Assembly (NCBI GenBank): GCA_965262615.1
Contig: OZ253545.1
Location: 352,001 to 416,000, forward strand
Source of the DNA: Alphaproteobacteria bacterium
GTDB taxonomy: Bacteria > Pseudomonadota > Alphaproteobacteria > GM7ARS4 > G965262615
DNA: 64,000 bases
Direction: 5' to 3'
Shown: positions 1 through 64,000 of the stretch, in pieces
Layout: the number at the start of each line of letters is the position of its first letter
Position numbering within the stretch: the first letter of the stretch is position 1
Notes under the pieces: model-generated
Seen by the model: only the letters and a program-made list of their open reading frames with translations
Told to the model about the DNA's origin: nothing
Database searches by the model: none
Translations under genes and position numbers: made by a program

Positions 1-411
1 CGGCTGCGAATTGTCAATCGCACCCAGACACGCGCGGCATCTTTGGGTGCTTTTTGGAATGAAGGAGACGAGGCGCGCTCATGGTCGTTTTATTCTTACG
101 CTGAGGTGAATGAAGCTCTCAAAAATGCGTTTTTGGTGGTGAATGCCACCTCTTTGGGAATGACGGGAGCGCAATCATTGCCGATTTCCCTTGCGGAGGT
201 GTCATTGGCTGCCCATGCCATTGTTTTTGACAGTGTTTACACGCCGCGCCAGACACCATTATTGCAAGAGGCGCGATCATTGGGCTATCACGGCGTGGGA
301 GGCTTGGGAATGTTGATTCATCAGGCGCGCTTGTCTTTTGCTCATTGGTTTGATGTGATGCCTGCCTGTGATGGAAATCTTCGCCAATTGCTTGGTGCGA
401 CAAAAATATGA
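1..411 (+). CDS. aroE: Shikimate dehydrogenase, C-terminal part (5' end outside window)
   Basis: Motifs LRIVNRT, VVNATSLGM, DSVYTP..TPLL and GLGMLIHQA; aroE-coaE-dnaQ synteny. Confidence 0.9.
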   Translation, partial: RLRIVNRTQTRAASLGAFWNEGDEARSWSFYSYAEVNEALKNAFLVVNATSLGMTGAQSLPISLAEVSLAAHAIVFDSVYTPRQTPLLQEARSLGYHGVGGLGMLIHQARLSFAHWFDVMPACDGNLRQLLGATKI

Positions 412-457
412 TGCCAAAAGGGTGGTGTTATCCATCATGTGGCTATATATTGTAAGG

Positions 458-1075
458 ATGATAAAGATGAAATTAATCGGTTTAATCGGAGGCATGGCGG
501 CTGGTAAATCGACGGCGGCTCGTTTGTTGCGTGAGCATTATGAGAATATTGGACTATATGATGCCGACCGTCATGTTCATGAATTGATGGCGGCGGGGGG
601 GGAATTGGTGCATCCCATTGTTCAATGGGTGAAGAAGGTGATGCCACAGGCAGAGGAGTCCATTCTTGATGACAAGGGAGGCATTGATCGCGCCGTGTTG
701 CGGCATTGGGTCACACAGAAAAATCAATTGAAGGGGTTGGAGAAAATCGTTCATCCTTGCCTTAATGAAAAAAGAAATAATTTTCTTGGCGATATGGAGC
801 GCGCGGGCAAGCGGATGGTGGTTTTGGATATTCCGTTGTTGTGTGAGAGTGGTCTTGTGAGTCGTTGCAATCGGGTGATTTATGTGAATACGCCTTATGA
901 GGTGCGTCATGAACGCTTGCGCCTTCGTGGCTTGCGGGAACAGGAGATTGATGTTTTAGAGGCGCATCAATGGAACGAAGATAAAAAACGCGCCATCGCT
1001 CATGATGTGGTGCGAGGGTTTGACACCATCGAGGATATGAGGCGTGATTTAAGCGGTGTTATGCAGCAACTGTGA
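458..1075 (+). CDS. coaE: Dephospho-CoA kinase
   Basis: GLIGGMAAGKST P-loop, DAD, IDR, LEKIVHP and DIPLL.E motifs; start placed at ATG 458. Confidence 0.92.
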   Translation: MIKMKLIGLIGGMAAGKSTAARLLREHYENIGLYDADRHVHELMAAGGELVHPIVQWVKKVMPQAEESILDDKGGIDRAVLRHWVTQKNQLKGLEKIVHPCLNEKRNNFLGDMERAGKRMVVLDIPLLCESGLVSRCNRVIYVNTPYEVRHERLRLRGLREQEIDVLEAHQWNEDKKRAIAHDVVRGFDTIEDMRRDLSGVMQQL

Positions 1076-1785
1076 TGGCACACGATATCATCACTGTGGA
1101 TACCGAGACCACGGGGCTGAAGTGGGAGGAAGGGCATCGTGTGATTGAAATCGGCTGTGTGTGCTTGTTGTCGGATGGGTCGCTGGGGAGACGATGGCAA
1201 TGTTATCTCAATCCCGAGCGTTCCATTCCCGATGATTCCTACCGCATTCATGGTTTGAGTGAGGATGATTTGCGAGACAAGCCGTTTTTTGCCGATATTG
1301 CGGATGATTTTTTGTCTTTTATCGGTGATGCGCGTTTGGTGATGCATAATGCTTCGTTTGATTTGGGGTTTTTGAATCATGAGCTGAGGATGATTGGCAA
1401 GGATTTATTGCAGTGGGATCGGGTTGTGGATAGTTTGAAAAAGGCTCGGGTGCGTTATCCGGGCGAGCGGGCGACACTGGATGCCTTGTGTCGGCGATTT
1501 AATATATCAATTCAGCATCGCTCTGTGCATGGGGCTTTGAAGGATGCCGAATTGCTGGCGCGGGTGTATGCTCACATGGAGGGCTATGGTTCTGTGTCAC
1601 TGGGGTTAGATTTTGGTGAAGAGGGTCAAAAAGCTTCGCAATCTTCTTCGGTAGCATCGGTTGATGAGACTTCAAAAGGCTCTTTGCCGATTCGTGAGCT
1701 GTCGGATGGTCAATTGGAAGAGCACGAGAAGATGGTTGAGTGCATGGCTCAATTGAGCAAGGGAGAGATTGTGTGGAAAAGTTAG
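1075..1785 (+). CDS. dnaQ: DNA polymerase III epsilon subunit
   Basis: DEDDh exonuclease motifs DTETTG, HNASFD and HGALKDA. Confidence 0.95.
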   Translation: MAHDIITVDTETTGLKWEEGHRVIEIGCVCLLSDGSLGRRWQCYLNPERSIPDDSYRIHGLSEDDLRDKPFFADIADDFLSFIGDARLVMHNASFDLGFLNHELRMIGKDLLQWDRVVDSLKKARVRYPGERATLDALCRRFNISIQHRSVHGALKDAELLARVYAHMEGYGSVSLGLDFGEEGQKASQSSSVASVDETSKGSLPIRELSDGQLEEHEKMVECMAQLSKGEIVWKS

Positions 1786-2255
1786 TGTCATTGGTGATGG
1801 GCAGTCGCTCCGATTGGCGGGTGATGGAAGTGGCATCATCGGTTTTGGTGCGGCTGGAGGTTCCGTTTGAATCTCGTGTGGTGTCGGCGCATCGGACACC
1901 TCATCGTTTGGTGTCCTATGGTGAGGAGGCTCGCGCTCGTGGCATTCAGGTGATTATTGCGGCGGCGGGGGGTGCGGCGCATCTGGCGGGCATGATGGCG
2001 GCACTGACGCCTCTGCCAGTGCTGGGTGTGCCCATCAAGACGGATTTTTGTGACGGCATGGATAGTTTGCTCTCTATGGTGCAAATGCCCAAAGGAATTC
2101 CTGTGGGCACTTTGGCGGTGGGTGAATGGGGCGCGTATAATGCAGCATTGCTCGCGGTGGCAATTTTGTCATTGCAGGATGAACAGCTGGCAAAGAGGTA
2201 TGATGAGTGGCGCGCGCAACAAACAAACGATGCTCCATTATTGCCTCATGAGTGA
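1773..2255 (+). CDS. purE: N5-CAIR mutase
   Basis: VMGSRSD, VVSAHRTP and AAHLAGM motifs; GTG start after GGGAGAG. Confidence 0.95.
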   Translation: MEKLVSLVMGSRSDWRVMEVASSVLVRLEVPFESRVVSAHRTPHRLVSYGEEARARGIQVIIAAAGGAAHLAGMMAALTPLPVLGVPIKTDFCDGMDSLLSMVQMPKGIPVGTLAVGEWGAYNAALLAVAILSLQDEQLAKRYDEWRAQQTNDAPLLPHE

Positions 2256-2261
2256 TGTGTC

Positions 2262-3311
2262 ATGAAAGGTGGTGTGCTGGGCATTGTGGGCGGCGGACAG
2301 CTGGGCATGATGACCGCCCACGCCGCCAAAAATTTAGGTGTGAAACCAGTTGTTTTTTCCACAGAAAAAAACGCCCCCGCCGCACAACACGCTGAAGTCA
2401 CCTATGGTGATGAGTTTGCGAAACTACAACAATGGGCGCGCCAGTGCGATTCTATCACCTTTGAATTTGAACACATTGAAACGCCCATACTGGATGTGCT
2501 GGATGAGTGCGATGTTCCTTTGCGCCCCGGTGTGAATGCCATCAAGATGGCGCAAAATCGCATCAGTGAGAAGGAATTTTTGCAAAGCTGTGATATTCCC
2601 ATTGCGTCTTGGTGTTCTTTGGCAGATGAATCATCCATTCCAGACTTTCCGCTGATTGTAAAAACAGCAAATTGGGGGTATGACGGCTTGGGGCAAATGA
2701 TTGTGCAAAAAGCCGAGCAATGGCAACAGGTGCATGACACAATGAAGCCACCACTGGTTGTGGAACAGAAAATTGATTTCAAGGCTGAGTGTTCCATGAT
2801 TGGCGCGCGCGGCATCACGAGTGACATGGTTTTTTATCCCTTGACGCACAACTTTCATGATAAAGGCATATTAACAAGAAGTATTGTGCCCATGGAGGCA
2901 TCGTTATCTTTGACACGCCAAGCCGAAGGTATTGTGGGTCGCATGATGGAGGCTTTAAATTTGGTTGGTATTCTTGCCGTTGAATTTTTTCTGCTGGATG
3001 ATGACACATTGCTGGTGAATGAATGTGCGCCGCGCCCTCATAATTCTGGTCACTGGACGCTGGATGGTGCGATGCCTGATCAATTCACGCAGCTGGTGCG
3101 GGTGGCAATGGGTGAGTCGCCAGAACCCGTTCGGCAAACGGCGGCGGTGGAAATGGTTAATATTTTGGGCAAGGAGACCGTGCCGCCGCCGCAATCGGAC
3201 AAAATCAAAAATACAAAAACTTATTTTTACGGCAAGGAAGTTTTAGTCTCTCGTCCGCGGCGCAAATTGGGTCATGTTAATTATGTTGTTGAGGCATCCG
3301 CCCAGCCATAG
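2262..3311 (+). CDS. purK: N5-CAIR synthetase
   Basis: GGGQLG, GYDGLGQ and NECAPRPHNSGH motifs; follows purE. Confidence 0.95.
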   Translation: MKGGVLGIVGGGQLGMMTAHAAKNLGVKPVVFSTEKNAPAAQHAEVTYGDEFAKLQQWARQCDSITFEFEHIETPILDVLDECDVPLRPGVNAIKMAQNRISEKEFLQSCDIPIASWCSLADESSIPDFPLIVKTANWGYDGLGQMIVQKAEQWQQVHDTMKPPLVVEQKIDFKAECSMIGARGITSDMVFYPLTHNFHDKGILTRSIVPMEASLSLTRQAEGIVGRMMEALNLVGILAVEFFLLDDDTLLVNECAPRPHNSGHWTLDGAMPDQFTQLVRVAMGESPEPVRQTAAVEMVNILGKETVPPPQSDKIKNTKTYFYGKEVLVSRPRRKLGHVNYVVEASAQP

Positions 3312-3324
3312 CACAAAGGAAGTG

Positions 3325-3903
3325 TTATCTTCGCGTTCGCGGCGCAAGCTTGGTCATGTCAATTATTTTTCCAAGATTTCCGCCCAGCCATAACACATTG
3401 GCAATGCGTCTTTGCACAAATGGGCGAATGTCGTGGTTTTCGTTGTTTTTTGCCAGCAGTGCTAGTTCGGACGACAGAATGACACCCATCAAAAGACTGC
3501 GTTTGCTGTAAAAATTGCCATCCAAAGATTTGTCCCCCGCCGCTTTCCACATGGCGTGGCTGCTGTGATACAGCAGCCGATTGGCAAGCGGCAGACGATG
3601 AGGAATGCTGAGCCAGCTGCGGGTTTTACGCAACAAGGCAATCCCCCCCCACTGAGTTTGGTGCTGCAGATAGGCACAGACACCCTCTTCAATCAGCTGA
3701 CGGGTTGCCATTTTGTCGTGATTGATTTTTTTTATGTGGCTTGCGGCATGGGCATCGGCATCGTGCGATAAAAAAACAATGGCGGAGCGCGCGCCATTTC
3801 TGAAAAGAGACTGAGACGGCAGCTGAGCAAAATAATCCCACCCGTGCTCAATGATGAGAGGAATATGCTGTTTGAGAAATTGAACACGCTCTGTGTGCAT
3901 CAT
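3325..3903 (-). CDS. COQ9-family (rpsU-divergently-transcribed) protein
   Basis: W..AGD.S.D.NFYSKR motif; divergent from rpsU. Confidence 0.75.
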   Translation of the reverse strand: MMHTERVQFLKQHIPLIIEHGWDYFAQLPSQSLFRNGARSAIVFLSHDADAHAASHIKKINHDKMATRQLIEEGVCAYLQHQTQWGGIALLRKTRSWLSIPHRLPLANRLLYHSSHAMWKAAGDKSLDGNFYSKRSLLMGVILSSELALLAKNNENHDIRPFVQRRIANVLWLGGNLGKIIDMTKLAPRTRR

Positions 3904-4412
3904 TCGTGCTCCATGAGTTCTTTGATGTGTTGCTCCACTTCGTATTCAAATCCAAAGAAGGGGTCTTTGGTGTGATGATGAAACAAAATGCCGTCTAGGT
4001 GGTCGCACTCATGCTGGATGATTCTGGCTTCTAAGTGGGCGGCATCAAAGGTGATGGGTTCATTGGTCAAAGAGAGGGCTTGGCACTGAATGTGTTGATA
4101 GCGCGCGACGATGCCTTTGAGCCCCGGCATGGAGAGGCATCCTTCGGAAGCCGCGGCGGTGTCATCACTGGTGGGTTTCCACTGGGGATTGATGAGAATG
4201 CGCGCGGGTATTTCATGATTGATTTGATAGACAACCAAACGCACACTCATCCCCACCTGCGGTGCGGCAAGACCAACGCCTTGAGCGTGGCGCATGGTGG
4301 CAATCATATTGCTTGCCAATTGTCGCCATTTGGGGCTGGTGGGCTTGGTGATGGGGTCGGCTTTTTGTGCCAGCACGGGATGTCCCATGCGCACAATGGG
4401 CAGAATGGTCAT
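3900..4412 (-). CDS. def: Peptide deformylase
   Basis: GVGLAAPQ, EGCLS and QHECDHLDG motifs. Confidence 0.95.
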   Translation of the reverse strand: MTILPIVRMGHPVLAQKADPITKPTSPKWRQLASNMIATMRHAQGVGLAAPQVGMSVRLVVYQINHEIPARILINPQWKPTSDDTAAASEGCLSMPGLKGIVARYQHIQCQALSLTNEPITFDAAHLEARIIQHECDHLDGILFHHHTKDPFFGFEYEVEQHIKELMEHE

Positions 4413-4423
4413 CAGCCGAGTCC

Positions 4424-4452
4424 TTGACAAGGGCGAGACAAGTCTCTACAAA
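4424..4452 (+). promoter_or_regulatory. Putative sigma70 promoter of rpsU
   Basis: TTGACA-17 nt-TACAAA, about 30 nt upstream of rpsU. Confidence 0.45.
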
Positions 4453-4483
4453 GCGTCTTTCTCGTAATCAACAGAGGTGAGTC

Positions 4484-4687
4484 GTGGAAATCAATGTTCG
4501 TAACAACAATGTGGATCAAGCCCTGCGCATTTTGAAAAAATTGATGCAGCGTGAGGGCATTTTTCGCGAAATGAAGCGTCGGCGTTCTTACGAGAAGCCA
4601 TCGGAGAAGCGGGCGCGCCGCAAAGCGGAGATGATTCGCCGTCATCGCAAGTTCATTCGCAAGCGTTTTGAAATAGAAGGTTTTTAG
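4484..4687 (+). CDS. rpsU: 30S ribosomal protein S21
   Basis: [16 protein letters not shown] and YEKPSEKR. Confidence 0.96.
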
Positions 4688-4728
4688 CTTTTGTGGCTGG
4701 GGCATTCGTGTGCGGGATGGTTCGTCCG

Positions 4729-4800
4729 TGCCGTCGGTGAGGATTGAACTCACGGCCTCACCCTTACCAAGGGTGCGCTCTACCACTGAGCTACGACGGC
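4729..4800 (-). tRNA. tRNA-Thr(GGT), CCA not encoded
   Basis: GCCGTCGTAGCTCAGTGGTAGAGC-CACCC TTGGTAA GGGTG-...GTTCAATC...CGACGGCA folds as a cloverleaf. Confidence 0.95.
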
Positions 4801-4849
4801 GTTCCTCTTTCATAGCCCGCCACGCCCTTCGTGACAAGTTGTTGCGAGG

Positions 4850-5698
4850 TCAGACTTTGGGCTGGTCAAGCTGATTTTGGCTCATTTGCCGCTCGTCATC
4901 AGGTCGCCATTCTTTTTCAAAGACCATGCCTTCGCTATCGGTGACACGCACGGTGACGGGATCATTGCCACTGATGTCATAATAGCGGAATGTGAAGGCG
5001 GGATTTTCACTCATGGAGATGCCGCTTTCCACCTTCAGCAAGACGCGAGTCCCACTGCGCACTTCCACAGAATCCACAAAGTGAGAGGGAATCTCCCGCA
5101 TGGTGACCTGATTGAACTGCAAGCCCGAATAGTTGGGATGACTGATGAGCAATTGAGCCGTGCGCATGCCGTCTTGATTGAGTTCTTTGAATTTGAACTT
5201 CATCTGTCCCATGCGTTCTTTGGCAAGAGCCATATCGGCAAGAGCGGGGGCTGAGCATCCTCCTGCGGCTTTGACAAAGCGCGCCACCGTGTAGAGATTG
5301 CCCTCATTGTCTTCGGCAATGGCACGCACATGGGTGTAGCGGTCAATGCGAATACGGGTATCCAGGCTGGCATTGCCATTGGTGGGCGACATATTGATGA
5401 CGGCTGCCAGAGGCGAGGGGTTTTCATCAATGACAATCATCAAATTTTTGATGTAGGTATCGTCATTTTGTTCTCTGTTGACATTCACCGAAATGGGCAC
5501 GATGGCGGCATCCATGGCGCGATAGGGAGCGTCCAGTTCTAACCAGTCACTGCCATCATGAAGGGTGCGCTCATCAAAGAGCTGATCCTTGAGGTCAAGC
5601 CACAGCTCCTCGGATTGTTCCTGAGCGGCATGAACGGGGACAGACAACGCCAGCACGGTCACGGTGCAGCAAGCAATTAAAAGACGAAAATAGGTCAT
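4850..5698 (-). CDS. Fused SoxYZ-like carrier (quinoprotein dehydrogenase-associated type), secreted
   Basis: Signal peptide; APYRAMDAAIVP, IDENPSP, KAAGGCSAP and HPNYSGLQ motifs. Confidence 0.85.
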   Translation of the reverse strand: MTYFRLLIACCTVTVLALSVPVHAAQEQSEELWLDLKDQLFDERTLHDGSDWLELDAPYRAMDAAIVPISVNVNREQNDDTYIKNLMIVIDENPSPLAAVINMSPTNGNASLDTRIRIDRYTHVRAIAEDNEGNLYTVARFVKAAGGCSAPALADMALAKERMGQMKFKFKELNQDGMRTAQLLISHPNYSGLQFNQVTMREIPSHFVDSVEVRSGTRVLLKVESGISMSENPAFTFRYYDISGNDPVTVRVTDSEGMVFEKEWRPDDERQMSQNQLDQPKV

Positions 5699-5735
5699 GG
5701 TTCATCTCCTTTTGGGGTTCGGCGGGTTTATTTCC

Positions 5736-5763
5736 CACACATCAATTGTATAATTGATGTGTG
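5736..5763. promoter_or_regulatory. Perfect 12-bp inverted repeat (operator or hairpin)
   Basis: CACACATCAATT-GTAT-AATTGATGTGTG, about 40 bp upstream of the SoxYZ-like start. Confidence 0.5.
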
Positions 5764-5782
5764 TTATGCTTCATGTCAAGCC

Positions 5783-6775
5783 CTATGCCCACTCTAATTC
5801 TCTGAAGGCATTGATGGCGTTGCGTCCGTTGTAGAGGTCAAAAAGCAGCCATTGATCTTTTTGTGTGCTGGCGGCGGTCTCGGCGGCTTGCTGAATGTCG
5901 CCTCCCTCATTGAGGATGCGTTTGATGTCACTCTCCAACACGCTGAAATAGCCGTCCAAGCGATCGATGAGTTCATCGGAATCCGTTCGGGTGGTGGCAT
6001 TTCCATGTCCTGGAATGATCATGGCGTGTTGACGCTGTTTGATTTCTTGCAGCACGCGCCGCCATCCCAGCAAAGAGCCTGCCAAAATGGGAATACGCTC
6101 ATCAAACAATAAATCACTGGCGATGAAGCTATCGGTTTTTTCATCAAGGACGGTGACATCGTTATTGGTATGAGCGGTGGGCCAAGCCTCCAGACGCACG
6201 GTGCGTCCGCCCAAATCAAGAGAGACAGGCTGAGCTTCGGTGATGATGCGGGTCGGTCGCACCAGCTGTGCCCCTTTGGCGGCATCACCAATCTCATTGC
6301 TCAGACCTTCCAAATAGTAAGGACCAATATGTTCCATCTGTGCGGTGTAATTGGCGTGAGCCCACACAGTGATGTCCTTGTTATGATGAGTGAAGACAGA
6401 CGCGCCAAAAATATGGTCTGGATGCAGATGAGTCAAAATAAGATGTTTGATGGGTTTGTCGGTGGTGTCATGAATGGCTTGCAGCAATTGTTCTCCCAAT
6501 GCCACTGAGTGACCTGAATCAACGACAGCCACTTCATTGTCACCCACAATAAATCCGAACACCGACATATCGCCGCCATTTTCGGGGCTGGGTGCTTGTT
6601 GTAATCCCACATGGGTATGGATGCCATCATTGACTTGTTGCACGAAAGAATTGTTGTCCATGGTTGTGTTTCTCCTCTGTTGTGCCGTTGCCGCCTGCGG
6701 AAGAAGCCATTTTTGCAAAAAAGGCATAGCCATCACAAAAGATGATATCCAATAAAGAAAGCCGCGACGATGCAT
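5783..6775 (-). CDS. MBL-fold zinc metallohydrolase (quinoprotein relay / SoxH-like), Tat-exported
   Basis: HRRGFL twin-Arg signal; THLHPDH, AHTNND and IPGHG motifs; ends FRELEW. Confidence 0.85.
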   Translation of the reverse strand: MHRRGFLYWISSFVMAMPFLQKWLLPQAATAQQRRNTTMDNNSFVQQVNDGIHTHVGLQQAPSPENGGDMSVFGFIVGDNEVAVVDSGHSVALGEQLLQAIHDTTDKPIKHLILTHLHPDHIFGASVFTHHNKDITVWAHANYTAQMEHIGPYYLEGLSNEIGDAAKGAQLVRPTRIITEAQPVSLDLGGRTVRLEAWPTAHTNNDVTVLDEKTDSFIASDLLFDERIPILAGSLLGWRRVLQEIKQRQHAMIIPGHGNATTRTDSDELIDRLDGYFSVLESDIKRILNEGGDIQQAAETAASTQKDQWLLFDLYNGRNAINAFRELEWA

Positions 6776-6854
6776 GATCAAACTCCTGCCCGTGAGTATA
6801 GTACATTTTTGCCATCTTGACACCCCTCATATCGTCATATCATAACTCATTGTC

Positions 6855-7907
6855 ATGACGGGAAATTCTGCCATACAGCCTTTGACGCACAATAAGCGGG
6901 TGGTGGTTTTTGGCGGCAGTGGCTTCATCGGACGCGCCATTGTGCGTCAGCTTTTGGATTTGAATTATGGCGTGCGGGTGATGTCTCGTGATGTGACTCG
7001 CGTGACGCGCCATGCGATGGAAGGTCAGGTGGGACAATTGGCGTATGTTGCGGGGGATATCACCCGCGACGAGGATGTCGCACGCGCCATGGCGGGAATG
7101 GACATGGTGGTCAATTGCGTGGGGATTCTTAATGAACCTTGGTGGACGCGCGTGAAGGCTGAGGGCAGTCAGTTTGAGGCGATTCATCATCAGGCGGCGG
7201 CGCGTATTGCGCGCGAGGCGGCGGCACAATCGGTGCAATCATTGGTGCATGTGTCGGCATTGGGGGCGGCGGTGAATTCTCCATCTCACTATGGGGCATC
7301 CAAAGCGCGTGGGGAGAGGGCGGTGTTGCGTTCTTTTGAGGGCGCGGTGATTGTGCGTCCATCGGTGGTGTTTGGAACGGGGGATGGATTCATCAATCTG
7401 TTTGCTCGCATGGCTCGTTGGATGATGATTGTGCCGGTTTTTGGCGAATCGCTGTCGGCTTTGTGGCGGGCGGATGCGCGCGGCGGTGCATCAATGCAGC
7501 CGATTTTTGTGGAGGATCTCGCCACAGGCATTGTGCAATTGCTGCATGATGAAAAGCGGCGCGGCTCAATCATTGAGGCGGTGGGGGTGGATGTGTGTGA
7601 CATGCGCACCATCATGCAGTGGATTGTGACAACCCTGGGTGTCAGGCGGTGGTTGATGCCGTGTCCTCATTGGGTGCTATGGGTGATGGGACGGGTGGGC
7701 TCATATGTGCCGTTCTCGCCGTTCACAAAGGAGCAGGCACTGATGCTCAGACACGATGCCGTTGCCACAAATCACTATGAATCCCTTCAGGAGTGTGGTG
7801 TTCAGCTTCATCAGGCGGAAGAATTGATGCGTCAACAGCTGCGAAATCGGTTTATGGCTTACAAAAAAACTAAGGGAACTACATACAATGTTACACATGA
7901 TGAATAA
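6855..7907 (+). CDS. Complex I NDUFA9-family NAD(P)-binding protein
   Basis: VFGGSGFIG, VVNCVGIL, HVSALGA, YGASK and IVRPSVVFG motifs. Confidence 0.85.
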   Translation: MTGNSAIQPLTHNKRVVVFGGSGFIGRAIVRQLLDLNYGVRVMSRDVTRVTRHAMEGQVGQLAYVAGDITRDEDVARAMAGMDMVVNCVGILNEPWWTRVKAEGSQFEAIHHQAAARIAREAAAQSVQSLVHVSALGAAVNSPSHYGASKARGERAVLRSFEGAVIVRPSVVFGTGDGFINLFARMARWMMIVPVFGESLSALWRADARGGASMQPIFVEDLATGIVQLLHDEKRRGSIIEAVGVDVCDMRTIMQWIVTTLGVRRWLMPCPHWVLWVMGRVGSYVPFSPFTKEQALMLRHDAVATNHYESLQECGVQLHQAEELMRQQLRNRFMAYKKTKGTTYNVTHDE

Positions 7908-8075
7908 TCATTCGCCCACATTGCCATCGCCGTCTTTTTCATATTGCCACCCGCCCCGTTTCTTTGGCTTTGTCCTCACAACAATAGCCGCAACTTTGGC
8001 GGGGGTGGCTTCATTGCACAAGGGCGGTATCACCCGTTCGGGTGGTCTGCCCATTTCCTTTTTGTCATTGGTCAT
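7908..8075 (-). CDS. 55-aa basic protein resembling small IS1595-associated ORFs
   Basis: Hand-translated MTNDKKEMGRPPERVIPP..TPAKVAAIVVRTKPKKRGGWQY; AGGAG RBS; not in the ORF track. Confidence 0.5.
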   Translation of the reverse strand: MTNDKKEMGRPPERVIPPLCNEATPAKVAAIVVRTKPKKRGGWQYEKDGDGNVGE

Positions 8076-8087
8076 CGTGTAATACTC

Positions 8088-8378
8088 CTATGGCAGTTTT
8101 TTCGGGTCTTTTACCACCCTGCGAATTCTACGGTCTTTGATCATCTTGCGTCTTTTCGCAATCCCCTCTTTCAAGGGGAAGTCAAGGCATAGCCCACATG
8201 ATTGAGCATGAGCCATCGTAGCCAAGAAACTATGCGTGTATGGCGGCGGCTCACCATCTATCAAGATGATGTCCGCATTTTTACCCTTACACAAAATCCG
8301 CCTTTTTAATGCTATCATGTCGGGCGGGTCATTCGGTCTTATAGGGGATTGTTTAGGTGTCCATTCATAGAGGCTCAT
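8088..8378 (-). CDS. Hypothetical protein (possible IS passenger)
   Basis: 96-aa ORF with ATG, co-oriented with the transposase remnant. Confidence 0.4.
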   Translation of the reverse strand: MSLYEWTPKQSPIRPNDPPDMIALKRRILCKGKNADIILIDGEPPPYTHSFLATMAHAQSCGLCLDFPLKEGIAKRRKMIKDRRIRRVVKDPKKLP

Positions 8379-8415
8379 AATTACGCCCTGCCCTTTTTGT
8401 GTTCTTTGTCGGTCA

Positions 8416-8589
8416 TCATGCCACCAAGTCTTTGTAGCGTAACCTTTTACCTTTCATATCGCTAGCCACCGATTCCATCTGTGTGATGGTGTCTTGCTTG
8501 CGGGTGTTATGCCGTCCAGCAAATTCATTGACATAGCGGGCAAGATGCTTACGGCTCATGCTATGATGCGTTCCATAGTATCCCCAAAA
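8416..8589 (-). pseudogene. IS1595-family transposase C-terminal remnant
   Basis: Hand-translated GYYGTHHSMSRKHLARYVNEFAGRHNTRKQDTITQM...GKRLRYKDLVA*, matching the G.YH..S.KHL.RY..EF..R.N signature. Confidence 0.8.
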
Positions 8590-10701
8590 CTAAAAAAGAG
8601 ACAATAGCCGCTTGAAATAATTATGAGTCTCTTCATCCACATCTTCCAATTGAGAGTGCAGATAGGAGGTGATGCGACTTTGCTCACTGTGCTCTTTGTC
8701 TTGCAGCAGTGAAACATCGTCATTGTTTTGATGTTTTTCGTTCCATCCCAGTCCTTTGAGTTTTTTGCCGCTTTGAGTCTGTTGGGGTTGGCTTTGTTGC
8801 TGATTGTGCTGCCGCAGCGAGCGGAGCAGTGCCAGCAGAGCCAGTTCTTGATGGGAGGTGGCTTCTTGTCGCTGCTGTCGCCGTAGGGATTGCTCTGCTG
8901 CCGACATTGATTCTTGGGCTCTTTGTTGCGGCTCTGCGGTGAGAGGAGGCAGTTGTTCCAATTGGGTGCGCAATTGCTGTTGCAGCTGTGCCAGTTGCTC
9001 TGAGGGCATGATATTCTTGTTGGTGTCGTTGAGAAGTTTTTTTTGTCTCTGAATGAGCTCTTGCAATTGGTCGTGATGGCGTTGCTGAGCCTCAGCAAAA
9101 TCTTGTTGAGCTTGTTGTTTTTTCATTTTTTCAAGCCACTGCGAGAGCAATTCTTTGGCTTGTTCGTGCGCGCCTTGGGAAAGCAATTGTTGAGATCGTT
9201 CAATATCATTTTTTGCCTGTTGTTGATCATCGGGCAGGGCGCGCTGAATTTGCTCCAGCGTTTCGCGAATCTCGGCAAGGGTGTCGTCATGAAGAGATGG
9301 TGGCTGTTCTAATTGCGTTTCTAGTTGTTGCAGAAGGGCGGTCATGTTTTGTCCATCTAAGATAAGGGCGGCGTACCACAGGGCGGCGGATGTTTGTGAG
9401 GGATCGGCAAGGGCGATGGCAACATGCACACGAGCACCATCATCGGAAATGGATTCCATGATGGTGACCAGACGCTTGGTGGGAGGATTGTGTCCTAAGA
9501 GGAATTTTTTGCGCCACGCGATTAAAGCGCGCGCATGGTCATTATAAAAGACCCGTTCGGGCAAAATGAGAGTGATGGGCTCACTGTGTGTTTGGTGTCC
9601 GTATCCATCCTGTGCTGCGAGGTGAATCATGACCGTCTCACCAGCAAAAGGATGGGGTGTCAGGTCGCGCGTGAAGACCGATTCAATGACGGTGGCATCT
9701 TGTTGCAATGTGGCATTGAGGGAGATGTCATCGGACAAGCCACTGAGATGGGTGAGACGCATGGCGGCTTGGGTGATGCCATAGTCATCCACCATGGCGT
9801 AGGGCAGAGATTGAATATAGCCTTGTTTTTCGCCTGTGGCGATGTGGGCGATGGGATTTTTATCGCGAATGGGGGCAAGAGGAATCGTCCAGGCGCGTCC
9901 TTCATGAAAAAAATGAATCTGGCGAGCATCCACAGGCAGAGGAAAGGCGATGCGATACCCATCCTGACGACTGCCGCCCACGGGCACGGCGTGTTGATTC
10001 AAACGCAACGATGGCTTGTGCCACGAGGGCTCTGTCTCTATTTGCAGCAGGCTTTGTTCGGGGAACATCACCACCTGTCGGTGATTGAGGTCAATATCAA
10101 AAGGCAGTTGGCGGGTATAGGAAGGCGGAACAACACGCCACGCTCCATTGTAAGGGAGCGGTTCGGGCGTGATATGGGCATGCAAATGGGGCAACATGAG
10201 CACCAGCATGGCGATGGCGGCTGTAGAGAAGAGAGCAGCCGGTATAATTTTGCGAGCCGTATGTGTCATGATGGCACACCAGCGAGAAAAAGAAATCGTG
10301 GCAAGGGCAAGGCGAGCACGGTGTTGATGCTTGTGCCAGGCATGGGTGTGTCGTCGCCCCCCGTGACTGACGGGTGAATCTCGCAAGCTGCGCAATGGCG
10401 CGTGCGGCAATGCCCCCCATTTTTCCAAAAGGGCAAACTGGCGTTCTTTGTCATAACGCCACGCAGGCAATGACACAGAGCGCAGACACCATAAAAAAGC
10501 CAGCAGTGAGGCAGAAACGGTGACAAAAAACAAAAATCGCTTTGAAAGAATCTGATTATCGCTGTCTATCAAGGTGAGTGCCGTGACGGCAAGCACAACC
10601 AACCATAAGGGAGCAAAGGCGCGCAGCACCATATAGCCAAAGGTGAGCCATTGCATGAGGGTGGCAAGAATGTGGCACAGAACAATCATGATGCGAGCCA
10701 C
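8590..10701 (-). CDS. DUF4175/TIGR02302-like membrane coiled-coil protein
   Basis: N-terminal TM helices, PPSYT..LP, DDYGI and LPERVF motifs, Q-rich C-terminus; downstream of lysA. Confidence 0.65.
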   Translation of the reverse strand: MARIMIVLCHILATLMQWLTFGYMVLRAFAPLWLVVLAVTALTLIDSDNQILSKRFLFFVTVSASLLAFLWCLRSVSLPAWRYDKERQFALLEKWGALPHAPLRSLRDSPVSHGGRRHTHAWHKHQHRARLALATISFSRWCAIMTHTARKIIPAALFSTAAIAMLVLMLPHLHAHITPEPLPYNGAWRVVPPSYTRQLPFDIDLNHRQVVMFPEQSLLQIETEPSWHKPSLRLNQHAVPVGGSRQDGYRIAFPLPVDARQIHFFHEGRAWTIPLAPIRDKNPIAHIATGEKQGYIQSLPYAMVDDYGITQAAMRLTHLSGLSDDISLNATLQQDATVIESVFTRDLTPHPFAGETVMIHLAAQDGYGHQTHSEPITLILPERVFYNDHARALIAWRKKFLLGHNPPTKRLVTIMESISDDGARVHVAIALADPSQTSAALWYAALILDGQNMTALLQQLETQLEQPPSLHDDTLAEIRETLEQIQRALPDDQQQAKNDIERSQQLLSQGAHEQAKELLSQWLEKMKKQQAQQDFAEAQQRHHDQLQELIQRQKKLLNDTNKNIMPSEQLAQLQQQLRTQLEQLPPLTAEPQQRAQESMSAAEQSLRRQQRQEATSHQELALLALLRSLRQHNQQQSQPQQTQSGKKLKGLGWNEKHQNNDDVSLLQDKEHSEQSRITSYLHSQLEDVDEETHNYFKRLLSLF

Positions 10702-11939
10702 GAGGGTATCTGTTCGCAGGTGAGCATATCCTGAACGGTCACGGATTTTTTTGAAATCGCCCAGTGATTTTTTTGGGCGCAGACCTCGCTCACAACAGGG
10801 CGCGCGTTGTAGGAAGATGCCATGACCGCGCCGTACGCCCCACTGTGCATAAAGGCAACATAGTCTCCAGCTTTGAGTTCTGGCAGGGTGACATCACGCA
10901 AGAAGGTGTCTGCCGATTCGCAAATGGGTCCCACCACATGGCATGACATGGTTTTTTGCGAGGGTGCATCAATGGTTTCAAGGGGATGGTGTCCATCATA
11001 GAGGGCGGGACGCAGCAAGTCATTCATGGCGGCATCCACAATGACAAAAGAGTGAGGACGCGCGTGTTTGATTCGCACCACGCGACTGACTAAAATTCCC
11101 GATGGCGCAGCAATGAAACGCCCTGGTTCTATGACAAAAGGGCGATCCATCACGGCACTGAGTTGGTGAGCATAGGCGGCAAGATCAATTTCTTGCTCAG
11201 TGGAACAGCCGATGCCGCCGCCCACATCAAATTGCGGGGATGCTGGCAGCGATTGATTCACCAGTTCTTTGTCCAGTGCCAGCAGTGCCCGTGCCGCCTC
11301 GCCATACAGTTCGGATGAAAAAATCTGTGAGCCAAGATGCACCGCCAAGCCACGCCATTGCAGATACTCATGGTCGGCAATCAGACGACACAAGGAGGGG
11401 ATGAGCTCAGGCGCGATGCCAAATTTGTCATCACGGCGGGCGGTGGCGATTTTATCGTGAGTGGGGGCGTGAATGTCTGGATTGACTCGCAGTGCCACCG
11501 CCGCGCGTTTTTTTTGTTGCGATGCGATTTCGGCAAGCGTGTGCAATTCTTCAGCGGACTCCACATTGAATTGACCAATGCCATGCTGCAGTGCGTTTGT
11601 GATTTCTTCGGCAGTTTTGCCGACACCCGAGAAGATGATGCGTTCGGGCTGAATGGCGGCACGCAGGCAGCGATGCATTTCGCCTGCAGAGACGATGTCG
11701 GCGTGGCACTGCAATGAAGACAGAGCTGCAAGACAGGGCAGATGTCCGTTGGCTTTGACGGCATAGGCAATGTGAGGCTGAATGGCATGAGACGCAAATG
11801 CCTCGCGCACCATGCGGTAGCGGTCGGCGAACGATGTGAGGCTATAGCAATAGAAAGGCGTTGGCAGCTGGCGTGCCATCTCCAGCAAGGAGACATCCTC
11901 CACATGGAGAATGCCGTTTTTGCGCTGAAAGCAGCTCAT
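10686..11939 (-). CDS. lysA: Diaminopimelate decarboxylase
   Basis: YAVKAN, HLGSQ, EPGR, GPICESAD and GAYG..MASSYN motifs. Confidence 0.95.
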   Translation of the reverse strand: MSCFQRKNGILHVEDVSLLEMARQLPTPFYCYSLTSFADRYRMVREAFASHAIQPHIAYAVKANGHLPCLAALSSLQCHADIVSAGEMHRCLRAAIQPERIIFSGVGKTAEEITNALQHGIGQFNVESAEELHTLAEIASQQKKRAAVALRVNPDIHAPTHDKIATARRDDKFGIAPELIPSLCRLIADHEYLQWRGLAVHLGSQIFSSELYGEAARALLALDKELVNQSLPASPQFDVGGGIGCSTEQEIDLAAYAHQLSAVMDRPFVIEPGRFIAAPSGILVSRVVRIKHARPHSFVIVDAAMNDLLRPALYDGHHPLETIDAPSQKTMSCHVVGPICESADTFLRDVTLPELKAGDYVAFMHSGAYGAVMASSYNARPVVSEVCAQKNHWAISKKSVTVQDMLTCEQIPSWLAS

Positions 11940-12043
11940 TGCCATGTGTGATGGACATGCAAGGCGGACGGTATGGCGGGCGCGGCTTTCTTGCCGCATC
12001 CCACAAGGAGCACGCACACAAGCAAGGAAAGAATCAGTTTCAT
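11936..12043 (-). CDS. Small lipoprotein, LptM/YifL-like (in frame with the frameshifted argH)
   Basis: MKLILSLLVCVLLVGC-GKKAAP lipobox; usual position between argH and lysA. Confidence 0.6.
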   Translation of the reverse strand: MKLILSLLVCVLLVGCGKKAAPAIPSALHVHHTWQ

Positions 12044-13462
12044 GTGAGGTGCCATTTTTTGCGCGCGGCTGTCACACCCGCTTTGACCTGCGAAGGCGCT
12101 CCCAGTTCCGCCGAGGCTGTTTTTACTCTTGATGGAACATTCCACAGACAAGGATTCAAGAAGTTTTTCATTGAGCAGGGGGCTGATGTCTGCGCGCTGT
12201 TTGGGCTTGAGTTCATGCAGTTGAATTCCATTGTCTTCGGCGACTTTAACCATGCGTCCCACAATATGATGCGCCTCGCGAAAGGGAATTTTGTGATGAT
12301 GAACGAGCCAATCGGCGGCATCGGTGGCGGTGGTATAGCCACGCTCGGCGGCGGCGCGCATGGTGTCCTTGTTGAAATGGCAGTGGTCAATCATTTGTGC
12401 CATCACCTGCAGGCACAGAGTCAATTGGTCGGCGGCGAAAAAAACGGGTTCTTTGTCTTCTTGCAGGTCTTTGTTGTAGGCAAGGGGCAGAGCCTTGAGA
12501 GTCATGAGCAATGATTGAAACGCGCCACACAGCGCGCCCGTTTTGCCTCTGATTAATTCCGCCGCATCGGGGTTGCGTTTTTGTGGCATGATGGAACTGC
12601 CCGTTGTCCATGAATCATCCAGCCGAACAAAGGCAAACGCGGGCGAATGCCACAACACAATCTCTTCGGCAAGAGACGAGAGATGAACGCCACAGATGGC
12701 AGCCGCGGAGAGAAAATCAAGGGCAAAATCTCGGTCGGAGACAGCGTCCAGAGCATTGCTCATGGGGGCATCAAATTGCAGCAGATTCGCCGTGAGGGCA
12801 CGGTCAATGGGGTAGGGTGTGCCCGCCAACGCCGCCGCGCCCAGAGGACATTCATTGAGTCGCTCTATGTTAGAGACAAATCGCAGGCGATCGCGTCCAA
12901 ATTTTTCAATGTAGGCGAGAAAATGATGTCCCAACAAAATGGCTTGGGCGTTTTGTAAATGGGTCATGCCGGGCAAAATGAGCTCGCCGTTTTTTTCAAT
13001 TTGTGCCAGCAGACTTTGTTGCAGCTGCGTGAGCAGAGCGATGAGATCGTGCGATTGCTGCCGCACCCATAGACGAAAATCGGTCGCCACTTGGTCATTG
13101 CGTGAGCGGGCGGTATGAAGGCGTCCTGCGATTTTGCCAATGCGTTCGGTGAGTGCCGCCTCAATGTTCATATGGACATCTTCCAGCTCTTCTCGCCACT
13201 CAAATTGTCCTTTGAGGATATCGTCACGAATGGAAATGAGTCCGTTTTCAATGGCGGTCGCATCCTCATGGGTGATAATTTTCTGCTTTGCCAGCATGGT
13301 GCAGTGGGCGATGGAGGCGGTGATATCCTCCAGTGCCAGACGCTGGTCAATCGCCACCGAGGCATTGATATGATTCATGAGTTCCGATGGCTTCGCGCCG
13401 AATCGCCCGCCCCACATGGCATGAGTCTGAGAATGACCGCGAGAATGTCTGGATGAATTCAT
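11936..13462 (-). CDS. argH: Argininosuccinate lyase with frameshifted C-terminus
   Basis: MWGGRF, HTARSRNDQ, GSSIMPQKRNPD and YNKDLQEDKE motifs. Confidence 0.93.
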   Translation of the reverse strand: MNSSRHSRGHSQTHAMWGGRFGAKPSELMNHINASVAIDQRLALEDITASIAHCTMLAKQKIITHEDATAIENGLISIRDDILKGQFEWREELEDVHMNIEAALTERIGKIAGRLHTARSRNDQVATDFRLWVRQQSHDLIALLTQLQQSLLAQIEKNGELILPGMTHLQNAQAILLGHHFLAYIEKFGRDRLRFVSNIERLNECPLGAAALAGTPYPIDRALTANLLQFDAPMSNALDAVSDRDFALDFLSAAAICGVHLSSLAEEIVLWHSPAFAFVRLDDSWTTGSSIMPQKRNPDAAELIRGKTGALCGAFQSLLMTLKALPLAYNKDLQEDKEPVFFAADQLTLCLQVMAQMIDHCHFNKDTMRAAAERGYTTATDAADWLVHHHKIPFREAHHIVGRMVKVAEDNGIQLHELKPKQRADISPLLNEKLLESLSVECSIKSKNSLGGTGSAFAGQSGCDSRAQKMAPHMKLILSLLVCVLLVGCGKKAAPAIPSALHVHHTWQ

Positions 13463-13487
13463 GATTGTTCTCTATGATGGCGGGAGC

Positions 13488-14012
13488 ATGAAACATCATT
13501 ATGGTATCATAGCATTGGCGGGGGTGATAGTCCTTTGGTTTGTGGCGGGCGAGGACGAGTCATCGTTGACACCGTGCGTTCTTGAGGCATCCGATGCTTC
13601 TGTGTCCGTTGCCGCAATAAACGCTCGCACCGCCGATGGTGAGGCTGTGGTTTTGGGCGGGCGTGGACAAGCTGTGTTGCTTAATTTTTGGGCAAGTTGG
13701 TGCGCGCCGTGTGTTCATGAGCTGCCCGCCCTTGTCCAATTGATGGTGCGTCTTGAAGGTCAGCCCGTTGATTTTTTTGCCATATCTCAGGACGATGAGG
13801 AGCAGTCAGCGTTTTTGCGGGCGCGTGATTTAGAAGACTTGCCTGTTATTTATGATGATTACTTTCGTCTCGCCCGTCATTTTTCGGTTTCTCGTCTGCC
13901 GGTGACATTGCTCGTGCGCGACGGGCATCTTGTGTGGCGTTATGACGGGGCGTGTGATTGGGACGATGACACTGTTGCCGCCACCATTGTGCATCAGATT
14001 CAATCATCATGA
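13488..14012 (+). CDS. TlpA-family thiol:disulfide oxidoreductase
   Basis: N-terminal TM helix and NFWASWCAPC; divergent from argH. Confidence 0.85.
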   Translation: MKHHYGIIALAGVIVLWFVAGEDESSLTPCVLEASDASVSVAAINARTADGEAVVLGGRGQAVLLNFWASWCAPCVHELPALVQLMVRLEGQPVDFFAISQDDEEQSAFLRARDLEDLPVIYDDYFRLARHFSVSRLPVTLLVRDGHLVWRYDGACDWDDDTVAATIVHQIQSS

Positions 14013-14767
14013 TGAACATGGGTGATGTGATACCAGATGCGATGTTTGACGGCGGTGAGCAACAAGGCAAGGATAAAGACAAAGAACAATACTTTTGCCC
14101 CGAGGGTTTTGCGTTCTTCCAGATAGGGGTCTGCCGCCCATGAGAGGAAAGTCACCACATCATGAGACATTTGCCGCACCGTTGCGGGTGTGCCGTCTTG
14201 ATAATCAATGACTTGGTCGTCAATGGGCGGCGGCATGGCGATTTGATTGCCGCTAAAATAAATATTGTAATAGCGTCCTTCAAGAAGGGGAAAGTTTGGG
14301 GGTGCGGGTGTGTATCCTTGCAGCAGGGCTGCGACATAGTCACTGCCGCGAGGGTAGGCTTTGGTGATGAGAGAGAGGTCGGTGGGATACGCGCCGTTAT
14401 TGGCGGCGCGTGCGGCTTGATCATTGGCAAAGGGCTTGGCGAAATGATCGTTGGGCAGTGCGGGACGCTCAAACATTTCGCCTTCTTCATTGGGTCCATC
14501 GGTCACACGAAATTCGGCGGCGATGGCTTTGATGGCTTTTTCATCGTAGCCCAAAAGGGCAAGGTCTTGATAGCGCAGATGCTTCATCGTGTGGCAGGCG
14601 GAACACACTTCCAGATACACCTGCAAGCCTCGTTGAGCGGCATCATTCTCGTAGCCGCCGAATAATTTTTGAAATGACCAGTTATAAAAGGGCGGCACCA
14701 ATGGCTCTGCTGTCGCCGTGGGAAGCACAAAAAGAAAAGAAAAAAAGATGATGAGGGACGATCGCAT
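14000..14767 (-). CDS. petC: Cytochrome c1
   Basis: CSACH heme motif, IAMPPP, C-terminal TM helix. Confidence 0.95.
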   Translation of the reverse strand: MRSSLIIFFSFLFVLPTATAEPLVPPFYNWSFQKLFGGYENDAAQRGLQVYLEVCSACHTMKHLRYQDLALLGYDEKAIKAIAAEFRVTDGPNEEGEMFERPALPNDHFAKPFANDQAARAANNGAYPTDLSLITKAYPRGSDYVAALLQGYTPAPPNFPLLEGRYYNIYFSGNQIAMPPPIDDQVIDYQDGTPATVRQMSHDVVTFLSWAADPYLEERKTLGAKVLFFVFILALLLTAVKHRIWYHITHVHHDD

Positions 14768-14769
14768 GG

Positions 14770-15996
14770 CTATTTTTTCTTTTTCTTATGAAGCACCCGC
14801 AGGGTGTCCTCATAGATGGATTTTGGCAGACGGCGCGTGGGCTCAATGCGGCTGAGCAGCGGCATGATGATGAGGAAAAAGGCAAAATGATAAATGGTCG
14901 CATAACGGGCGATGGTGATGTAATACCCCTCAGGAGGATGCGCGCCACACCAGCCCAACAGAGTCATATTGATGACAAAAAGAAAAAAGAATTGTTTATA
15001 GAGAGGACGAAAGCGTCCGCTACGCACGGGGTGGCGATCCAGCCAAGGCACAAGGAATAAAATCAGCACGGAAGAAAACATGACAATCACGCCCAGCAGT
15101 TTGTCGGGCACGGCGCGGAGCATGGCATAATAGGGCAGGAAGTACCATTCAGGCACAATATGTTCGGGCGTCACGAGAGGATTGGCGGGCAGATTGTTTT
15201 CAGGCTCGCTAAAGAAATCAGGCGCAAAGAACACCACCGACAAATAAACCAGCAAAAACAAAGCGAAAAAAGCCAGATCCTTGATGGTGTAATAGGGGTG
15301 AAAGGGAATGACATCTTCTTTTTTCGTGACATCAATGCCCAAAGGATTGTTGGATTTGACTTTGTGCAACGCCCACAGATGCAGGAAAGCCACCCCCACA
15401 ATGACAAAAGGCAGGAGGAAATGGAATACAAAAAAGCGCGTGAGGGTGGGATTATCCACGCTATAGCCGCCCCAGAGCCAATGGACGATACTTTCTCCCA
15501 CAACGGGGATGGCGGAGAAAAGGTTGGTGATGACAGTCGCTCCCCAATAGCTCATTTGTCCCCACGGCAGGACATAACCGAGAAAGGCGGTCATCATGAG
15601 CAAAATGAGCAAAATAACACCAAGAATCCAGAGCACTTCACGCGGGCTCTTGTAAGAACCATAATAAAGCCCCCGCAACATGTGAATATAGACGATGATA
15701 AAGAAGAATGACGCGCCATTCATGTGAAGACTGCGCATGAGCCATCCATAATTCACATCGCGCATGATATGTTGCACACTGGCGAATGCGAGGTTGATAT
15801 CGGGGGTGTAGTGAATGGCAAGAAATAACCCCGTGAGAATCATGATGATGAGCAGGATTCCTGCGAGAGAGCCAAAGTTCCACAGGAAGGAGAGATTGCG
15901 CGGCGTTGGATACTCAACAAGATGTTGGCGCACGAATGTGACGACAGGCAGGCGGGCATCCAACCACCTCAGGGCGTTTTTGATGGATGATTTCAT
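14770..15996 (-). CDS. petB: Cytochrome b
   Basis: [16 protein letters not shown] and PEWY motifs. Confidence 0.98.
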
Positions 15997-16553
15997 GTTG
16001 TTTTCTTGGATTTTTTCTTGGCGTTGCCACCGAGGCGGATGGTATTGTCATCCACGAATTGATAGGGCGGCACTTCAAGATTGTAAGGTGCGGGACCTTG
16101 GCGAATTCTGCCTGATGTATCGTATTGCGAGCCATGACAGGCACAAAACCATCCATCCCACTTGCCGCGTGGATCGGAGGGCTTGTTGCCCAGAGGAACA
16201 CATCCCAGATGGGAACACACACCCACCACCACCAGCCATTTGGATTTCTCCACCCGTTGGTCATCTTTTTGCGGGTCGGGCAGTGTGTCAAGATTGACAT
16301 TGCGCGCCGCGGCGACCTCAGCCGAGGTGCGATGGCGAATAAAGACAGGCTTGCCGCGCCAGCGCACCGTGATGGCTTGTCCTCGAGGAATTTGTGATAA
16401 ATCAACTTCCAAATCGGCACTGCCACGCACATTGCGCGCAGGATTCATGCTATCAATAAAGGGCCAGCTGGCAATCGCCGCACCGCCACCGGCAACAGTA
16501 CCTGTGGCAAGATGGAGAAAGTCGCGGCGACTTCGTTTTTTCGAATCCGTCAT
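15993..16553 (-). CDS. petA: Rieske Fe-S subunit
   Basis: SRRDFL Tat signal; CSHLGC and CACHGS motifs. Confidence 0.96.
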
Positions 16554-16621
16554 GAGTAACACAAGACAAACAAAGAGACATCTGTCAAGACATCCTTTAT
16601 AAGAGTGACGAGACAATAGCA

Positions 16622-17557
16622 ATGGTGACACAAAAAAAACAAAAAAAATATTTGCTTCCCAAAGGTGATGCTCCCGCTTTGACGCGGCAGGAGACACAGG
16701 CACAAGCAAGGCGGTGGTTTGGTCAATTGCGGGATCAATTGTGTCATGAGTGGCAGCAGCTGGAACAGCAGGGGGTTGCGGCGAGGCATGGCGGCATGAC
16801 GAAAGCGGGCAGATTTGAAAAAACGCAGTGGCAAAGACAGGGCACAGGGGAATCTCAAGAACAAGGAGGCGGGGAGGCGGCTCTCATGCGCGGCGGCGTG
16901 TTTGAAAAAGTGGGGGTCAATATATCGGAAGTCTATGGCGATTTATCTTCGGCATTGCGAGGAGAAGTGGCGGGAGCACAGGAAAATCCAGAATTTTGGG
17001 CGGCGGGAATCTCGGTGGTGGCGCATATGCGTTCGCCTCATATGCCGGCGTTTCATATGAACACCCGCTATATCATCACGCAGCAAGAGTGGTTTGGCGG
17101 CGGCATTGACATGACACCCATGCTGATTGACCAAAGCGAAGAAAAAAAAATCTTTCACGATGAGCTCAAGCAGCTGTGTCATCCTTTTGGCGAAGAAGTG
17201 TATGATGATTTATCCGCATGGTGCGATGAATATTTTTATCTGCCCCACCGAGAGGAAACGCGCGGTGTGGGGGGGATTTTTTATGACCATTTGCTCAACG
17301 ATGATGACCATCGCCGCGCTCGCCATTGGCAATGGACTCAAGAGGTGGGACGGACATTCGCGCGCATTGTGCCGATGATGGTGCAGCGTCACATGGGACG
17401 AGAGTGGAGTGAGGCGGAGCGGCAGCAGCAGTGTCACAAGCGAGGACGCTATGTTGAGTTCAATTTACTCTATGATCGCGGCACTCGGTTTGGCTTGGCG
17501 ACCGGAGGGTCGGTGGAAGCTATTTTGATGTCTCTGCCGCCAGAGGTTCAGTGGTGA
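16622..17557 (+). CDS. hemF: Oxygen-dependent coproporphyrinogen III oxidase
   Basis: FEKVGVN, WFGGGIDMTP and RGRYVEFNLLYDRGT motifs. Confidence 0.95.
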   Translation: MVTQKKQKKYLLPKGDAPALTRQETQAQARRWFGQLRDQLCHEWQQLEQQGVAARHGGMTKAGRFEKTQWQRQGTGESQEQGGGEAALMRGGVFEKVGVNISEVYGDLSSALRGEVAGAQENPEFWAAGISVVAHMRSPHMPAFHMNTRYIITQQEWFGGGIDMTPMLIDQSEEKKIFHDELKQLCHPFGEEVYDDLSAWCDEYFYLPHREETRGVGGIFYDHLLNDDDHRRARHWQWTQEVGRTFARIVPMMVQRHMGREWSEAERQQQCHKRGRYVEFNLLYDRGTRFGLATGGSVEAILMSLPPEVQW

Positions 17558-17909
17558 TGATGGAAACGGCGTGTGCAAGACATTCCTCTTTGGAGGGACG
17601 GCAGCTGTGACGCAACCACCAATTCTCCAGCTGGCGATGCAGAACGCCGAACGCCTTGCCAGAAGGAGCATGAGGCAGCTTTTGAATATCATCGCCGTTC
17701 ACGGGAAAAGCGGGAGGGGTATAGCCAGAAAGACCTTTGAGCCAACGGGCGATGTGACGAGCACTGATATTGTGGCGCGCGCCGTGGGTCAGCAGAAGAC
17801 TTTGCGTGAGAGGAATGCCTTTGTGATGGGCAAGACGACGCACATCATAGGCAGTGACAGTGACGCGCGATGCCTCATCCCGTGTGCTACTGTGTGTCTT
17901 GGTGTCCAT
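17520..17909 (-). CDS. Separately encoded C-terminal (tail) part of CCA-adding enzyme
   Basis: PPAFPVNGDDI..SGKAFG..RQLENWW resembles class II CCase C-termini; AGAGG before ATG. Confidence 0.6.
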   Translation of the reverse strand: MDTKTHSSTRDEASRVTVTAYDVRRLAHHKGIPLTQSLLLTHGARHNISARHIARWLKGLSGYTPPAFPVNGDDIQKLPHAPSGKAFGVLHRQLENWWLRHSCRPSKEECLAHAVSIITTEPLAAETSK

Positions 17910-17955
17910 AACATCCTCTTCTTGTCGTGGTTATTGATACCCTATTGGTAGTGCC

Positions 17956-18987
17956 TCATCGGTTTTCTGTCAATGTTGTTTTCATCAGAATTTCAAGCCA
18001 CTTGCGAGTTTTTTTATCCAAGCGAAAGCGATTGTGCACGGCAGGCAGGCAATTGACATCGTGAATGAGCAAGGCAAACCGTGATAGCAACACGATATCA
18101 TCATGAGTCATGTGTCGCTTGAGGTCACGAATGGTTTTTGGTGCATGAATCAATTGCAGTGATTGCAAAATGCCGTTTTGACTCATGAGATTATAATAAT
18201 CCATGTGTTGCTCGAGGTCACGAATGGTTTTTGGCGCGTGAATCAATTCCAATGATTGCAAAATGTCGTTTTCACTCATGAGCTCAAGAGCCGCCAGAGG
18301 TTTTGGCAGAGCAAGGATTTGTTTGAACTCACGCCAGAGACGCTCGCCAGAGACTTTTTTCAGTCCCACGCGCGCCTCACGCAAAACCGAGAGCAATTCA
18401 GGCTCAGGCGGCTCGCATTGATGAAAGGCATGAAAGCGAAAAAAACGCAGCAGACGCAAATAATCCTCTTTGAGGCGTTTCATGGGGTCACCGATAAAGC
18501 GCACGATGCCTTTTTGCAAATCATCAATGCCGCGCTGGCTGGGGTCATACACATCACCTTTCAGATTGGCATACAGGGCATTGAAGGTGAAGTCACGCCG
18601 TTGCCAATCGTCATTCCAGTCACGACTATAGGTGACGGTGGCGTGTCGTCCATCGGTCTCAATGTCTTTACGCAAGGTGGTGATTTCAAAGGCATGGTTT
18701 TCATGAATCGCGGTGATGGTGCCGTGCTCAATGCCAGTGGGAAGGCTTTTGATGTTATGACGCTTCAGCAGAGCCATCACCTCTTGGGGTTCGTGGGTGG
18801 TGGCAAGATCAATGTCGGCAAGAGGCTCGTTTTTAAGCAGATGGCGCACCGCACCCCCCACAATGAGACACGCCTCTTGCTTGTCATTGAGAAGCCTCAT
18901 GATGGTGGCGACAGGATGATGGGTCAGAGGAATGTGTGACGGTGCGATGGAATGCGCCCGCCAAGGAATCAAACGAGATGACATCAT
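17956..18987 (-). CDS. cca: CCA tRNA nucleotidyltransferase (class II), N-terminal catalytic part
   Basis: VGGAVR, DIDLAT, EITTLR, RRDFTFNA and EDYLRLLRFFRF motifs. Confidence 0.9.
   Translation of the reverse strand: MMSSRLIPWRAHSIAPSHIPLTHHPVATIMRLLNDKQEACLIVGGAVRHLLKNEPLADIDLATTHEPQEVMALLKRHNIKSLPTGIEHGTITAIHENHAFEITTLRKDIETDGRHATVTYSRDWNDDWQRRDFTFNALYANLKGDVYDPSQRGIDDLQKGIVRFIGDPMKRLKEDYLRLLRFFRFHAFHQCEPPEPELLSVLREARVGLKKVSGERLWREFKQILALPKPLAALELMSENDILQSLELIHAPKTIRDLEQHMDYYNLMSQNGILQSLQLIHAPKTIRDLKRHMTHDDIVLLSRFALLIHDVNCLPAVHNRFRLDKKTRKWLEILMKTTLTENR
18110..18282 (-). repeat. In-frame tandem duplication in cca (93-nt period)
   Basis: LMSENDILQSLELIHAPKTIRDLEQHM / LMSQNGILQSLQLIHAPKTIRDLKRHM. 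Confidence 0.85.
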
Positions 18988-19826
18988 GATGCCCGCCCAC
19001 GATAAGGACTGGCAGGATAACAGCCGATGATTCTAATGGAATCGGCATAAGGCTTCATATCGGCAAGGGCTTTTTGAAAGGCGGGGTCATCTTTATGAGT
19101 CTCCATGTCCAGATAGAAGGCGGCTTGGTGAAATGTTTGATCCTTGACCATGCCCTCAAGGCGAGTGAGGTTGATGCGCTCGCGCGCGAGTCCTCCCAGT
19201 GCATTGTATAAAGCGGCGGGTTCATTATTGGTATGAAACACCAGACTGGTGATGACATGAGACTCGGAGAGCGAGGGGATTTCTTGATTGACCGATAGGA
19301 TGAGAAAGCGCGTGACATTGATGGCGGTGTCTTGAATGTCTTTTTTCAGCACATTAAGACGATGGATGGCGGCAGCCTCATGGGATGCAATGGCGGCGAT
19401 ATGGGTCTGATGCCCTTGTGCCACCTCGCGCGCCGCGACCGCGGTATCGGCTGTGGGAATGGGTGTCAGTTTGTGCTTTTGCAAGAATGAGCGACACTGT
19501 GCCAATGCCTGCATATGACTGGCAACATGGGTGATGGCATCAAAGGGAGTGTCTTTTTGGCTCAGCAGATGGTGGTGAATGGGATGAAAATGCTCGCCAA
19601 CGGCATGCAGCTGTGCATGGGCAAGAATTTGATGAATTTCCGCCACCCGTCCAGCGATGGAATTTTCCACAGGAATGAGCGCGTAAGTGGCATCTTGGTG
19701 GCTGGCGGCGGCGAACACATCCTCAAAGGAGGCATAGCCTTGTGCGTTGCCATCGGGAAAGCACTGCAGGCAAGCCGAGTGAGAATACGCTCCTTCTTCG
19801 CCTTGATAGGCAACCGTGAGACTCAT
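18984..19826 (-). CDS. pheA: Prephenate dehydratase
   Basis: YQGEEGAYS, PVENS, QALAQC and NVTRF motifs; ACT domain. Confidence 0.93.
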   Translation of the reverse strand: MSLTVAYQGEEGAYSHSACLQCFPDGNAQGYASFEDVFAAASHQDATYALIPVENSIAGRVAEIHQILAHAQLHAVGEHFHPIHHHLLSQKDTPFDAITHVASHMQALAQCRSFLQKHKLTPIPTADTAVAAREVAQGHQTHIAAIASHEAAAIHRLNVLKKDIQDTAINVTRFLILSVNQEIPSLSESHVITSLVFHTNNEPAALYNALGGLARERINLTRLEGMVKDQTFHQAAFYLDMETHKDDPAFQKALADMKPYADSIRIIGCYPASPYRGRAS

Positions 19827-20575
19827 GATGTTTTCTCCAACGAGGCGACATCCTCGGGCGTGTCAATGCTGTGAGGAATGACATCGGTTTTGAGGGCATG
19901 GATGGCAATGCCATGCTCCAGTGCACGCAATTGCTCAAGGGATTCGGACTTCTCAAGGGGACAGGGAGGAAGCTGTGTCAGTTTAAGAAGTGTCGCGCGC
20001 GCAAAACCATAAATGCCGATATGATGATAATACGCACCGTCCGATGCAGGGACAGCTTGACGGGAAAAATACACAGCTCGTCCCCAATCATCATTGTGCC
20101 ATGACACCGCCGCTTTGACAATTTGACTTTTGCCAATGTCAATTTCACGGGTGATAGGGCTCACAAGAGTGACCATCGGTGCGTGCGTCTGAATGAGATG
20201 ATGATGCACACGCCGAATATCGGCGATGGATGGAAAGGGGATGTCGCCCTGCAGATTGATGATGTATTGCACATTTTTGGCGGAGTCTTTTTGTTGCAAG
20301 GCGTGAGCAATGCGATCGCTGCCACTGGGCAGTGTGGATGGCGTCATGATGACTTCCGCACCTTCCTGCTGGCTGGCGGCTTTGATGTCTTGATGGTCGG
20401 TGGCGACAATCACCTTGCCGATGGTGCATGCGCGCGCCGCTCGCACCACATGGGCGATGAGCGGCGCACCATCAATAGAGACAAGGGCTTTGCGCGGCAA
20501 GCGGGTGCTTGCCATGCGTGCGGGAATCATAATCCAGCTTCCGCCACCAGTCACTTGCCTGCCACCATGAGACAA
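19823..20575 (-). CDS. kdsB: CMP-KDO synthetase
   Basis: IPARMASTRLP.K, SGSDR, NLQGD and LEQLRALE motifs. Confidence 0.93.
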   Translation of the reverse strand: MSHGGRQVTGGGSWIMIPARMASTRLPRKALVSIDGAPLIAHVVRAARACTIGKVIVATDHQDIKAASQQEGAEVIMTPSTLPSGSDRIAHALQQKDSAKNVQYIINLQGDIPFPSIADIRRVHHHLIQTHAPMVTLVSPITREIDIGKSQIVKAAVSWHNDDWGRAVYFSRQAVPASDGAYYHHIGIYGFARATLLKLTQLPPCPLEKSESLEQLRALEHGIAIHALKTDVIPHSIDTPEDVASLEKTS

Positions 20576-21882
20576 TCGGTGCGCAGTGAGGGGGCATCAA
20601 TGCCACTTTTGAATTCCAGGTCATCGGCGGCGCGCATGGACGCAAACACATCGCGCAGATTACCCGCCAGAGTCACCTCACCCACCGCATGACTCCAATC
20701 ACCGTTTTCAATCAAGAAGCCCGATGCGCCGCGCGAATAATCACCATTTTCCAGATTGAGCGATGACCCCAACAGCTCGGTGACATAAAATCCGCGCGCA
20801 ACATCCGCCATCAATTGCTGCGGTGAGCAATCCCCTTTGGCAAGATACATATTGCTGGCATTGGGCGCGGGATGCTCACTGACTTTGCGCGCCGCATGAG
20901 CCGTGGAGGGCAATTGCAACAGGTGTCCATTGCGAATGTCCAAAAAACGCCCCTTGAGAATGCCGTCTCCGACGATGGTGGTGCGCGCACCCGCCAAGCC
21001 CTCGCTGTCAAAGGGACGAGAGCGATGACCGCGCGCACGATGAGGGTCATCAATGATGGTGATGGAGGAATCCATGATTTTTTCGTCAAAGCGAGAACAC
21101 AAAAAACTGGTTTGCCGCACAAGACGCTCCCCCGACAGAGCATCAATCAGATGACGCAGCAACGAGGATGCCACACGGGGTGCAAAAATCACGGGCATGG
21201 CTTCAGAGGCTATTTTTTTTGCGTTCAAGCGATTGACCGTTCGCTGTGCGGTCTCTCTGCCCAATGATTCCAAGTCTCCCATGTTTTCCCAGTGGGTGAC
21301 ATGCTTGAATTCGTAGTCGCGCTCCATGGTGTCATCACTGCCGGCGATGACCGACAGGGCGATGGAGTGGTCGGTTTTGTCGTAATGACCGTGAAATCCC
21401 TCGCTGGTGGCAAGAGTCAAACGCTGACGCTCAAACCCACACGCCGAGCCTTCGGAATTGGTGATGTCTTTGTGGGCGCGCGCGGCTTGTTCCAGTTCAC
21501 GCGCTCTTGCGATGAGGTCTTTTTCTTGCGGCGTTGTGTCATCGTGCAAGTCAAGAGGCATGATGGTTGCCGCGTATTCTTTTGTTGATGCCAGACGGCT
21601 GGCTTCATCTTCGGGGGTTTTTTGGGCGAGTGAGACGGCGCGGTCGCATAAATCGGCAAGAGCGGTGGCATCCAAAATTTGACTGGAAAGCAGAGCTTTG
21701 CTTTTGCCCACCCACACCCGCAGAGCCAGCTGATGGTTCTCGCTGTATTCCAGCGATTCAATCTCATCCAGGCGCACGCACGCTTGATGATGGGTGCGAT
21801 GACTCAGCAACACCTCGCTATGGGTCGCCCCTGCGTCACTTGCCCATCCCAGCATCTTGCTTATGAGGTTTTTGTCGTCCAT
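20551..21882 (-). CDS. pmbA: TldE/PmbA-family protein
   Basis: SRPFDSEG and GDYSRGASGF.IENG motifs. Confidence 0.88.
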   Translation of the reverse strand: MDDKNLISKMLGWASDAGATHSEVLLSHRTHHQACVRLDEIESLEYSENHQLALRVWVGKSKALLSSQILDATALADLCDRAVSLAQKTPEDEASRLASTKEYAATIMPLDLHDDTTPQEKDLIARARELEQAARAHKDITNSEGSACGFERQRLTLATSEGFHGHYDKTDHSIALSVIAGSDDTMERDYEFKHVTHWENMGDLESLGRETAQRTVNRLNAKKIASEAMPVIFAPRVASSLLRHLIDALSGERLVRQTSFLCSRFDEKIMDSSITIIDDPHRARGHRSRPFDSEGLAGARTTIVGDGILKGRFLDIRNGHLLQLPSTAHAARKVSEHPAPNASNMYLAKGDCSPQQLMADVARGFYVTELLGSSLNLENGDYSRGASGFLIENGDWSHAVGEVTLAGNLRDVFASMRAADDLEFKSGIDAPSLRTDCLMVAGK

Positions 21883-21888
21883 GATAGT

Positions 21889-23082
21889 ATGAATATGAAA
21901 AGAATAGTCATTGCACAAGGGGGCGGGCCCACGGTTGTGATCAATCAGACGCTGGTGGGGGTGATTGAACAAGCACAAAAAATGGGCGTGAGCGATATTT
22001 GGGGCGCGCATGGCGGCGTGCGCGGCATGGCGGAGGGGCAATTTTTCAATATGTCTTCGTTATCGCCAGAACACTTGCAAGCGGTTGCCATGACACCATC
22101 GGCGGCACTGGCTTCCACCAGAGACAAACCCGATGACACCTATTGTGCCGTTGTGTGCAAGGTGTTGTCATCGCATGGTATTGACGGTGTGTTCTATATT
22201 GGCGGCAATGACACCAGTGCCACACTGATGCAATTGAGTGCATTCAGCCAGCAGCATAAAGGACACCCATTGCGAGCGGTGCATGTTCCCAAGACCATTG
22301 ATAATGATTTGGTGTGCAATGACCATGTGCCGGGGTATGGCTCGGCGGCGCGTTATGTGGCACTGGCGGTGCGCGGGCTTGATTTTGACCAACGGGCATT
22401 GGCGGGAATTCATCTGGTGGTGGTGATGGGTCGCCATGCGGGATTTCTCACCGCCGCCGCCGCCGCCCTGCGCCGTGATGAAGCCGATGGCCCTCATATC
22501 ATCTGTCTGCCTGAGGATGAGTTTGATGAGGATTCCTTTCTTGCCGCCATTGAGGATTGCTACACCAAATATGGACGCTGTTTGATTGCCGTGAGCGAGG
22601 GAATCAAGGGAAGCGATGGCAAACCCATTGTGACGCAATTGACGCGTGATGAGACGGATGCTCATGGCAATGTGCAGCTGTCTGGCAGTGGAGCGTTGGG
22701 GGATGCCTTGGCAGCGCGCATCAAAAAAGCCATGCCAAATGCGCGTGTGCGCTCCGATACATTGGGCTACATGCAGCGATGTTTTCCCGCCGTTGTCTCG
22801 GACACAGATGCCACAGAGGCGCGCGAGGCGGGACGCAAAGCCGTTGAGTTTGCCCTGCAGCAGCAAAAAGATGGCTCGGTGACCCTCAATCGCAATGAGG
22901 CGGGTGAGACCGTGTATGGCTATGAGAATCTCCAAGCCATCGGCGGCAAGACGCGCTATTTGCCCAATGAGTTCTGGCACAAAGGAAAATGGAATTTGAC
23001 TCCTGCTTTTGTCCAATGGGTCAAGCCGCTCTTGGGAAGTGATTTGCCCGTTTTGACTTCGCTGCAAGCGAAAAAAATCTAA
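21889..23082 (+). CDS. 6-phosphofructokinase, probably PPi-dependent
   Basis: AQGGGPT.VIN, IGGNDT, PKTIDND and VMGRHAG motifs. Confidence 0.88.
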   Translation: MNMKRIVIAQGGGPTVVINQTLVGVIEQAQKMGVSDIWGAHGGVRGMAEGQFFNMSSLSPEHLQAVAMTPSAALASTRDKPDDTYCAVVCKVLSSHGIDGVFYIGGNDTSATLMQLSAFSQQHKGHPLRAVHVPKTIDNDLVCNDHVPGYGSAARYVALAVRGLDFDQRALAGIHLVVVMGRHAGFLTAAAAALRRDEADGPHIICLPEDEFDEDSFLAAIEDCYTKYGRCLIAVSEGIKGSDGKPIVTQLTRDETDAHGNVQLSGSGALGDALAARIKKAMPNARVRSDTLGYMQRCFPAVVSDTDATEAREAGRKAVEFALQQQKDGSVTLNRNEAGETVYGYENLQAIGGKTRYLPNEFWHKGKWNLTPAFVQWVKPLLGSDLPVLTSLQAKKI

Positions 23083-23268
23083 AGAAACGAAATATTTTCA
23101 TCTGTATGCCATTGAATTGATGTCAATGACGCAATAATTCACCTTTGTTGGTCACTCAAAACATGATACACTTTATGTAATTCTGTGTGGCACAGAGCGG
23201 AGCAATACGCTTTCCCTGCTTCACAAGAAAGGGAGGCAAGGAATTGAGCGTTGTTTATAGTGGGTGAG

Positions 23269-23352
23269 TGCGGGCGGTCGGACTCGAACCGACACGGAAG
23301 CAATTCCACTATTATGACAAAATAGCGCGTCTACCAATTTCGCCACGCCCGC
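23269..23352 (-). tRNA. Non-canonical tRNA: tRNA-Leu-type body with GTC (Asp) anticodon; CCA not encoded
   Basis: GCGGGCG TG GCGAAATTGGTAGACGC G CTATT-TTGTCAT-AATAG T GGAA-TTGC-TTCC GT GTCGG-TTCGAGT-CCGAC CGCCCGC A; all stems pair. Confidence 0.8.
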
Positions 23353-23398
23353 AAATTCCGATGTCTGCGCCCGTGTATTGCTCAATGACAATCGGTCG

Positions 23399-23429
23399 GG
23401 GGGTCTGCTTTGCAGACCCCCTGCTTTTT
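23399..23429. terminator. GC-rich hairpin, probable intrinsic terminator
   Basis: GGGGGTCTGC-TTT-GCAGACCCCC followed by TGCTTTTT. Confidence 0.6.
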
Positions 23430-23458
23430 ATCAACATGACAAAAGAATATATGATTAT

Positions 23459-23836
23459 TCAATCGGCGAAATAACGAGTGATGCCGTTATCTTCTTCTAC
23501 TCTTAATGATTTTGTCGTGAGCTGATCCTCGAAACTTTCCATTTCTGCAGTTTTGTTTTCCTCACGAGGCAATTTCATCTTAAAGGGAAATGTCTTGAGC
23601 TCGTATCCATGATTTTGAATGAGGTCAAGGTGTTCCATGCTTTGTCCCCAGCCACTCTGTCTTCTCCCGTCGTTAAATTCCCAACGACTATCCAATATAA
23701 CACCCACTTCAGTTTGAGGGTCATTTTGCCACTCGCCAAAAATGACAAATTTTTCGTCATGATTGACATACGACCAGCTCCACCGCCAGTTGTCGCAGGT
23801 TGCACCATTGCTTTCTATGAATTGTTTTAGGCTCAT
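23459..23836 (-). CDS. Hypothetical protein; resembles the N-terminal domain of some HNH endonucleases
   Basis: AT-richer ORF, KQFIES.GATC.NW.WSWS.VNH.EKFVIFG.W; family recalled from memory; no HNH motif present. Confidence 0.5.
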   Translation of the reverse strand: MSLKQFIESNGATCDNWRWSWSYVNHDEKFVIFGEWQNDPQTEVGVILDSRWEFNDGRRQSGWGQSMEHLDLIQNHGYELKTFPFKMKLPREENKTAEMESFEDQLTTKSLRVEEDNGITRYFAD

Positions 23837-25122
23837 TGAAAAATTGGGATGATTTGCGGTGGCGAGAGAATGTCATTTTGTTTGTGCCATGTTTTTTGCA
23901 GGGTGTCAATGATGTCTTGTTTTGCGGGATGGGTGGTCATCACCAGCTGGGTGTTCTTGCCTTGAGGCGTGTCTTGAATGATGTGATTGAGAGAGACTCC
24001 CTCGCGCGCGCATTGTTCAGAAATGTGAGCCAACACGCCTGCGCGATCCTCAACCTCTAAGCGAATATAAAACGCGCGGCTCAAAGGATTATGACTCTCA
24101 GTTTTTTTGTCGTATCCATCATTGACGATAGGAAGGGAATTGTTTTCGCGCATTAAATCTGTGAGGTCGCTGATGACGGCGGCGGCGGTGGCGGCGCGTC
24201 CCGCGCCGTGTCCCGTCAGCAATAGGGGACCCAGAGGCTCGCTGTGCAGCACCACCCCATTGGTGACATCATGCACATGGGCAAGGTCATGGTTTTTATC
24301 CAGCAGCATGGCTTCCACATGACGAATCACGCGTCCCTCATGCCACACCCCATCGGCAAGATGGCGAATGACAAACCCCCATTGGGACGCATAGTGAAAA
24401 TCCTCAGTGGTGATGTGTTCAATGCCGCCCACGGGAAATGAGGTGTCCCATCCCGCCTCGCCCCACGCCATTGCCGCAAGGATGGTCAATTTGTGCGCGG
24501 CATCATGCCCGTGAATGTCGGTGGATGGGTCGGCTTCGGCATAGCCCAATTGTTGAGCATCATGCAGGGCATCGCTGAAGGCACGATTTTGCCTCGCCAT
24601 TTGCGTGAGGATATAATTGCATGTGCCATTGAGAATGCCCGTGATGCGGGTGATGTGATTGACCATCATGCCCTCCCGTAGCACCTTGATGACAGGAATG
24701 CCGCCGCCCACCGCCGCCTCAAACGCCAGCTGACAATTGTTTTTGTCTGCCAATGCAAAAAGAGCCTCGCCCTTTTGTGCCAGCAACGCCTTGTTGGCGG
24801 TGATGACATGTTTGCCATTGCGAAGACAGCGCGTCACCAGTTCATCGGCAATGCCGTTCGTGCCGCCAATCAGTTCAATGACGATGTCAATGGCATCATC
24901 GTCCGCCAGCTGCAAAGCATCGGGGACAAAACGGCAGTGTGGCGGCAGAGGTTTTGCGAGTTTGTCATTCAGATCCGACACGGCATGAAGGCGCACGCTT
25001 CCAAGACTGCGCGCCGCCACCAATCCATGATGGTAGGAATCACGCAGCAAATCATAGACACCGCCGCCCACCGTTCCCAAGCCGGCAATGGCAACAGCAT
25101 ATTCTTTTTTAGGATGGCTCAT
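23833..25122 (-). CDS. hom: Homoserine dehydrogenase
   Basis: GLGTVGGG, TANKA, EAAVGGGIP and GYAEADP motifs; ACT domain. Confidence 0.95.
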   Translation of the reverse strand: MSHPKKEYAVAIAGLGTVGGGVYDLLRDSYHHGLVAARSLGSVRLHAVSDLNDKLAKPLPPHCRFVPDALQLADDDAIDIVIELIGGTNGIADELVTRCLRNGKHVITANKALLAQKGEALFALADKNNCQLAFEAAVGGGIPVIKVLREGMMVNHITRITGILNGTCNYILTQMARQNRAFSDALHDAQQLGYAEADPSTDIHGHDAAHKLTILAAMAWGEAGWDTSFPVGGIEHITTEDFHYASQWGFVIRHLADGVWHEGRVIRHVEAMLLDKNHDLAHVHDVTNGVVLHSEPLGPLLLTGHGAGRAATAAAVISDLTDLMRENNSLPIVNDGYDKKTESHNPLSRAFYIRLEVEDRAGVLAHISEQCAREGVSLNHIIQDTPQGKNTQLVMTTHPAKQDIIDTLQKTWHKQNDILSPPQIIPIFQ

Positions 25123-25273
25123 TGTTATGATGGCTCGTTGTTTTTGACTCTGTCAATGATGTCTTGGCGCGTGTTTGCATCGGGCGGCGGGGGGAAGTCC
25201 TTGGTCAAAGAGGGATAATTGCCACACCCACCCAACACTAATACCACAAACAAGCCATAAAACCAGTGACGCA

Positions 25274-25792
25274 TCATGACCGATACCGCACGCTCAGTTC
25301 ATAATAATTGCGCGCCGTCTGTTTGATGAATTGCGTCTCGTCATCTCGCAAGGTTCGGTTGCTGGAGAGGGGACGACCCTTCCATAGCTTGCCGCCCTCC
25401 ACCGTCATGTCGGGAGGCACAAGGCTATGGGCGGCAATCATTGCGCCTTTTTTAATGACCGCGCCGTCCAAAATCACCGAGCCCATGCCAATCAAACAAC
25501 AATCCTCAATGGTGCAGGCGTGAATGATGGCACTATGACCAATGGTCACATCATTGCCAATGGTGGTGAAGGGGCCACCCGTTGTCACATGAATGACACA
25601 CAGGTCTTGAATGTTGGTGCGCTCTCCAATGACGATGGGTCCCACATCGGCTCGTGCCACCGCATTGAACCACACCGATGAGTGCGCGCCGATGGTCACA
25701 TCGCCAATAATCTGTGCGCCTTGAGCGATGAACACATCCGATGCCACCGTCGGGTGGTGACCGTCAAAAGAGTGCAAACACGAATGATTCAT
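25274..25792 (-). CDS. Gamma carbonic anhydrase-family protein
   Basis: Hexapeptide repeats; IGERTNIQD..IH and TIGH.AIIHAC motifs. Confidence 0.9.
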   Translation of the reverse strand: MNHSCLHSFDGHHPTVASDVFIAQGAQIIGDVTIGAHSSVWFNAVARADVGPIVIGERTNIQDLCVIHVTTGGPFTTIGNDVTIGHSAIIHACTIEDCCLIGMGSVILDGAVIKKGAMIAAHSLVPPDMTVEGGKLWKGRPLSSNRTLRDDETQFIKQTARNYYELSVRYRS

Positions 25793-26802
25793 GGAAATGA
25801 GGCGGTTTGTGGCAGTGCGGCGGTTTCGTCATACCCTGCCATGATATTCATGTTTTGCACAGCCTGTCCGCTTGCTCCCTTGAGAAGATTGTCCAGCACC
25901 GACACAATGACGATGGTGTCATTTTTTTGCACGCATCCCAGCCAGCACAGATTGCTGCCGTTCGTCCATGCGGTTTCAGGAAGCACAGACTCATCGCACA
26001 GATGGATAAAAGGCTCGGCATGATAGGCATCATGCAGACACTGGCGAATGGTGGCGACAGATTCGCCCTTTTTCAGCGTGCCATAGATGGTTGCCATGAT
26101 GCCCCGAGTCATGGGAACAAGATGAGGCACAAACATGAGTGATGCCCTCGCTGCATCACTGAGCTCTTGTTCCATTTCTGCCATGTGGCGATGATGCCCC
26201 ACGCCATAGGCTTGCACAGAGGCGGCGCGCTCACTGTATAAAAGGGGGCGTTTTGCTTCGCGTCCTGCTCCCGATATGCCGGACTTGGCATCAATGATGA
26301 TGGTGTCCTTGAGTCGTTTTTCGAGAGGCTTCAGAGCTAAAATGACCGCGGTGGCGTAGCATCCCGGATTGGCAACAAGAGTGGCATCGGCGATGGCGGG
26401 GCGATGCCATTCACTCAAACCATACACAGCCTGTGGCAACAGATGTGGCGCATGATGCTTGCCATACCATTGTTCATAATGATTGAGGTCATGCAGTCTG
26501 AAATCTGCACCCAAGTCAATGACCCGACAATGCGGCAGGGCTTGGTCAATCAGCGGCGCGCTTTTGCCGTGTGGCAGGCAAAAGAAGGCGCAATCGTAGT
26601 CTTGCCATTGCAGCTGGTCTATGGGGGTGAGAGGCGGCAGCTGGGCGGCACTCAATGACGGCAAAACCTCATGCCATGATTTGCCCGCCGATTCATGGGC
26701 GGCGGTGGCGACAATGGTGACATCATCGTGACCAATCAGCAATTCAATCAAGGACGCGGCGGTGTATCCGCTTGCTCCCACAATGGCAACACGAAAAGAC
26801 AT
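25789..26802 (-). CDS. argC: N-acetyl-gamma-glutamyl-phosphate reductase
   Basis: GASGYT, ANPGCY, SGISGAGR and DNLLKGASGQA motifs. Confidence 0.96.
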   Translation of the reverse strand: MSFRVAIVGASGYTAASLIELLIGHDDVTIVATAAHESAGKSWHEVLPSLSAAQLPPLTPIDQLQWQDYDCAFFCLPHGKSAPLIDQALPHCRVIDLGADFRLHDLNHYEQWYGKHHAPHLLPQAVYGLSEWHRPAIADATLVANPGCYATAVILALKPLEKRLKDTIIIDAKSGISGAGREAKRPLLYSERAASVQAYGVGHHRHMAEMEQELSDAARASLMFVPHLVPMTRGIMATIYGTLKKGESVATIRQCLHDAYHAEPFIHLCDESVLPETAWTNGSNLCWLGCVQKNDTIVIVSVLDNLLKGASGQAVQNMNIMAGYDETAALPQTASFP

Positions 26803-26885
26803 ACCCTATCTTGTAGCAAAGGGCATGGGTGTTGGCAATTGAGCCCCTTGTTGCGGTGATTGTCTTTTAGCTTTATGATAACGGC

Positions 26886-29444
26886 ATGACGGATGAATCT
26901 TCCACCGACCTTTTGTCGCCTTCGCCTTTTTCGGTGACCATCAAGGAGGAGATGGAACGCTCGTATTTGGATTATGCGATGAGCGTGATTGTGTCGCGCG
27001 CATTGCCGGATTTGCGTGATGGACTCAAGCCCGTGCAAAGGCGGATATTGTTTCGCATGAAGGAATCGGGCTGCACGCCTGATAAAAATTATCGCAAATC
27101 GGCTCGCATCGTGGGGGAAGTGATGGGACGCTACCATCCTCATGGGGATGCGGCGATTTATGATGCCATGGTGCGGATGGCTCAGGATTTTTCCATGCGG
27201 CTGCCGTTGGTGGATGGTCAGGGCAATTTCGGCTCACAAGACGGTGACCCGCCCGCCGCCATGCGCTACACAGAGGCGCGCCTCCATGCCGATGCCATGC
27301 CTTTGTTGCAGGATATTGACTATGACACGGTGGAGTTTCGTGACAACTATGATTCCTCCGCCCAAGAACCCGAAGTTTTGCCCGCGCGCTTTCCCAATTT
27401 GCTCATCAATGGTGCGGGCGGCATTGCGGTGGGCATGGCAACCAACATTCCTCCTCATAATCCAAGCGAAATACTGGATGGCTTGTTGCAGCTGGTGGAC
27501 AATCCAGACATCACGGAAAAGGAGATGATGACAATCATCTCCGCCCCCGACTTTCCCACAGGCGGCATGATTTTGGGATTAGATGGCATTCGCTCTTTAT
27601 TTAAAACCGGCAAAGGCTCATTGCGCATGCGGGCGCGTGCCGAGATTATGCCCCTCAAGAGACAGCAACATGCCATCGTGGTGCATGACATTCCCTATCA
27701 GGTGAATAAGTCTCGCTTGATTGAGCGCATTGCCCATGTGGCGCGTGATAAACAAGTGGAGGGGATCAGTGACATTCGCGATGAGTCCAATCGTGAGGGG
27801 ATGCGTATTGTGATTGAGACGCGCGCATCGGTGGAAGCTCAGGTGGTTCTCAATCAGCTCTATCGCTTGACACCGCTTGAGTCATCTTTTTCGGCACACA
27901 TGCTGATGCTGGTGGATGGCAAGCCGCAATCATTACCGATGCTGGCGATTTTGCGGCATTTTCTGGCATTTCGCGAAGCCACCATTGGCAAACGCACACT
28001 GTATCATTTGAAAAAAAGTCGTGACAAAGCCAGCAATTTGCTGGGCATTGCGGTGGTGGTGAGTCATTTGGACACATTGCTGACAATGATTCGCCAGGCA
28101 AAGGACAGTGACACCGCGCGCGCAGCTCTGACGGCACATGCATGGAATTTGGGAGATGTCGCGCCCTATGTGGCACTGGTGGAGCAGGCATCGGGAGAGA
28201 AAAAGGTGTCATCGGGTGATATCTATCACTTAAGCGATGACCAAGCTCGTGCCATTTTGCAATTGCGCTTGCACCGATTGACTTCGTTGGAGCGAGAGAA
28301 GATTTTTGAGGAATTGCGCGAGCTCACCGATGCCATTGCCGAGTACAGTGCCATTTTGATGAATCGGACGCGTCTGTTGGCGGTTCTCAAGGAAGAATTG
28401 CAGCAATTGCGTGAGCAGTTGGCATCGCCTCGCCGCACGCAGGTGGTGGCAGACCATCAGGACACCGCCGATGAGGATTTGATTCAATCGGAGGATATGG
28501 TGGTGACATTGTCCCAAGAGGGATATATCAAAAGCACGCCTCGCACTTCCTATCGTCCGCAAAAACGCGGCGGGCAAGGCAGCCGAGCCATGACCACCCA
28601 CGAGCAGGACTTTGTCCTCAAAGTTTATGATGTCAACAGTCATACGAAGATTTTCTTTTTCTCCTCATGGGGCAAGATTTACGGCACGAAGGTTCATAAG
28701 TTGCCCAAGAGCAAATCCACGGCGCGCGGGCGTCATTTTGCCCAACTGTTTCCCATTAAAAAGGGCGAGATGATGCACACCATGATGCCATGTCCTGAGG
28801 AATGGCAGAGCGATGACTATTATGTCATTTTAGCCACGGCGAGCGGTTCTATTCGGCGCAATCAATTGACGGACTTTTCCAATGTGGCGGCACATGGCAA
28901 GCGCGCCATGCACTTGGCACAAAATGATCATCTGATTGGGGCAAGCGTCGCTCAAGAGGGCGACCATATTTTGCTTTCCACCCGTCAGGGAAAATCGGTG
29001 CGCTTTGCGGTGGAGGATTTGCGAATCTTTTCCAAAGGAAGCACATCCCATGGTGTCAGAGCCATGACTCTGGAGAATGGCGATGAAATCGTCAGTCAAG
29101 CCATTGTGGCACAAGGCATGGGGCAGACCCATTGTTTGCTCACGGTGCGCAGTGACGGCTATGGCAAACGCACGCCACTGGAGGAGTATCGCATCACCAG
29201 TCGTGGCGGCAAGGGCATTGTTACCATGAAAATGGCGGAACAAACCCAAGTGGTGGCGGCATTGCCTGTGACCGAGAATGACGAAGTCATCCTCACCAGC
29301 AATAGAGGACAATTGATTCGCTGTGCCGCCAAGGGCATATCAACGATGGGAAGGATGTCACGGGGTGTGAGGCTCTTTCGCTGCAAGAGTGATGAATTTG
29401 TCACATCGGTTGCCATTGTCAAAAGCGAGGAGGTGGCATCATGA
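26886..29444 (+). CDS. gyrA: DNA gyrase subunit A
   Basis: [15 protein letters not shown] and GyrA-box QKRGGQG. Confidence 0.96.
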
Positions 29445-29920
29445 CGGCGCGCATTGCTGTGTATCCGGGCAGTTTTGACCCTGTCACTTTGGGGCACATT
29501 GATATCATGAAGCGGGCTCTGTCGGTGGTGGATCGCCTGATTGTGGCGGTGGCACACAATTCTCAAAAAAAGTCATTGTTTGGTGTGGATCTGCGGGTGC
29601 GTCTGATTGAGCAGTCGGTCACAGATGACCGATTACAAGTCATGTCTTTTGATGGTCTTTTGGTTGATTTTGTGCGGGTGCAGAAAGCCAGAATTATTGT
29701 GCGGGGTTTGCGCGCCGTCTCCGATTTTGAATATGAGTTCAAAATGGCGGTTGCCAACTCTAAGCTGGATTCATCCATTGAGACGCTGTTTCTCATGGCA
29801 TCGGAATCGCAACAATTCACCTCATCACAAATCGTGCGAGAGATTGCTTTATTGGGGGGAGATGTGGCACAGTTTGCACCTGAGTCGGTGGTCAAGGCGT
29901 GTCAGGAGGTGAAACTATGA
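29441..29920 (+). CDS. coaD: Phosphopantetheine adenylyltransferase
   Basis: YPGSFDP.TLGH and [12 protein letters not shown] motifs. Confidence 0.97.
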
Positions 29921-30765
29921 AAAGCATGAGGCAAGGTTTGGTGATGGCAGGATTGTTTGTGTGCTCGGCAGCCAGTGCGGAGATGTCATTTCAATTTGTG
30001 CCAAAGACGAAACACAAGGATGCACCGCAAAAGGTGATTATTACAATTGAGGGTGATGATGGCACAGTAGAGACCATCACCCATTTCATGATGAAAAAAA
30101 CGCCCCTGCCTGTTGTGGATGGCGTGCCGCCCTCGCCGTGGCGGTATGCTCCCATTATTGCGCGCGCCCGTCCTGATAAAAGTTCTTGGAAGGTGATGGT
30201 GCCGTCTCGCCCGTGGGTGCGTCCCATTATGCGCATGACAGCCTCTGTGCCGCCCAAGAATGAATTGCTTTTTTTGCAGCTGGATGAGGGGGTCTTGGCT
30301 ATTCGCATGCGCGATGACCTTGCACCACAAACGGTTGCCAAAATGAAACAATGGGTGAGCCAAGGAGCGTTTGATGGCGTTGCTTTTGCGCGCGTCGTGC
30401 GGGGATTGATGGCACAGACAACGCCTCCCACCAACAGTGATGAGAGTCTGCAAGCGGAGCTATCACCCGTTCCCTATTTGCGTGGCACGGTGGGCATGAT
30501 GCGTGACGCGGATGATGTCAATTCTGCCGATGGGTCATTTTTCATTACATTTGCACCGACTTCTTTTTTATCGGGGCAATACAGTGCGTGGGGCGATGTG
30601 GTGCGCGGCATGGATTTGTTGACTCACATCAAACGAGGGCATCCGCAAACGGGATGGGTGGATGATGCTCCCACCATCATTCGCCGAGCCTATCTGGGAC
30701 GAGACATGAATCAAGATGAATTCGCCACCATCATGCAGCCACTGCCCGCCATGGGCGGACGCTAA
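29917..30765 (+). CDS. Cyclophilin-type PPIase with signal peptide and N-terminal extension
   Basis: DLAPQTV, FARVV..MAQT, RGTVGM and GQYSAWG.VV.GM motifs; follows coaD. Confidence 0.75.
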   Translation: MKSMRQGLVMAGLFVCSAASAEMSFQFVPKTKHKDAPQKVIITIEGDDGTVETITHFMMKKTPLPVVDGVPPSPWRYAPIIARARPDKSSWKVMVPSRPWVRPIMRMTASVPPKNELLFLQLDEGVLAIRMRDDLAPQTVAKMKQWVSQGAFDGVAFARVVRGLMAQTTPPTNSDESLQAELSPVPYLRGTVGMMRDADDVNSADGSFFITFAPTSFLSGQYSAWGDVVRGMDLLTHIKRGHPQTGWVDDAPTIIRRAYLGRDMNQDEFATIMQPLPAMGGR

Positions 30766-31385
30766 TCGGCTTGTTGTCCAAAGTGAGGGCTATCGTCACG
30801 CTTGAGATAAGCGTCCTCCTGTGGTGTGTTCGCGCGCTCCAGCACGGCATTGCGATGGGGAAATCTGCCGAACTGGGCGATGATATCATAGTGTTGCTGG
30901 GCAAAATCGGACGCGTATTGCAGTGCTTTTTGGTGATGAGGATGGCGCGCCTCATCCACCAATGATTGGTAGAGCGTGAGAGATTCTTTTTGCCGTTCCA
31001 GCGATTCGCTGTGTTGCCATGGCAAATAATAAAATTGACGACACACGAGCGGCAATTGCTGTGGGTATCCACGCGCCACACCATCCATTGCCAATGACAG
31101 AGCCTTGTCATCGTGAGCAAAGGCTTGGGGCGTGCCGCGATGCAGCTGACGGCTGAATTGATCCAGCACAATAATCAGTGCCAGTGAGCCCAGTGATCCA
31201 TTGCGCTGTTCGTGCCAATCATCCAGTGCATCAGTGGTGGCAAGAGTATGCAACGCGCCAAATTGCTCTTTGATGCGGTCGTCATCATCTGGGGAGGCTT
31301 GAAACCACAGTTTGGAGCGGTCATCCTGAACCCAGCCATCGCGAATGGTCCCAAACCAAAAATCTATGACGGCTTGCGGTGACAT
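30762..31385 (-). CDS. DUF924-family protein
   Basis: IDFWF, IIVLDQFSR, YLPWQHSE and FGRFPHRN motifs. Confidence 0.9.
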   Translation of the reverse strand: MSPQAVIDFWFGTIRDGWVQDDRSKLWFQASPDDDDRIKEQFGALHTLATTDALDDWHEQRNGSLGSLALIIVLDQFSRQLHRGTPQAFAHDDKALSLAMDGVARGYPQQLPLVCRQFYYLPWQHSESLERQKESLTLYQSLVDEARHPHHQKALQYASDFAQQHYDIIAQFGRFPHRNAVLERANTPQEDAYLKRDDSPHFGQQAD

Positions 31386-32171
31386 TCACACACCCCACAG
31401 CAATGCACCGCCCAAAAGCAGTCGGTACACGACAAATATTGTAAAACGAGCCGAGCGTAGCCATGCCATCATGGCACGAATGGCAAGCCATGCCACAACA
31501 AACGAGGCAACAAACACAATTGCGCCATCGTGTGTGAGTTCAGGCAACGGCGAGGTCACAAGGGTGAGAGTGACCGCTCCCACAATGATGGGAATGGACA
31601 TGAGCAAGGAGAGATGCGCCGCGCTGCGTCTTTCAAACCCCATGAGGCGCGCCGCCGTGATGACGCATCCCGCGCGAGACGCACCCACAATGAAAGAAAA
31701 GCATTGTGCCACGCCCAGTGCCGCCGCGTGAGAAAATGCGAGGCGGTCTGTTTTTTTCACCGTCATGGAAAAGCGATCCGCGCCGTAGAGCAAAAGGGCA
31801 AACACGATGTTTGCCACCGCCACCACCTCCAGTGTGCGCATCCATTGCCACAAGCCCCAGTAATGCAAAAGCCCCCCCACCATGATGGCTGGAAGGCTTG
31901 CCATGATGAGCATCATCAGCATGGCTTTGCCGCGATGATTTTTGCCGCGCACCACAGCATACGCCGCCCCCGCCAACTGACCCATATCATGACGCACATA
32001 CACCATGACAGCACACACGACGCCGCCGTGTGCCATCACATCCAATGCGGGATTATGAGCGATGCCTTGCAGTGCCGTCAGCAAAAACAAATGCGCCGAT
32101 GAACTGACGGGAAGAAACTCCGTCACCCCCTGCACAAAGGCAAGCAGCAGGAGGAGATCAAGAGAAATCAT
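31386..32171 (-). CDS. uppP: Undecaprenyl-diphosphatase
   Basis: QGVTEFLPVSSSAH motif, GASRAG, multiple TM helices. Confidence 0.9.
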   Translation of the reverse strand: MISLDLLLLLAFVQGVTEFLPVSSSAHLFLLTALQGIAHNPALDVMAHGGVVCAVMVYVRHDMGQLAGAAYAVVRGKNHRGKAMLMMLIMASLPAIMVGGLLHYWGLWQWMRTLEVVAVANIVFALLLYGADRFSMTVKKTDRLAFSHAAALGVAQCFSFIVGASRAGCVITAARLMGFERRSAAHLSLLMSIPIIVGAVTLTLVTSPLPELTHDGAIVFVASFVVAWLAIRAMMAWLRSARFTIFVVYRLLLGGALLWGV

Positions 32172-32868
32172 TCACAAATTGACGAAAAGCCGCGCGTGGG
32201 TCACTCGCGTGAATGATGGGACGACCCACCACGACATAGTCTGCACCCGCTTGATGGGCTTCTTGAGGAGTCAATCTGTGTGTGTGGTCATCACGCGCAT
32301 GACTCGCGGCGCGCACGCCGGGGGTCACAATGCAACAATTCGGATGGTGCGCGCGCAATTGGGAAACGACTGCGCCCGAAGCGACAAAGGCGTTTGCTCC
32401 GTGCCGCACCGCTTCATCACTGCGTTTGAGGAGGGTGGCATCATCCATGTCCCCATCGCTGGAGAGACGCGTCACAAAAAGACATATCGTTTGAGGATTG
32501 TCACGCTTTGCCAATGCCTTGAGAGCGTGAGGCATCGTGCTGGGAGAGCCATTGACGGTGAAAAAGTCTATTCGCTTATCGGCGGGGATATTGTCAATGG
32601 CATGACGCACGGTTTCTCCAATGTCCCCCAGTTTGAGGTCAAGAAAGATACGCTTGCCCTTTTTTTGCAAAAAATCCACAGCTTGAAAATGATACTTCAT
32701 GAACAGCCGAAATCCCACTTTATAAAACGGCACATTGCCACCCATTTTTGTGACAAACGCCTTCATCTCACCAATGTCATCCATGTCCAATGAGACAATT
32801 ACCCGCTCTGCCTTGGACAAAAGGGCTTGAGACCTTGCTTCAGGTAAGACTTCAGGGCTTCTCATCAT
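32158..32868 (-). CDS. pyrF: Orotidine-5'-phosphate decarboxylase
   Basis: FLDLKLGDI, VTPGVR and VVGRPI motifs; start uncertain. Confidence 0.92.
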   Translation of the reverse strand: MMRSPEVLPEARSQALLSKAERVIVSLDMDDIGEMKAFVTKMGGNVPFYKVGFRLFMKYHFQAVDFLQKKGKRIFLDLKLGDIGETVRHAIDNIPADKRIDFFTVNGSPSTMPHALKALAKRDNPQTICLFVTRLSSDGDMDDATLLKRSDEAVRHGANAFVASGAVVSQLRAHHPNCCIVTPGVRAASHARDDHTHRLTPQEAHQAGADYVVVGRPIIHASDPRAAFRQFVNDFS

Positions 32869-32926
32869 GAGCAACGCCCCATCATACCAGCTAAACAATC
32901 GTTTAGCAATTCACTAGAATGCCGTC

Positions 32927-33787
32927 ATGGAGCAGGTTATTTTCTTTGGCTACGGTTATACGGCTCGTCATGTGTCGCCGTTGTTGCGTCAGCAGGGATT
33001 TTCTTTGGTGGGCACGCGGCGGGGTGGTCAGACGGATGATGATGTGTCGGTTCTGCCCTTTGATGATGCTCGCCCCTTGCCATCGGATGTTGTGTCATCG
33101 GCGACTGGCATTGTTGTGTCCATTGCTCCTGATGAGCATGGTGGCGATCGGGTGTTGCATCATCATGGTGCGGCGTTGGCGGTTTCGCCTCATTTGCGTT
33201 GGGTGGTGTATCTCTCCAGCAGCAGTGTCTATGGGGATCATGGCGGTGCGTGGGTGGATGAAGACGATGAACTCAAAGCCACGCACGATGTGGGATGCCG
33301 CCGCATTCGCGCCGAACAGCAGTGGCGCGATTGGCACGCAGATGCTTCTCATGTGTCTCTCATCATCTGTCGTCTTGCTGGCATTTATGGCAGAGGACGC
33401 TCGGCTCTTGCATCACTCAAGCGGAGGCGCGCTCGGCGCATTGTCAAAAAGGGACAGTGGTTTGGGCGTATTCATGTGGAGGATGCAGCGTCCGTCATCG
33501 CTGCCGCCATTGCCGCCATGCCAAAGGGATGCACCATTTACAATGTTTGTGATGATGAGCCCGCGCCGCCTCAAGATGTCGTCACCTACGCCGCTCAATT
33601 GCTCACAATGACACCGCCGCCACTGGAAGACATCGCCACCGCGCGGCTCTCTCCCATGATGGCATCTTTTTATGAGGGCAGCAAAAGATTGCGCAATTCC
33701 AAGATCAAAAAGAATCTGGGCGTGTCGCTGCGCTATCCCACCTACAAAGACGGTTTGACCGCCCTGATGAGAGAATGGAGCGATTGA
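32927..33787 (+). CDS. NAD-dependent epimerase/SDR-family protein
   Basis: FGYGYTA, YLSSSSVYGD, RLAGIYG and RIHVED motifs. Confidence 0.85.
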   Translation: MEQVIFFGYGYTARHVSPLLRQQGFSLVGTRRGGQTDDDVSVLPFDDARPLPSDVVSSATGIVVSIAPDEHGGDRVLHHHGAALAVSPHLRWVVYLSSSSVYGDHGGAWVDEDDELKATHDVGCRRIRAEQQWRDWHADASHVSLIICRLAGIYGRGRSALASLKRRRARRIVKKGQWFGRIHVEDAASVIAAAIAAMPKGCTIYNVCDDEPAPPQDVVTYAAQLLTMTPPPLEDIATARLSPMMASFYEGSKRLRNSKIKKNLGVSLRYPTYKDGLTALMREWSD

Positions 33788-34509
33788 CCGAGCCAATCGA
33801 GATCGCGCGGCTCCGACAGGCGATGGTCACCATTTTTTAGCAGAATCAGGGCGGCATCGTCACTGCGAACGGCATTGAGAATTTGGTGCGAATAATGAAA
33901 TGGAACGCTGTCATCGTGCGTGCCATGAATCAGCCGCAAGGGGCAGTGAATGTCAATGGGCGCGTCCAGCAGATTGTGCGCGCGGCTGTCATCAATGAGG
34001 TGTTGCGTGATGGGATAGGGGTCGCCATCGGGATGAGACGATTCAATCATGACGGTTTCCCCTTGCGCCAGTTTTTCTTTGGTGTCGGTGGGCAATGGGT
34101 CATAAAGCAGTTGAGTGATGCAATCGGGCGCGGCGGCAATGCCCAGCAGAGCCGCCACTTTTTGAGGGCGAGCCAGAGCCGTCAAAAGCATCAGCCAGCC
34201 GCCCAAGCTTGAGCCCACCACAATCACATCATCATCGCCGGTCAGAGAATCAATCACCGCCAGACAATCCTGAAGCCACAGCGACACCGAACATTGCGCC
34301 AAATTGCCCGAAGACTCGCCATGGGCACTCAAATCAAAGCGGACGAAGCTGATGTCCATCGTGCGACACCATTCCTCAACAAAACAGGCTTTGCCGCCGT
34401 CTTTGTCGGAACGAAAGCCATGAATAAAAACCACATGCAGCGGTCGCTTGCATGACAATTGGACATAGTGTAATTGAGAGCCGTGCTCAGTGGTGAGAAT
34501 TGCACTCAT
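33742..34509 (-). CDS. Alpha/beta hydrolase
   Basis: HGFRSD, GSSLGG, HGTHDDSVP and GDHRLS motifs. Confidence 0.88.
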   Translation of the reverse strand: MSAILTTEHGSQLHYVQLSCKRPLHVVFIHGFRSDKDGGKACFVEEWCRTMDISFVRFDLSAHGESSGNLAQCSVSLWLQDCLAVIDSLTGDDDVIVVGSSLGGWLMLLTALARPQKVAALLGIAAAPDCITQLLYDPLPTDTKEKLAQGETVMIESSHPDGDPYPITQHLIDDSRAHNLLDAPIDIHCPLRLIHGTHDDSVPFHYSHQILNAVRSDDAALILLKNGDHRLSEPRDLDWLGQSLHSLIRAVKPSL

Positions 34510-34565
34510 GCATCCACCATAGAGCGATATGGTCTATGGGTAAAGGCTATGGTAGGAGTGAGGCG

Positions 34566-34639
<74 letters not shown>

Positions 34640-34653
34640 CACCAAGAGAAGAG

Positions 34654-34965
34654 ATGATGGAAAAGAAAGTTTTTATTTATCAAAAACAAAAAAAAGCAAC
34701 GCAATCGGCAGAACCTTCTGTGCGATGGTGTCTGGCATGGAATCATGACAGAGCCCCCATGGATAGCCTCACAGGATGGACGGGCAGTCATGCCGATGGC
34801 GCACCGCCATTGATGTTTGCCAGTCGCGAACAAGCCATCGCCTATGCCACCCGCGCGGGATTGACCTATCAGCTAGAAGAGCCGCCCCTCGCGCCCGTCA
34901 AAGGCAAAAGTTATGCCGCCCAATTTAAGAAAAAACCGCCAAGGCCCCGTAGCTCAGATGGATAG
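34654..34965 (+). CDS. NDUFS4-like ETC complex I subunit
   Basis: IYQ..K.ATQS, DSLTGWTGS, L.F.SREQAIAYA and KSYA motifs. Confidence 0.8.
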   Translation: MMEKKVFIYQKQKKATQSAEPSVRWCLAWNHDRAPMDSLTGWTGSHADGAPPLMFASREQAIAYATRAGLTYQLEEPPLAPVKGKSYAAQFKKKPPRPRSSDG

Positions 34966-35019
34966 AGCAGCGGATTTCTAATCCGCCGGTCGCAGGTTCG
35001 AGTCCTGCCGGGGTCACCA
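34943..35019 (+). tRNA. tRNA-Arg(TCT)
   Basis: GGCCCCGTAGCTCAGATGGATAGAGC-GCGGA TTTCTAA TCCGC-...GGTTCGAGTCC..GGGGTCACCA. Confidence 0.95.
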
Positions 35020-35030
35020 AAAGTGCGTCC

Positions 35031-37814
35031 CTAAAAAATAGAAACAGGTTTAGGCATTCTCGTATTGCTGAGCACTGCCACCGAGACATCAATCAGACCC
35101 TTTGCCGGTTCGCCTTTTTCATTGAGAATTCTAAACAACGCCGCTCTCCCTTGCATGCTTACCGTGAAAGGCTCATTGTACCATGTCCAGTTTTCGCCAT
35201 TGTGAATGCGCGTCACTTTAGCGCCGATGACCGCTCGTTTGCTTTCCGGTTCTATTTGTGGGGTTTCAAGAGCAATCAAGCCCGGACGGATGGGCCATTG
35301 TTGCGATGTATCATTGGTGGTGTTCAAACTTTTGTATTGTCTCGTTGTGATGTTCTTATCCAGTGCAAACACAATATCGCTTATGGTCAGCGTGGGAATA
35401 GAGTCATCTGTGACCGCATCGGTGATGGAGACCCGAACTTTGACGGAAAAACGACGCGTCGTGATGGCAGCGAAGGGATCTTTATAAACTGTGCTATTAT
35501 CACCATGGACGCTATAGCTGACCCGATAATTGGCATGGGAAAAAAATGCAAAACTGTAATACATTTCCAAAGCAAGATAGAAAGTCATTTCTTTGCCGAG
35601 ATCGAATGTCTCTGTTTCAAATTCAAAATTGCGCGCCAAACCGGCATAGCCTCCGATGGTGCTCGCCAGTTGACTGATGCCATTGTCTAAATCGCCGATG
35701 GTCTTATCTGAGCCAGTCTCTAATTGACCCTTTTGATTGAGAAAACATTTTTTAAAAGACCCTTTCCAGTTATTTGCTTGGGTGCTGTAGGAAAAGTCTA
35801 AATCACTTGTTTTGGAATAAGGAATCGTATGACGAATCGTTGTGGGTTCGGATAAAGCACTGCCGAAAGAGACGCTTTGGACGCGAAAAAAATAATGACC
35901 AAACGAAGGTGTTGAAATATCCAGAATAGTGTTCTTGGCATAGGGGAAAAGAGTTTCCATTTTGTTTAGATTCTTTCCGTAAGACACGCGAAAGTGTCTG
36001 TAATTCAAAGGATTTCTGACATCCCATGATAAGCGCAAAGTGGAGGAATTGATCTTTGTGACGCGCAGATTGGTGGGTTTGGGAGGAATGGCATCAAAAA
36101 CGGCATCATGGATGAAGACAATGCTCCAGTCGCTCATTTTGCCAAAAACATTCCCAGAGCGCAGGCGGAATTCATATTTAACCAGCTGTCCATAGTGAGA
36201 AATCAGAGCTGGGTCAATGGTGACATAGGTTTCGGTGAGTGCGCCATCAATGGTGAGGGACTGCCATGCTGTCGATCTTTTTTGGCGATAGTTCAATTCA
36301 TAATGGCGCACAGAGTCCGATCCATCGGCTTCCCATTGCACTAAGATGCGGTAGATGTACTTGCCGTTGGGGAATTGCTGGCGATACTGAATTCCTGAAT
36401 AAATGCTGACGCCACTGGGCGGGCGCAGTAAGGGACGGCGCGGCAACTGGCTATTGGGAGCGAGATCGCGACTGGAAGGCTCACCCAGATTCCAATCATA
36501 AATCGCCGCGGCATACTCACGCAGCAGCAGCGTGATGCCGCCGCCCATATCAATGCGCCAAGAAATGACGCGAAACAACTTATCCTTGTATCCCAATTGG
36601 GCGATGGTGACCTTCACCACATCCCACACGGCGATGGTGAGCGCGCTCAATTGGGCGGGAAATTCAATCATGGTGGATTGGCGCGCCTCTTCAAGGAAAA
36701 TTTTTGCCAAGTGGCGCGCTTCGGTTTCATCCGTGGTGGCGGGCAGTTCAATGTTGCGGGCGATACGGTCGCCACCATCTTGCGATTCATACATGTGATT
36801 GAGAACCATCGGGAACTCACACGCCTCCCAGTTGGCATCCTTATTGATAAAAGTGCCCCGCACCGCATTGAACAGTTCCGCTCGTGAGGGGCGAGGGGTC
36901 AATTTGATGGGGGCGCGCAGGTCATTTTCTGTCAGCCTGCCCACAGGCGTTGTGGCGACCCCCACATGCAGACGATACTTGCCATTGGTATAGACCAATG
37001 TGCCCGCACAGGATGTCAGCAAGTCTTCCAGAATGTTGGCACAGGAATCTTGCAAAATCACTTCGGTGTTGAGGCGATAGCGTTTGCGCCGCAATTGCTG
37101 GCGATTGATCACAATTTTTTCATCACAACTGTTGGCTGCCGCCTTCCAATAATTCCAATCAATCTCTGAGTCGCGCGCCATGCCACCATCGCTATGACGC
37201 AAGTAAGCCAATATGCATAACGCCGGATTATCACTCCATTTTATTTTTTGATCGCGAGGGTCATACACTTTCATCCCTTTGACATTCATCGTGATGGTGG
37301 GAATGCCGCGTGTCCAAATATTGGCATCCCATTCCACCCGTGCATACACATAGCAAATGCCATGTCCTCTGTGCGAGGTGCTCCAATCGGGGCATGCGGC
37401 AATCAAGTTTGTTGCGGGTTGATTGTTGTCGCCACTGAAAAATTCGGTGCGCACTTTATTTTTGATGGCATCGTCTGTGGCGTTGTAATCATCAAATTTA
37501 ATATTGCTCACCGCATGGCAGGCATGTCCCGCCAGAGCGATGACAAGGTGCAGGTATTTTTTATTGTGTCCCGAACTGTCGGCAAAGATGAGCACGCCTC
37601 CTGTGTTGATTTCACCGAAAACCATGCGTTGCGGCTCTGCGGATGCTCGCACATTATGCTTGCGTGTTTGTGCCGCTTGGTTGAGATTGACATTGCGCTG
37701 CTTTGAGCGAATCAAACCAAAAGAGACAATATCCAGCGTTTTGGAGACAGCCTTTGTCGTAAAACGCAGAGCCTTCTTGACCACTTTTTTGATGCCGCCG
37801 ATAAACCCGCCCAT
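35031..37814 (-). CDS. Tail tip / host-specificity J-like protein with FN3-like domains
   Basis: VKGMKVYDPR, WSDNPALCILAYL, FNAVRGTF and LREYAAAIYDW motifs; last gene of the tail module. Confidence 0.85.
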   Translation of the reverse strand: MGGFIGGIKKVVKKALRFTTKAVSKTLDIVSFGLIRSKQRNVNLNQAAQTRKHNVRASAEPQRMVFGEINTGGVLIFADSSGHNKKYLHLVIALAGHACHAVSNIKFDDYNATDDAIKNKVRTEFFSGDNNQPATNLIAACPDWSTSHRGHGICYVYARVEWDANIWTRGIPTITMNVKGMKVYDPRDQKIKWSDNPALCILAYLRHSDGGMARDSEIDWNYWKAAANSCDEKIVINRQQLRRKRYRLNTEVILQDSCANILEDLLTSCAGTLVYTNGKYRLHVGVATTPVGRLTENDLRAPIKLTPRPSRAELFNAVRGTFINKDANWEACEFPMVLNHMYESQDGGDRIARNIELPATTDETEARHLAKIFLEEARQSTMIEFPAQLSALTIAVWDVVKVTIAQLGYKDKLFRVISWRIDMGGGITLLLREYAAAIYDWNLGEPSSRDLAPNSQLPRRPLLRPPSGVSIYSGIQYRQQFPNGKYIYRILVQWEADGSDSVRHYELNYRQKRSTAWQSLTIDGALTETYVTIDPALISHYGQLVKYEFRLRSGNVFGKMSDWSIVFIHDAVFDAIPPKPTNLRVTKINSSTLRLSWDVRNPLNYRHFRVSYGKNLNKMETLFPYAKNTILDISTPSFGHYFFRVQSVSFGSALSEPTTIRHTIPYSKTSDLDFSYSTQANNWKGSFKKCFLNQKGQLETGSDKTIGDLDNGISQLASTIGGYAGLARNFEFETETFDLGKEMTFYLALEMYYSFAFFSHANYRVSYSVHGDNSTVYKDPFAAITTRRFSVKVRVSITDAVTDDSIPTLTISDIVFALDKNITTRQYKSLNTTNDTSQQWPIRPGLIALETPQIEPESKRAVIGAKVTRIHNGENWTWYNEPFTVSMQGRAALFRILNEKGEPAKGLIDVSVAVLSNTRMPKPVSIF

Positions 37815-38281
37815 TACACTCTCCACCCCATAAACGCACGGTCAATAGAAAATGACGCAAGCCCCCCCAAAGACAGAGCCTTGACAAAAACACCGCTTAA
37901 ATCCACCACCCCCACAATGGGCTGTCCAGCCGAGCCGCGAACGGAATACGAATGCACCAGAGCAATATCCCCGCGCTGCAAAAAAGAAGGCGATATTTTC
38001 TCAAAGTCTTTTAAGATCAGCGACAGTGCCCGCGGCAAAAAATGACGGTGGTCGTCATCATTTTCCTCGCGCAACAGAGCCTTCATCACATAATGAGATT
38101 TTTTGGCACTGGCGTAGGAAGGAACATTTCTCATGGGATTGTGATTGGTCATGGCTTTGATGGCACGGCTTGCGAAGTGACAGCAATCGCTTGTGCCAAA
38201 AACAAATGACTGTCCTTCCATGTGGGAAAAATAGTCATTGAGCCGTTGCTCCCAGTCGGTGAGGCGGGTGTGGGTGCTCAT
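37814..38281 (-). CDS. Tail-associated NlpC/P60-like (DUF6950-type) protein
   Basis: DWEQRL, FVFGTSDCCHF, QRGDIAL, ends WRV; position before J. Confidence 0.75.
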   Translation of the reverse strand: MSTHTRLTDWEQRLNDYFSHMEGQSFVFGTSDCCHFASRAIKAMTNHNPMRNVPSYASAKKSHYVMKALLREENDDDHRHFLPRALSLILKDFEKISPSFLQRGDIALVHSYSVRGSAGQPIVGVVDLSGVFVKALSLGGLASFSIDRAFMGWRV

Positions 38282-38874
38282 CACGCGCTGCCCCATTCAA
38301 TTTCTTGATGGGCGGTGCGCGTGACAAAAGAAAAAAACCGATCACTGCCATCGGTCGCCACATGGCTCTCGGAAGTGTAGCGTTTGATGCGAGGATATTC
38401 CCAGTCGGCAAGCAAATTTTTCAGCGTCAAAGAAATAGAGGCATCTTCGCCAAGAGATAGCGACATATTATCCATCCGACCCTGAAACAACAGCAGAGGG
38501 TCTTGAACCAATTGATGGTCGTCATCAAAAAAAACGATAAAAATCTTGCCATTGCGTCCTTGATAATGCTCTTGCAACGCCAAGGAAATCAGATGAGAAG
38601 GAATGCCACTCAATTGCAATTGCACACTGTAGGGACGAATTTCCGCTCCTTCTTCAAAAGAGGAGACCTCAAGCAAATCTCCCACCGCCGTGAAAATTTC
38701 CTTTTGATTGTCGTCATTGCTGTCAAAGGCGATATCGGAGGAGGCATCAGTGAGACGAATATGTCCCGAGAGAAAGTGCAAATCCACAAGAATGATGGGA
38801 CCAATCACCACGGAGGATTGGCTGGCTTGTTGCATCTGTTGCGAGATATGGCGAGAGGATTGTTGCGTCTGCAT
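38281..38874 (-). CDS. Tail hub / baseplate-type protein
   Basis: AVGDLLEVS..EE, LSGIP, LFQGRMD and RYT..H...DRFF.FV motifs; position in module. Confidence 0.7.
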   Translation of the reverse strand: MQTQQSSRHISQQMQQASQSSVVIGPIILVDLHFLSGHIRLTDASSDIAFDSNDDNQKEIFTAVGDLLEVSSFEEGAEIRPYSVQLQLSGIPSHLISLALQEHYQGRNGKIFIVFFDDDHQLVQDPLLLFQGRMDNMSLSLGEDASISLTLKNLLADWEYPRIKRYTSESHVATDGSDRFFSFVTRTAHQEIEWGSA

Positions 38875-39536
38875 CAGGGATAGCTCTCTATGAGTTCAAA
38901 TTGCATGGAGGCTTGATTCATTTTTTCAAAAGAGAATCGGCTTTGTTTGTCGTTGGCGAGACGCATGACGCAAAAACAATCATGGGTGATGATGCGACTG
39001 CCATCACGGGGCGGCAGGCGCAGCACAGGCGTGATGGCAAGATGAGCGACACCGTCAGACATCACAACGGCATCGCTGGTGAGGCTATGGAGTGCGTTGT
39101 GTCCATTGGCGAGCAAAATCGTGATGGTGTCTCCTTTTTTCAAGACGGTGCTGTCGCCATTTTTTTGCTGCCACCCTCGTGTGACAAGCTGCGAGCCCTT
39201 TTGATTCGCTCCCTTGATGACGGGCGCGCCACTGGCGTGTCCTTTGGGAGTTTTGCCATGAGGCGGAAAAAAGAGAAACTTCCTCTGAGGGCCATTGAGG
39301 GACAAAATAAATGCCGTCACCTGACGCACCATCTCTTCGCCATGAAGAGCATAGCTCACATGAGCGCGCCAGTGAGAATTGGGATTGGCGAGCAGTTGGG
39401 TGTAGCCCGTGAGGGGAGAGGTGTAGCTTTGGGTGTGTGTCACCAGTTCCCATTGCATGCGGGTGGGGGCTGGATTGGTCATCCAGCGGCGCAGCGAAGG
39501 AATGGTGGAGATGCTGATGCCTGAGTTTTGCGTCAT
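38874..39536 (-). CDS. Distal tail protein-like
   Basis: SPLTG..Q, W.A, F..SLNG and I.P.LR motifs; directly after tape measure. Confidence 0.65.
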   Translation of the reverse strand: MTQNSGISISTIPSLRRWMTNPAPTRMQWELVTHTQSYTSPLTGYTQLLANPNSHWRAHVSYALHGEEMVRQVTAFILSLNGPQRKFLFFPPHGKTPKGHASGAPVIKGANQKGSQLVTRGWQQKNGDSTVLKKGDTITILLANGHNALHSLTSDAVVMSDGVAHLAITPVLRLPPRDGSRIITHDCFCVMRLANDKQSRFSFEKMNQASMQFELIESYP

Positions 39537-39592
39537 GAGATGACAGCAAGGTAAGGGTTTTGCGGGTGATGGCTATGGCGTAATGGTGCGTG

Positions 39593-40534
39593 TTAGCGTC
39601 TTCCCATGGCGCGCGCATAGGAGCCACCCTCAAAAGAGCGGTGTGCGACTTCATCGGCGCCGGCGCGAGCGGCTTTTTGCACAATGCGCGGCTCTTCCTC
39701 CCGCAAGACGGCGCGAATGCGCTCTTCAACGCCTGAATCGGCGCCGCGCGCATCAATGTGATTGTTAATCACCACCGATGCTGACCCCCCGCCGCCACCG
39801 GCGGCAACGCCCAGCTCCCCCGAGGACAAACGGCGCAGCGGCATGATGGCTTCAGGTCCCGCCTCCCCCATCATGCCAAGCGGAAAGAGGGTGGATGAGC
39901 CCACAACGCCGCCGCGAGCAAAAGGAATCACCTCGCCGTGTTCAAACACGCCTCCTTTGGCAAAAAAGAAATTGGAGATTGTGTCCACAATGCTACCGAA
40001 ACCGCCGCCACCTAAAAAATTACCGATAAGACTCCCGCCGCCGCCTGATCCAACGCCAAACAAACTGCCCAATCCACCGCTCAGAGAACCAAAGAGCGCA
40101 CTAATGCCGCCGTCAATCAGTTTATCAAAAAGATTGCCGCCCAAGCCCTTCAAAATGCCGCCGATGTCCGGCGCATTCCATTCTCCCTTCAAAATGCCAT
40201 CCTTCAGGGTGTCTTTGAGCTCCGTGCCGATACTTTCGGTCGCCTCTTCAACTTCGTCTGAAAAATCTTTCGGCTTCAGCGCAATATCTGAGACAAAGTC
40301 ATTAAATCCTTTTTCAATGGCATTGGCACTGGCATCAAGGCTTTTGATTAGGCTCTCTCCGAATGAATCGCTGCCTTTGGCGGTTTTCTTGCTGCTTTCA
40401 GCAAGCTTGTCACTGCATTCTTCAAGTTTTTTGCTGTTGGCGGCGATGCGGTCAAAGGCGCGTTGCATTTCCTCCTGCTGTTCGGGGGAATAGTTAAAGA
40501 CGGCGGTGGTGAGTCTTCCTATGGGGGCTTCCAT
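39593..40534 (-). CDS. Short tail tape measure protein (313 aa)
   Basis: Helical N-terminus, Gly-rich segment, FAKGG..PFARGGVV..MGEAGPEAIMPLRR motif. Confidence 0.85.
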   Translation of the reverse strand: MEAPIGRLTTAVFNYSPEQQEEMQRAFDRIAANSKKLEECSDKLAESSKKTAKGSDSFGESLIKSLDASANAIEKGFNDFVSDIALKPKDFSDEVEEATESIGTELKDTLKDGILKGEWNAPDIGGILKGLGGNLFDKLIDGGISALFGSLSGGLGSLFGVGSGGGGSLIGNFLGGGGFGSIVDTISNFFFAKGGVFEHGEVIPFARGGVVGSSTLFPLGMMGEAGPEAIMPLRRLSSGELGVAAGGGGGSASVVINNHIDARGADSGVEERIRAVLREEEPRIVQKAARAGADEVAHRSFEGGSYARAMGRR

Positions 40535-40564
40535 GGTGTATCCTCTGTGATGATGGGGAGGGAT

Positions 40565-41380
40565 ATGATGATGTGGATGCGTGTGATTGTTTATGGAACG
40601 GCGTTATCTTTCCTGTTGGCGAGTGATGGCTCGGCGCGTCAAAACAGCGATCTGGAAATAGCGCAGCTGTGCGGCATTGCTCACGAAATCATACCATTGT
40701 TGTCTTTGAGACATTGCAAGAAAATCGTAAAAACCGAGAGGGGAAGGAATTGTGACAGTGATTATTTAGGTTGCTATGAAGTATCGTTGCGTCATGCTGA
40801 AAGTGATTCTTTTGTCACTTCGAATAACAATGAGAAGAATGTTTATTATGAGTTACGGATAGAGGAAGAGAATTGTTACGGCGGTTACGGTACTTATTTA
40901 GGCTGTTATGAAGTATCATTGCGTCATGCTGAAAGTGATTCTTTTGTCACTTCGAATAACAATGAGAAGAATGTTTATGATGAGTTACGGATAGCGGATG
41001 CTCATTGTCGTGGCACTTATTTAGGCTGTTATGAAGTGTCATTGCGTCATGCTGAGAGTGATTCTTTTGTCACTTTGAATCGCAATGATAAGAATATTTA
41101 TTATGAGTTACGGATAGCGGATGCGGGTTGTCGTGGTGCTTATTTGGGTTGTTATGAAGTATCATTGCGTCATGCTGAGAGTGATTCTTTTGTCACTTTG
41201 AATCGCAATGATAAGAATATTTATTATGAGTTACGGATAGCGGATGCGCGTTGTCGCGGTGCTTATTTGGGCTGTTATGAAGTATCATTGCGTCATGCTG
41301 AGAGTGATTCTTTTGTCACTTTGAATCGCAATGATAAGAATATTTATTATGAATTTCGGGTCTCCCCATCGGGCGGGTAA
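40565..41380 (+). CDS. Secreted 41-aa Cys-repeat protein, paralog 1 (5 repeats)
   Basis: Signal peptide MMMWMRVIVYGTALSFLLASDGSA; unit CYEVSLRHAESDSFVTLNRNDKNIYYELRIADAGCRGAYLG. Confidence 0.85.
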   Translation: MMMWMRVIVYGTALSFLLASDGSARQNSDLEIAQLCGIAHEIIPLLSLRHCKKIVKTERGRNCDSDYLGCYEVSLRHAESDSFVTSNNNEKNVYYELRIEEENCYGGYGTYLGCYEVSLRHAESDSFVTSNNNEKNVYDELRIADAHCRGTYLGCYEVSLRHAESDSFVTLNRNDKNIYYELRIADAGCRGAYLGCYEVSLRHAESDSFVTLNRNDKNIYYELRIADARCRGAYLGCYEVSLRHAESDSFVTLNRNDKNIYYEFRVSPSGG

Positions 41381-41382
41381 CT

Positions 41383-42189
41383 ATGATGATGTGGATGCGT
41401 GGAATTGTTTATGGAACGGCATTATCTTTCCTGTTGGTGAGTGATGGCTCGGCGCGCCAAAAAAGCGATCAAGCAACGGTGCAGCTGTGCCAGATTATTC
41501 ACGACATCATGCCGTTGTTGTCTGTGAGACATTGCAAGAAAATCTTACAAACCGAGAGAGGGAGGCTTTGTGACAGTGATTATTTAGGCTGCTATGATGT
41601 ATCGCTGCTTTATTCTGAAGACAGTGTTTTTTATGGATTGGGTCGCGATGCTCGGGATATTTATTACCAACTTCGGATAGAAGATGGTCGTTGTTTCGGT
41701 GATTATTTAGGCTGTTATGAAGTGTCGTTGCTTTATTCTGAGGACAGTGTTTTTTATGGATTGGGTCGCGATGCTCGGGATATTTACTATCAACTTCGGA
41801 TAGAAGACGGTCGCTGTTTCGGTGATTATTTAGGCTGTTATGAAGTGTCGTTGCTTTATTCTGAGGACAGTGTTTTTTATGGATTGGGTCGCGATGCTCG
41901 GGATATTTACTATCAACTTCGGATAGAAGATGGTCGCTGTTTCGGTGATTATTTAGGCTGTTATGAAGTGTCATTGCTTTATTCTGAGGACAGTGTTTTT
42001 TATGGATTGGGTCGCGATGCTCGGGATATTTACTATCAACTTCGGATAGAGGACGGTCGCTGTTTCGGTGCTTATTTAGGCTGTTATGAAGTGTCGTTGC
42101 TTTATTCTGAGGACAGTGTTTTTTATGGATTGGGTCGCGATGCTCGGGATATTTACTATCAATTTCGGGTCTCCCCATCAGGCGGGTAA
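41383..42189 (+). CDS. Secreted 41-aa Cys-repeat protein, paralog 2 (5 repeats)
   Basis: Unit CYEVSLLYSEDSVFYGLGRDARDIYYQLRIEDGRCFGDYLG, 123-nt period. Confidence 0.85.
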   Translation: MMMWMRGIVYGTALSFLLVSDGSARQKSDQATVQLCQIIHDIMPLLSVRHCKKILQTERGRLCDSDYLGCYDVSLLYSEDSVFYGLGRDARDIYYQLRIEDGRCFGDYLGCYEVSLLYSEDSVFYGLGRDARDIYYQLRIEDGRCFGDYLGCYEVSLLYSEDSVFYGLGRDARDIYYQLRIEDGRCFGDYLGCYEVSLLYSEDSVFYGLGRDARDIYYQLRIEDGRCFGAYLGCYEVSLLYSEDSVFYGLGRDARDIYYQFRVSPSGG

Positions 42190-42191
42190 CT

Positions 42192-42998
42192 ATGATGATG
42201 TGGATGCGTGGAATTGTTTATGGAACGGCGTTATCTTTCCTGTTGGTGAGTGATGGCTTGGCGCGTCAAAACAGCGATCTGGAAATAGCGCAGCTGTGCG
42301 GCATTGCTCACGAAATCATGCCGTTGTTGTCTTTGAGACATTGCAAGAAAATCGTAAAAACCGAGAGGGGAAGGAATTGTGACAGTGATTATTTAGGTTG
42401 CTATGAAGTGTCATTGCTTCATGCTGATAGTCTTGTTTTTTCCACTTCTAAAAGGAGCGAGAAGAATCTTTATTATGAGTTACGGATAGCGGATGCGGGT
42501 TGTCGTGGTGCTTATTTAGGTTGTTATGAGGTTTCGTTGCTTCATGCTGATAATCTTGTTTTTTCCACTTCTAAAAGGAGCGAGAAGAATCTTTATTATG
42601 AGTTACGGATAGCGGATGCGGGTTGTCGTGGTGCTTATTTAGGTTGTTATGAGGTTTCGTTGCTTCATGCTGATAATCTTGTTTTTTCCACTTCTAAAAG
42701 GAGCGAGAAGAATCTTTATTATGAGTTACGGATAGCGGGTGTGGGTTGTCGTGGTGATTATTTGGGTTGTTATGAGGTTTCGTTGCTTCATGCTGATAAT
42801 CTTGTTTTTTCCACCTCTAAAAGGAGCGAGAAGAATCTTTATTATGAGTTACGGATAGCGGATACGCGTTGTGATGATGATTATTTAGGCTGTTATGAGG
42901 TTTCGTTGCTTCATGCTGATAATCTTGTTTTTTCCACTTCTAAAAGGAACGAGAAGAATCTTTATTATGAGTTGCGTGTCTCCTCATCAGGCTGGTAA
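42192..42998 (+). CDS. Secreted 41-aa Cys-repeat protein, paralog 3 (5 repeats)
   Basis: Unit CYEVSLLHADNLVFSTSKRSEKNLYYELRIADAGCRGAYLG. Confidence 0.85.
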   Translation: MMMWMRGIVYGTALSFLLVSDGLARQNSDLEIAQLCGIAHEIMPLLSLRHCKKIVKTERGRNCDSDYLGCYEVSLLHADSLVFSTSKRSEKNLYYELRIADAGCRGAYLGCYEVSLLHADNLVFSTSKRSEKNLYYELRIADAGCRGAYLGCYEVSLLHADNLVFSTSKRSEKNLYYELRIAGVGCRGDYLGCYEVSLLHADNLVFSTSKRSEKNLYYELRIADTRCDDDYLGCYEVSLLHADNLVFSTSKRNEKNLYYELRVSSSGW

Positions 42999-43000
42999 CT

Positions 43001-43804
43001 ATGATGATGTGGCTGCGTGGAATTGTTTATGGAACGGCGTTATCTTTCCTGTTGGTGAGTGATGGCTTGGCGCGCCAAAACAGCGATCAAGCAACGGTGC
43101 AGCTGTGCCAGATTATTCACGGCATCATGCCATTGTTGTCTGTGGACAATTGCAAGAAAATCTTAAAAACCAAGAAAGGAAGTTGTCGTGGTGATTATTT
43201 AGGCTGTTATGAAGTATCATTGCTTCATGCTGATAGTGGTGTCTTTTACACTTTGAATCGCAACGAGCGGAATCTTTATTATGAGTTGCGGATAGCGGAT
43301 GCGGGTTGTCGTGGTGATTATTTAGGCTGTTATGAAGTGTCGTTGCTTCATGCTGATAGTGGTGTCTTTTACACTTTGAATCGCAATGAGCGGAATCTTT
43401 ATTATGAGTTACGGATAGCGGATGCGGGTTGTCGTGGTGATTATTTAGGCTGTTATGAAGTGTCGTTGCTTCATGCTGACAGTGGTGTCTTTTACACTTT
43501 GAATCGCAACGAGCGGAATATTTATTATGAGTTACGGATAGCGGATGCGGGTTGTCGTGGTGATTATTTAGGCTGTTATGAAGTATCATTGCTTCATGCT
43601 GACAGTGGTGTCTTTTACACTTTGAATCGCAACGAACGGAATATTTATTATGAGTTACGGATAGCGGATGCGGGTTGTCGTGGTGCTTATTTAGGCTGTT
43701 ATGAAGTATCATTGCTTCATGCTGATAGTGGTGTCTTTTACACTTTGAATCGCAATGAGCAGAATATTTATTATGAGTTACGGGTCTCCCCATCAGGCTG
43801 GTAA
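43001..43804 (+). CDS. Secreted 41-aa Cys-repeat protein, paralog 4 (5 repeats)
   Basis: Unit CYEVSLLHADSGVFYTLNRNERNIYYELRIADAGCRGDYLG. Confidence 0.85.
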   Translation: MMMWLRGIVYGTALSFLLVSDGLARQNSDQATVQLCQIIHGIMPLLSVDNCKKILKTKKGSCRGDYLGCYEVSLLHADSGVFYTLNRNERNLYYELRIADAGCRGDYLGCYEVSLLHADSGVFYTLNRNERNLYYELRIADAGCRGDYLGCYEVSLLHADSGVFYTLNRNERNIYYELRIADAGCRGDYLGCYEVSLLHADSGVFYTLNRNERNIYYELRIADAGCRGAYLGCYEVSLLHADSGVFYTLNRNEQNIYYELRVSPSGW

Positions 43805-43806
43805 CT

Positions 43807-44733
43807 ATGATGATGTGGATGCGTGTGATTGTTTATGGAACGGCGTTATCTTTCCTGCTGGTGAGTGATGTCTCGGCGCGCTCTCAAGAGACAGTGCTGT
43901 GCCACATTGTTCACAGCGTCATGCCATTGTTGTCTGTGGACAATTGCAAGAAAACCTTACAAACCAAAAGAGGAAGACGTTGTTCCAGTGACCGTTATTT
44001 AGGCTTTTATGATGTATCGTTGCTTTATTCTGCGGATGATATTTTTCGTGGATTGGGTGACGATCATCGGGATATTTACTATCAACTTCGGATAGAAGAT
44101 GATGGCTGTGCCAGTGACCGTTATTTAGGTTTTTATGATGTATCGTTGCTTTATTCTGCGGATGATATTTTTCGTGGATTGGGTGACGATCATCGAGATA
44201 TTTATTACCAACTTCGGATAAAAGATGGTGGTTGTTCCAGTGACCGTTATTTAAGCTGTTATGATGTATCGTTGCTTTATTCTGCGGATGATATTTTTCG
44301 TGGATTGGGTGACGATGCTCGGGATATTTACTATCAACTTCGGATAGAAGACGGTCGCTGTTCCAGTGCTTATTTAGGCTGTTATGATGTATCGTTGCTT
44401 TATTCTGCGGATGATATTTTTCGTGGATTGGGTGACGATGCTCGGGATATTTACTATCAACTTCGGATAGAAGATGGTCGCTGTTCCAGTGCTTATTTAG
44501 GCTGTTATGATGTGTCGTTGCTTTATTCTGCGGATGATATTTTTCGTGGATTGGGTGACGATGCTCGGGATATTTACTATCAACTTCGGATAGAAGATGG
44601 TCGCTGTTCCAGTGCTTATTTAGGCTGTTATGATGTGTCGTTGCTTTATTCTGCGGATGATATTTTTCGTGGATTGGGTGACGATGCTCGGGATATTTAC
44701 TATCAATTCCGTGTCTCCTCATCAGGCTGGTAA
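43807..44733 (+). CDS. Secreted 41-aa Cys-repeat protein, paralog 5 (6 repeats)
   Basis: Unit CYDVSLLYSADDIFRGLGDDARDIYYQLRIEDGRCSSAYLG; the first two units have F in place of C. Confidence 0.85.
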   Translation: MMMWMRVIVYGTALSFLLVSDVSARSQETVLCHIVHSVMPLLSVDNCKKTLQTKRGRRCSSDRYLGFYDVSLLYSADDIFRGLGDDHRDIYYQLRIEDDGCASDRYLGFYDVSLLYSADDIFRGLGDDHRDIYYQLRIKDGGCSSDRYLSCYDVSLLYSADDIFRGLGDDARDIYYQLRIEDGRCSSAYLGCYDVSLLYSADDIFRGLGDDARDIYYQLRIEDGRCSSAYLGCYDVSLLYSADDIFRGLGDDARDIYYQLRIEDGRCSSAYLGCYDVSLLYSADDIFRGLGDDARDIYYQFRVSSSGW

Positions 44734-44735
44734 CT

Positions 44736-45539
44736 ATGATGATGTGGATGCGTGGAATTGTTTATGGAACGGCGTTATCTTTCCTGTTGGTGAGTGATGG
44801 CTCGGCGCGATTCGATGGTCGTCAAGAGACGGTGCTGTGCAAGATTGTTCACGAAATCATGCCGTTGCTGCCTGTGACCAATTGTAAGAAAATCTTACAA
44901 TCTAAAAGGGGAAGTGAATGTTCCAGTGCTTATTTAGGCTGTTATGAAGTGTCGTTGCTTTTTGCTGATAGCCGTTCCTTTTATACTTGGGATAGCAAGG
45001 AAGGGAATATTTATTATGAGTTACGGATAGCCGATTCGGATTGTGTTGGTGCTTATTTAGGTTGTTATGAGGTGTCACTGCTTTTTGCTGATAGCCGTTC
45101 CTTTTATACTTGGGATAGCAAGGAAGGGAATATTTATTATGAGTTACGGATAGCCGATTCGGATTGTGTTGGTGCTTATTTAGGCTGTTATGAGGTGTCG
45201 TTGCTTTTTGCTGATAGCCGTTCCTTTTATACTTGGGATAGCAAGAAAGGGAATATTTATTATGAGTTACGGGTAGCTGATTCGGATTGTGTTGGTGCTT
45301 ATTTGGGTTGTTATGAGGTGTCACTGCTTTTTGCTGATAGCCGTTCCTTTTATACTTGGGATAGCAAGGAAGGGAATATTTATTATGAGTTACGGATAGC
45401 CGATTCGGACTGTAGTGGTGCTTATTTAGGTTGCTATGAGGTTTCATTGCTTCCTGCGAAGAGTCGTTCTTTTTATACTTGGGATAGCAATGAGGGGAAT
45501 ATTTATTATGAGTTTCGGGTCAACCCATCGGGCGGGTAA
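44736..45539 (+). CDS. Secreted 41-aa Cys-repeat protein, paralog 6 (5 repeats)
   Basis: Unit CYEVSLLFADSRSFYTWDSKEGNIYYELRIADSDCVGAYLG. Confidence 0.85.
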   Translation: MMMWMRGIVYGTALSFLLVSDGSARFDGRQETVLCKIVHEIMPLLPVTNCKKILQSKRGSECSSAYLGCYEVSLLFADSRSFYTWDSKEGNIYYELRIADSDCVGAYLGCYEVSLLFADSRSFYTWDSKEGNIYYELRIADSDCVGAYLGCYEVSLLFADSRSFYTWDSKKGNIYYELRVADSDCVGAYLGCYEVSLLFADSRSFYTWDSKEGNIYYELRIADSDCSGAYLGCYEVSLLPAKSRSFYTWDSNEGNIYYEFRVNPSGG

Positions 45540-45544
45540 TTATT

Positions 45545-45865
45545 TTATTTTTGTTGTTTGAGACACTCGCGCTCCAGAATTTGAATTTTGTGAAAATCCC
45601 GTGGCGAGATATGCAGATGTGCGAGGCGTGCGGCAATGGACAGGGCGTTGTAATCCAGCCCAATCCACTGTCCTGAGGGAGCGATGCGCCACTGGGTGAT
45701 GACCAGCAAAAAAAGCCGCAACGCGCGCTCATTGGATGGCAACAGTGTGAATTCGTGCGGTGCGTGGGCATCAATCACCTCTTGCGGTGCGCCCAGAGCC
45801 TTGAGGTCATTGTGGCGGGCAGTGCCGTCCGTCAGGAGGTGACGGACGGCACCGATGAGTTTTTT
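45545..45865 (-). CDS. Tail assembly chaperone -1 frameshift extension (DUF1799-like, lambda gpGT analogue)
   Basis: TQWRIAPSG..IGLDY and IQILERECL motifs; frame is open back to the slippery site. Confidence 0.8.
   Translation of the reverse strand, partial: KKLIGAVRHLLTDGTARHNDLKALGAPQEVIDAHAPHEFTLLPSNERALRLFLLVITQWRIAPSGQWIGLDYNALSIAARLAHLHISPRDFHKIQILERECLKQQK
45822..45865 (-). promoter_or_regulatory. Programmed -1 ribosomal frameshift signal
   Basis: A_AAA_AAC heptamer, 6-nt spacer, perfect 13-bp stem GTGCCGTCCGTCA-CCTCC-TGACGGACGGCAC. Confidence 0.85.
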
Positions 45866-46191
45866 TCAGACGCTGCTCCCGACAAGGATTCAATATAAGC
45901 TTTGAGCAATGCCGCGCGAATGTAGGGGATGTCAATCATGCGCTTTTTCCAATGGTCATCAAAGGGCAGTGGCTGGTCGTGTTCATCCACTATGTCACGC
46001 CAGCCCACAAGAACCTTGTGAAGCAAGCGCACATCGCCATTGTCGCCATCATCCACCAGCTGACGCAAAGACTGCTGTCCCATCTCCACAAAGCAGGCGG
46101 TGAATTGTTGCTGCTGGATGCCGTTTTCTGAAGGCACGCTCACCACAATGGGGCACGCAAAGCGGCGGTCAATGATGATTTTAAAGCTCAT
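45832..46191 (-). CDS. Tail assembly chaperone (gpG analogue)
   Basis: VLVGWRDIVDE...LPF motif; EKN near the C-terminus; follows the tail tube gene. Confidence 0.8.
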   Translation of the reverse strand: MSFKIIIDRRFACPIVVSVPSENGIQQQQFTACFVEMGQQSLRQLVDDGDNGDVRLLHKVLVGWRDIVDEHDQPLPFDDHWKKRMIDIPYIRAALLKAYIESLSGAASEKNSSVPSVTS

Positions 46192-46200
46192 GATGCGTGC

Positions 46201-47124
46201 CTATTGGGTGGTGATGGTGAGTTCATCATTGCCCTCATGGGGCAGCAGATGCATGTCAAATTTGAGGGTGCGAATGCCGTCTCGGTCACCGTAGCTGGGC
46301 TGTGTCAATTGAACTTTGGGCGCGCTCCATCCCACAACAGAGCCGCTTTTTGTGCCCAAAGTGAGCGAAAAAATGCCTGTGGCGGCGTTTTCCATCTTGT
46401 CAAAAAAGTTGAACGACGAGACGGACGGGTCTTTAATCTCAATGCTTCCTGTGGCGTGACGCTCCGTGATCTCCACCGATTCAGAATTCATGTAAGAGAT
46501 GAATGGCGCAGAGACTCCCATATCCAATGAGAGCGAGGCGGTGGTGACATTGCGTCCAAACAGCACCATGCTGGCGACCTCATTTTTTGACAGTGTGAGA
46601 GGCGTTTTGAAGGCACTGTAATTGGCATTGGGCAAGGATGCAGCCTCTGGAGTCTGGTAGAGTCCCCTGAAGGTGAAAGAAAGAGACGGGTAGTCGTTGG
46701 CGTTCAAAGAGGCATTGAAGGTGCCGCGCGCACCCGTGACCTTATGCAATGTGCCATCCTGATACACATAAAAAGTGAGGGAGGAAAAATGATCGGAGAT
46801 GGGCTTGTAGAAAACGGCGTTGCTGGTGCTGTTTTGCTTAAATCCGCATCCCTTGAGCAACAAAGCCCATGCGGGGGCGACATTTTTTGTTCCCGAACCG
46901 GCGGCGGTGACGGAGAACGATAATTGCACATGGCGATTGGACAGGGCGGCAAAATTGCCACCAAGCCACTGTTTGACGGCGGGCAGCTCTTTGCGTTCAG
47001 CATTGAGAGGCGATATGTCAAGATCGCTGACCTCAATGGCATTGGTGCTGGCGGACGGTGTGGCATCTCGAGCGTAAGAGCTCTCAAGGGCGGCGAGGAT
47101 GACTCGTTTTTTGGTCAGAGGCAT
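46201..47124 (-). CDS. Phage tail tube (major tail) protein
   Basis: ILAALESSY..D, LLKGCG, HKVTGARGTF, Y.DRDGI and GNDEL motifs; no sheath gene present. Confidence 0.8.
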   Translation of the reverse strand: MPLTKKRVILAALESSYARDATPSASTNAIEVSDLDISPLNAERKELPAVKQWLGGNFAALSNRHVQLSFSVTAAGSGTKNVAPAWALLLKGCGFKQNSTSNAVFYKPISDHFSSLTFYVYQDGTLHKVTGARGTFNASLNANDYPSLSFTFRGLYQTPEAASLPNANYSAFKTPLTLSKNEVASMVLFGRNVTTASLSLDMGVSAPFISYMNSESVEITERHATGSIEIKDPSVSSFNFFDKMENAATGIFSLTLGTKSGSVVGWSAPKVQLTQPSYGDRDGIRTLKFDMHLLPHEGNDELTITTQ

Positions 47125-47133
47125 GGGATTCTC

Positions 47134-47571
47134 CTAAGGTTGGATGGTTTTTTGAGTGACGAATTGATCCTCCCACCACAGAACACCTTTGCCGAATTGA
47201 ACGAGGCGTCCTTTGATAAAATCGGGGGCACTGTGGGTGTCGTCTTGCTGTTTTTTGATGAGAGGAATCAGAGCCGTGCGCGCTTTGAGCACATGAGTCA
47301 GTTGTCCCAAAGAGCCGGTGTGGCGCGGTTGTTGATGAGACGCTTGATAGCACTGCAGAATGGAAAAGCGCACAGCGATTGTTTGTGAGCCATCGGAAAA
47401 ACGGCTGCTTTTGGCATTTTCCTCAAGGGGCACCACATATGCTGCGGGCAGCTGATGGGATGGCGGGGCATCTTTTTTGTTGGCAATCATCATCACCGAG
47501 CCACTGCTGGCAAAGAGGTCGTCAGCGGTCAGTTGGGTGATGATGGATTGAAAGAAACGGCGGCTGTCCAT
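47134..47571 (-). CDS. Putative tail terminator
   Basis: LPAAYVVPL.E and G.L....GVLWW.DQF motifs; between adaptor and tube. Confidence 0.65.
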   Translation of the reverse strand: MDSRRFFQSIITQLTADDLFASSGSVMMIANKKDAPPSHQLPAAYVVPLEENAKSSRFSDGSQTIAVRFSILQCYQASHQQPRHTGSLGQLTHVLKARTALIPLIKKQQDDTHSAPDFIKGRLVQFGKGVLWWEDQFVTQKTIQP

Positions 47572-47575
47572 GATG

Positions 47576-47980
47576 CTAAAAGGAAGACAGCCGTGAGCCG
47601 CTCAATTGACGAGGATGAGCCTGCCATTTCACTTCATTGGTGTCTGTGGGTGGTTGGTTGAGATCGTAAGTGCCGTGGGCGATGTCTTCCAGCATTTGTT
47701 TGGCATCTTGATAGCGTTTGCGCACTTCGTCACTGGGGTCGGTGGTGTGAAGGCGAAAGCGCGCAATATCGCATGCCAAAATGGTGAGCAGAGGGAATGT
47801 CTCGGAGAGCGGCAGCTGATAGCGTTTGAGCAAGTAAATATTGATCTCGGCATCGGCATCCTCTAAGGCGCGCGTGACGATGCTTGAATTGATGGTGGTC
47901 TGATTGACACGGTCGGTGAGGGCAATGAGTTCATCTTGCCCAAATTTTTTCTTGAGGTCGTCCAAAGAGGCGTATGACAT
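47576..47980 (-). CDS. Mu gp36-like (DUF1320) head-tail adaptor
   Basis: MSYASLDDL, AL.DA.AEI..YL..RY.LPL, CDIARF.L and RYQDA...L..IA.G motifs. Confidence 0.85.
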   Translation of the reverse strand: MSYASLDDLKKKFGQDELIALTDRVNQTTINSSIVTRALEDADAEINIYLLKRYQLPLSETFPLLTILACDIARFRLHTTDPSDEVRKRYQDAKQMLEDIAHGTYDLNQPPTDTNEVKWQAHPRQLSGSRLSSF

Positions 47981-48038
47981 GGAAAAATCCTTGTTGGTGT
48001 GTGCCTCAGCCGTTGTGTGCGGCTGAGGCACGAGGCGG

Positions 48039-48938
48039 TTATGCGAGGCGCGGCTCTATATGAACATCCACCACATTGTGATTGACATTGGATGAGCCAT
48101 TGCTGAGTCGTTCGGCTTTGACGACCGCATAGGCGGCGGCACGCAAGGCGGGCGGAACGATGAGCAAGTTGGGCATGATATTCAAAGGACGCTCGTTGTC
48201 ACCTTTGAGGCTCATCATGGCACTCATGGCTTGATTGAAATTGTCGCTGGTGAGAGCAGCTTTTGAGCCATATGCCAGTTGCCACAATCCGTATCCTGCG
48301 GCGGCGCGTGCATCCACGCCGTAGATGTACTCTTTGCGGTAGAAGACATTATCATCGCCGTCATCATCTTTGCGCATGAGCGTGGGGGCTTTGCGAGTTT
48401 GATAGATGAGGGGTTTGATGGCGCGATGGCGATCCACGAGGAACCAAGGCGTTTTGTCACCGGTTTGCATGTTGGAGGCGGTTTTCTTTTTGCCATTGGC
48501 ATCGGTGACGGGATGACTGGTGTCAAAGAAAGGACGCCCGTCATAGCCTGTTTTGGTGAAGCCGTCATTGAGCAGGGGCCAGACGAGATCATCGGGCAGT
48601 TGAGCGGCGGCATCTCCCATGTTGGCGAACAGCAGTTTGTATGCGCCCAGTTGTTCGTCTTCAATGTCGTTGCGAGCAACGGCGAGGGTGAGTTCCCAGT
48701 CTTCGTTTTCAATGGAAAAGCCGTGTTGCGAGACTCCTCGCACCACGCGATCGCCCACCCAAGGACGCAAAGCGGGCAGATCGCCCAGCCAAGGATAGGT
48801 GTTACGCGTGGTATTAGAGGGGGCATCCATAGCCACATGGGAGTAGCTCGCCCGATGACCCTCAAAGGCTTCGGCGAAAGATTCATTGAAGCCCACATAA
48901 GCGGACTCAAGAATGTCGGGGGTGATGGTGATTGCCAT
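48039..48938 (-). CDS. Mu gpT-like major head subunit
   Basis: YPWLG.LP.LR.WVGDR, YDG.PFFDT.HP, KPLIYQ.R and YGVDAR.AAGYGLWQLAYGS motifs. Confidence 0.92.
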   Translation of the reverse strand: MAITITPDILESAYVGFNESFAEAFEGHRASYSHVAMDAPSNTTRNTYPWLGDLPALRPWVGDRVVRGVSQHGFSIENEDWELTLAVARNDIEDEQLGAYKLLFANMGDAAAQLPDDLVWPLLNDGFTKTGYDGRPFFDTSHPVTDANGKKKTASNMQTGDKTPWFLVDRHRAIKPLIYQTRKAPTLMRKDDDGDDNVFYRKEYIYGVDARAAAGYGLWQLAYGSKAALTSDNFNQAMSAMMSLKGDNERPLNIMPNLLIVPPALRAAAYAVVKAERLSNGSSNVNHNVVDVHIEPRLA

Positions 48939-48965
48939 AGTGATTAGTCTCCTTACGGTATGTGG

Positions 48966-49385
48966 TTAGTTGATGATGACCCAGACACTTTTGTTATCAT
49001 TGTCCAGAGCAAGCACTGTGCCTGCTGATTTGCGGGCATTGCTGTTGCTGTTGGTGCTGACGGTTTGGTCATCCATGGCATAGACGGTTGTGCCGATGTG
49101 TGACGGGGTGACCTTGTGGCTGTTGCTTGTGTCATTGTCAAACAGAAAGACACCTCGCTCCAAAGTGACAGTGGCATTGCCTGCGGTGGTTTGAGCATCA
49201 ATACCTGTTTGGGCGATGCCCATGATGGGGCTGTTGGCAGAAGCGTGTCCTGCCGGCACGGCATAGCCATGGCGATCAAGGGCGACCATAGCGCCGGCAT
49301 AGAGGGTGACCGATGCCGCAACAGAATAGGCAACGCTTGTGCCATCACGGCGAGCGGTCGGTTTGTCTTGGGTGAGCGCAGTCAT
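48966..49385 (-). CDS. Putative capsid cement/decoration protein
   Basis: MTALTQD..T.RRDG, LYAGAMV, YAMDDQTV, ends VWV; between protease and capsid. Confidence 0.7.
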   Translation of the reverse strand: MTALTQDKPTARRDGTSVAYSVAASVTLYAGAMVALDRHGYAVPAGHASANSPIMGIAQTGIDAQTTAGNATVTLERGVFLFDNDTSNSHKVTPSHIGTTVYAMDDQTVSTNSNSNARKSAGTVLALDNDNKSVWVIIN

Positions 49386-49403
49386 AAAGCTCTCCTTATG
49401 AGG

Positions 49404-50471
49404 TTAGAGGGTGGAAGAATCTGACGAATCACTGTCTTTGAAGCGCGCTCGCGCGGTGGCAAAACGCTGATGATCCAAATTCAGCTGGCGACAGATGGAT
49501 AGATCCGCTTCACTCAGCGCGGATTGGTGAGAAGACGAAGCATGAGAAGACGGTGTCACAACGGGGGTGAGGGTGGGCTGTCCTTGGAGAAATTGCTCAA
49601 AGCCTTCGGAATCTTGATTGTGATAGCTGATCGCCCACGAACGCAAGGACGGCGGAATTTTGCCTTTGGCAATCGCATCACTGATGCGTTGCTCGCGCGC
49701 TTGGTGGCTTGCGGTCTCTTGGGTCATGGCAAGGCTTTGTGCCAAGGATGATGCGTGGGCGGCTTGTTCGGAAATGATTTTGCTCAAATTCTCTTGCAAT
49801 GCTGACCAATCAGGATCGCCATTGGCATCGGTTTGAGTCACGCCGCTCAGTGTGAGCAATTGGGTGTAGGCATCGCGGGCGGCGGCGGTTTGTTGTTTCA
49901 GGTGAGCGATGGCATCCAAAATGGCTTGCAAGGACAATTCATCATTCTCCCTTTGAATATTGAGGCTTTGAGCAATGGCTTGTGTGGTGTCATGTGTCTG
50001 GTTATGACGGTCCACATTGAGTGCCTTGAGGGCGAGGTTCGGATTATTGGTCAAGCCGGCACGCAAAATACGAAGAATGATGCCGTCATCATCATGAAGA
50101 AAAACGGGACTCAAATAGCGGTATTCTCCTTGTTGAATGGCTTGAGCGGCTTTGGGAGTCCATTCCACATGTCCCCAGATGCCATCGTCTCGTTTTTCAA
50201 TGTCACGAATCCATCCAGCCGCAGGAGCTGCCATGCCCACACCGGGGCGAGCGGCATAATCGGTTTGATGGTCGTAATCAATCACCAAGCCTGTTTCTGA
50301 TTGGCTGGCGCGAATGACTTCATCTATGTTTTCAACATGATAGGGACCGCGTCCATCCTGCCCTGAAAAAATGCCAGACGGCAGCAAATGAACGCATGGA
50401 GGAGCTTTGCCTTCCAGCAAAACTGAATGAATTTCAAGACTCTCGGAAGAGGGATCTGTGTGGCAGCTCAT
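49404..50471 (-). CDS. Mu gpI-like prohead protease/scaffold
   Basis: DGRGPY, VIDYDHQT, APAAGWI, YRYLSPVF and AGLTNNPNL motifs. Confidence 0.92.
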   Translation of the reverse strand: MSCHTDPSSESLEIHSVLLEGKAPPCVHLLPSGIFSGQDGRGPYHVENIDEVIRASQSETGLVIDYDHQTDYAARPGVGMAAPAAGWIRDIEKRDDGIWGHVEWTPKAAQAIQQGEYRYLSPVFLHDDDGIILRILRAGLTNNPNLALKALNVDRHNQTHDTTQAIAQSLNIQRENDELSLQAILDAIAHLKQQTAAARDAYTQLLTLSGVTQTDANGDPDWSALQENLSKIISEQAAHASSLAQSLAMTQETASHQAREQRISDAIAKGKIPPSLRSWAISYHNQDSEGFEQFLQGQPTLTPVVTPSSHASSSHQSALSEADLSICRQLNLDHQRFATARARFKDSDSSDSSTL

Positions 50472-50525
50472 GGATGCTCCTTGCTTGAGGTGGTAGCATC
50501 AAGATGAGCGGATTTGGAAAAATCG

Positions 50526-51338
50526 CTACGGCGTAATTGTGTCAGCGGGGCACTGGGAATCTGACACGGTGACCGATTCTGTCGTGAAGTGAAGCGTCAT
50601 GGTGTCGGTTTCCAGGGTCATTTTTCTTGCGGGTCCTTGCTTTTGCAAATGGATTGTGTATGTGGCGACGGGCGTTGGCATTTCTTGTTTTGTGGAGGTT
50701 GGATCGTAATAGCTCAATTGCACAGGCAGGATGCCTTGGCGCACCTGACCGATGATGGCGGTGGCGTTATAATAGTCAAGTTCTTGGGTGTGTGCCCCCT
50801 CAAAGAAGGGAAAATGAACAATGGTCTGACCATTTTCTGCCGCTTGCCACAGCAGTCGCTGCATGGAAATGGGAAAGCTGGGTTTGACATTTAATTTTTT
50901 GTGAAGATTCATGGGATTATCATAATCCACCGTGCTGTCTGTCTGGCGATGCGAAATTCGTCCTGCCTCCTGCACCAAAACATTCTTGTCTTTTTTGACA
51001 AATGTATCAAAGCGATACCATGAGCCATCGGCGGCTTCTTTTTGATGATGCTCCGAATAGAACTGTGTGACCATGCCGGCATGAGATGCGGTGCGCAATG
51101 CCATACGCGTCTGGGTCTCGTAGTGGGTGCAGTGAAAAATAACCCGTGAAGATAAAACTCCCAAGCCTTGTGAAAAAACATCCAATTGGCTACCTTGATG
51201 AGGTCTGAGCGCGACATCAATGCGGTAGGTCACATCATAATTGCTGACTTGCCGCGTGGGGTCATCGGCGAAGGCAGGGACAGTGGAAAAAAGGAGCAAT
51301 ACCCAAAACATCGTTACTAATGGTCGCAGGAGAATCAT
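50526..51338 (-). CDS. EipB/DUF1849-like periplasmic envelope protein
   Basis: Signal peptide; N- and C-terminal Cys pair; E..DG..YRF, FP...L..AA..G and PV.LSYY motifs. Confidence 0.6.
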   Translation of the reverse strand: MILLRPLVTMFWVLLLFSTVPAFADDPTRQVSNYDVTYRIDVALRPHQGSQLDVFSQGLGVLSSRVIFHCTHYETQTRMALRTASHAGMVTQFYSEHHQKEAADGSWYRFDTFVKKDKNVLVQEAGRISHRQTDSTVDYDNPMNLHKKLNVKPSFPISMQRLLWQAAENGQTIVHFPFFEGAHTQELDYYNATAIIGQVRQGILPVQLSYYDPTSTKQEMPTPVATYTIHLQKQGPARKMTLETDTMTLHFTTESVTVSDSQCPADTITP

Positions 51339-51340
51339 GT

Positions 51341-54115
51341 ATGGATGATGAAATTTTATACGCTGCTAATCAATCTTTTTTAGAGGATGTGGAGCGTCGT
51401 TTGTCTTCTCATGGAGAGGGGGTGGATGCTCATTGGCAGTCATTCTTTGCGGGCTTTGCGGACTTTGCGGGGGTGCGTGAGAACGGTGAGGAAGCGTCAT
51501 CGGCTCGTTTATCGGAGGCGGCGTTGCGTCAGACATTGGGGGCCTATGGGATGATTCGTGGGTATCGGGCGCGCGGTCATTTATCGGCGACATTAGATCC
51601 ATTGGGGCTGACCAAACCACTCTTACAAGAGGATTTAGATCCCCATCACTACGGTTTTTCCGATCGTGACGGCAGCACGCCGATTTTCATCGGCGGCAGG
51701 CTGGCGGGATTACGCCATGCCACCCTCAATGAAATTTTGGATATTTTACGCCGTGCCTACGGTGGCAATGACACCGTGGAATACATGCATGTGGAAAATC
51801 CCGAAGAGCGTCTTTGGATTCAGGGAGTGATGGAGACACAAGAGGCGACATCAGCTCTTTCTCATGAGGAGCAGAGGTTGATTTTGCGTCAATTGATGAA
51901 GGCGGAAATTCTTGAGCATGTTTTGCAACGCCGCCATCCTGGGAGCAAGCGGTTTGGCTTGGAGGGATCGGAATCTTTTATTGTGGCGATGAATGGTGTC
52001 ATTGATGATGCCGCCGCTCGTTCAATGCAAGAATTGGTGTTAGGGATGGCACACAGAGGCAGAATCAATGCTCTGGCGCATGTGGTGGAGAGTCCGTTGC
52101 CGTTCATTTTTGGACGCTTTCAGGGTGGCGGCAAGACCCAGCATGATGAGCACAGCACGGGGGATGTTCTTTATCATGCGGGCGTCTCGGTGGATAAAGA
52201 AACGCAGCACGGTTCAATTCATCTTTCCTTGGTTGCCAACCCATCTCATCTGGAGTGTGTCTCGCCCGTGGTGCTGGGCAAGGTGCGGGCGCGTCAAGAG
52301 TATTATGCCACCCATGATTTGGATGCTGTCGATTCGGTGCTGCCACTGTTGGTGCATGGCGATGCATCCTATGCGGGGCAGGGAATTGTCAGTGAGACTT
52401 TTGATCTTTCGGATTTGGATTATTACCGTGTGGGGGGAGCGATTCATATCATCATCAACAATCAAATTGGCTTTACCACCGCCCCCTCCAAGGCTCGGTC
52501 ATCACGGTATTGTTCTGACAAAGCCAAAGCCATTGGTGCACCGATTTTTCATGTCAATGGCGATGATCCGGAGGCGGTATTGCGGGTGATGGGAATTGCA
52601 TGTGCCTTTCGGGCGCGCTTTCATAAGGATGTGGTGGTGGATCTCATGGGCTATCGACGGCATGGTCACAGTGAGATTGATGACCCCACCTTCACGCAGC
52701 CTCTGATGTATCGGGCGATTAAAAATCATCCCACAGTCACCGACATCTATGCTGAGCGATTGATGGAGCAATCGGTCATCACGGAATCTCAATATAAAAA
52801 GTGGCGCAAAGACATTGATGCCCGCTACAGTGATGCCTACAGACAGTCTGCCGACTGGCGGGACGAAAAAAAAGACTGGTTGCAAATGTACTGGAGTGGC
52901 TTTCAGGCACAAGACAGTGGGGCTTCCGCCAAGAATACGGGGGTGAACACACAATTGCTGCGTCAGTTGGGACGGACGATTTTCACGCCGCCTTCTCATG
53001 CCAATCTTCATGGCAAGGCTAAAAAATTGTACGAGGAACGCCTGCAAAAGCTCACAGCAGGCAAGGGCATTGATTGGGGGACGGCGGAATTGTTGGCATT
53101 TGCGACACTGCTTCATGAGGGGACATCCATTCGTATGAGTGGAGAGGATTCCGTCAGAGGCACATTTTCCAGTCGCCATGCGGCGTTGGTTGATCAAGAG
53201 ACTGGGGAGGATTTTATGCCATTGCGGCAGGTGCGAGACGATGTGTCGTGTGACATCATTGATAGCCCTCTCATGGAATTGGGCGTTTTGGGATTTGAGT
53301 ATGGTTATTCGCTCTCTTCCCCTCGTCATTTGGTGTTGTGGGAGGCTCAATTTGGAGATTTTGCCAATGGGGCACAGGTTATTTTTGACCAATTTCTCAC
53401 CTCATCGGAAGCCAAGTGGCTGCGGATGTCGGGTCTCGTGGTGCTGTTGCCTCATGGATACGATGGACAAGGACCGGATCACTCATCGGCTCGTTTAGAG
53501 CGATATTTGCAACAATGTGCGGCGGATAACATTCAGATTGCCAATTGCACCACGCCTGCCAATTATTTTCATTTGTTGCGCCGCCAGATGCATCGTCCTT
53601 TTCGCAAGCCGCTGATTGTGATGACACCGAAATCACTGTTGCGTCACAAAGAGTGCGTGTCAGATATCGGTGACTTTGCTGAAAACACGCGCTTTCACCG
53701 TTTGTTGGATGACGGCACTCACAAAGGCAAGAAGTCGGCTGAGCAGGTCACGCGCATCATTTTTTGTTGTGGCAAAATTTATTACGACTTGCATCAGATG
53801 CGTGTGCAAGAGAAAGTTCGTGACTGCGCTCTTATTCGTTTTGAGCAATTGTATCCGTTTGCGGGCTTGTCGGTGTCTTCGCTTTTGCAGCGGTATCCGT
53901 TGGCATCGGATTATGTGTGGTGTCAGGAAGAGCCTGAGAATATGGGAGCGTGGCGTTATATGCGCTTTCGCTTGACGGAGGTTTTGCCGCGCGGCTCTGC
54001 GTTGCGTTGTGTGTCTCGTGCGGCGGCGGCGAGTGCGGCGGTGGGACAAAAATCACGCCATGAGCGCGAGCAGCAAAAAGTGGTGCATCAAGCATTGGGA
54101 TTGAAGGGAGAGTGA
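51341..54115 (+). CDS. sucA: 2-oxoglutarate dehydrogenase E1
   Basis: KRFGLEG, GMAHRGR, HGDAS.AGQG and WEAQFGDFANGAQ motifs. Confidence 0.96.
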   Translation: MDDEILYAANQSFLEDVERRLSSHGEGVDAHWQSFFAGFADFAGVRENGEEASSARLSEAALRQTLGAYGMIRGYRARGHLSATLDPLGLTKPLLQEDLDPHHYGFSDRDGSTPIFIGGRLAGLRHATLNEILDILRRAYGGNDTVEYMHVENPEERLWIQGVMETQEATSALSHEEQRLILRQLMKAEILEHVLQRRHPGSKRFGLEGSESFIVAMNGVIDDAAARSMQELVLGMAHRGRINALAHVVESPLPFIFGRFQGGGKTQHDEHSTGDVLYHAGVSVDKETQHGSIHLSLVANPSHLECVSPVVLGKVRARQEYYATHDLDAVDSVLPLLVHGDASYAGQGIVSETFDLSDLDYYRVGGAIHIIINNQIGFTTAPSKARSSRYCSDKAKAIGAPIFHVNGDDPEAVLRVMGIACAFRARFHKDVVVDLMGYRRHGHSEIDDPTFTQPLMYRAIKNHPTVTDIYAERLMEQSVITESQYKKWRKDIDARYSDAYRQSADWRDEKKDWLQMYWSGFQAQDSGASAKNTGVNTQLLRQLGRTIFTPPSHANLHGKAKKLYEERLQKLTAGKGIDWGTAELLAFATLLHEGTSIRMSGEDSVRGTFSSRHAALVDQETGEDFMPLRQVRDDVSCDIIDSPLMELGVLGFEYGYSLSSPRHLVLWEAQFGDFANGAQVIFDQFLTSSEAKWLRMSGLVVLLPHGYDGQGPDHSSARLERYLQQCAADNIQIANCTTPANYFHLLRRQMHRPFRKPLIVMTPKSLLRHKECVSDIGDFAENTRFHRLLDDGTHKGKKSAEQVTRIIFCCGKIYYDLHQMRVQEKVRDCALIRFEQLYPFAGLSVSSLLQRYPLASDYVWCQEEPENMGAWRYMRFRLTEVLPRGSALRCVSRAAAASAAVGQKSRHEREQQKVVHQALGLKGE

Positions 54116-55269
54116 TGATGAAGACAGCAATTACCATTCCTCCGTTGGGAGAGTCGGTGGAGCAGGCGACCATTATTGAATGGATGAAGAAAGAAGGTGA
54201 TGTCATTCAGCAAGATGACATGCTTTTGACTCTTGAGACCGATAAAGTGACATTGGAAGTGTATGCTCCGATGGATGGGGTCTTGGTGGCGATTGATTGT
54301 GCGGCTGAATCGGTTGTGGAGAGTGGTTCGGTGGTGGGCTTTATTCAATCGGGCGATCAAGCCAAAGGATCTGCCAAAACTCGCATGACACCACAAGCAT
54401 CGCCATCTACTTCTGAGAAAAAACCGTTGCCAAAAAAGGTGACTAAGTCACAAAAGCCAATTGTTGCAAGACAATTGTCCAATGGGGAGGTGGAGGATGA
54501 CCACACACTGGACTGGCTTTTACGAGAACCCACAGAACCAAAAGAGCAAAAGACAGATTCATCGCCTTCTCGCGGTGAGCACACGATTCCATTGACGCCT
54601 TTGCGCCGACGCATTGCTGCTCGTCTCAAGGAGGCACAAAATCAGGCAGCCATTCTGACCACCTTCAATGAGGTGGATATGAGTGCAGTGATGGCTTTGC
54701 GCCGTGAGCATGGGGAGGCTTTTGTCAAGCGTCATGGGGTGCGACTGGGTTACATGGGTTTGTTTGTGTGTGCGTGCACCCATGCGCTGCGATGTTATCC
54801 GATGGTGAATAGTTATTTTGCGGATGATGGCATCACGCAGCATGATTATTGCGATATTGGCATTGCCATTTCTGTCTCCAATGGCTTGGTGGTTCCTGTG
54901 TTGCGTGATACCCACGCCATGGGCGTTGCCGATGTGGAAAAGGCGATTGTCTCTTACGCCGAGGCGGCACAGGAGGGGAGACTCAAGCCTCAAGATTTGC
55001 GCGGTGGCACATTCACCATTACCAATGGGGGTGTGTTTGGGTCAATGTTGTCCACGCCCATATTGAATCCGCCACAGTCTGCCATTTTGGGCATGCATGC
55101 CATCACCGAGCGGGCGATGGTGGTGGATGGTTCGGTGGTGGCGCGCCCCGTGATGTATCTGGCTTTGAGCTATGACCATCGCATTTTGGATGGCAAAGAT
55201 GCGGTGCTGTTTTTGCGGCATGTCAAAGAATCTATTGAAAAGCCTCAGAGGCTTTTGTTGTCACTGTGA
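54115..55269 (+). CDS. sucB: Dihydrolipoamide succinyltransferase E2
   Basis: ETDKVT lipoyl site; LTTFNEVDM and YDHRILDG motifs. Confidence 0.95.
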   Translation: MMKTAITIPPLGESVEQATIIEWMKKEGDVIQQDDMLLTLETDKVTLEVYAPMDGVLVAIDCAAESVVESGSVVGFIQSGDQAKGSAKTRMTPQASPSTSEKKPLPKKVTKSQKPIVARQLSNGEVEDDHTLDWLLREPTEPKEQKTDSSPSRGEHTIPLTPLRRRIAARLKEAQNQAAILTTFNEVDMSAVMALRREHGEAFVKRHGVRLGYMGLFVCACTHALRCYPMVNSYFADDGITQHDYCDIGIAISVSNGLVVPVLRDTHAMGVADVEKAIVSYAEAAQEGRLKPQDLRGGTFTITNGGVFGSMLSTPILNPPQSAILGMHAITERAMVVDGSVVARPVMYLALSYDHRILDGKDAVLFLRHVKESIEKPQRLLLSL

Positions 55270-56675
55270 TGAAGTGTGATGTGGCGGTCATTGGAGCGGG
55301 GCCTGGAGGCTATGTGGCGGCATTAAGGGCGGCACTGCGCGGCTTGCGAGTGGTGTTGATTGATGCACGAGGGGCGGCGGGGGGAGCGTGTTTGTTTGAG
55401 GGATGCATTCCATCCAAGGCACTGCTTCATTCATCCTTGATTTTTTCCCAATTGCAGCAAGGAGCGTATGGGTCTCATGGCATTGTGACGGATGCCCCTC
55501 AATTGCGTCTTGCGGATATGATGGTGCGTAAAGACGCTATTATTGACCGATTGCAAACGGGAGTGTCTTTTTTGCTGAAAAAACGCAAAGTGACATTTGT
55601 GCAGGGACACGCGCATTTTGTCGGCGGACACCAATTGGCTCTTGTGGATGAGAGCGGCACTCAGTCTTCTCTTTCCTTTAAGGATGCCATTATTGCGACA
55701 GGCTCTGTGCCCATGATGCTTGATACCCTGCCGTGTGATGGCAGGCATGTCATTGATTCAACGGCAGCTCTCTCACTTGCTGCTGTGCCGAAGCGTCTGC
55801 TTGTGGTGGGGGCGGGATTTATTGGTCTTGAGCTGGGGTCGGTGTGGCATCGTTTGGGCTCAAAGGTGGAGGTGGTGGATATGGCGGGGCGCATTGCGGC
55901 GGGCATGGATGAGGAACTGAGTGCACACCTGGCGACAATCTTGCAACAACAGGGCTTGCGGTTTCATCTTGAGTCACGGGTGACGGCGATGACCATCAAG
56001 GACACACAGGTGCATGTGACGGTGCATGACAATAAAACCGACAAAACAACTGAATTGACGGTAGATTGCGTGTTGCAGGCGGTGGGTCGCCGTCCGTGTA
56101 CGGATGGTTTGGGCTTGGAAGAGACGGCGGTGCAAACGGATGAGCACGGCTTTATTCGCACACGGGAAGATTTTCGCACCGATGATCAACACATTTATGC
56201 CATCGGCGATGTGCGAGGCGGGGCACTGTTGGCGCATAAAGCCAGTGAGGAGGCGATTGTGTGCGTGGATGGCATGACGGGACGAGGGCATCGGCGCAAT
56301 TGGCTCGTGCCATCGGTTCTTTATACCGAGCCTGAAGTGGCAAGTGTGGGATTTTATGAGACACTTTTGCGCCAAAAAAATGTTCCCTACAAAAAAAGTA
56401 CCATTCCGTTCTCCTCTGTGGGACGCTCACTGACCAATGGACACAGTGAGGGGTTTATCAAACTGCTGGCACATCGAGACACGGATGTGCTGCTGGGGGT
56501 TCACTGCTTGGGACACGAGGCGAGCACCCTCATTGGCGAGGCATCGGCATTGTTGGCGCGAAGAGCGTCGGCGCGAGAATTAGCGGAAATTTGTCACGCC
56601 CATCCCACAAACAATGAGATTTTCAAGGAGGCGGCTCTCGCATCTCTTGGGGAGGGGTTGCATCATGTTGGCTAA
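55269..56675 (+). CDS. lpdA: Dihydrolipoamide dehydrogenase
   Basis: GAGPGGY, GGACLFEGCIPSK and HAHPTNNE motifs. Confidence 0.95.
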   Translation: MKCDVAVIGAGPGGYVAALRAALRGLRVVLIDARGAAGGACLFEGCIPSKALLHSSLIFSQLQQGAYGSHGIVTDAPQLRLADMMVRKDAIIDRLQTGVSFLLKKRKVTFVQGHAHFVGGHQLALVDESGTQSSLSFKDAIIATGSVPMMLDTLPCDGRHVIDSTAALSLAAVPKRLLVVGAGFIGLELGSVWHRLGSKVEVVDMAGRIAAGMDEELSAHLATILQQQGLRFHLESRVTAMTIKDTQVHVTVHDNKTDKTTELTVDCVLQAVGRRPCTDGLGLEETAVQTDEHGFIRTREDFRTDDQHIYAIGDVRGGALLAHKASEEAIVCVDGMTGRGHRRNWLVPSVLYTEPEVASVGFYETLLRQKNVPYKKSTIPFSSVGRSLTNGHSEGFIKLLAHRDTDVLLGVHCLGHEASTLIGEASALLARRASARELAEICHAHPTNNEIFKEAALASLGEGLHHVG

Positions 56676-57202
56676 AAAAGCGAGAAGAAATCGTCCACGA
56701 TGTCGGTGTCTTGCTCTTCTGGGGTGACTTCTTCTTGCCACAGGTGTTTTTCTTGGGTGATGTAATCGTCAATGTCTTTTTGATCCGCGACAGGAACGGC
56801 ATCAAGCAGTGTTTGTTCGCAGGAAAAGCGAGCCGTCCAGATGCATGCATCACCCAGAGACAGGCGGCGACACGATTGTTTGAGAGAATCCAGACACTGA
56901 CGGGCGGCAGTTTTACGGCGTTCTTCTAAGGGATCTTTGACAGATTCTTCTTGTTCCGTTTCTTCTTGGACTTCTTCTTGCTTTTCTTCCTCTTCTTCCT
57001 TTGGTATTGACACAGTTGCTTGCTCATCTGTGCTGGGTGGTGGCTCTTCTGGGAGCAAGAGGAGGTCGTCAATGCGATAATTGTAGTGGCAGTGCAGCTT
57101 GTCTTTGGCAAAATAGTGACAGACTCCGCCTTGTGCGGGTTCTTTATGGGCGTTCGCAAGGGATGGCATCAGTAGCAGGATTATGATGGCGAGGGACATC
57201 AT
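56672..57202 (-). CDS. Secreted hypothetical protein with His/Cys N-terminal motif and acidic linker
   Basis: Signal peptide ending ANA, HKEPAQGGVCHYFAKDKLHCHY, Glu-rich linker, 4-Cys helical tail; ATG overlaps the xerC stop. Confidence 0.6.
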   Translation of the reverse strand: MMSLAIIILLLMPSLANAHKEPAQGGVCHYFAKDKLHCHYNYRIDDLLLLPEEPPPSTDEQATVSIPKEEEEEKQEEVQEETEQEESVKDPLEERRKTAARQCLDSLKQSCRRLSLGDACIWTARFSCEQTLLDAVPVADQKDIDDYITQEKHLWQEEVTPEEQDTDIVDDFFSLF

Positions 57203-58128
57203 GAGCGGGCGCGCGGGTGTGATTTTTGGTAAGCTTGCATGAGATGGACGCGATCCACATGGGTGTAATGTTCGGTGCTGGCAAGAGATTGGTGTCCAAG
57301 CAGAGATTGTATGGTTCGCAAATCTGCGCCATCTTGCAAGAGGTGCGTGGCAAAAGCATGGCGCAAGCTGTGAGGTGTCAGTTGAGGCGAGAGTCCAAGA
57401 GCCGCGCGTTTGTGCCTGAGCCATTGCTGAATGACACCCACATGGATGCGTTTGCCTTGTGTGCCGTAAAAAACGGGATGATGGGATTCCTGCGGGAAAG
57501 GAAGTTTTTGGCGATAATGGGTCACCGCTTGTGTCACAATGGGAATGAGGGGAATGTGTCGCTCATAGCCGCCTTTGCCGATGACGCACACGGTGGCGGT
57601 GTCCATATGATGCCAATTGAGTCCCGCCACTTCGCCGACACGCAATCCGCTACCATAAAGAAGCATGAGGATGGCGTAATTGCGAGCGGTAATCCATGAA
57701 GGCTCACGGGATTTCATCGCAGACGCATCTTGAAACAGAGTTTGCAATTGATGATTGTGAGGCACATGAGGAAGGGGTTGAGGCGCGCGCCCGGTGTTTA
57801 TTTTTGTCATGGCGATGGCAAGGGGGCTGTCGGTGCTGTGAGTGAATTGCAGCCAGTGGCTGAGGGCGGAGAGACAGCGCGCCATGGAGCGTTTGCTCAC
57901 CCCATCTTCATGTCGTCTCGCAAGAAAGGCTCGAAATTGCGGCAAGGAACATGCCAACAAATCTTGAGTGGCGGGTGGTTTGATGGAATTCCCTTTTATG
58001 AATTGAGCCAATTGTCTCACATCGGCAACATAGGCGCGTCTGGTGTGACGGCTATATCCTTTGTGGTGCATGGCATCATTCCACAAGGAGAGGCTGTGTT
58101 CGTAGGATGATTTCGGTGTTAACGCCAC
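57199..58128 (-). CDS. xerC: XerC-type tyrosine recombinase
   Basis: LYGSGLRVGE, GKG..ER, TPHSLRHAFATHLL and LLGH.SL.ST..Y motifs; lpdA-xerC-priA context; start uncertain. Confidence 0.8.
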   Translation of the reverse strand: MALTPKSSYEHSLSLWNDAMHHKGYSRHTRRAYVADVRQLAQFIKGNSIKPPATQDLLACSLPQFRAFLARRHEDGVSKRSMARCLSALSHWLQFTHSTDSPLAIAMTKINTGRAPQPLPHVPHNHQLQTLFQDASAMKSREPSWITARNYAILMLLYGSGLRVGEVAGLNWHHMDTATVCVIGKGGYERHIPLIPIVTQAVTHYRQKLPFPQESHHPVFYGTQGKRIHVGVIQQWLRHKRAALGLSPQLTPHSLRHAFATHLLQDGADLRTIQSLLGHQSLASTEHYTHVDRVHLMQAYQKSHPRARS

Positions 58129-60068
58129 TTCCTATTGATAAGCTGCTCACCTACCGATGGCAAGGCGATGGGGAGGCTCATTGTGGCACGCTGGTGGATG
58201 TGGAAGTGGGTCGCCGCAGGGTCACGGGATGCGTCTGGCACGATGATGACGACAAAAAGTCGTGGGATGAAAATCGCTTGAAAGAAGCATCACAGATTGC
58301 GGGCGCGCCGCGCTTTGGCTCTGATTTTATGTCATTTTTGCAATGGACGGCACACTGGAGCTACAATGCGCGCGGGCTCATTTTGAAAATGGCACTGGGA
58401 GCATCACTGCGTCTGAAAGGTAATTTTGACGCGAGCGATGCGGTGGAAGATAAAACGAAGGGGACATCTTTTGACTTGACGCAAGAGCAACAAACGGCAT
58501 GGCGGCGATTGATTGCAAAGAAATCGGGCGTGGTGCTGCTTGATGGAGTCACAGGCTCTGGTAAGACTCTGGTTTATATGGAGGCGATGGCTCACCACAT
58601 GGCATCAGGTGGTCAGGTGTTGGTTCTGCTGCCTGAGATTGCCCTTGTGCCTCAGTGGTTGTCGGTGTTTGAGGGGCGTTTTGGCTTTACGCCATTGTTG
58701 TGGCATAGCCAGTTGACACCGCGTATGCGCCGTCACACTTGGTTTTGTGCGGCGGCGGGCAATGCATCGGTTTTGGTGGGAACGCGCTCGGCATTGTTTT
58801 TGCCTCTGCCACGAGTGTCACTCATTGTGGTGGATGAGGAACACGACACCAGCTACAAACAAGAACAGGGAGTGATTTATCACGGACGCGACATGGCAAT
58901 CGCCCGCGCTCATCATGAAGGAATTCCCATTGTGCTGACATCGGCAACGCCCTCTCTTGAAACGGCAGCACATGTGGCATCAGGAAAATATGATTCCGTG
59001 CCACTAAAAAATCGCTATCAAGGCAGGTTGGCGACCATTCACACGATTGATATGCGCCGCCACGGAGCAACATCGGCGCGCTCTGATATCATCTCACCGC
59101 CACTGCAAAAGGCAATTCATGGAGCGCGAGCGCGAGGGCGACAGTGTTTGTTGTTTGTCAATCGGCGAGGTTATGCGCCTTTGACGCTGTGTCGGTCCTG
59201 TGGGCATCGGGTCACGGGACCTCAATGTGAGAATAGTCTTGTGTGGCATGTGTTTCGTAAAAAATTGATGTGCCATTACTGTGGATATGAACAAGACAAG
59301 CCGTCTCATTGCCCTGAGTGTGGCAAGAAGAATTTAATTCTGGTGGGCATGGGAGTGGAACGATTGGAGGAGGAAGCCAATCGTTTGTTTGCGGGAGAGG
59401 TCATTCGCGTTATTTCCAGTGATCGCATGGCGAAAAAATCGGCGTTGGAGACCACATTAAAAGAATTGCGAGAGGGCACGATTGGCATTGCCATCGGCAC
59501 ACAGATGATTGCCAAGGGGCATCATTTTCCTCATCTGGGATTGGTGGGCGTGATTGATGCCGATATGGGGCTTGCCAGTGATGATTTGCGTGCGGCGGAG
59601 CGATGTTATCAGACATTGCATCAGGTGGGAGGACGAGCGGGGCGAGAGAATCAGGATGGCGAGATTTATGTGCAAACCTACCAGCCGCATCATGCCGTGA
59701 TTGAGGCGTTGTGTTCTTATGATCGCGACCGATTTGTGTCATTGGAATTGAAAGGACGGCAGCGTTATGGCTTGCCTCCGTATGGTCGGCTGGCGGCGGT
59801 GATTGTCAGTGGACGCAATGGCGCACAGGTGGAAGAGGTGGCACAATCACTGGCAAAGAGCGCGCCGCAGCACAAGGAAATTCGGCTTTATGATGCAGTG
59901 CCCGCGCCCATTTTTATCGTGGCGGGAAGAAGGCGATGGCGGCTTTTGGTGAGCACGCAAAAGACCGACTATGCTCTGGCTTCCTACATGCGCTTGTGGT
60001 TGGGGCAGAAAAAAATACCCTCATCGGTCAAGATAGAGGTTGATATTGATCCCATGCACTTCTTGTAA
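58107..60068 (+). CDS. priA: Primosomal protein N'
   Basis: GVTGSGKT, DEEH, NRRGYAP, Cys-rich region and QVGGRAGR. Confidence 0.95.
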   Translation: MISVLTPLPIDKLLTYRWQGDGEAHCGTLVDVEVGRRRVTGCVWHDDDDKKSWDENRLKEASQIAGAPRFGSDFMSFLQWTAHWSYNARGLILKMALGASLRLKGNFDASDAVEDKTKGTSFDLTQEQQTAWRRLIAKKSGVVLLDGVTGSGKTLVYMEAMAHHMASGGQVLVLLPEIALVPQWLSVFEGRFGFTPLLWHSQLTPRMRRHTWFCAAAGNASVLVGTRSALFLPLPRVSLIVVDEEHDTSYKQEQGVIYHGRDMAIARAHHEGIPIVLTSATPSLETAAHVASGKYDSVPLKNRYQGRLATIHTIDMRRHGATSARSDIISPPLQKAIHGARARGRQCLLFVNRRGYAPLTLCRSCGHRVTGPQCENSLVWHVFRKKLMCHYCGYEQDKPSHCPECGKKNLILVGMGVERLEEEANRLFAGEVIRVISSDRMAKKSALETTLKELREGTIGIAIGTQMIAKGHHFPHLGLVGVIDADMGLASDDLRAAERCYQTLHQVGGRAGRENQDGEIYVQTYQPHHAVIEALCSYDRDRFVSLELKGRQRYGLPPYGRLAAVIVSGRNGAQVEEVAQSLAKSAPQHKEIRLYDAVPAPIFIVAGRRRWRLLVSTQKTDYALASYMRLWLGQKKIPSSVKIEVDIDPMHFL

Positions 60069-60122
60069 CGGAGCATCCCTTGTCAGAAGATGCTCTTTGT
60101 GTTAGGTGAGAGGAATTGACTG

Positions 60123-60692
60123 ATGGGAGGAGCTTCATCCACTTTAGAGCGCGTGGCGACTCGCTATGGGCGGGCGTTGTATGGCGCGGCACACGCACAG
60201 GCGAGTTGCGATGCGGTGCGCCATGATTGCGAGCGGCTCGCAACATTGCTTGAGGAGGTGCCAACACTCAGACGCTTCATTGCTAACCCCACTCATCGCC
60301 ATGATGACAAGGCGCGTGCTGTCTCATTGGTGGCGCGCCAGATGAAATGCCATGAGGTGACGGCGCGCTTTTTGCTGGTTTTGGCGCAGCGAGGACGGCT
60401 TGGGATTTTTGCCATCATTGCACGCCACTTTGCCGCTTTGTGTGATGAGGAAAACAATGTGATGACGGTCGCCGTCACATCGGCGCATCCTTTGACACAG
60501 CAACAGCAGCAGCAATTGGTGTTGCTGCTCAGTGATTATTATGGCAAGAGTGTGACTCTTGCGTTGCAGTTAAATGAATCTTTGCTGGGGGGATTGCGTT
60601 TGGAGGCGAATCATCGCCTCTATGATGCCTCCGTTGCCACCGCATTGCATGATATGACACAGCAATTAGAGATGAAAGGAATGGTGTCATGA
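60123..60692 (+). CDS. atpH: ATP synthase delta subunit
   Basis: [17 protein letters not shown] and LLGGL motifs; first gene of the F1 operon. Confidence 0.9.
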
Positions 60693-62241
60693 CAATTAAT
60701 GCAACGGAAATTGCCTCGTTGTTGGAAAAAGAGATTGCGGGCTTTGAACAAGAGACCGTATTGGAGGAGGTGGGTTATGTCATTTCGGTTGGCGATGGCA
60801 TTGCTCGTGTGTATGGTTTGGACAATGTGCGCGCGGGCGAGATGGTGTCGTTTGATGGTGGCATCAAGGGCATGGCTCTGAATTTGGAAACGGATAATGT
60901 GGGCGTTGTGATTTTTGGCAGTGACCGCACCATTAAAGAGGGGTCGGTTGTCAAACGCACGGGAGCGATTTTGGAAGCTCCTGTGGGCATGGGATTGCTT
61001 GGCAGAGTGGTGGATGCTTTGGGCAATCCTCTTGATGGCAACGGCGCGCTCAAGGATGTGAAAAATCATCGCGTGGAAGTGAAAGCACCAGGCATCATTC
61101 CGCGCCGCTCGGTGCATGAGCCTGTGCAGACGGGGCTTAAGTCCATTGATAGCCTTATTCCCATCGGCAGAGGACAGCGGGAATTGATTATTGGTGATCG
61201 CCAGACGGGAAAAACGGCGGTGATTATTGATACCATCCTCAACCAAAAAAAGGTTAATGATGCGGCAAAGAGCGAGCAGGAGAAACTGTTTTGCATCTAT
61301 GTGGCGGTGGGACAAAAACGCTCCACAGTGGCGCGGGTGGTTAAAACTTTGCACGATCATGGCGCGCTGGATTACACCATTGTGGTCTCGGCGACAGCGT
61401 CTGATGCCGCGCCCATGCAGTTTTTAGCGCCTTACACGGGGTGTTTGATGGGGGAATTTTTCAGAGACAACGGCAAGCATGCGGTCATTTTTTATGATGA
61501 TTTGTCTCGTCAGGCGGTGGCGTATCGTCAGATGTCTTTGTTGTTGCGCCGTCCTCCTGGCAGAGAGGCGTATCCGGGGGATGTGTTCTATTTGCACTCA
61601 CGCCTTTTGGAGCGTGCCGCTAAAATGAACGATGAGAACGGCGGCGGCTCGCTCACTGCCTTGCCGGTGATTGAGACGCAGGCGGGTGATGTCAGTGCCT
61701 ACATTCCCACCAATGTGATTTCCATCACCGATGGGCAAATTTTTCTTGAGACGGAATTGTTTTATAAGGGCATTCGCCCAGCTGTGAATGTGGGGCTATC
61801 GGTGAGTCGGGTGGGCTCGGCGGCACAAATCAAAGCCATGAAGCAGGTCGCAGGAACGATTAAGTTGGAGCTGGCACAATATCGTGAAATGGCGGCTTTT
61901 TCTCAGTTTGCTTCCGACTTGGATGCCTCCACTCGCAAAATGCTCGCACGGGGTGAGCGATTGACCGAATTGCTCAAACAGTCCCAGTATCAGCCGCTGG
62001 CGGTGGAGGAGCAGGTCGCCGTTATTTTCGCGGGAGTCAAAGGACTGCTTGATGAGTGTGAGGTCAGAGATATTTCACAGATGGAGGAATTGATTCTCCA
62101 AGAAGTGCGCCAAAAAGGCTCTGCCATTTTGAAAAATATTCGTGAGACCAAGTCTCTTTCTCAAGACGATGAAAAGAAGCTGCATCAGATCATCTCGCAG
62201 GTGGTGACGCAGCATCGACAAAGACAAAAGCGAGCATCGTA

Positions 62242-62242
<1 letters not shown>
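60689..62242 (+). CDS. atpA: ATP synthase alpha subunit
   Basis: GDRQTGKT and [21 protein letters not shown] motifs. Confidence 0.98.

Positions 62243-64000
<1,758 letters not shown>

Follow-up and report, generated by a model that had tools for sequence, protein, structure and literature searches.

Natural tRNAs whose identity elements and anticodon are discordant test the rigidity of the genetic code, and such molecules have been described from both nematodes and bacteria. The nematode nev-tRNAs, nev-tRNA-Gly(CCC) and nev-tRNA-Ile(UAU), are described by Hamashima et al. 2012 (PMC3333845) as class-II tRNAs derived from tRNA-Leu that bear non-Leu anticodons and are present in addition to the normal set; according to the same source, they are weakly expressed and charged only with leucine, and GGG is read as Leu in vitro. 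The allo-tRNAs, known from Acidobacteria and other bacteria, are class-II tRNAs with a mismatch between anticodon and identity, with GUC among their three predominant anticodons; mobile or toxin-antitoxin genes are often found close by, and the authors propose that allo-tRNAs act as missense suppressors and/or regulators (Mukai et al. 2017, PMC5389517).

Here we describe a tRNA gene with a leucine-type body and the aspartate anticodon GUC, found in a 64,000-nucleotide stretch of an alphaproteobacterial genome (hereafter the window). Like the nev-tRNAs, it is a Leu-derived class-II tRNA that has a non-Leu anticodon and is surplus to the normal set, and a relative of this bacterium carries the same CCC anticodon as one of them. 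Unlike these nematode-specific, eukaryotic molecules, it belongs to a bacterium, has GUC and shows an anticodon that differs between close relatives. With the allo-tRNAs it shares a bacterial origin, the class-II form and an anticodon not matching its identity; however, those have 8/4 or 9/3 acceptor/T arms and serine identity, whereas the present tRNA has the 7/5 arrangement, A73 and a Leu-type D arm. A further bacterial tRNA in which identity elements and anticodon disagree is tRNAProX, for which deliberate mistranslation has reportedly been proposed and which is said to have a dedicated synthetase paralogue. The two are alike in the conflict between identity and anticodon, but the present genome has a single LeuRS and a single AspRS instead of such a paralogue. 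The tRNAProX/ProRSx pair of Streptomyces is named in a review (PMC11415595).

As far as these accounts describe them, the closest functional analogues are the nematode nev-tRNAs and the closest bacterial precedent is the allo-tRNAs. A literature search of articles without their supplements brought up no description of 7/5 Leu-type tRNAs with non-Leu anticodons in bacteria, though the supplements to Mukai et al. 2017 may include some. The tRNA described here may bring about a low level of misreading of the genetic code, and it adds an ordinary 7/5 Leu frame in bacteria to the discordant tRNAs, with comparative evidence of a changing anticodon in a tRNA whose 3' half, at least, is constant among the differences listed, and with a design met repeatedly in different phyla and on transposons. 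Provided that these tRNAs are charged and take part in translation, bacteria possess transferable genes that misincorporate leucine at specific codons; should decoding not be their use, the leucine-tRNA shape would have a job that is yet to be described.

Structure of the tRNA gene

ARAGORN called the locus (Table 1) as tRNA-Asp(gtc) at 23268-23352, one base longer than the 84-nt gene, and the Rfam model RF00005 covers 23269-23352 end to end with 54.4 bits (gathering 29, E 2.9e-10), a score within the span of the genome's five tRNA-Leu genes (48.2-62.4 bits). A scripted parse of the cloverleaf recovered the acceptor (7/7), the anticodon stem (5/5, CTATT/AATAG) and the T stem (5/5), with all 24 of 24 stem pairs intact, a variable region of 15 nt with a 4-bp stem (GGAA/TTCC) and discriminator A73. 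The original prediction, made from the letters of the DNA, had described an 84-nt cloverleaf, paired in all its stems, with a Leu-type D arm, a long variable arm (GGAA-TTGC-TTCC), A73, and an AT-rich CTATT/AATAG anticodon stem with the loop TT-GTC-AT retaining U33 and purine 37, and was borne out in each of these particulars. Confirmation of the bases from sequencing had also been advised: the contigs of two runs (X1 and X3) span the gene and have no difference inside it, though they are contigs rather than raw reads and may stem from the source sample.

Table 1. Features at and around the tRNA gene (positions in the window)
Feature	Position	Strand	Basis
PolyA_pol-family nucleotidyltransferase	17956..18987	-	Pfam PF01743, PF12627
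Phosphofructokinase gene (pfk), convergent with the tRNA	21679..23082	+	Pfam
Lineage-specific insert of ~750 nt between the convergent pfk and hom stops, carrying the tRNA and orf125	23083..23832		comparison with G001 and G003
tRNA gene, Leu-type body, anticodon GUC, class-II, 84 nt	23269..23352	-	ARAGORN, Rfam, cloverleaf parse
Anticodon loop UUGUCAU, 7 nt	23314..23320	-	sequence; anticodon at 23316-23318
Terminator-like hairpin with T-run, antisense to the tRNA	23397..23423	+	promoter/terminator scan
orf125, orphan 125-aa protein directly upstream of the tRNA, same strand	23459..23836	-	no Pfam, PADLOC or PHROG match
Homoserine dehydrogenase gene (hom), first of a minus-strand unit heading towards the tRNA	23833..25122	-	Pfam

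The gene does not encode CCA, CTC coming next on the 3' side; a PolyA_pol-family nucleotidyltransferase in the window is probably the CCA-adding enzyme that a CCA-less tRNA would need. Of the five pairs in the anticodon stem one is G-C and four are A-U, versus 3-4 G-C pairs in the native Leu genes, and thus the cloverleaf (-28.9 kcal/mol) is not favoured by thermodynamics alone over the alternative minimum-free-energy fold (-33.2 kcal/mol; gap 4.3 kcal/mol, z -2.31). We set that alternative aside, in which the D region pairs with the anticodon loop, as on inspection it would lose pairs in the CCC variant of a relative described below. Taken as a whole, the locus is a real accessory tRNA gene of the Leu type whose structure has been maintained.

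Identity elements and the tRNA complement of the genome

By the identity rules as given in PMC9976931, E. coli LeuRS requires A73 together with the hinge A15-U48, G18G19 and A20a and can dispense with the anticodon and the long arm, while C2-G71 guards tRNA-Leu against SerRS. The same source gives the Asp identity set as G73, G34, U35, C36 and C38 plus G1-C72 and G2-C71, the strongest determinant in bacteria being the anticodon G34 U35 C36, which is read by AspRS. The window tRNA has all of the Leu elements (A73, A15-U48, G18G19, A20a and C2-G71), and its D arm, with a 3-bp stem and a Leu-type loop, departs from those of the five native Leu genes at a single position, 13, which is A instead of G. 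Its anticodon, GUC, departs from the Leu pattern (NAG or YAA, with A35) and supplies the G34 U35 C36 of Asp; G1-C72 and G10 are likewise present, but the Asp determinants G73, C38 and G2-C71 are replaced by A73, U38 and C2-G71, and the variable region of 15 nt takes the place of the short class-I loop of tRNA-Asp, the canonical form of which is 77 nt long in this genome. Identity was assigned by Rfam and nearest-neighbour comparison: the full-length relatives of the gene in 40 genomes are all tRNA-Leu, at 71-76% identity, which indicates descent from tRNA-Leu, and its acceptor and T arm are identical to those of the tRNA-Leu(CAA) of two of the genomes compared (G004 and G012). The earlier reading of the gene as a Leu-type body with an Asp anticodon, devoid of the G73 and short variable loop of tRNA-Asp, therefore agrees with the rules as that source states them. 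Since the listed Leu elements are all present, leucylation would be the expected outcome; some aspartylation is possible because bacterial AspRS strongly reads G34 U35 C36.

The window belongs to a single contig of 1.54 Mb (C1; 51% G+C) that constitutes a small marine bacterial genome (G000), in which ARAGORN detected 44 tRNAs and a permuted tmRNA. An inventory of its Leu and Asp tRNAs, as had been suggested along with the prediction, turned up complete normal sets: all five Leu isoacceptors (UAA, UAG, CAG, GAG and CAA) and a canonical 77-nt tRNA-Asp(GUC) at C1:471458-471534. Thus, the tRNA in the window is surplus. There are one bacterial-type LeuRS (C1:1133056-1135557) and one AspRS (C1:170111-171847), with no paralogue of either above the cut-off. 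The genome has a second Leu-type tRNA with a non-Leu anticodon, which brings the total to two, at C1:282690-282788 on the plus strand, about 69 kb before the window; this 99-nt gene was missed by ARAGORN and scores 56.3 bits in Rfam. It has A73, a 30-nt variable arm and the loop UUCGCAC with the Ala-type anticodon CGC, is devoid of G3-U70, and has an acceptor and D arm nearly the same as those of the window tRNA.

Genomic context and orf125

The remaining genes near the tRNA (a hexapeptide transferase, asd and gyrA, by Pfam) are of the housekeeping type. Two genomes from the same order but another family (G001 and G003) keep the order gyrA-asd-hexapeptide-hom/pfk-tldD-kdsB-pheA; in them, about 45 nt separate the stop of hom from that of pfk, and both the tRNA and orf125 are absent. 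As two genomes of the sister family are without both, we regard the tRNA and orf125 as a lineage-specific insert. The promoter/terminator scan found neither a minus-strand terminator nor a good promoter between orf125 and the tRNA, and there are no convincing terminal inverted repeats around the insert. The immediate neighbours of the tRNA are pfk, orf125 and hom, with no transposase beside it, and we found no codon-specific partner gene near it. None of the retrieved tRNA loci shows synteny with the window neighbours, and among the public runs checked for the locus none of RNA type was found.

Two minor features of the window may be recorded here. A 12-nt perfect inverted repeat links 22950-22961 with 23320-23331, such that letters of the pfk coding strand equal those of the junction between the D arm and anticodon stem of the tRNA; by our estimate, about 0.06 chance matches of this kind are expected per 1 kb. 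At 8506-8673 on the minus strand, 14.6 kb from the tRNA, there is a sub-threshold match (23 bits) to an IS1595 transposase domain, with one TAG inside; the genome has no other IS1595 trace, and this one may be spurious, since it runs into the end of a 703-aa ORF.

The orf125 protein, for which no domain was found in Pfam, PADLOC or PHROG, has 9 close homologues, and a profile search gathered 237 relatives. Among 10 longer relatives that we examined, HNH domains were found in 4, NOV_C in 3, EVE in 2, VWA in 1 and no domain in 1. Its predicted fold (pLDDT 87.9) best matches the SRA region of ScoMcrA, a weak match with Z 4.7 that lies below the tool's trust level, followed by other modification-dependent restriction enzymes; Foldseek returned nothing at E <= 0.001. 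We read orf125 as a stand-alone reader domain of the type-IV-restriction-like kind and hence as accessory DNA, with its tie to the tRNA being local. A role as a partner of the tRNA was considered and rejected, as none of the 29 relatives found in viral contigs has a tRNA within 4 kb.

Relatives of the locus and the change of anticodon

A DNA search of 40 relatives, of which only 3 share the order, recovered no ortholog of the gene. A 4371-nt contig from a marine-metagenome run (X5) spans the whole of a 1001-nt stretch around it with 97 substitutions and 15 gaps, and thus represents a relative that is about 90% identical. Within the tRNA, the differences listed for this contig, which reach as far as 23318 and so cover the loop and the 3' 45 nt with the 5' 34 nt outside the listing, are 23314 A>T, 23317 A>G and 23318 C>G only. 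These correspond to tRNA positions 38, 35 and 34 and convert the loop to UUCCCAA, with the anticodon CCC; U33, C36 and A37 stay as they are, and the 3' 45 nt are, among the differences listed, unchanged. Hence, 3 of 7 loop positions have changed, versus 0 of 45 in the 3' part, among the differences listed (Fisher p about 0.002 by our own arithmetic), and the flanks differ by about 5-10%. As the anticodon differs in so close a relative, no particular codon is under long-term selection in this lineage.

Free drift of the anticodon loop among orthologs had been named at the outset as the mark of a pseudogene, and on this point the relative speaks both ways: its anticodon is indeed another one, CCC, yet the changes fall, among the differences listed, at 34, 35 and 38 only. 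Such a pattern of substitutions is not what would be expected of a decaying pseudogene. The unchanged segment extends beyond the gene, in that the 120 nt of 23194-23313 (the 3' part of the tRNA plus 75 nt downstream) are free of change in this relative among the differences listed, and the end of pfk, just past it, shows about 10% differences. In a more distant relative (X7), 424 other letters replace 23137-23504.

Recurrence of Leu-type tRNAs with non-Leu anticodons

A scan in which each species was represented by one genome, for a Leu-type D arm with U33-GUC-R37 after it in register, yielded 46 loci from many phyla, for 35 of which ARAGORN reports a class-II tRNA-Asp(gtc). By our own thresholds, 28 of the 46 are intact cloverleaves, 26 of these with A73 and 5 with C38; the rest comprise 2 cut by contig ends and 16 with broken acceptors or other defects. 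Five genomes with such a locus each possess normal Leu genes and exactly one GUC gene. A scan of metagenomes for any anticodon without A35, requiring G7, U33, R37 and a T loop, gave at least 80 loci; among the 80 listed there are 57 intact cloverleaves, nearly all with A73. The anticodons of these intact cloverleaves are UGG (12), CGC (8), UUA (7), GUC (4), GCC (4), GUU (3; with G73, phage-like) and others seen once or twice.

Within the class of the present genome, 401 genomes were surveyed with positions 33 and 37 unconstrained, and 22 of them matched, mostly through interrupted tRNA-Leu genes that we read as group-I-intron-bearing. Intact A73 Leu-type tRNAs with non-Leu anticodons were recovered from 5 of the 401: the present genome (GUC), G064 (UGC, two copies), G074 (CCU), G163 (UGG) and G396. 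All 8 of the 8 distinct loops in this survey have U33 and a purine at 37. In G396, six Leu-type tRNAs form an array with a period of about 206 nt (L356; C1:1515298-1521030) in which CGC occurs four times and GCC twice, with CCA encoded and a TATAAT box present in every copy. Differences between the copies inside the tRNA are restricted to one D-loop position, to 32, 34, 35 and 38, and to the tip of the variable arm; this arm is 29-30 nt long, and the architecture is the same as that of the CGC gene of the present genome.

Clustering by body revealed that some lineages keep GUC or CGC across species, and that in other groups one body bears GUC, GGA, GCC, CGC, GGG or GGU. Three clusters of related GUC tRNAs keep a constant anticodon while other positions vary, and one of these (L037/L048/L063) displays compensatory changes of anticodon-stem pairs. 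No protein is common to the neighbours of the 46 GUC loci and the window, beyond three syntenic Solirubrobacterales loci, and each Pfam family is limited to at most 4 of the 133 ORFs flanking intact A73 loci (at most one per side). Among these 133 flanking ORFs, the nearest ORF is an IS1595 transposase at 5 loci and IS1-like at 2. The mismatched tRNAs borne on IS1595 differ from the window tRNA in this respect: a transposase adjoins those 5 Leu-type loci of the sample, whereas the window tRNA has no transposase and no convincing element ends. The lineage-specific insert, the CGC sibling and this wide recurrence all go beyond what the original prediction had seen.

Possible functions

Three roles had been put forward with the original prediction: insertion of Leu at GAY codons, supply of Leu-tRNA for non-ribosomal transfer, and a decoy or regulatory RNA. 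The most economical mechanism, and the reading that we tentatively adopt as a fair candidate, is that the window tRNA is leucylated and serves as a weak Asp-to-Leu missense decoder with a labile anticodon. It would be transcribed by read-through from the hom-orf125 unit, processed and then given CCA, and it would be leucylated by the single bacterial-type LeuRS, an enzyme presumed to ignore anticodons. The charged tRNA would then compete weakly with tRNA-Asp at GAY codons, resulting in low-level Asp-to-Leu substitution, with the level held down by the A-U-rich anticodon stem, the want of its own promoter and the competing canonical tRNA-Asp gene; the anticodon itself would be evolutionarily labile. 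With Asp codons at about 59 per 1000 in this genome, efficient Asp-to-Leu replacement should be harmful, and any decoding activity must therefore be low. That these are working tRNAs rather than debris is suggested by the intact body, the canonical loops of the unconstrained survey, the retention of GUC in some lineages and the promoters of the G396 array. Leucylation with missense decoding is also in line with the nev-tRNAs, which share the design and, according to Hamashima et al. 2012, are charged with leucine and read GGG as Leu in vitro.

The labile anticodon could equally be accommodated by a Leu-tRNA-shaped RNA with a codon-independent job, such as a non-ribosomal leucyl donor, a partner of LeuRS or a tRNA-binding protein, or an element for the 3'-end processing or stability of the hom-orf125 transcript, in which the anticodon loop would be free to change. 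The body is kept while the anticodon changes between relatives of about 90% identity (among the differences listed), no terminator separates the tRNA from the upstream operon, and no codon-specific partner gene lies nearby, all of which this explanation accounts for. A loop free to change should nevertheless not have kept U33, C36 and A37 in X5 or yielded canonical 7-nt loops with U33 and R37 in all 8 cases of the unconstrained survey; moreover, GUC is conserved across species in other lineages, and 3 changes in 7 nt exceed the flank background of roughly 5-10%, so that we regard it as rather unlikely. Somewhat less probable still is inert cargo, that is, a young passenger of a mobile or defence islet that is not meaningfully expressed and too recent to have decayed. 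The absence of the ~750-nt insert from sister families, the remnant-like look of orf125, whose reader domain is elsewhere fused to nucleases, the similar tRNAs next to IS1595 or IS1 transposases at 7 loci among the 133 flanking ORFs, the failure to find a promoter and the weak anticodon stem would all fit such a passenger; but uniform decay is at odds with 24 of 24 intact stem pairs and with a relative in which the 3' 45 nt are unchanged (among the differences listed) while 3 of 7 loop positions have changed and the flanks differ by about 5-10%.

We consider it very improbable that the tRNA is charged with aspartate, alone or alongside leucine, through reading of the anticodon by AspRS, which would make it an extra or ambiguous class-II tRNA-Asp. 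The strongest bacterial Asp determinants as listed in PMC9976931, G34, U35 and C36, are indeed in place together with G1-C72 and G10, and C38 occurs in some of the intact GUC relatives (5 of 28). Against this stand A73, U38 and C2-G71 where G73, C38 and G2-C71 belong, the CCC anticodon of X5, which AspRS would not read, and the CGC sibling without G3-U70, which implies that the design overall does not track the amino acid of the anticodon.

Missense decoding by the leucylated tRNA could be one instance of something wider. It is conceivable, if doubtful, that the Leu-framed tRNAs are a mobile bacterial family with a constant body in which retargeting of the anticodon (34 and 35, along with 32 and 38) is rapid, providing re-aimable leucine missense decoding. 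The idea of retargeting derives from GUC versus CCC between relatives of about 90% identity and from CGC versus GCC among the six copies in G396. Re-aimable decoding of this kind might serve genetic conflict or statistical protein diversification, the latter being suggested by the CGC/GCC copies that adjoin giant autotransporter-like genes in two genomes. A codon link between the CGC tRNA and the giant genes was tried and discarded, as GCG is not enriched there and only GGC is.

Other observations on unusual tRNAs and giant ORFs

The CGC tRNA of the present genome is divergent from a pair of G/T/A/S-rich ORFs of 941 and 5057 aa and lies some 280 nt upstream of them. About 6% of this 1.54-Mb genome consists of giant G/T/A/S-rich repeat ORFs, the longest of 11,294 aa, in regions C1:1257768-1316965, 699825-714362 and 264453-282406, and two that were tested are blank in Pfam. 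The G396 array is situated between giant autotransporter-like ORFs of 1477 aa and of over 4000 aa, ending in LNYAF, with no Pfam match.

Among the metagenome loci listed, seven A73 Leu-type tRNAs (L189, L204, L213, L219, L222, L237 and L258) have the ochre-type anticodon UUA; L222 adjoins an IS1595 transposase and L204 an IS1-like transposase. Another set (L185, L191, L212, L253 and the viral L070 and L077) combines a Leu-like D arm and a variable arm of about 29-31 nt with GUU, U1-A72 and G73; these look like class-II-shaped asparagine tRNAs, probably of phages. Viral contigs otherwise yielded mostly interrupted tRNA-Leu genes, with an intron or insertion past the anticodon, or phage His, Gln and Asn tRNAs. 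Three loci (L343, L344 and L345, from G237, G066 and G365) have Leu-type acceptor, D and T arms, A73 and CCA, with an anticodon region that forms no 5-bp stem with a 7-nt loop in register. The present genome also harbours three full-length tRNA-Ser(CGA) genes at C1:1427219, 1433442 and 1440299, spaced by 6-7 kb and differing mainly in the variable loop, which may mark serial island insertions.

What the first reader, a model, noticed from the sequence alone, without database searches (positions are those of the whole stretch)
35031..50471. Structural-only Mu-like head plus siphovirus tail cluster: candidate novel gene-transfer-agent-like or domesticated particle
Seen: a dozen intact, tightly coupled genes running from prohead protease to tail tip, bounded closely by host genes (eipB-like 54 bp away, tRNA-Arg 11 bp away). 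There is no portal, terminase, Mu transposase, repressor, integrase or lysis gene, no visible decay in the retained genes, and no att duplication. The frameshift signal is preserved and the tape measure is short. Known: RcGTA-type agents use HK97-like protease/capsid genes, not the Mu gpI/gpT pair, and some GTAs keep helper genes at other loci. Inferred: this may be an independently domesticated Mu/D3112-like module under selection, acting as a GTA, an empty particle or a tailocin-like device.
Basis: partly seen in the sequence, partly recalled or inferred. Interest (0 to 1): 0.82.

Follow-up and report, generated by a model that had tools for sequence, protein, structure and literature searches.

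The report
Split domesticated Mu-like phage particle genes
A small sponge-associated bacterium keeps only the packaging, head and tail genes of an old Mu-like phage, split between two places on its chromosome and kept intact by selection, which makes it a candidate for a new, independently evolved gene transfer agent.

Summary

The "missing" packaging genes exist about 410 kb away. They are a Mor-like activator, a DUF2730 protein, an 80-aa gp27-like remnant, an intact TerL and a portal lacking about 100 C-terminal residues. Transposase, Mu F, Mu G, integrase, phage lysozyme and HK97 capsid were not found in the 1.54-Mb genome.

Contigs from four public runs (three studies) bridge the same gpI/eipB junction. 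Of the 26 listed variants inside phage genes, 22 are synonymous, and no indel lies in a phage ORF. The truncated portal and the short tape measure recur intact in other assemblies.

This is therefore a vertically inherited, selected, structural-only element, and most likely GTA-like. Particle production and DNA transfer are untested. The absent stopper, the absent lysis genes and the interrupted operon argue for caution.

The parts
49404..50471 (-). gpI-type prohead protease/scaffold (355 aa)
   Evidence: PF10123 E 6.1e-62, matching 1-329 of 330 profile positions. 30-40% identical to the proteases of Rhodovulum phage vB_RhkS_P1 and of a MAG prophage.
48966..49385 (-). 139-aa virion structural protein (decoration- or scaffold-like)
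   Evidence: phrog_1731 E 5e-34. Same position as gp38 of vB_RhkS_P1.
48039..48938 (-). gpT major capsid protein (299 aa)
   Evidence: PF10124 E 3.6e-112. Best phage match 47.8%. Listed strain variants: 4 synonymous, 1 non-synonymous.
47576..48031 (-). gp36-type head-tail adaptor (DUF1320); likely true start at 47980
   Evidence: PF07030 E 7.8e-35, from residue 20 of the GTG-started ORF. Listed variants: 4 synonymous, 0 non-synonymous.
47134..47571 (-). 145-aa neck/tail-terminator protein, counterpart of vB_RhkS_P1 gp43
   Evidence: PF23840 E 3.6e-10. phrog_209 E 4.9e-8. gp43 of the reference phage hits the same PHROG.
46201..47124 (-). major tail tube protein (307 aa)
   Evidence: PF18906 E 1.1e-12. 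phrog_290 E 1.5e-22.
45832..46191 (-). tail assembly chaperone G (119 aa)
   Evidence: phrog_569 E 2.6e-14. vB_RhkS_P1 gp45 hits the same PHROG.
45545..45865 (-). -1 frameshift extension (G-T chaperone); slippery A_AAA_AAC at 45865-45859
   Evidence: The -1 frame is open from the slip site to the stop at 45545. The 77-aa part hits phrog_680 at E 5.7e-17, as does vB_RhkS_P1 gp46.
40565..45539 (+). Inserted array of six tandem paralogous genes (267-308 aa). Each encodes a signal peptide, a 40-aa Cys-containing N-domain and 5-6 copies of a 41-aa repeat.
   Evidence: Two-nucleotide spacers between genes. Synonymous variation at invariant residues and pN/pS of 0.06-0.77. GC3 0.34-0.40. No family in Pfam, the 5.8-billion-protein search, the Atlas or PDB sequences. 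Only two fragments of the same family among 1.84 billion representatives. One of five AF2 models has pLDDT 74 and a beta-solenoid-like fold.
39593..40534 (-). short tail tape measure protein (313 aa)
   Evidence: phrog_1716 E 3e-20, matching profile positions 655-930 of 943. Six full-length variants of 300-314 aa at 77-97% identity with a conserved N-terminus. An RBS-like AGAGGA lies upstream of the ATG.
38874..39536 (-). distal tail protein (220 aa)
   Evidence: phrog_1302 E 2.4e-32.
38281..38874 (-). tail tip/hub protein (197 aa)
   Evidence: phrog_2048 E 2.6e-39.
37814..38296 (-). DUF6950 tail protein (160 aa)
   Evidence: PF22262 E 1.1e-21. phrog_2134 E 7e-18.
35031..37826 (-). J-like central tail fibre / host-specificity protein (931 aa)
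   Evidence: PF13550 and fn3. phrog_5616 E 8e-86 and phrog_31 E 4e-67. 27-31% identical to tail proteins of Roseobacter phages.
34943..35019 (+). tRNA-Arg(TCT), host boundary 11 nt from the J stop
   Evidence: ARAGORN, Rfam, sequence.
50526..51338 (-). eipB-like host gene on the same strand, 54 nt upstream of gpI. No terminator-like site lies between them.
   Evidence: PF08904 E 4.3e-20, sequence, terminator scan. Contigs of 4 of 4 runs bridge this junction.

Best explanation
This is the vertically inherited, domesticated remainder of a Mu-like (gpI/gpT-head) siphophage in a 1.54-Mb sponge- or marine-associated alphaproteobacterium. Only the late activator, DNA-packaging, head and tail genes survive, and they sit at two chromosomal loci about 410 kb apart.

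Locus B (G000 1,514,448-1,518,077) holds:
- a Mor-like activator
- a DUF2730 protein
- an 80-aa gp27-like small-terminase remnant without the N-terminal DNA-binding part
- TerL
- a portal shortened by about 100 residues

Locus A (window 35031-50471) runs from the protease to the J-like tip, with a natively short 313-aa tape measure.

Proposed mechanism (inferred, not shown). A host-driven promoter expresses Mor, and Mor switches on both loci. gpI, gpT and the portal build proheads. TerL, with a small terminase that lacks sequence specificity, fills them headful with whatever DNA is present. Short siphovirus tails of about 45-50 nm are then added. Because the genes are split, no single particle can carry its own full gene set. 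In behaviour it would therefore be a gene transfer agent (GTA), of an origin independent of RcGTA.

The six-gene array inside the tail operon is a separate cargo insertion. It encodes secreted, fast-diversifying, probably beta-solenoid repeat proteins. These most likely act at the cell surface or toward the sponge host and are not part of the particle.
For: Shown by tool results:
1. Locus B exists. Its ORFs are intact and overlapping.
2. TerL keeps a Mu-type Walker A (KSRRIGAT here, KSRRTGLT in Mu), Walker B (LDEF) and the invariant nuclease aspartates.
3. The structural genes have no second copy in the genome.
4. Several families gave no match. There was no HK97 capsid, hence no RcGTA-type cluster. 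There was no Mu F above cut-off and no phrog_26. Only two tyrosine recombinases were found, both of Xer size. Of the 59 proteins of the nearest phage, only 7 structural or packaging proteins hit the genome.
5. All four laid runs (3 studies) cover all 30 bins, and each has a contig bridging gpI-eipB. Divergence is 0.4-7% in phage genes against 2.3-4.2% in the flanking host genes of the same run.
6. Of the 40 listed variants (642 not shown), 26 lie in phage genes: 22 synonymous and 4 non-synonymous. P is about 3e-9 against a neutral synonymous fraction of 0.28. Host genes gave 7:2.
7. Of the 11 listed indels, none lies inside a phage ORF as annotated. One 1-nt indel sits in the gpT/gp36 spacer.
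8. A portal variant, P0006, is 403/412 identical with the same shortened C-terminus. It stands for a cluster of 14 sequences.
9. Six tape-measure variants are all full length.
10. Codon usage of all phage-derived genes lies within about 1.4 SD of the host mean.

From the literature (passages read). [quoted passage not shown] RcGTA has a 216-residue tape measure and a 49-nm tail (PMC7296036).
Against: 1. No holin or endolysin was identified. PF00959 gave nothing. The single Amidase_2 gene is far from both loci.
2. No Mu F and no Mu G/Neck1 (phrog_26) protein were found. The nearest phage carries both, and RcGTA uses a distinct stopper.
3. The portal lacks the C-terminal roughly 100 residues that 117 of 120 listed homologues possess (median 521 aa).
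4. Calling the 80-aa protein a small terminase rests on a PHROG E-value of 9.7e-6, a Pfam hit below cut-off and gene position.
5. The tail operon is cut by 5 kb of opposite-strand genes, so the genes from the tape measure to J need their own promoter or antisense read-through. No convincing promoter was found.
6. Selection was measured on only 40 of 682 variable positions and only on 45540-50471. Locus B and the tail tip have only indirect support from intact protein variants.
7. No RNA run was available, so there is no evidence of expression, of particles or of packaged DNA.
8. All comparison strains are close (at most about 4% in host genes). The element's age beyond this species cannot be shown, because no family-level relative is held.
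Confidence: 0.5

Rival explanations
1. Non-functional prophage wreck. A Mu-like prophage lost its early region, lysis genes, F and G through deletions and one rearrangement. What remains is on its way out, and the apparent constraint reflects limited time or sampling.
For: - The break between the loci cuts inside the portal gene.
- The small terminase is only a fragment.
- F, G/Neck1 and lysis genes were not found.
- A foreign array interrupts the operon.
- Comparison strains are at most about 4% diverged in host genes.
- Only 40 of 682 variants could be inspected.
- A related MAG locus (L012) shows what a decaying Mu-like prophage looks like, with portal and TerL in pieces.
Against: - The 22:4 synonymous to non-synonymous split in the listed variants is far from the neutral 28%.
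- No indels lie in 4.9 kb of phage ORFs across four strains, one with 6.7-7.3% divergence over the chaperone and tube genes.
- Portal and tape-measure variants are intact in other assemblies.
- About 18 ORFs are intact in a genome of only 1.54 Mb.
- Codon usage is fully host-like.
Confidence: 0.2
2. The element is selected, but not for gene transfer. The particles would serve as a killing or adhesion device (PBSX-like or F-type-tailocin-like), or single proteins (for example the tail tip, or a capsid shell) have been co-opted for another role.
For: - Constraint is seen, but nothing shows DNA packaging.
- The missing stopper and missing F could leave heads unable to hold or deliver DNA.
- In run X6 the tube and chaperone genes diverge twice as fast as the head genes (about 7% against about 3%), as expected for parts under diversifying pressure.
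Against: - Head genes are as constrained as tail genes: gpT 4:1, gp36 4:0, and the 139-aa protein 3:1.
- TerL keeps all catalytic motifs.
- The portal is conserved at 98%.
- Tailocins lack head and packaging genes.
Confidence: 0.15
3. A helper-dependent or still-mobile element. The missing functions (replication or transposition, lysis, F, G) would be supplied by a co-infecting complete phage, so the loci behave like a satellite rather than a host-owned device.
For: Phage satellites that encode their own capsid genes are known (recalled, not checked here). Transposable phages infecting sponge alphaproteobacteria are reported (PMC11410982, passages read).
Against: - No integrase, replication gene, transposase or att/Mu ends were found.
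- The chromosomal junctions are fixed in 4 of 4 runs.
- The genes are split 410 kb apart.
- No relative above 48% identity was found in 50,697 phage records, and no close relative in IMG/VR.
Confidence: 0.05

Closest known systems
RcGTA-type gene transfer agents of Alphaproteobacteria (Rhodobacter capsulatus, Caulobacter)
   Same: A structural-only, phage-derived gene set with no replication or lysogeny genes and host-like codon usage. It is vertically inherited under purifying selection and its genes sit at more than one locus. The small-terminase candidate lacks an N-terminal DNA-binding part. The tape measure is short (313 aa here, 216 aa in RcGTA). The tail tip has a four-gene layout (distal tail, hub, small protein, large Phage-tail_3 protein)..
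   Different: The head is the Mu gpI/gpT/gp29/gp28 type, not HK97. PF05065 finds nothing in the genome. The Pfam families for RcGTA g12-g14, as I recall them, did not appear among the hits of the tail-tip proteins. A Mor-type activator takes the place of GafA/CtrA control, and no CtrA-type site lies at either locus (motif recalled). No stopper and no lysis genes were found. Activity is unproven.
Mu-like siphophages of Rhodobacterales (Rhodovulum phage vB_RhkS_P1, RS1, Rhodobacter phage RC1) and B3/D3112-type transposable phages
   Same: Same late-gene order: Mor, DUF2730, gp27, TerL, portal, [F], protease, structural protein, gpT, adaptor, phrog_209 protein, tube, G/G-T chaperones, tape measure, tip. 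Identities are 47% for portal, 43% for capsid and 36% for TerL.
   Different: Not found here: repressor, MuA/MuB, GemA, amidase, gp26, five small genes before TerL, F, gp35-like, phrog_26 Neck1, and the genes after J. The portal is about 100 aa shorter. The tape measure is 313 aa against 643 aa. The tail-tip genes belong to different families. The element is split over two loci.
Bartonella BaGTA and Bacillus subtilis PBSX (other domesticated head-and-tail particles)
   Same: Independent domestications of tailed phages that package host DNA. They show that GTA-like behaviour has arisen more than once (PMC11841831 passages; PBSX recalled).
   Different: The gene families are unrelated. Those systems keep lysis genes and have demonstrated particles. 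BaGTA is coupled to run-off replication. None of this is seen or testable here.
Phage-borne eukaryote-interaction cargo in sponge symbionts ('Ankyphage' ankyrin proteins)
   Same: A phage-derived region in a sponge-associated bacterium carries secreted repeat proteins as cargo (bioRxiv 10.1101/608950; search listing and start of the abstract only).
   Different: The six proteins here are not ankyrins and match no known family. Their predicted fold is beta-solenoid-like. Their function is untested.

Membership tests
Gene transfer agent (functional class) | Phage-derived structural and packaging genes without replication, integration/transposition or lysogeny-control genes | tested here: met
   Only structural and packaging proteins of the nearest phage hit the genome (7 of 59). 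No DDE_2 match, though that control rang nowhere. Only two Xer-size recombinases. Locus B is flanked by yraN and ftsW/rodA; locus A by tRNA-Arg and eipB.
Gene transfer agent (functional class) | Vertical inheritance at a fixed chromosomal site with purifying selection | tested here: met
   4 of 4 runs bridge gpI-eipB. 22 synonymous to 4 non-synonymous among the 26 listed variants in phage genes. No indel in a phage ORF. Limits: strain-level depth only, 40 of 682 variants seen, and locus A head and proximal tail only.
Gene transfer agent (functional class) | Small terminase without a sequence-specific DNA-binding domain | tested here: inconclusive
   The 80-aa ORF just upstream of and overlapping TerL matches only the C-terminal part of gp27 families (Pfam E 0.0014, below cut-off; phrog_426 E 9.7e-6). 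No full gp27 occurs anywhere in the genome.
Gene transfer agent (functional class) | Particles package random host DNA and cannot carry their own full gene set | not testable with these tools
   Only an inference. The loci lie about 410 kb apart, so one head cannot hold both.
Gene transfer agent (functional class) | Release by dedicated lysis genes | tested here: not met
   PF00959 gave no match. The phage amidase gave no tblastn hit. One Amidase_2 gene lies at 1,318,576, far from both loci. DUF2730 (the family of Mu gp25 in the record's annotation) is retained; its role is unknown here. Holins are too diverse to exclude.
RcGTA-like GTA family | HK97-type major capsid (PF05065) with its protease and portal | tested here: not met
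   No PF05065 match in the genome, while the control rang in 4 genomes including Caulobacter. The capsid is PF10124 gpT.
Intact Mu-like transposable prophage | MuA/MuB transposition proteins, repressor, and a contiguous late region including F (gp30) and G | tested here: not met
   tblastn with MuA, MuB and CI of vB_RhkS_P1 gave no hit. PF04233 scored 14.5 bits, below cut-off. phrog_26 gave none. The late region is split.
Mu-like head module (gp28/gp29/gpI/gpT) | Terminase_6 TerL, Portal_Mu, Mu-like_Pro and Mu-like_gpT in the Mu order | tested here: met
   PF17289/PF03237, PF06074 (E 1e-96), PF10123 and PF10124. The order matches Mu and vB_RhkS_P1. The portal is C-terminally shortened.
F-type (flexible) tailocin | Tail genes only, without head or packaging genes | tested here: not met
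   Capsid, protease, adaptor, portal and TerL are present, and the head genes show constraint.
Beta-solenoid secreted adhesin / functional-amyloid-like proteins (for the six array proteins) | Parallel beta-helix built of repeated rungs, exported | tested here: inconclusive
   One of five AF2 models reached pLDDT 74 and pTM 0.78; the other four reached 25-31. Foldseek found nothing at E <= 0.001. The best VIA-align matches were the L. reuteri SRRP (Z 9.9, rmsd 3.4, 132 aligned) and the CsgA fibril (Z 9.4, rmsd 8.7). Many beta-helix proteins follow at Z 5-8, which the tool notes is near background. The signal peptide was read by eye.

The most novel reading that the evidence does not exclude
A sixth, independently evolved kind of gene transfer agent. 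It would be built from a Mu-type head and packaging motor and a short siphovirus tail, with its genes split between two chromosomal loci and switched on by a retained Mor-type activator. It would operate in a genome-reduced sponge symbiont, where it could supply the recombination such lineages otherwise lack. The element has also become the landing site for a hypervariable six-gene cassette of secreted beta-solenoid repeat proteins of an unknown family.
Probability: 0.3. Interest if true: 0.85.

Novelty: new variant of a known kind. Interest (0 to 1): 0.68.

Why it matters
All alphaproteobacterial GTAs described so far trace to the RcGTA or BaGTA lineages. Three full-text searches found no GTA derived from a Mu-like phage.

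A Mu-head element with the genomic marks of domestication would be a new, independent case of the phage-to-GTA transition. Those marks are a structural-only gene set, split loci, host-like codon usage, purifying selection, a small-terminase remnant without its DNA-binding part, and a short tape measure. Some of the same changes recur in known GTAs.

It sits in a 1.54-Mb host-associated bacterium. That makes the question of how reduced symbiont genomes keep exchanging DNA directly testable in sponge viromes.

The inserted array adds an orphan family of secreted repeat proteins whose variable patch differs between paralogues and between strains. This is the pattern expected of molecules that face a host or a predator.

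Tried and rejected
**Readings I dropped**
- My first reading was that the array had replaced the N-terminal two-thirds of a long tape measure (from the PHROG alignment to positions 655-930 of 943). I dropped it. Six variants of 300-314 aa share the same N-terminus, so the protein is natively short and the array is an insertion beside it.
- The minus-strand ORFs inside the array (181-267 aa) I take as by-products of a stop-free repeat unit. Their translations are His/Asn/Lys-rich low complexity. The plus frame shows synonymous variation at conserved residues.

**Searches that gave nothing usable**
- Shared regulatory motif upstream of gpI, DUF2730, Mor, tape measure, rep1 and TerL: the best 16-mers matched at 10-13 of 16, no better than shuffles.
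- CtrA-type TTAA-N7-TTAA and half-sites (motif recalled): none in either locus.
- The sigma-70 and terminator scans were uninformative. By eye, a TTGACA lies upstream of Mor.
- att-like repeats between the four element boundaries: only 9-13-nt matches.
- Close relatives of gpT: one locus at 46% in genome contigs, none in JGI metagenome contigs, none in IMG/VR.
- Among 40 relatives' genomes, 3 had gpT-like hits at 37-46%. The same-order genome G002 carries a gpT-like gene in an unrelated context.
- Expression: no RNA holder was listed.
- Binding of the 80-aa protein to TerL: the complex prediction verdict was 'no answer'.
- Array proteins: the first AF2 model of the full protein had pLDDT 36. 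The Atlas gave no usable hit. PDB sequence search gave nothing below E 0.9. A TPR/CHAT protein, P0003 (E 2.6e-6), I judge a repeat-periodicity artefact.
- The DUF2730 codon-usage outlier was my frame error (start 14858 instead of 14857). It was corrected.
- A padloc scan was not completed.
- Supplementary files of papers were not consulted.

Full report
**What is in the window**

The first group runs from the head to the chaperones:
- a gpI-type protease (PF10123, E 6e-62)
- a 139-aa virion protein (phrog_1731)
- the gpT capsid protein (PF10124, E 4e-112)
- a gp36 adaptor (PF07030)
- a 145-aa phrog_209/PF23840 neck protein
- a tube protein (PF18906)
- chaperone G (phrog_569)
- a -1 frame extension that hits phrog_680 at E 6e-17

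The slippery heptamer A_AAA_AAC lies at 45865-45859. The -1 frame is open from there to the stop at 45545.

Downstream lie a 313-aa tape measure, a distal tail protein (phrog_1302), a phrog_2048 tail protein, a DUF6950 protein and a 931-aa J-like protein. The boundaries are as stated. tRNA-Arg ends 11 nt from the J stop, and an eipB-like gene stops 54 nt before the gpI start.

Between the chaperone stop (45545) and the tape-measure start (40534) lie 4,975 bp on the other strand.
- GC is 0.41-0.43 and GC3 is 0.34-0.40, against a genome GC3 of 0.56 +/- 0.07.
- The stretch holds six tandem genes of 267-308 aa, separated by 2 nt.
- Each gene encodes a signal-peptide-like N-terminus, a Cys-containing 40-residue segment, and five or six copies of a 41-aa (123-bp) repeat.

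The cluster is therefore not an uninterrupted operon.

**The rest of the genome**

The window is G000:C1:352001-416000 of a single-contig genome of 1,542,258 bp, 98% complete.

A search with the Mu portal family found one strong match at 1,517,007-1,518,011 (E 3e-97). That locus (L006) is compact and flanked by host genes, yraN upstream and ftsW/rodA convergent downstream. It holds:
- a Mor-like late activator (phrog_836, E 4e-18; likely start at 14448, behind GGAGGA)
- a 101-aa DUF2730 protein
- an 80-aa ORF whose only matches are to the C-terminal part of gp27 small-terminase families (phrog_426, E 9.7e-6; Pfam below cut-off)
- a 481-aa TerL (PF17289/PF03237)
- a 412-414-aa portal (PF06074, E 1e-96)

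In the Mu order, this locus ends where locus A begins. In Mu and in the nearest phage, the portal is followed by F, in Mu also by G, and then by the protease. The two loci therefore look like one late region torn between portal and protease, with F lost.

TerL keeps its catalytic motifs. Walker A is KSRRIGAT (KSRRTGLT in Mu), Walker B is LDEF, and the nuclease aspartates are invariant in a three-way alignment.

The portal ends about 100 residues before the ends of Mu gp29 and of the Rhodovulum phage portal. Of the 120 listed homologues, 117 are 485 aa or longer, with a median of 521.

**What is absent**

tblastn with all 59 proteins of Rhodovulum phage vB_RhkS_P1 hit only TerL, portal, protease, the structural protein, the capsid, the adaptor and the tube, plus one 28-residue chance-level match.

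Family searches of the genome gave the following:

| Family searched | Result |
|---|---|
| Mu F | nothing over cut-off |
| DDE_2 transposase | none (the control also rang nowhere) |
| HK97 capsid | none |
| Tyrosine recombinases | two, both of Xer size |
| phrog_26 (Mu G/Neck1) | none |
| Full gp27 | none |
| Phage lysozyme | none |
| Amidase_2 | one gene, far from both loci |

None of the structural genes has a second copy.

**Is it decaying or kept?**

Thirteen runs from five studies hold part of the stretch, and the named ones are sponge and marine metagenomes. I laid 45540-56700, which covers the phage head and proximal tail plus eipB, sucA and sucB, on four runs from three studies.
- All 30 bins are covered in all four runs.
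- Each run has a contig bridging the gpI-eipB junction. Examples are X4 at 48820-52444 and X5 at 48057-56700 within a 44.7-kb contig.
- In run X6, divergence is 6.7-7.3% over chaperone and tube, about 3% over the head genes, and 2.3-4.2% over the host genes.
- In run X5, divergence is 2.6% in the phage part and 2.2% in the piece that runs on from gpT into the host genes.
- Of the 11 listed indels, ten are in host genes. One is a 1-nt change in the gpT/gp36 spacer.

The tool listed 40 of 682 variable positions. Of these, 26 fall in phage genes (22 synonymous, 4 non-synonymous), 9 fall in host genes (7 synonymous, 2 non-synonymous) and 5 are intergenic. With a neutral synonymous fraction of 0.28, the chance of 22 or more out of 26 is about 3e-9.

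The junction with eipB is shared by all four runs. These substitutions therefore arose after the element had lost its portal-F side, which means the structural-only element itself is under constraint.

Protein databases hold further support. A portal variant, P0006, is 403/412 identical with the same shortened end and stands for 14 sequences. Six tape-measure variants of 300-314 aa at 77-97% identity all share the N-terminus. Codon usage of every phage-derived gene is host-like (with the DUF2730 value corrected).

**How it most likely works**

Shown: a complete-looking minimal set for prohead assembly, DNA packaging and a short non-contractile tail. It is constrained, fixed in the chromosome and unable to move itself.

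Inferred:
- Mor drives both loci.
- TerL works with a small terminase that lacks a DNA-recognition domain, and so packages host DNA without sequence preference. That feature is described as typical of GTA small terminases (PMC6854486 and PMC11841831, passages read).
- The 313-aa tape measure gives a tail of about the RcGTA size. RcGTA has a 216-residue tape measure and a 49-nm tail (PMC7296036, passages read).
- Because the loci are about 410 kb apart, no single particle could carry the full gene set.

Against this reading:
- No stopper or Neck1 protein, no F and no lysis genes were found.
- The portal is shortened.
- The genes from the tape measure to J are cut off from the head operon by the array, with only 30 nt between the divergent starts.
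- There is no expression or particle evidence.

I put the GTA-like reading at 0.5, a selected particle with another use at 0.15, a plain wreck at 0.2 and a helper-dependent element at 0.05.

**The array**

The plus frame is coding.
- Invariant residues show synonymous codon variation.
- pN/pS is 0.06-0.28 between units within a gene and 0.2-0.77 between genes.
- Repeats within one gene are nearly identical in protein. The genes differ from each other in a patch of about 15 residues, while a scaffold is invariant (Y-L-G-C-Y-x-V-S-L ... F ... Y-Y-x-L-R-I ... C).

The family is an orphan. Pfam gave nothing meaningful. A 5.8-billion-protein search found nothing. A profile search of 1.84 billion representatives found only two short fragments of the same family, with yet other variable patches. 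The Atlas and PDB sequence searches found nothing.

One of five AF2 models of the repeat region reached pLDDT 74 and pTM 0.78. It is all-beta with three strands per unit. Its best structural neighbours are beta-solenoid adhesins, curli, SufD-type helices, autotransporter passengers and tailspikes, at Z 5-10. The tool warns that this is close to background.

I read these genes as cargo: exported, fast-diversifying, probably beta-solenoid proteins acting at the cell surface or toward the sponge. This is inference.

**Comparison with known systems and novelty**

By gene families, the element is a Mu-like head module joined to a lambda-like tail. It is closest to the Mu-like siphophages of Rhodobacterales (36-47% identity).

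It is not an intact Mu-like prophage, because the transposition, repressor, F and G genes were not found. It is not a member of the RcGTA family, because it has no HK97 capsid.

It resembles GTAs in what has been kept, what has been lost and how it evolves. Three literature searches turned up no GTA of Mu-like origin.

I rate it a new variant of a known kind, with interest 0.68.

Noticed in passing
L006:13905-14224 (G000 1,513,905-1,514,224): A 156-nt tandem duplication (90% identical, 164-nt spacing) of the 3' end of yraN sits directly upstream of the Mor-like gene. It is followed by a TTGACA hexamer at about 14250. It may be a scar of the event that placed or trimmed locus B.
   Followed up: partly
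L006:14206-14218 and L006:18151-18163: A 13-nt direct repeat (also present with one mismatch in the first yraN copy) flanks locus B on both sides. Its E-value is 0.014 in a very small search space, so it may be chance.
   Followed up: partly
window 45540-47800 versus 47800-50400: In run X6 the chaperone, tube and neck genes differ from the window by 6.7-7.3%. The head genes and flanking host genes differ by only 2.3-4.2%. Either the tail evolves faster or that segment has been exchanged by recombination.
   Followed up: no
window 45552-45555 (run X6 loose ends): Two different continuations leave the T-chaperone stop toward the array in one run. This suggests two co-existing strains with different array ends (table 7).
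   Followed up: no
L012 (MAG contig, 2999-20536): The nearest species-representative relative of gpT (46%) sits in a Mu-like prophage whose portal and TerL are broken into several frames. It is a useful picture of real decay to set against the intact genes here.
   Followed up: partly
L015/L016 (G002:C1:1,557,500-1,558,420): A genome of the same order has a gpT-like gene (36%) directly after a 2,373-aa ORF, with no other recognisable Mu-like neighbour by BLAST. It is a different element.
   Followed up: partly
window 54492-54864: Depth spikes of 139 in X4 and 82 in X6, against a baseline of 10-30, occur over part of the sucB-like gene. They are probably reads from other organisms on a conserved domain.
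   Followed up: no
window 34566-35019: tRNA-Pro and tRNA-Arg flank a 103-aa ORF (34654-34965) that I did not annotate. The phage tail end abuts the second tRNA, yet no integrase and no tRNA-fragment duplication was found at the other end of the cluster.
   Followed up: partly

What the first reader, a model, noticed from the sequence alone, without database searches (positions are those of the whole stretch)
40565..45539. Six-gene array of secreted 41-aa Cys-repeat proteins of an unrecognised family, embedded in a phage-derived tail operon
Seen: six head-to-tail paralogs, each separated by only 2 nt (TAA-CT-ATG). Each has a near-identical Sec-type signal peptide, a Cx14C cap, 5 (one has 6) repeats of about 41 aa, and a conserved end (RVxxSGG/W). 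Each repeat has a fixed framework (Cx3YLGCY[E/D]VSL ... [I/L]YY[E/Q]LRI, giving a Cx6C pair) and two variable segments that are nearly constant within a gene but differ between genes. Known: 5-6 tandem units of 40-50 aa is the pattern of symmetric beta-propeller lectins such as tachylectin-2. Inferred: this is a repertoire of multivalent binders on one disulfide-stabilised scaffold with six specificities. Possible roles are adhesins/lectins for a host, receptor decoys or immunity proteins for the adjacent particle, or multi-core peptide precursors. I recognise no named family.
Basis: partly seen in the sequence, partly recalled or inferred. Interest (0 to 1): 0.92.

Follow-up and report, generated by a model that had tools for sequence, protein, structure and literature searches.

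The report
Orphan secreted Cys-repeat gene array
Six back-to-back genes for exported proteins built from five or six nearly identical 41-residue units are real, belong to no known family, and sit inside a broken prophage of a small-genome marine symbiont, where they most likely act as a set of multivalent binding proteins.

Summary
There are six + strand genes with 2-nt spacers, near-identical signal peptides, a Cx14C cap and 31 repeats of 41 aa.

The + frame is coding. Framework codons show pN/pS 0.14 and variable codons 0.96, at equal pS. Repeats are homogenised within genes (94% identity) and differ between genes (72%).

No family was found. Pfam, PHROGs, a PDB profile search, the ESM Atlas and two large protein searches gave only four short fragments and one doubtful TPR hit.

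The fold is unresolved. Two AlphaFold runs gave pLDDT 36 and 43, so the propeller-lectin idea could not be tested.

The context needs sharpening. The array lies antisense where the N-terminal part of the tape-measure gene should be, in a Mu-like prophage whose terminase and portal are 1.1 Mb away.

Its GC3 (0.34-0.40) matches the genome's Sel1 and ankyrin repeat genes, not the core genome.

Best reading: a horizontally acquired, recombining repertoire of exported multivalent binders for host interaction. The function is untested.

The parts
40565..41380 (+). Gene 1, 271 aa. Signal peptide, Cx14C cap and 5 repeats. Unit 2 carries a 3-aa insert. GGAGG-like Shine-Dalgarno 5 nt upstream.
41383..42189 (+). 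Gene 2, 268 aa, 5 near-perfect repeats of the 'Q-type' (YYQLRIEDGR).
42192..42998 (+). Gene 3, 268 aa, 5 repeats. Its cap is the same type as that of gene 1.
43001..43804 (+). Gene 4, 267 aa, 5 repeats. The Cys loop reads CRGDYLGC in 4 of the 5 units.
43807..44733 (+). Gene 5, 308 aa, 6 repeats. Units 1-2 lack the second Cys, yet the mature protein still has 12 Cys.
44736..45539 (+). Gene 6, 267 aa, 5 repeats. Its stop codon lies 5 nt from the stop codon of the convergent DUF1799 gene.
40535..40564 (.). 30-bp divergent intergenic region between gene 1 and the tape-measure remnant. It holds a Shine-Dalgarno-like motif for each gene. No consensus promoter was found.
39593..40534 (-). Tape-measure protein ORF of 313 aa that is C-terminal only. 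It aligns to positions 655-930 of 943 and similar C-terminal ranges of tape-measure profiles.
45545..45778 (-). Tail assembly chaperone (DUF1799, phrog_680). In intact relatives the tape-measure gene follows this gene directly.
45832..46191 (-). Tail assembly chaperone, gpG-like (phrog_569).
46201..47124 (-). Tail tube protein (Phage_tube_2).
47134..50471 (-). Four genes: tail terminator, Mu Gp36-like, Mu gpT major head protein, and Mu gpI protease/scaffold.
35031..39536 (-). Distal tail genes: Dit (phrog_1302), tail protein (phrog_2048), DUF6950, and a 931-aa J-like central fibre. tRNA-Arg lies 12 nt beyond the end of the J-like gene.

Best explanation
The six genes encode a lineage-restricted, previously undescribed family of exported, disulfide-bonded, beta-rich repeat proteins.

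Inferred pathway for each product:
- It is taken across the inner membrane by Sec.
- It is cleaved after the SDGSA-type site.
- It is oxidised to six disulfides.
- It folds into a helical N-terminal cap followed by five (in one gene six) copies of one 41-residue unit.

Each unit has two conserved amphipathic strands, YLGCYEVSLL and NIYYELRI. Between and around them are a 15-residue variable loop and a short Cys-closed variable loop. All units in one protein carry the same loops, so each protein displays one surface five times. The six genes give six such surfaces.

The cassette is foreign to the core genome and shares the low-GC3 signature of the genome's Sel1 and ankyrin repeat genes. It sits antisense in a dismembered Mu-like prophage, where it has replaced the 5' part of the tape-measure gene. 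It is reshuffled by recombination between paralogs and strains.

The most likely role is extracellular or surface binding of host (sponge or other marine host) or environmental ligands, by analogy with secreted repeat proteins of symbionts and their phages.

Shown here: the genes, the reading frame, the selection pattern, homogenisation within genes, the foreign composition, the position in the prophage, and presence in other samples.

Inferred only: export, disulfides, fold, multivalent binding, and the target.
For: Genes and repeats.

Coding frame and selection. The 20 framework codons give pS 0.39 and pN 0.054. The 21 variable codons give pS 0.44 and pN 0.42.

Concerted evolution. Repeat cores are 93.8% identical within genes (65 pairs) and 72.1% identical between genes (400 pairs). 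Signal-peptide DNA is 92-97% identical. All six mature proteins have 12 Cys.

Mosaicism. Cap types pair genes 1+3, 2+4 and 5+6, whereas repeat types pair genes 2+5 against genes 1, 3, 4 and 6. One contig in run X5 joins the gene-6 cap to gene-2 repeats.

Foreign composition. GC3 is 0.34-0.40 in the array, 0.50-0.62 in the 12 flanking phage genes and 0.54-0.60 in 4 host genes. The genome mean is 0.564 with sd 0.067 (809 ORFs), and 5 of 5 Sel1/ankyrin genes examined have GC3 0.33-0.42.

Export machinery is present: DsbA, BamA and two secretins.

Prophage context.

Other samples. The right junction is bridged by X1 record 8, and the left junction by X5 record 18, which is about 88% identical to the window. 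Fragments P0001, P0002, P0004 and P0005 come from other assemblies.

Fold hints. Both low-confidence AlphaFold models put strands in the repeats, and the second puts helices in the cap.

Precedent. Passages of 10.1101/608950 describe secreted ankyrin proteins of sponge-symbiont phages that reduce phagocytosis.
Against: - There is no expression data.
- No structure is usable (pLDDT 35.9 and 42.8; Foldseek best TM 0.26).
- The signal peptide was judged by eye only.
- No consensus promoter lies upstream of gene 1 and no terminator lies after gene 6.
- The framework/variable split was chosen by conservation, so only the equal pS is independent evidence.
- A pN/pS near 1 in the variable part is compatible with relaxed constraint as well as diversifying selection.
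- The composition link to the Sel1/ankyrin genes is circumstantial.
- P0004 and P0005 have only one repeat. If they are real rather than assembly collapse, a fixed five-unit architecture is not required.
- The only non-self hit is a TPR protein (E 2.6e-6; hhalign probability 78.6%). This would argue for a helical fold, not a beta fold.
Confidence: 0.45

Rival explanations
1. Outer-membrane beta-barrel variant set. Each repeat would be one transmembrane beta-hairpin, giving 10- or 12-stranded barrels with five or six identical hypervariable surface loops. The set would be carried as prophage cargo, like lambda Lom, or would be comparable to the Neisseria Opa repertoire (both recalled from memory).
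For: - A Sec-type N-terminus, and BamA present in the genome.
- Two conserved strands of 8-10 residues per unit with strict alternation of hydrophobic residues: Y5, G7, Y9, V11, L13 and I31, Y33, L35, I37 (column table).
- The second AlphaFold model has two strands of 8-9 residues per repeat (low confidence).
- A long variable loop alternates with a short turn.
- Three of the six proteins end in W.
- The last unit has L35F in 4 of 6 genes.
- Outer-membrane barrels are regarded as hairpin repeat proteins (PMC6340704, seen as search listing and abstract start only).
Against: - 12 Cys per protein is atypical for outer-membrane proteins (general knowledge).
- Three of the six proteins end in G, and five residues follow the last strand.
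- The short turn is also variable.
- An N-terminal disulfide-bonded helical cap suggests a soluble capped repeat.
- No Pfam outer-membrane family matches.
- Alternating strands are equally expected in soluble beta proteins.
Confidence: 0.12
2. Divergent TPR/Sel1-like alpha-solenoid with one disulfide per repeat, comparable to Helicobacter cysteine-rich Sel1 proteins (recalled from memory). The binding function would be the same but the fold helical.
For: - The only non-self hit among 1.84 billion representatives is a TPR/CHAT-type protein, P0003, at E 2.6e-6.
- hhalign gives probability 78.6% with 30% identity over 175 columns, with the same register in each repeat.
- The genome is rich in Sel1 repeat genes.
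Against: - The score sums one weak match of about 41 aa repeated 4.5 times.
- No TPR or Sel1 Pfam model appears even at E up to 10.
- Only one of the very many TPR proteins in the library matched.
- The small residue at the TPR helix-packing position is Tyr here.
- Both AlphaFold runs place strands, not helices, in the repeats.
- The variable residues form contiguous blocks, as loops would.
Confidence: 0.1
3. Closed five- or six-bladed beta-propeller lectin, as proposed by the first reader.
For: - The unit number (5-6) and unit size (41 aa) are in the range of propeller blades.
- Identical loops in all units would give a symmetric multivalent face.
- Five of the six genes keep exactly five units, with position-specific first and last units shared across genes.
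Against: - No profile or structure match to any propeller family.
- Only two or three plausible strands per unit, rather than four.
- The unit number varies between 5 and 6.
- The N-terminal helical cap suggests an open capped array.
Confidence: 0.12
4. Multi-core precursor that is cut into 41-residue disulfide-looped peptides, such as bacteriocin-like or signalling peptides.
For: Near-identical units within a gene and a contiguous 15-residue variable block flanked by conserved segments.
Against: - No conserved cleavage motif between units.
- No protease, transporter or modification genes within the phage cluster.
- Half of each unit is a conserved hydrophobic framework, which is typical of a folded core.
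- The leader is Sec-type rather than a RiPP leader.
Confidence: 0.04
5. Decaying or functionless island: a recently amplified selfish or neutral repeat cassette lodged in dead prophage DNA.
For: - The family is orphan and restricted to one lineage.
- It lies in a disrupted prophage.
- The variable part shows pN/pS near 1.
- No promoter or terminator was found.
Against: - All six ORFs are intact, with conserved starts, stops and Cys count.
- The framework shows pN/pS 0.14.
- The array is retained in a 1.54-Mb reduced genome and in diverged strains from other studies.
Confidence: 0.07

Closest known systems
Secreted ankyrin-repeat proteins (ANKp) of sponge-symbiont 'Ankyphages' (10.1101/608950; passages read)
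   Same: A phage-borne, signal-peptide-bearing tandem-repeat protein in a marine host-associated bacterium. It is not a virion part, and it is proposed or shown to act on the eukaryotic host.
   Different: There is no sequence relation. The repeats here are 41-aa Cys-containing units that are probably beta. There are six tandem paralogs. The prophage is a remnant, and no function has been tested.
Expanded Sel1-like and ankyrin repeat ('eukaryotic-like') proteins of the same genome and of sponge symbionts
   Same: Exported tandem-repeat binders, low GC3, multi-gene families and signs of recombination.
   Different: No Pfam Sel1, TPR or Ank match. The repeat length and predicted secondary structure differ. 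Repeats within a gene are almost identical here.
Phage morons in late operons, such as lambda lom/bor (recalled from memory; review PMC3594210 seen as search listing and abstract start only)
   Same: Cargo of foreign composition placed among tail genes. It encodes an exported protein that benefits the lysogen rather than the virion.
   Different: The cargo is inserted on the opposite strand. It replaces part of an essential tail gene instead of lying between genes. It is a six-gene array, and no own promoter or terminator was detected.
Tachylectin-2-type five-bladed propeller lectins (recalled from memory)
   Same: Five tandem units of 40-50 aa and an expected multivalent symmetric binding surface.
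   Different: No sequence or profile similarity. The fold could not be confirmed. A Cys pair per unit and an N-terminal cap are not features recalled for that family.
Helicobacter cysteine-rich (Hcp) Sel1 proteins (recalled from memory)
   Same: Secreted, with one closely spaced Cys pair per repeat of about 36-41 aa.
   Different: Hcp proteins are alpha/alpha repeats that match Sel1 models. This family does not match them and looks beta.

Membership tests
Five-bladed beta-propeller lectins (tachylectin-2-like) | Sequence or profile similarity to the family | tested here: not met
   No Pfam hit that passes on a single stretch. The best PDB profile hit has E 0.94.
Five-bladed beta-propeller lectins (tachylectin-2-like) | Closed propeller fold with four-stranded blades | tested here: inconclusive
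   AlphaFold pLDDT 35.9 and 42.8, with 2-3 strands per unit. Foldseek gave 0 hits at E <= 0.001.
Five-bladed beta-propeller lectins (tachylectin-2-like) | Carbohydrate binding | not testable with these tools
   Needs glycan arrays.
TPR / Sel1-like alpha-solenoids | Match to TPR or Sel1 profile models | tested here: not met
   None of the 6 proteins matches at E up to 10.
TPR / Sel1-like alpha-solenoids | Homology to a bona fide TPR protein | tested here: inconclusive
   P0003 matched at E 2.6e-6. hhalign probability is 78.6%. The score is inflated by the repeats.
TPR / Sel1-like alpha-solenoids | Helix-turn-helix repeat | tested here: inconclusive
   Low-confidence models show strands in the repeats.
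Outer-membrane beta-barrels (Lom/Opa/OmpX-like) | Signal peptide and an even number of amphipathic strands of 8-10 residues | tested here: inconclusive
   The pattern is present but is not specific to membrane barrels.
Outer-membrane beta-barrels (Lom/Opa/OmpX-like) | C-terminal aromatic beta-signal at the chain end | tested here: inconclusive
   Three of six proteins end in W and three in G. Five residues follow the last strand.
Outer-membrane beta-barrels (Lom/Opa/OmpX-like) | Match to an outer-membrane protein profile | tested here: not met
Phage moron | Foreign composition and placement between phage late genes | tested here: met
   GC3 is 0.34-0.40 against 0.50-0.62 in the flanking genes. 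The array lies between the chaperone gene and the tape-measure remnant.
Phage moron | Own promoter and terminator | tested here: not met
   The consensus scan found none upstream of gene 1 or after gene 6. The scan is crude.
RiPP multi-core precursor | Neighbouring maturation or export genes and conserved cleavage sites | tested here: not met
   Only phage structural genes lie within 35031-50471. No conserved inter-unit cleavage motif.
Diversity-generating retroelement target | Reverse transcriptase and template repeat | tested here: not met
   No RVT_1 match in the 98%-complete genome. Third-position changes in the variable codons do not fit adenine-only mutagenesis.

The most novel reading that the evidence does not exclude
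The proteins are beta-barrels assembled from five or six almost identical beta-hairpins, very possibly in the outer membrane. Each barrel would be crowned by five identical hypervariable loops, and six loop sets are encoded in tandem and shuffled by recombination. This would be a present-day example of barrel formation by hairpin amplification. It would also be a new kind of prophage-borne surface-variation repertoire in a symbiont.
Probability: 0.12. Interest if true: 0.85.

Novelty: new variant of a known kind. Interest (0 to 1): 0.56.

Why it matters
Marine symbionts are thought to persist in their hosts through exported repeat proteins, but only ankyrin, Sel1/TPR, LRR and similar imported families are known.

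This would add a family with no detectable relatives and an unusually clean design: a conserved disulfide-braced framework, one loop set copied five times per protein, and six loop sets per genome. That design makes it a natural system for studying three things:
- how multivalent binders diversify by concerted evolution;
- how prophage remnants serve as landing pads for host-interaction genes;
- if the barrel reading holds, how beta-barrels arise from hairpins.

The scaffold could also be of interest for protein engineering. All of this depends on showing expression, fold and a ligand.

Tried and rejected
Searches that found nothing usable
- Near-length and longer-protein searches found no homologs.
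- Pattern scans matched 42 metagenome, 15 genome and 19 viral stretches, but none was confirmed by tblastn.
- Among 40 other genomes of the same order or class, none matched the six-protein profile.
- The ESM Atlas gave no usable hit, and the PDB profile search gave a best E of 0.94.
- Pfam hits such as DUF7729 (E 4.8e-8), Cytotoxic (E 2e-7) and 2CSK_N have no single stretch that passes on its own. They are sums of one short match repeated, so I rejected them. The weak PHROG hits are the same kind.

Structure
- Two AlphaFold jobs failed to give a usable model.
- Foldseek on the better model returned only noise.

Expression
- No RNA holder was listed among the sequencing runs.

Mechanisms and mobility
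- A diversity-generating retroelement is rejected because the genome has no reverse transcriptase.
- A transposon-type insertion is not supported: no terminal inverted repeats flank the array.
- The minus-strand ORFs of 181-267 aa inside the array are by-products of the repeats. The + frame fills each gene and shows synonymous change at conserved residues.

Items left open
- One-repeat proteins P0004 and P0005 could be assembly collapse or real short forms. The tool that would fetch their contigs is closed, so this was not resolved.
- Four of the five loose-end strings from the laid contigs are absent from this genome. By eye, the one at the left junction aligns partly with the tape-measure 5' end, so I read it as a diverged allele rather than a second locus.

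Not run
- The complex-prediction job was not used, because no specific binding claim is made.

Full report
1. THE OBSERVATION

ORF listing and translation confirm six head-to-tail + strand genes at 40565-41380, 41383-42189, 42192-42998, 43001-43804, 43807-44733 and 44736-45539. They encode 271, 268, 268, 267, 308 and 267 aa. Genes 2-6 each start two bases after the preceding TAA, with CT as the spacer.

The alignment shows an almost invariant N-terminus with these features, read by eye because no signal-peptide predictor was available:
- one Arg;
- a hydrophobic stretch of about 13 residues;
- SDGSA/SDGLA/SDVSA followed by R.

The first 75 nt are 92-97% identical in all 15 gene pairs. A cap with a Cx14C pair follows, then 5, 5, 5, 5, 6 and 5 repeats, 31 in all. 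Twenty-six units are exactly 41 aa. Tandem Repeats Finder reports period 123 with 91-96% matches in each gene. Every mature protein has exactly 12 Cys. This includes the six-repeat protein, in which two units have lost the second Cys.

2. IS IT CODING, AND HOW DOES IT EVOLVE?

I compared one representative unit per gene at the codon level.

| Codon class | Number | pS | pN | pN/pS |
|---|---|---|---|---|
| Framework | 20 | 0.39 | 0.054 | 0.14 |
| Variable | 21 | 0.44 | 0.42 | 0.96 |

The classes were defined by conservation, so the low framework pN is partly circular. The equal pS is not circular. It shows that conserved residues are kept through synonymous change (for example Leu TTG/TTA/CTT, Gly GGT/GGC, Val GTA/GTG/GTT). 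The + frame is therefore translated.

The long minus-strand ORFs inside the array are repeat by-products.

Repeat cores are 93.8% identical within a gene (65 pairs) and 72.1% identical between genes (400 pairs). First and last units nevertheless carry position-specific features shared between genes:
- CDSD in the first unit of genes 1-3;
- Ala at position 4 in the last unit;
- Phe35 in the last unit of 4 of 6 genes.

So the five-unit plan predates the gene duplications, and the variable loops were later homogenised within each gene.

Cap types group genes 1+3, 2+4 and 5+6. Repeat types group genes 2+5 against genes 1, 3, 4 and 6. The paralogs are therefore mosaics.

3. FAMILY SEARCHES

- Pfam, PHROGs and a PDB profile search gave nothing that passes on a single stretch. 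The small whole-protein E-values for DUF7729, Cytotoxic and 2CSK_N come from one short match summed over the repeats.
- The 5.8-billion-protein word search found nothing at similar or greater length.
- An exhaustive HMMER search of 1.84 billion representatives with the six-protein profile gave three hits: two fragments (P0001 and P0002) and a 629-aa TPR protein, P0003, at E 2.6e-6.
- A search among shorter proteins added P0004 and P0005. Each has a signal peptide, a cap, one repeat and the conserved end. They may be collapsed assemblies or real short forms.
- Scans of metagenome, species-representative genome and viral contigs confirmed no relative.
- None of 40 other genomes of the same order or class matched. 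The genome has no family-level relative in that set.
- The ESM Atlas gave no lead.

The TPR hit reaches hhalign probability 78.6%, but it is one weak match of about 41 residues counted 4.5 times. No TPR or Sel1 model appears even at E up to 10.

4. FOLD

Two AlphaFold runs were made. One used the full-length protein with six rows, the other the mature protein with ten rows. They gave pLDDT 35.9 and 42.8. Foldseek on the better model found nothing. The models cannot be used.

As a weak hint, both place strands in the repeats. The second shows two helices in the cap and two strands of 8-9 residues per unit.

The sequence agrees with a hairpin unit (table):
- YLGCYEVSLL and NIYYELRI alternate hydrophobic and polar residues;
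- positions 15-29, around an invariant Phe21, form a contiguous variable block;
- positions 38-41 and 2-4, the Cys-closed loop, also vary.

Whether the hairpins form an open capped array, a closed barrel or a propeller is open. The propeller-lectin model is neither supported nor excluded.

5. CONTEXT

On the minus strand the window carries these genes in order:
- a Mu-like protease/scaffold, Mu gpT capsid, Gp36, tail terminator and tube;
- two tail chaperones, the second DUF1799, ending at 45545;
- the array, on the opposite strand;
- a 313-aa tape-measure ORF (39593-40534);
- Dit, a tail protein, DUF6950 and a 931-aa J-like fibre.

The tape-measure ORF aligns only to the last 280 or so positions of 943- to 1151-position tape-measure profiles. 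Two intact comparisons show what is missing:
- In Rhizobium phage RHph_X3_2, which has the same downstream gene order, the tape-measure gene is 2367 nt and our match lies in its last 135 or so codons.
- In a class-level relative, G059, a 2115-aa tape-measure gene follows the chaperones directly, and the shared GEAGPEAIMPL motif lies about 90 residues from its end, as it does here.

The 5-kb array therefore occupies, in antisense, the place of the N-terminal part of the tape-measure gene. It leaves 30 bp on one side and 5 bp on the other. No inverted repeats flank it.

The prophage is dismembered. Its only portal gene, with a large terminase and a weak Mor-like gene, lies at about 1.515-1.518 Mb, and the only capsid gene lies at 0.400 Mb. 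All these ORFs are intact. The remnant could be decaying, or it could be kept for some use.

6. ORIGIN AND HABITAT

| Gene set | GC3 |
|---|---|
| Array genes | 0.34-0.40 |
| 12 flanking phage genes | 0.50-0.62 |
| 4 host genes | 0.54-0.60 |
| 809 long ORFs, genome-wide | mean 0.564, sd 0.067; 5.6% below 0.40 |
| 5 of 5 Sel1/ankyrin repeat genes examined | 0.33-0.42 |

The genome is 1.54 Mb in one contig. It holds many tandem arrays of 36-aa Sel1 and 33/34-aa ankyrin repeats, some with signal peptides. It encodes DsbA, BamA and two secretins.

Twelve public runs from five studies hold part of the stretch, among them marine and sponge metagenomes. Laying four runs gave these results:
- Contigs cover the flanks and parts of the array in all four.
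- The right junction is bridged by X1 record 8 (45380-45990).
- The left junction is bridged by X5 record 18 (40077-40590), which has 60 differences in 514 letters.
- A contig in X5 joins the gene-6 cap to gene-2 repeats.
- Loose ends show further cap variants.
- Indels in the tape-measure remnant of other strains are frame-preserving: +1 and -1 seven bases apart, a 3-base loss, and an 83-to-113-letter replacement.

X1 may be the source sample, so it is not independent support. Earlier notes of this scan call the organism a deep-branching, uncultivated alphaproteobacterial sponge symbiont with recombining Sel1 genes and A+T-rich swap-in islets. I confirmed only the Sel1/ankyrin content and the composition pattern.

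7. MECHANISM

Most likely (about 0.45), the cassette is horizontally acquired cargo that encodes exported, disulfide-braced, beta-rich repeat proteins. Each displays one loop set five times, and the six genes give six loop sets. Recombination at the conserved 5' and 3' ends reshuffles caps and repeat sets. The proteins would bind host or environmental ligands outside the cell.

The nearest functional precedent is the secreted ankyrin protein of sponge-symbiont phages, which lowers phagocytosis (10.1101/608950, passages read).

Rivals:
- an outer-membrane hairpin barrel with variable loops (0.12);
- a propeller lectin (0.12);
- a TPR/Sel1-like helical solenoid (0.10);
- a functionless island (0.07);
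- a multi-core peptide precursor (0.04).

A retroelement-driven mechanism is excluded because the genome has no reverse transcriptase.

8. NOVELTY AND VERDICT

The theme is known: exported repeat binders in symbionts, and cargo in prophages. The family is not known. Its clean concerted-evolution design and its position inside a tape-measure gene are unusual.

I rate it a new variant of a known kind, with interest 0.56. Expression, fold and ligand are all untested, which limits the score. The hairpin-barrel reading, if true, would raise it considerably.

Noticed in passing
G000:C1:1514271-1518077 (L014 6271-10077) versus window 35031-50471: The Mu-like prophage is split. A weak Mor-like gene, the large terminase and the only Mu portal gene lie about 1.1 Mb from the only capsid gene and the tail genes. 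All these ORFs are intact and both loci are flanked by core genes (rodA, PBP2 and mreBC at one locus; sucA at the other). This could be a rearranged remnant or a domesticated particle system.
   Followed up: partly
window 43184-43675 (gene 4) and 42747-42869 (gene 3, unit 4): The Cys-closed loop reads CRGDYLGC in 4 of 5 units of gene 4 and in 1 unit of gene 3. This is an RGD tripeptide in a disulfide-closed loop, a pattern recalled from integrin ligands. It may be coincidence.
   Followed up: no
window 39593-40534: The tape-measure remnant has its own GAGGA Shine-Dalgarno 6 nt before its ATG. In contigs of other strains its indels preserve the reading frame. Its 5' end is much more diverged between strains (about 12%) than the chaperone side (about 2.5%).
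   Followed up: partly
window 40565-40579 and the starts of genes 2-6: Each gene opens with ATGATGATGTGGATG, so four in-frame ATGs are candidate starts. The string TATGAT, which overlaps the first ATG, resembles a -10 box placed 7 nt before the fourth ATG. This recalls the leaderless-type promoters noted earlier in this genome (e1-783826). No -35 box was seen.
   Followed up: no
G000:C1:229361-230476 (minus strand): A 372-aa ORF holds four 68-aa repeats that are 99% identical at the DNA level (period 204). Its family is unknown. Other high-scoring tandem arrays lie at 8902-9756 (period 171) and 1509506-1510577 (period 268, with no covering ORF).
   Followed up: no
window 34566-34640 and 34943-35019: tRNA-Pro and tRNA-Arg genes lie directly beyond the end of the J-like fibre gene. 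This may mark the old edge of the prophage.
   Followed up: no
window 32919-33611: A 230-aa ORF with no Pfam match lies just outside the prophage remnant.
   Followed up: no
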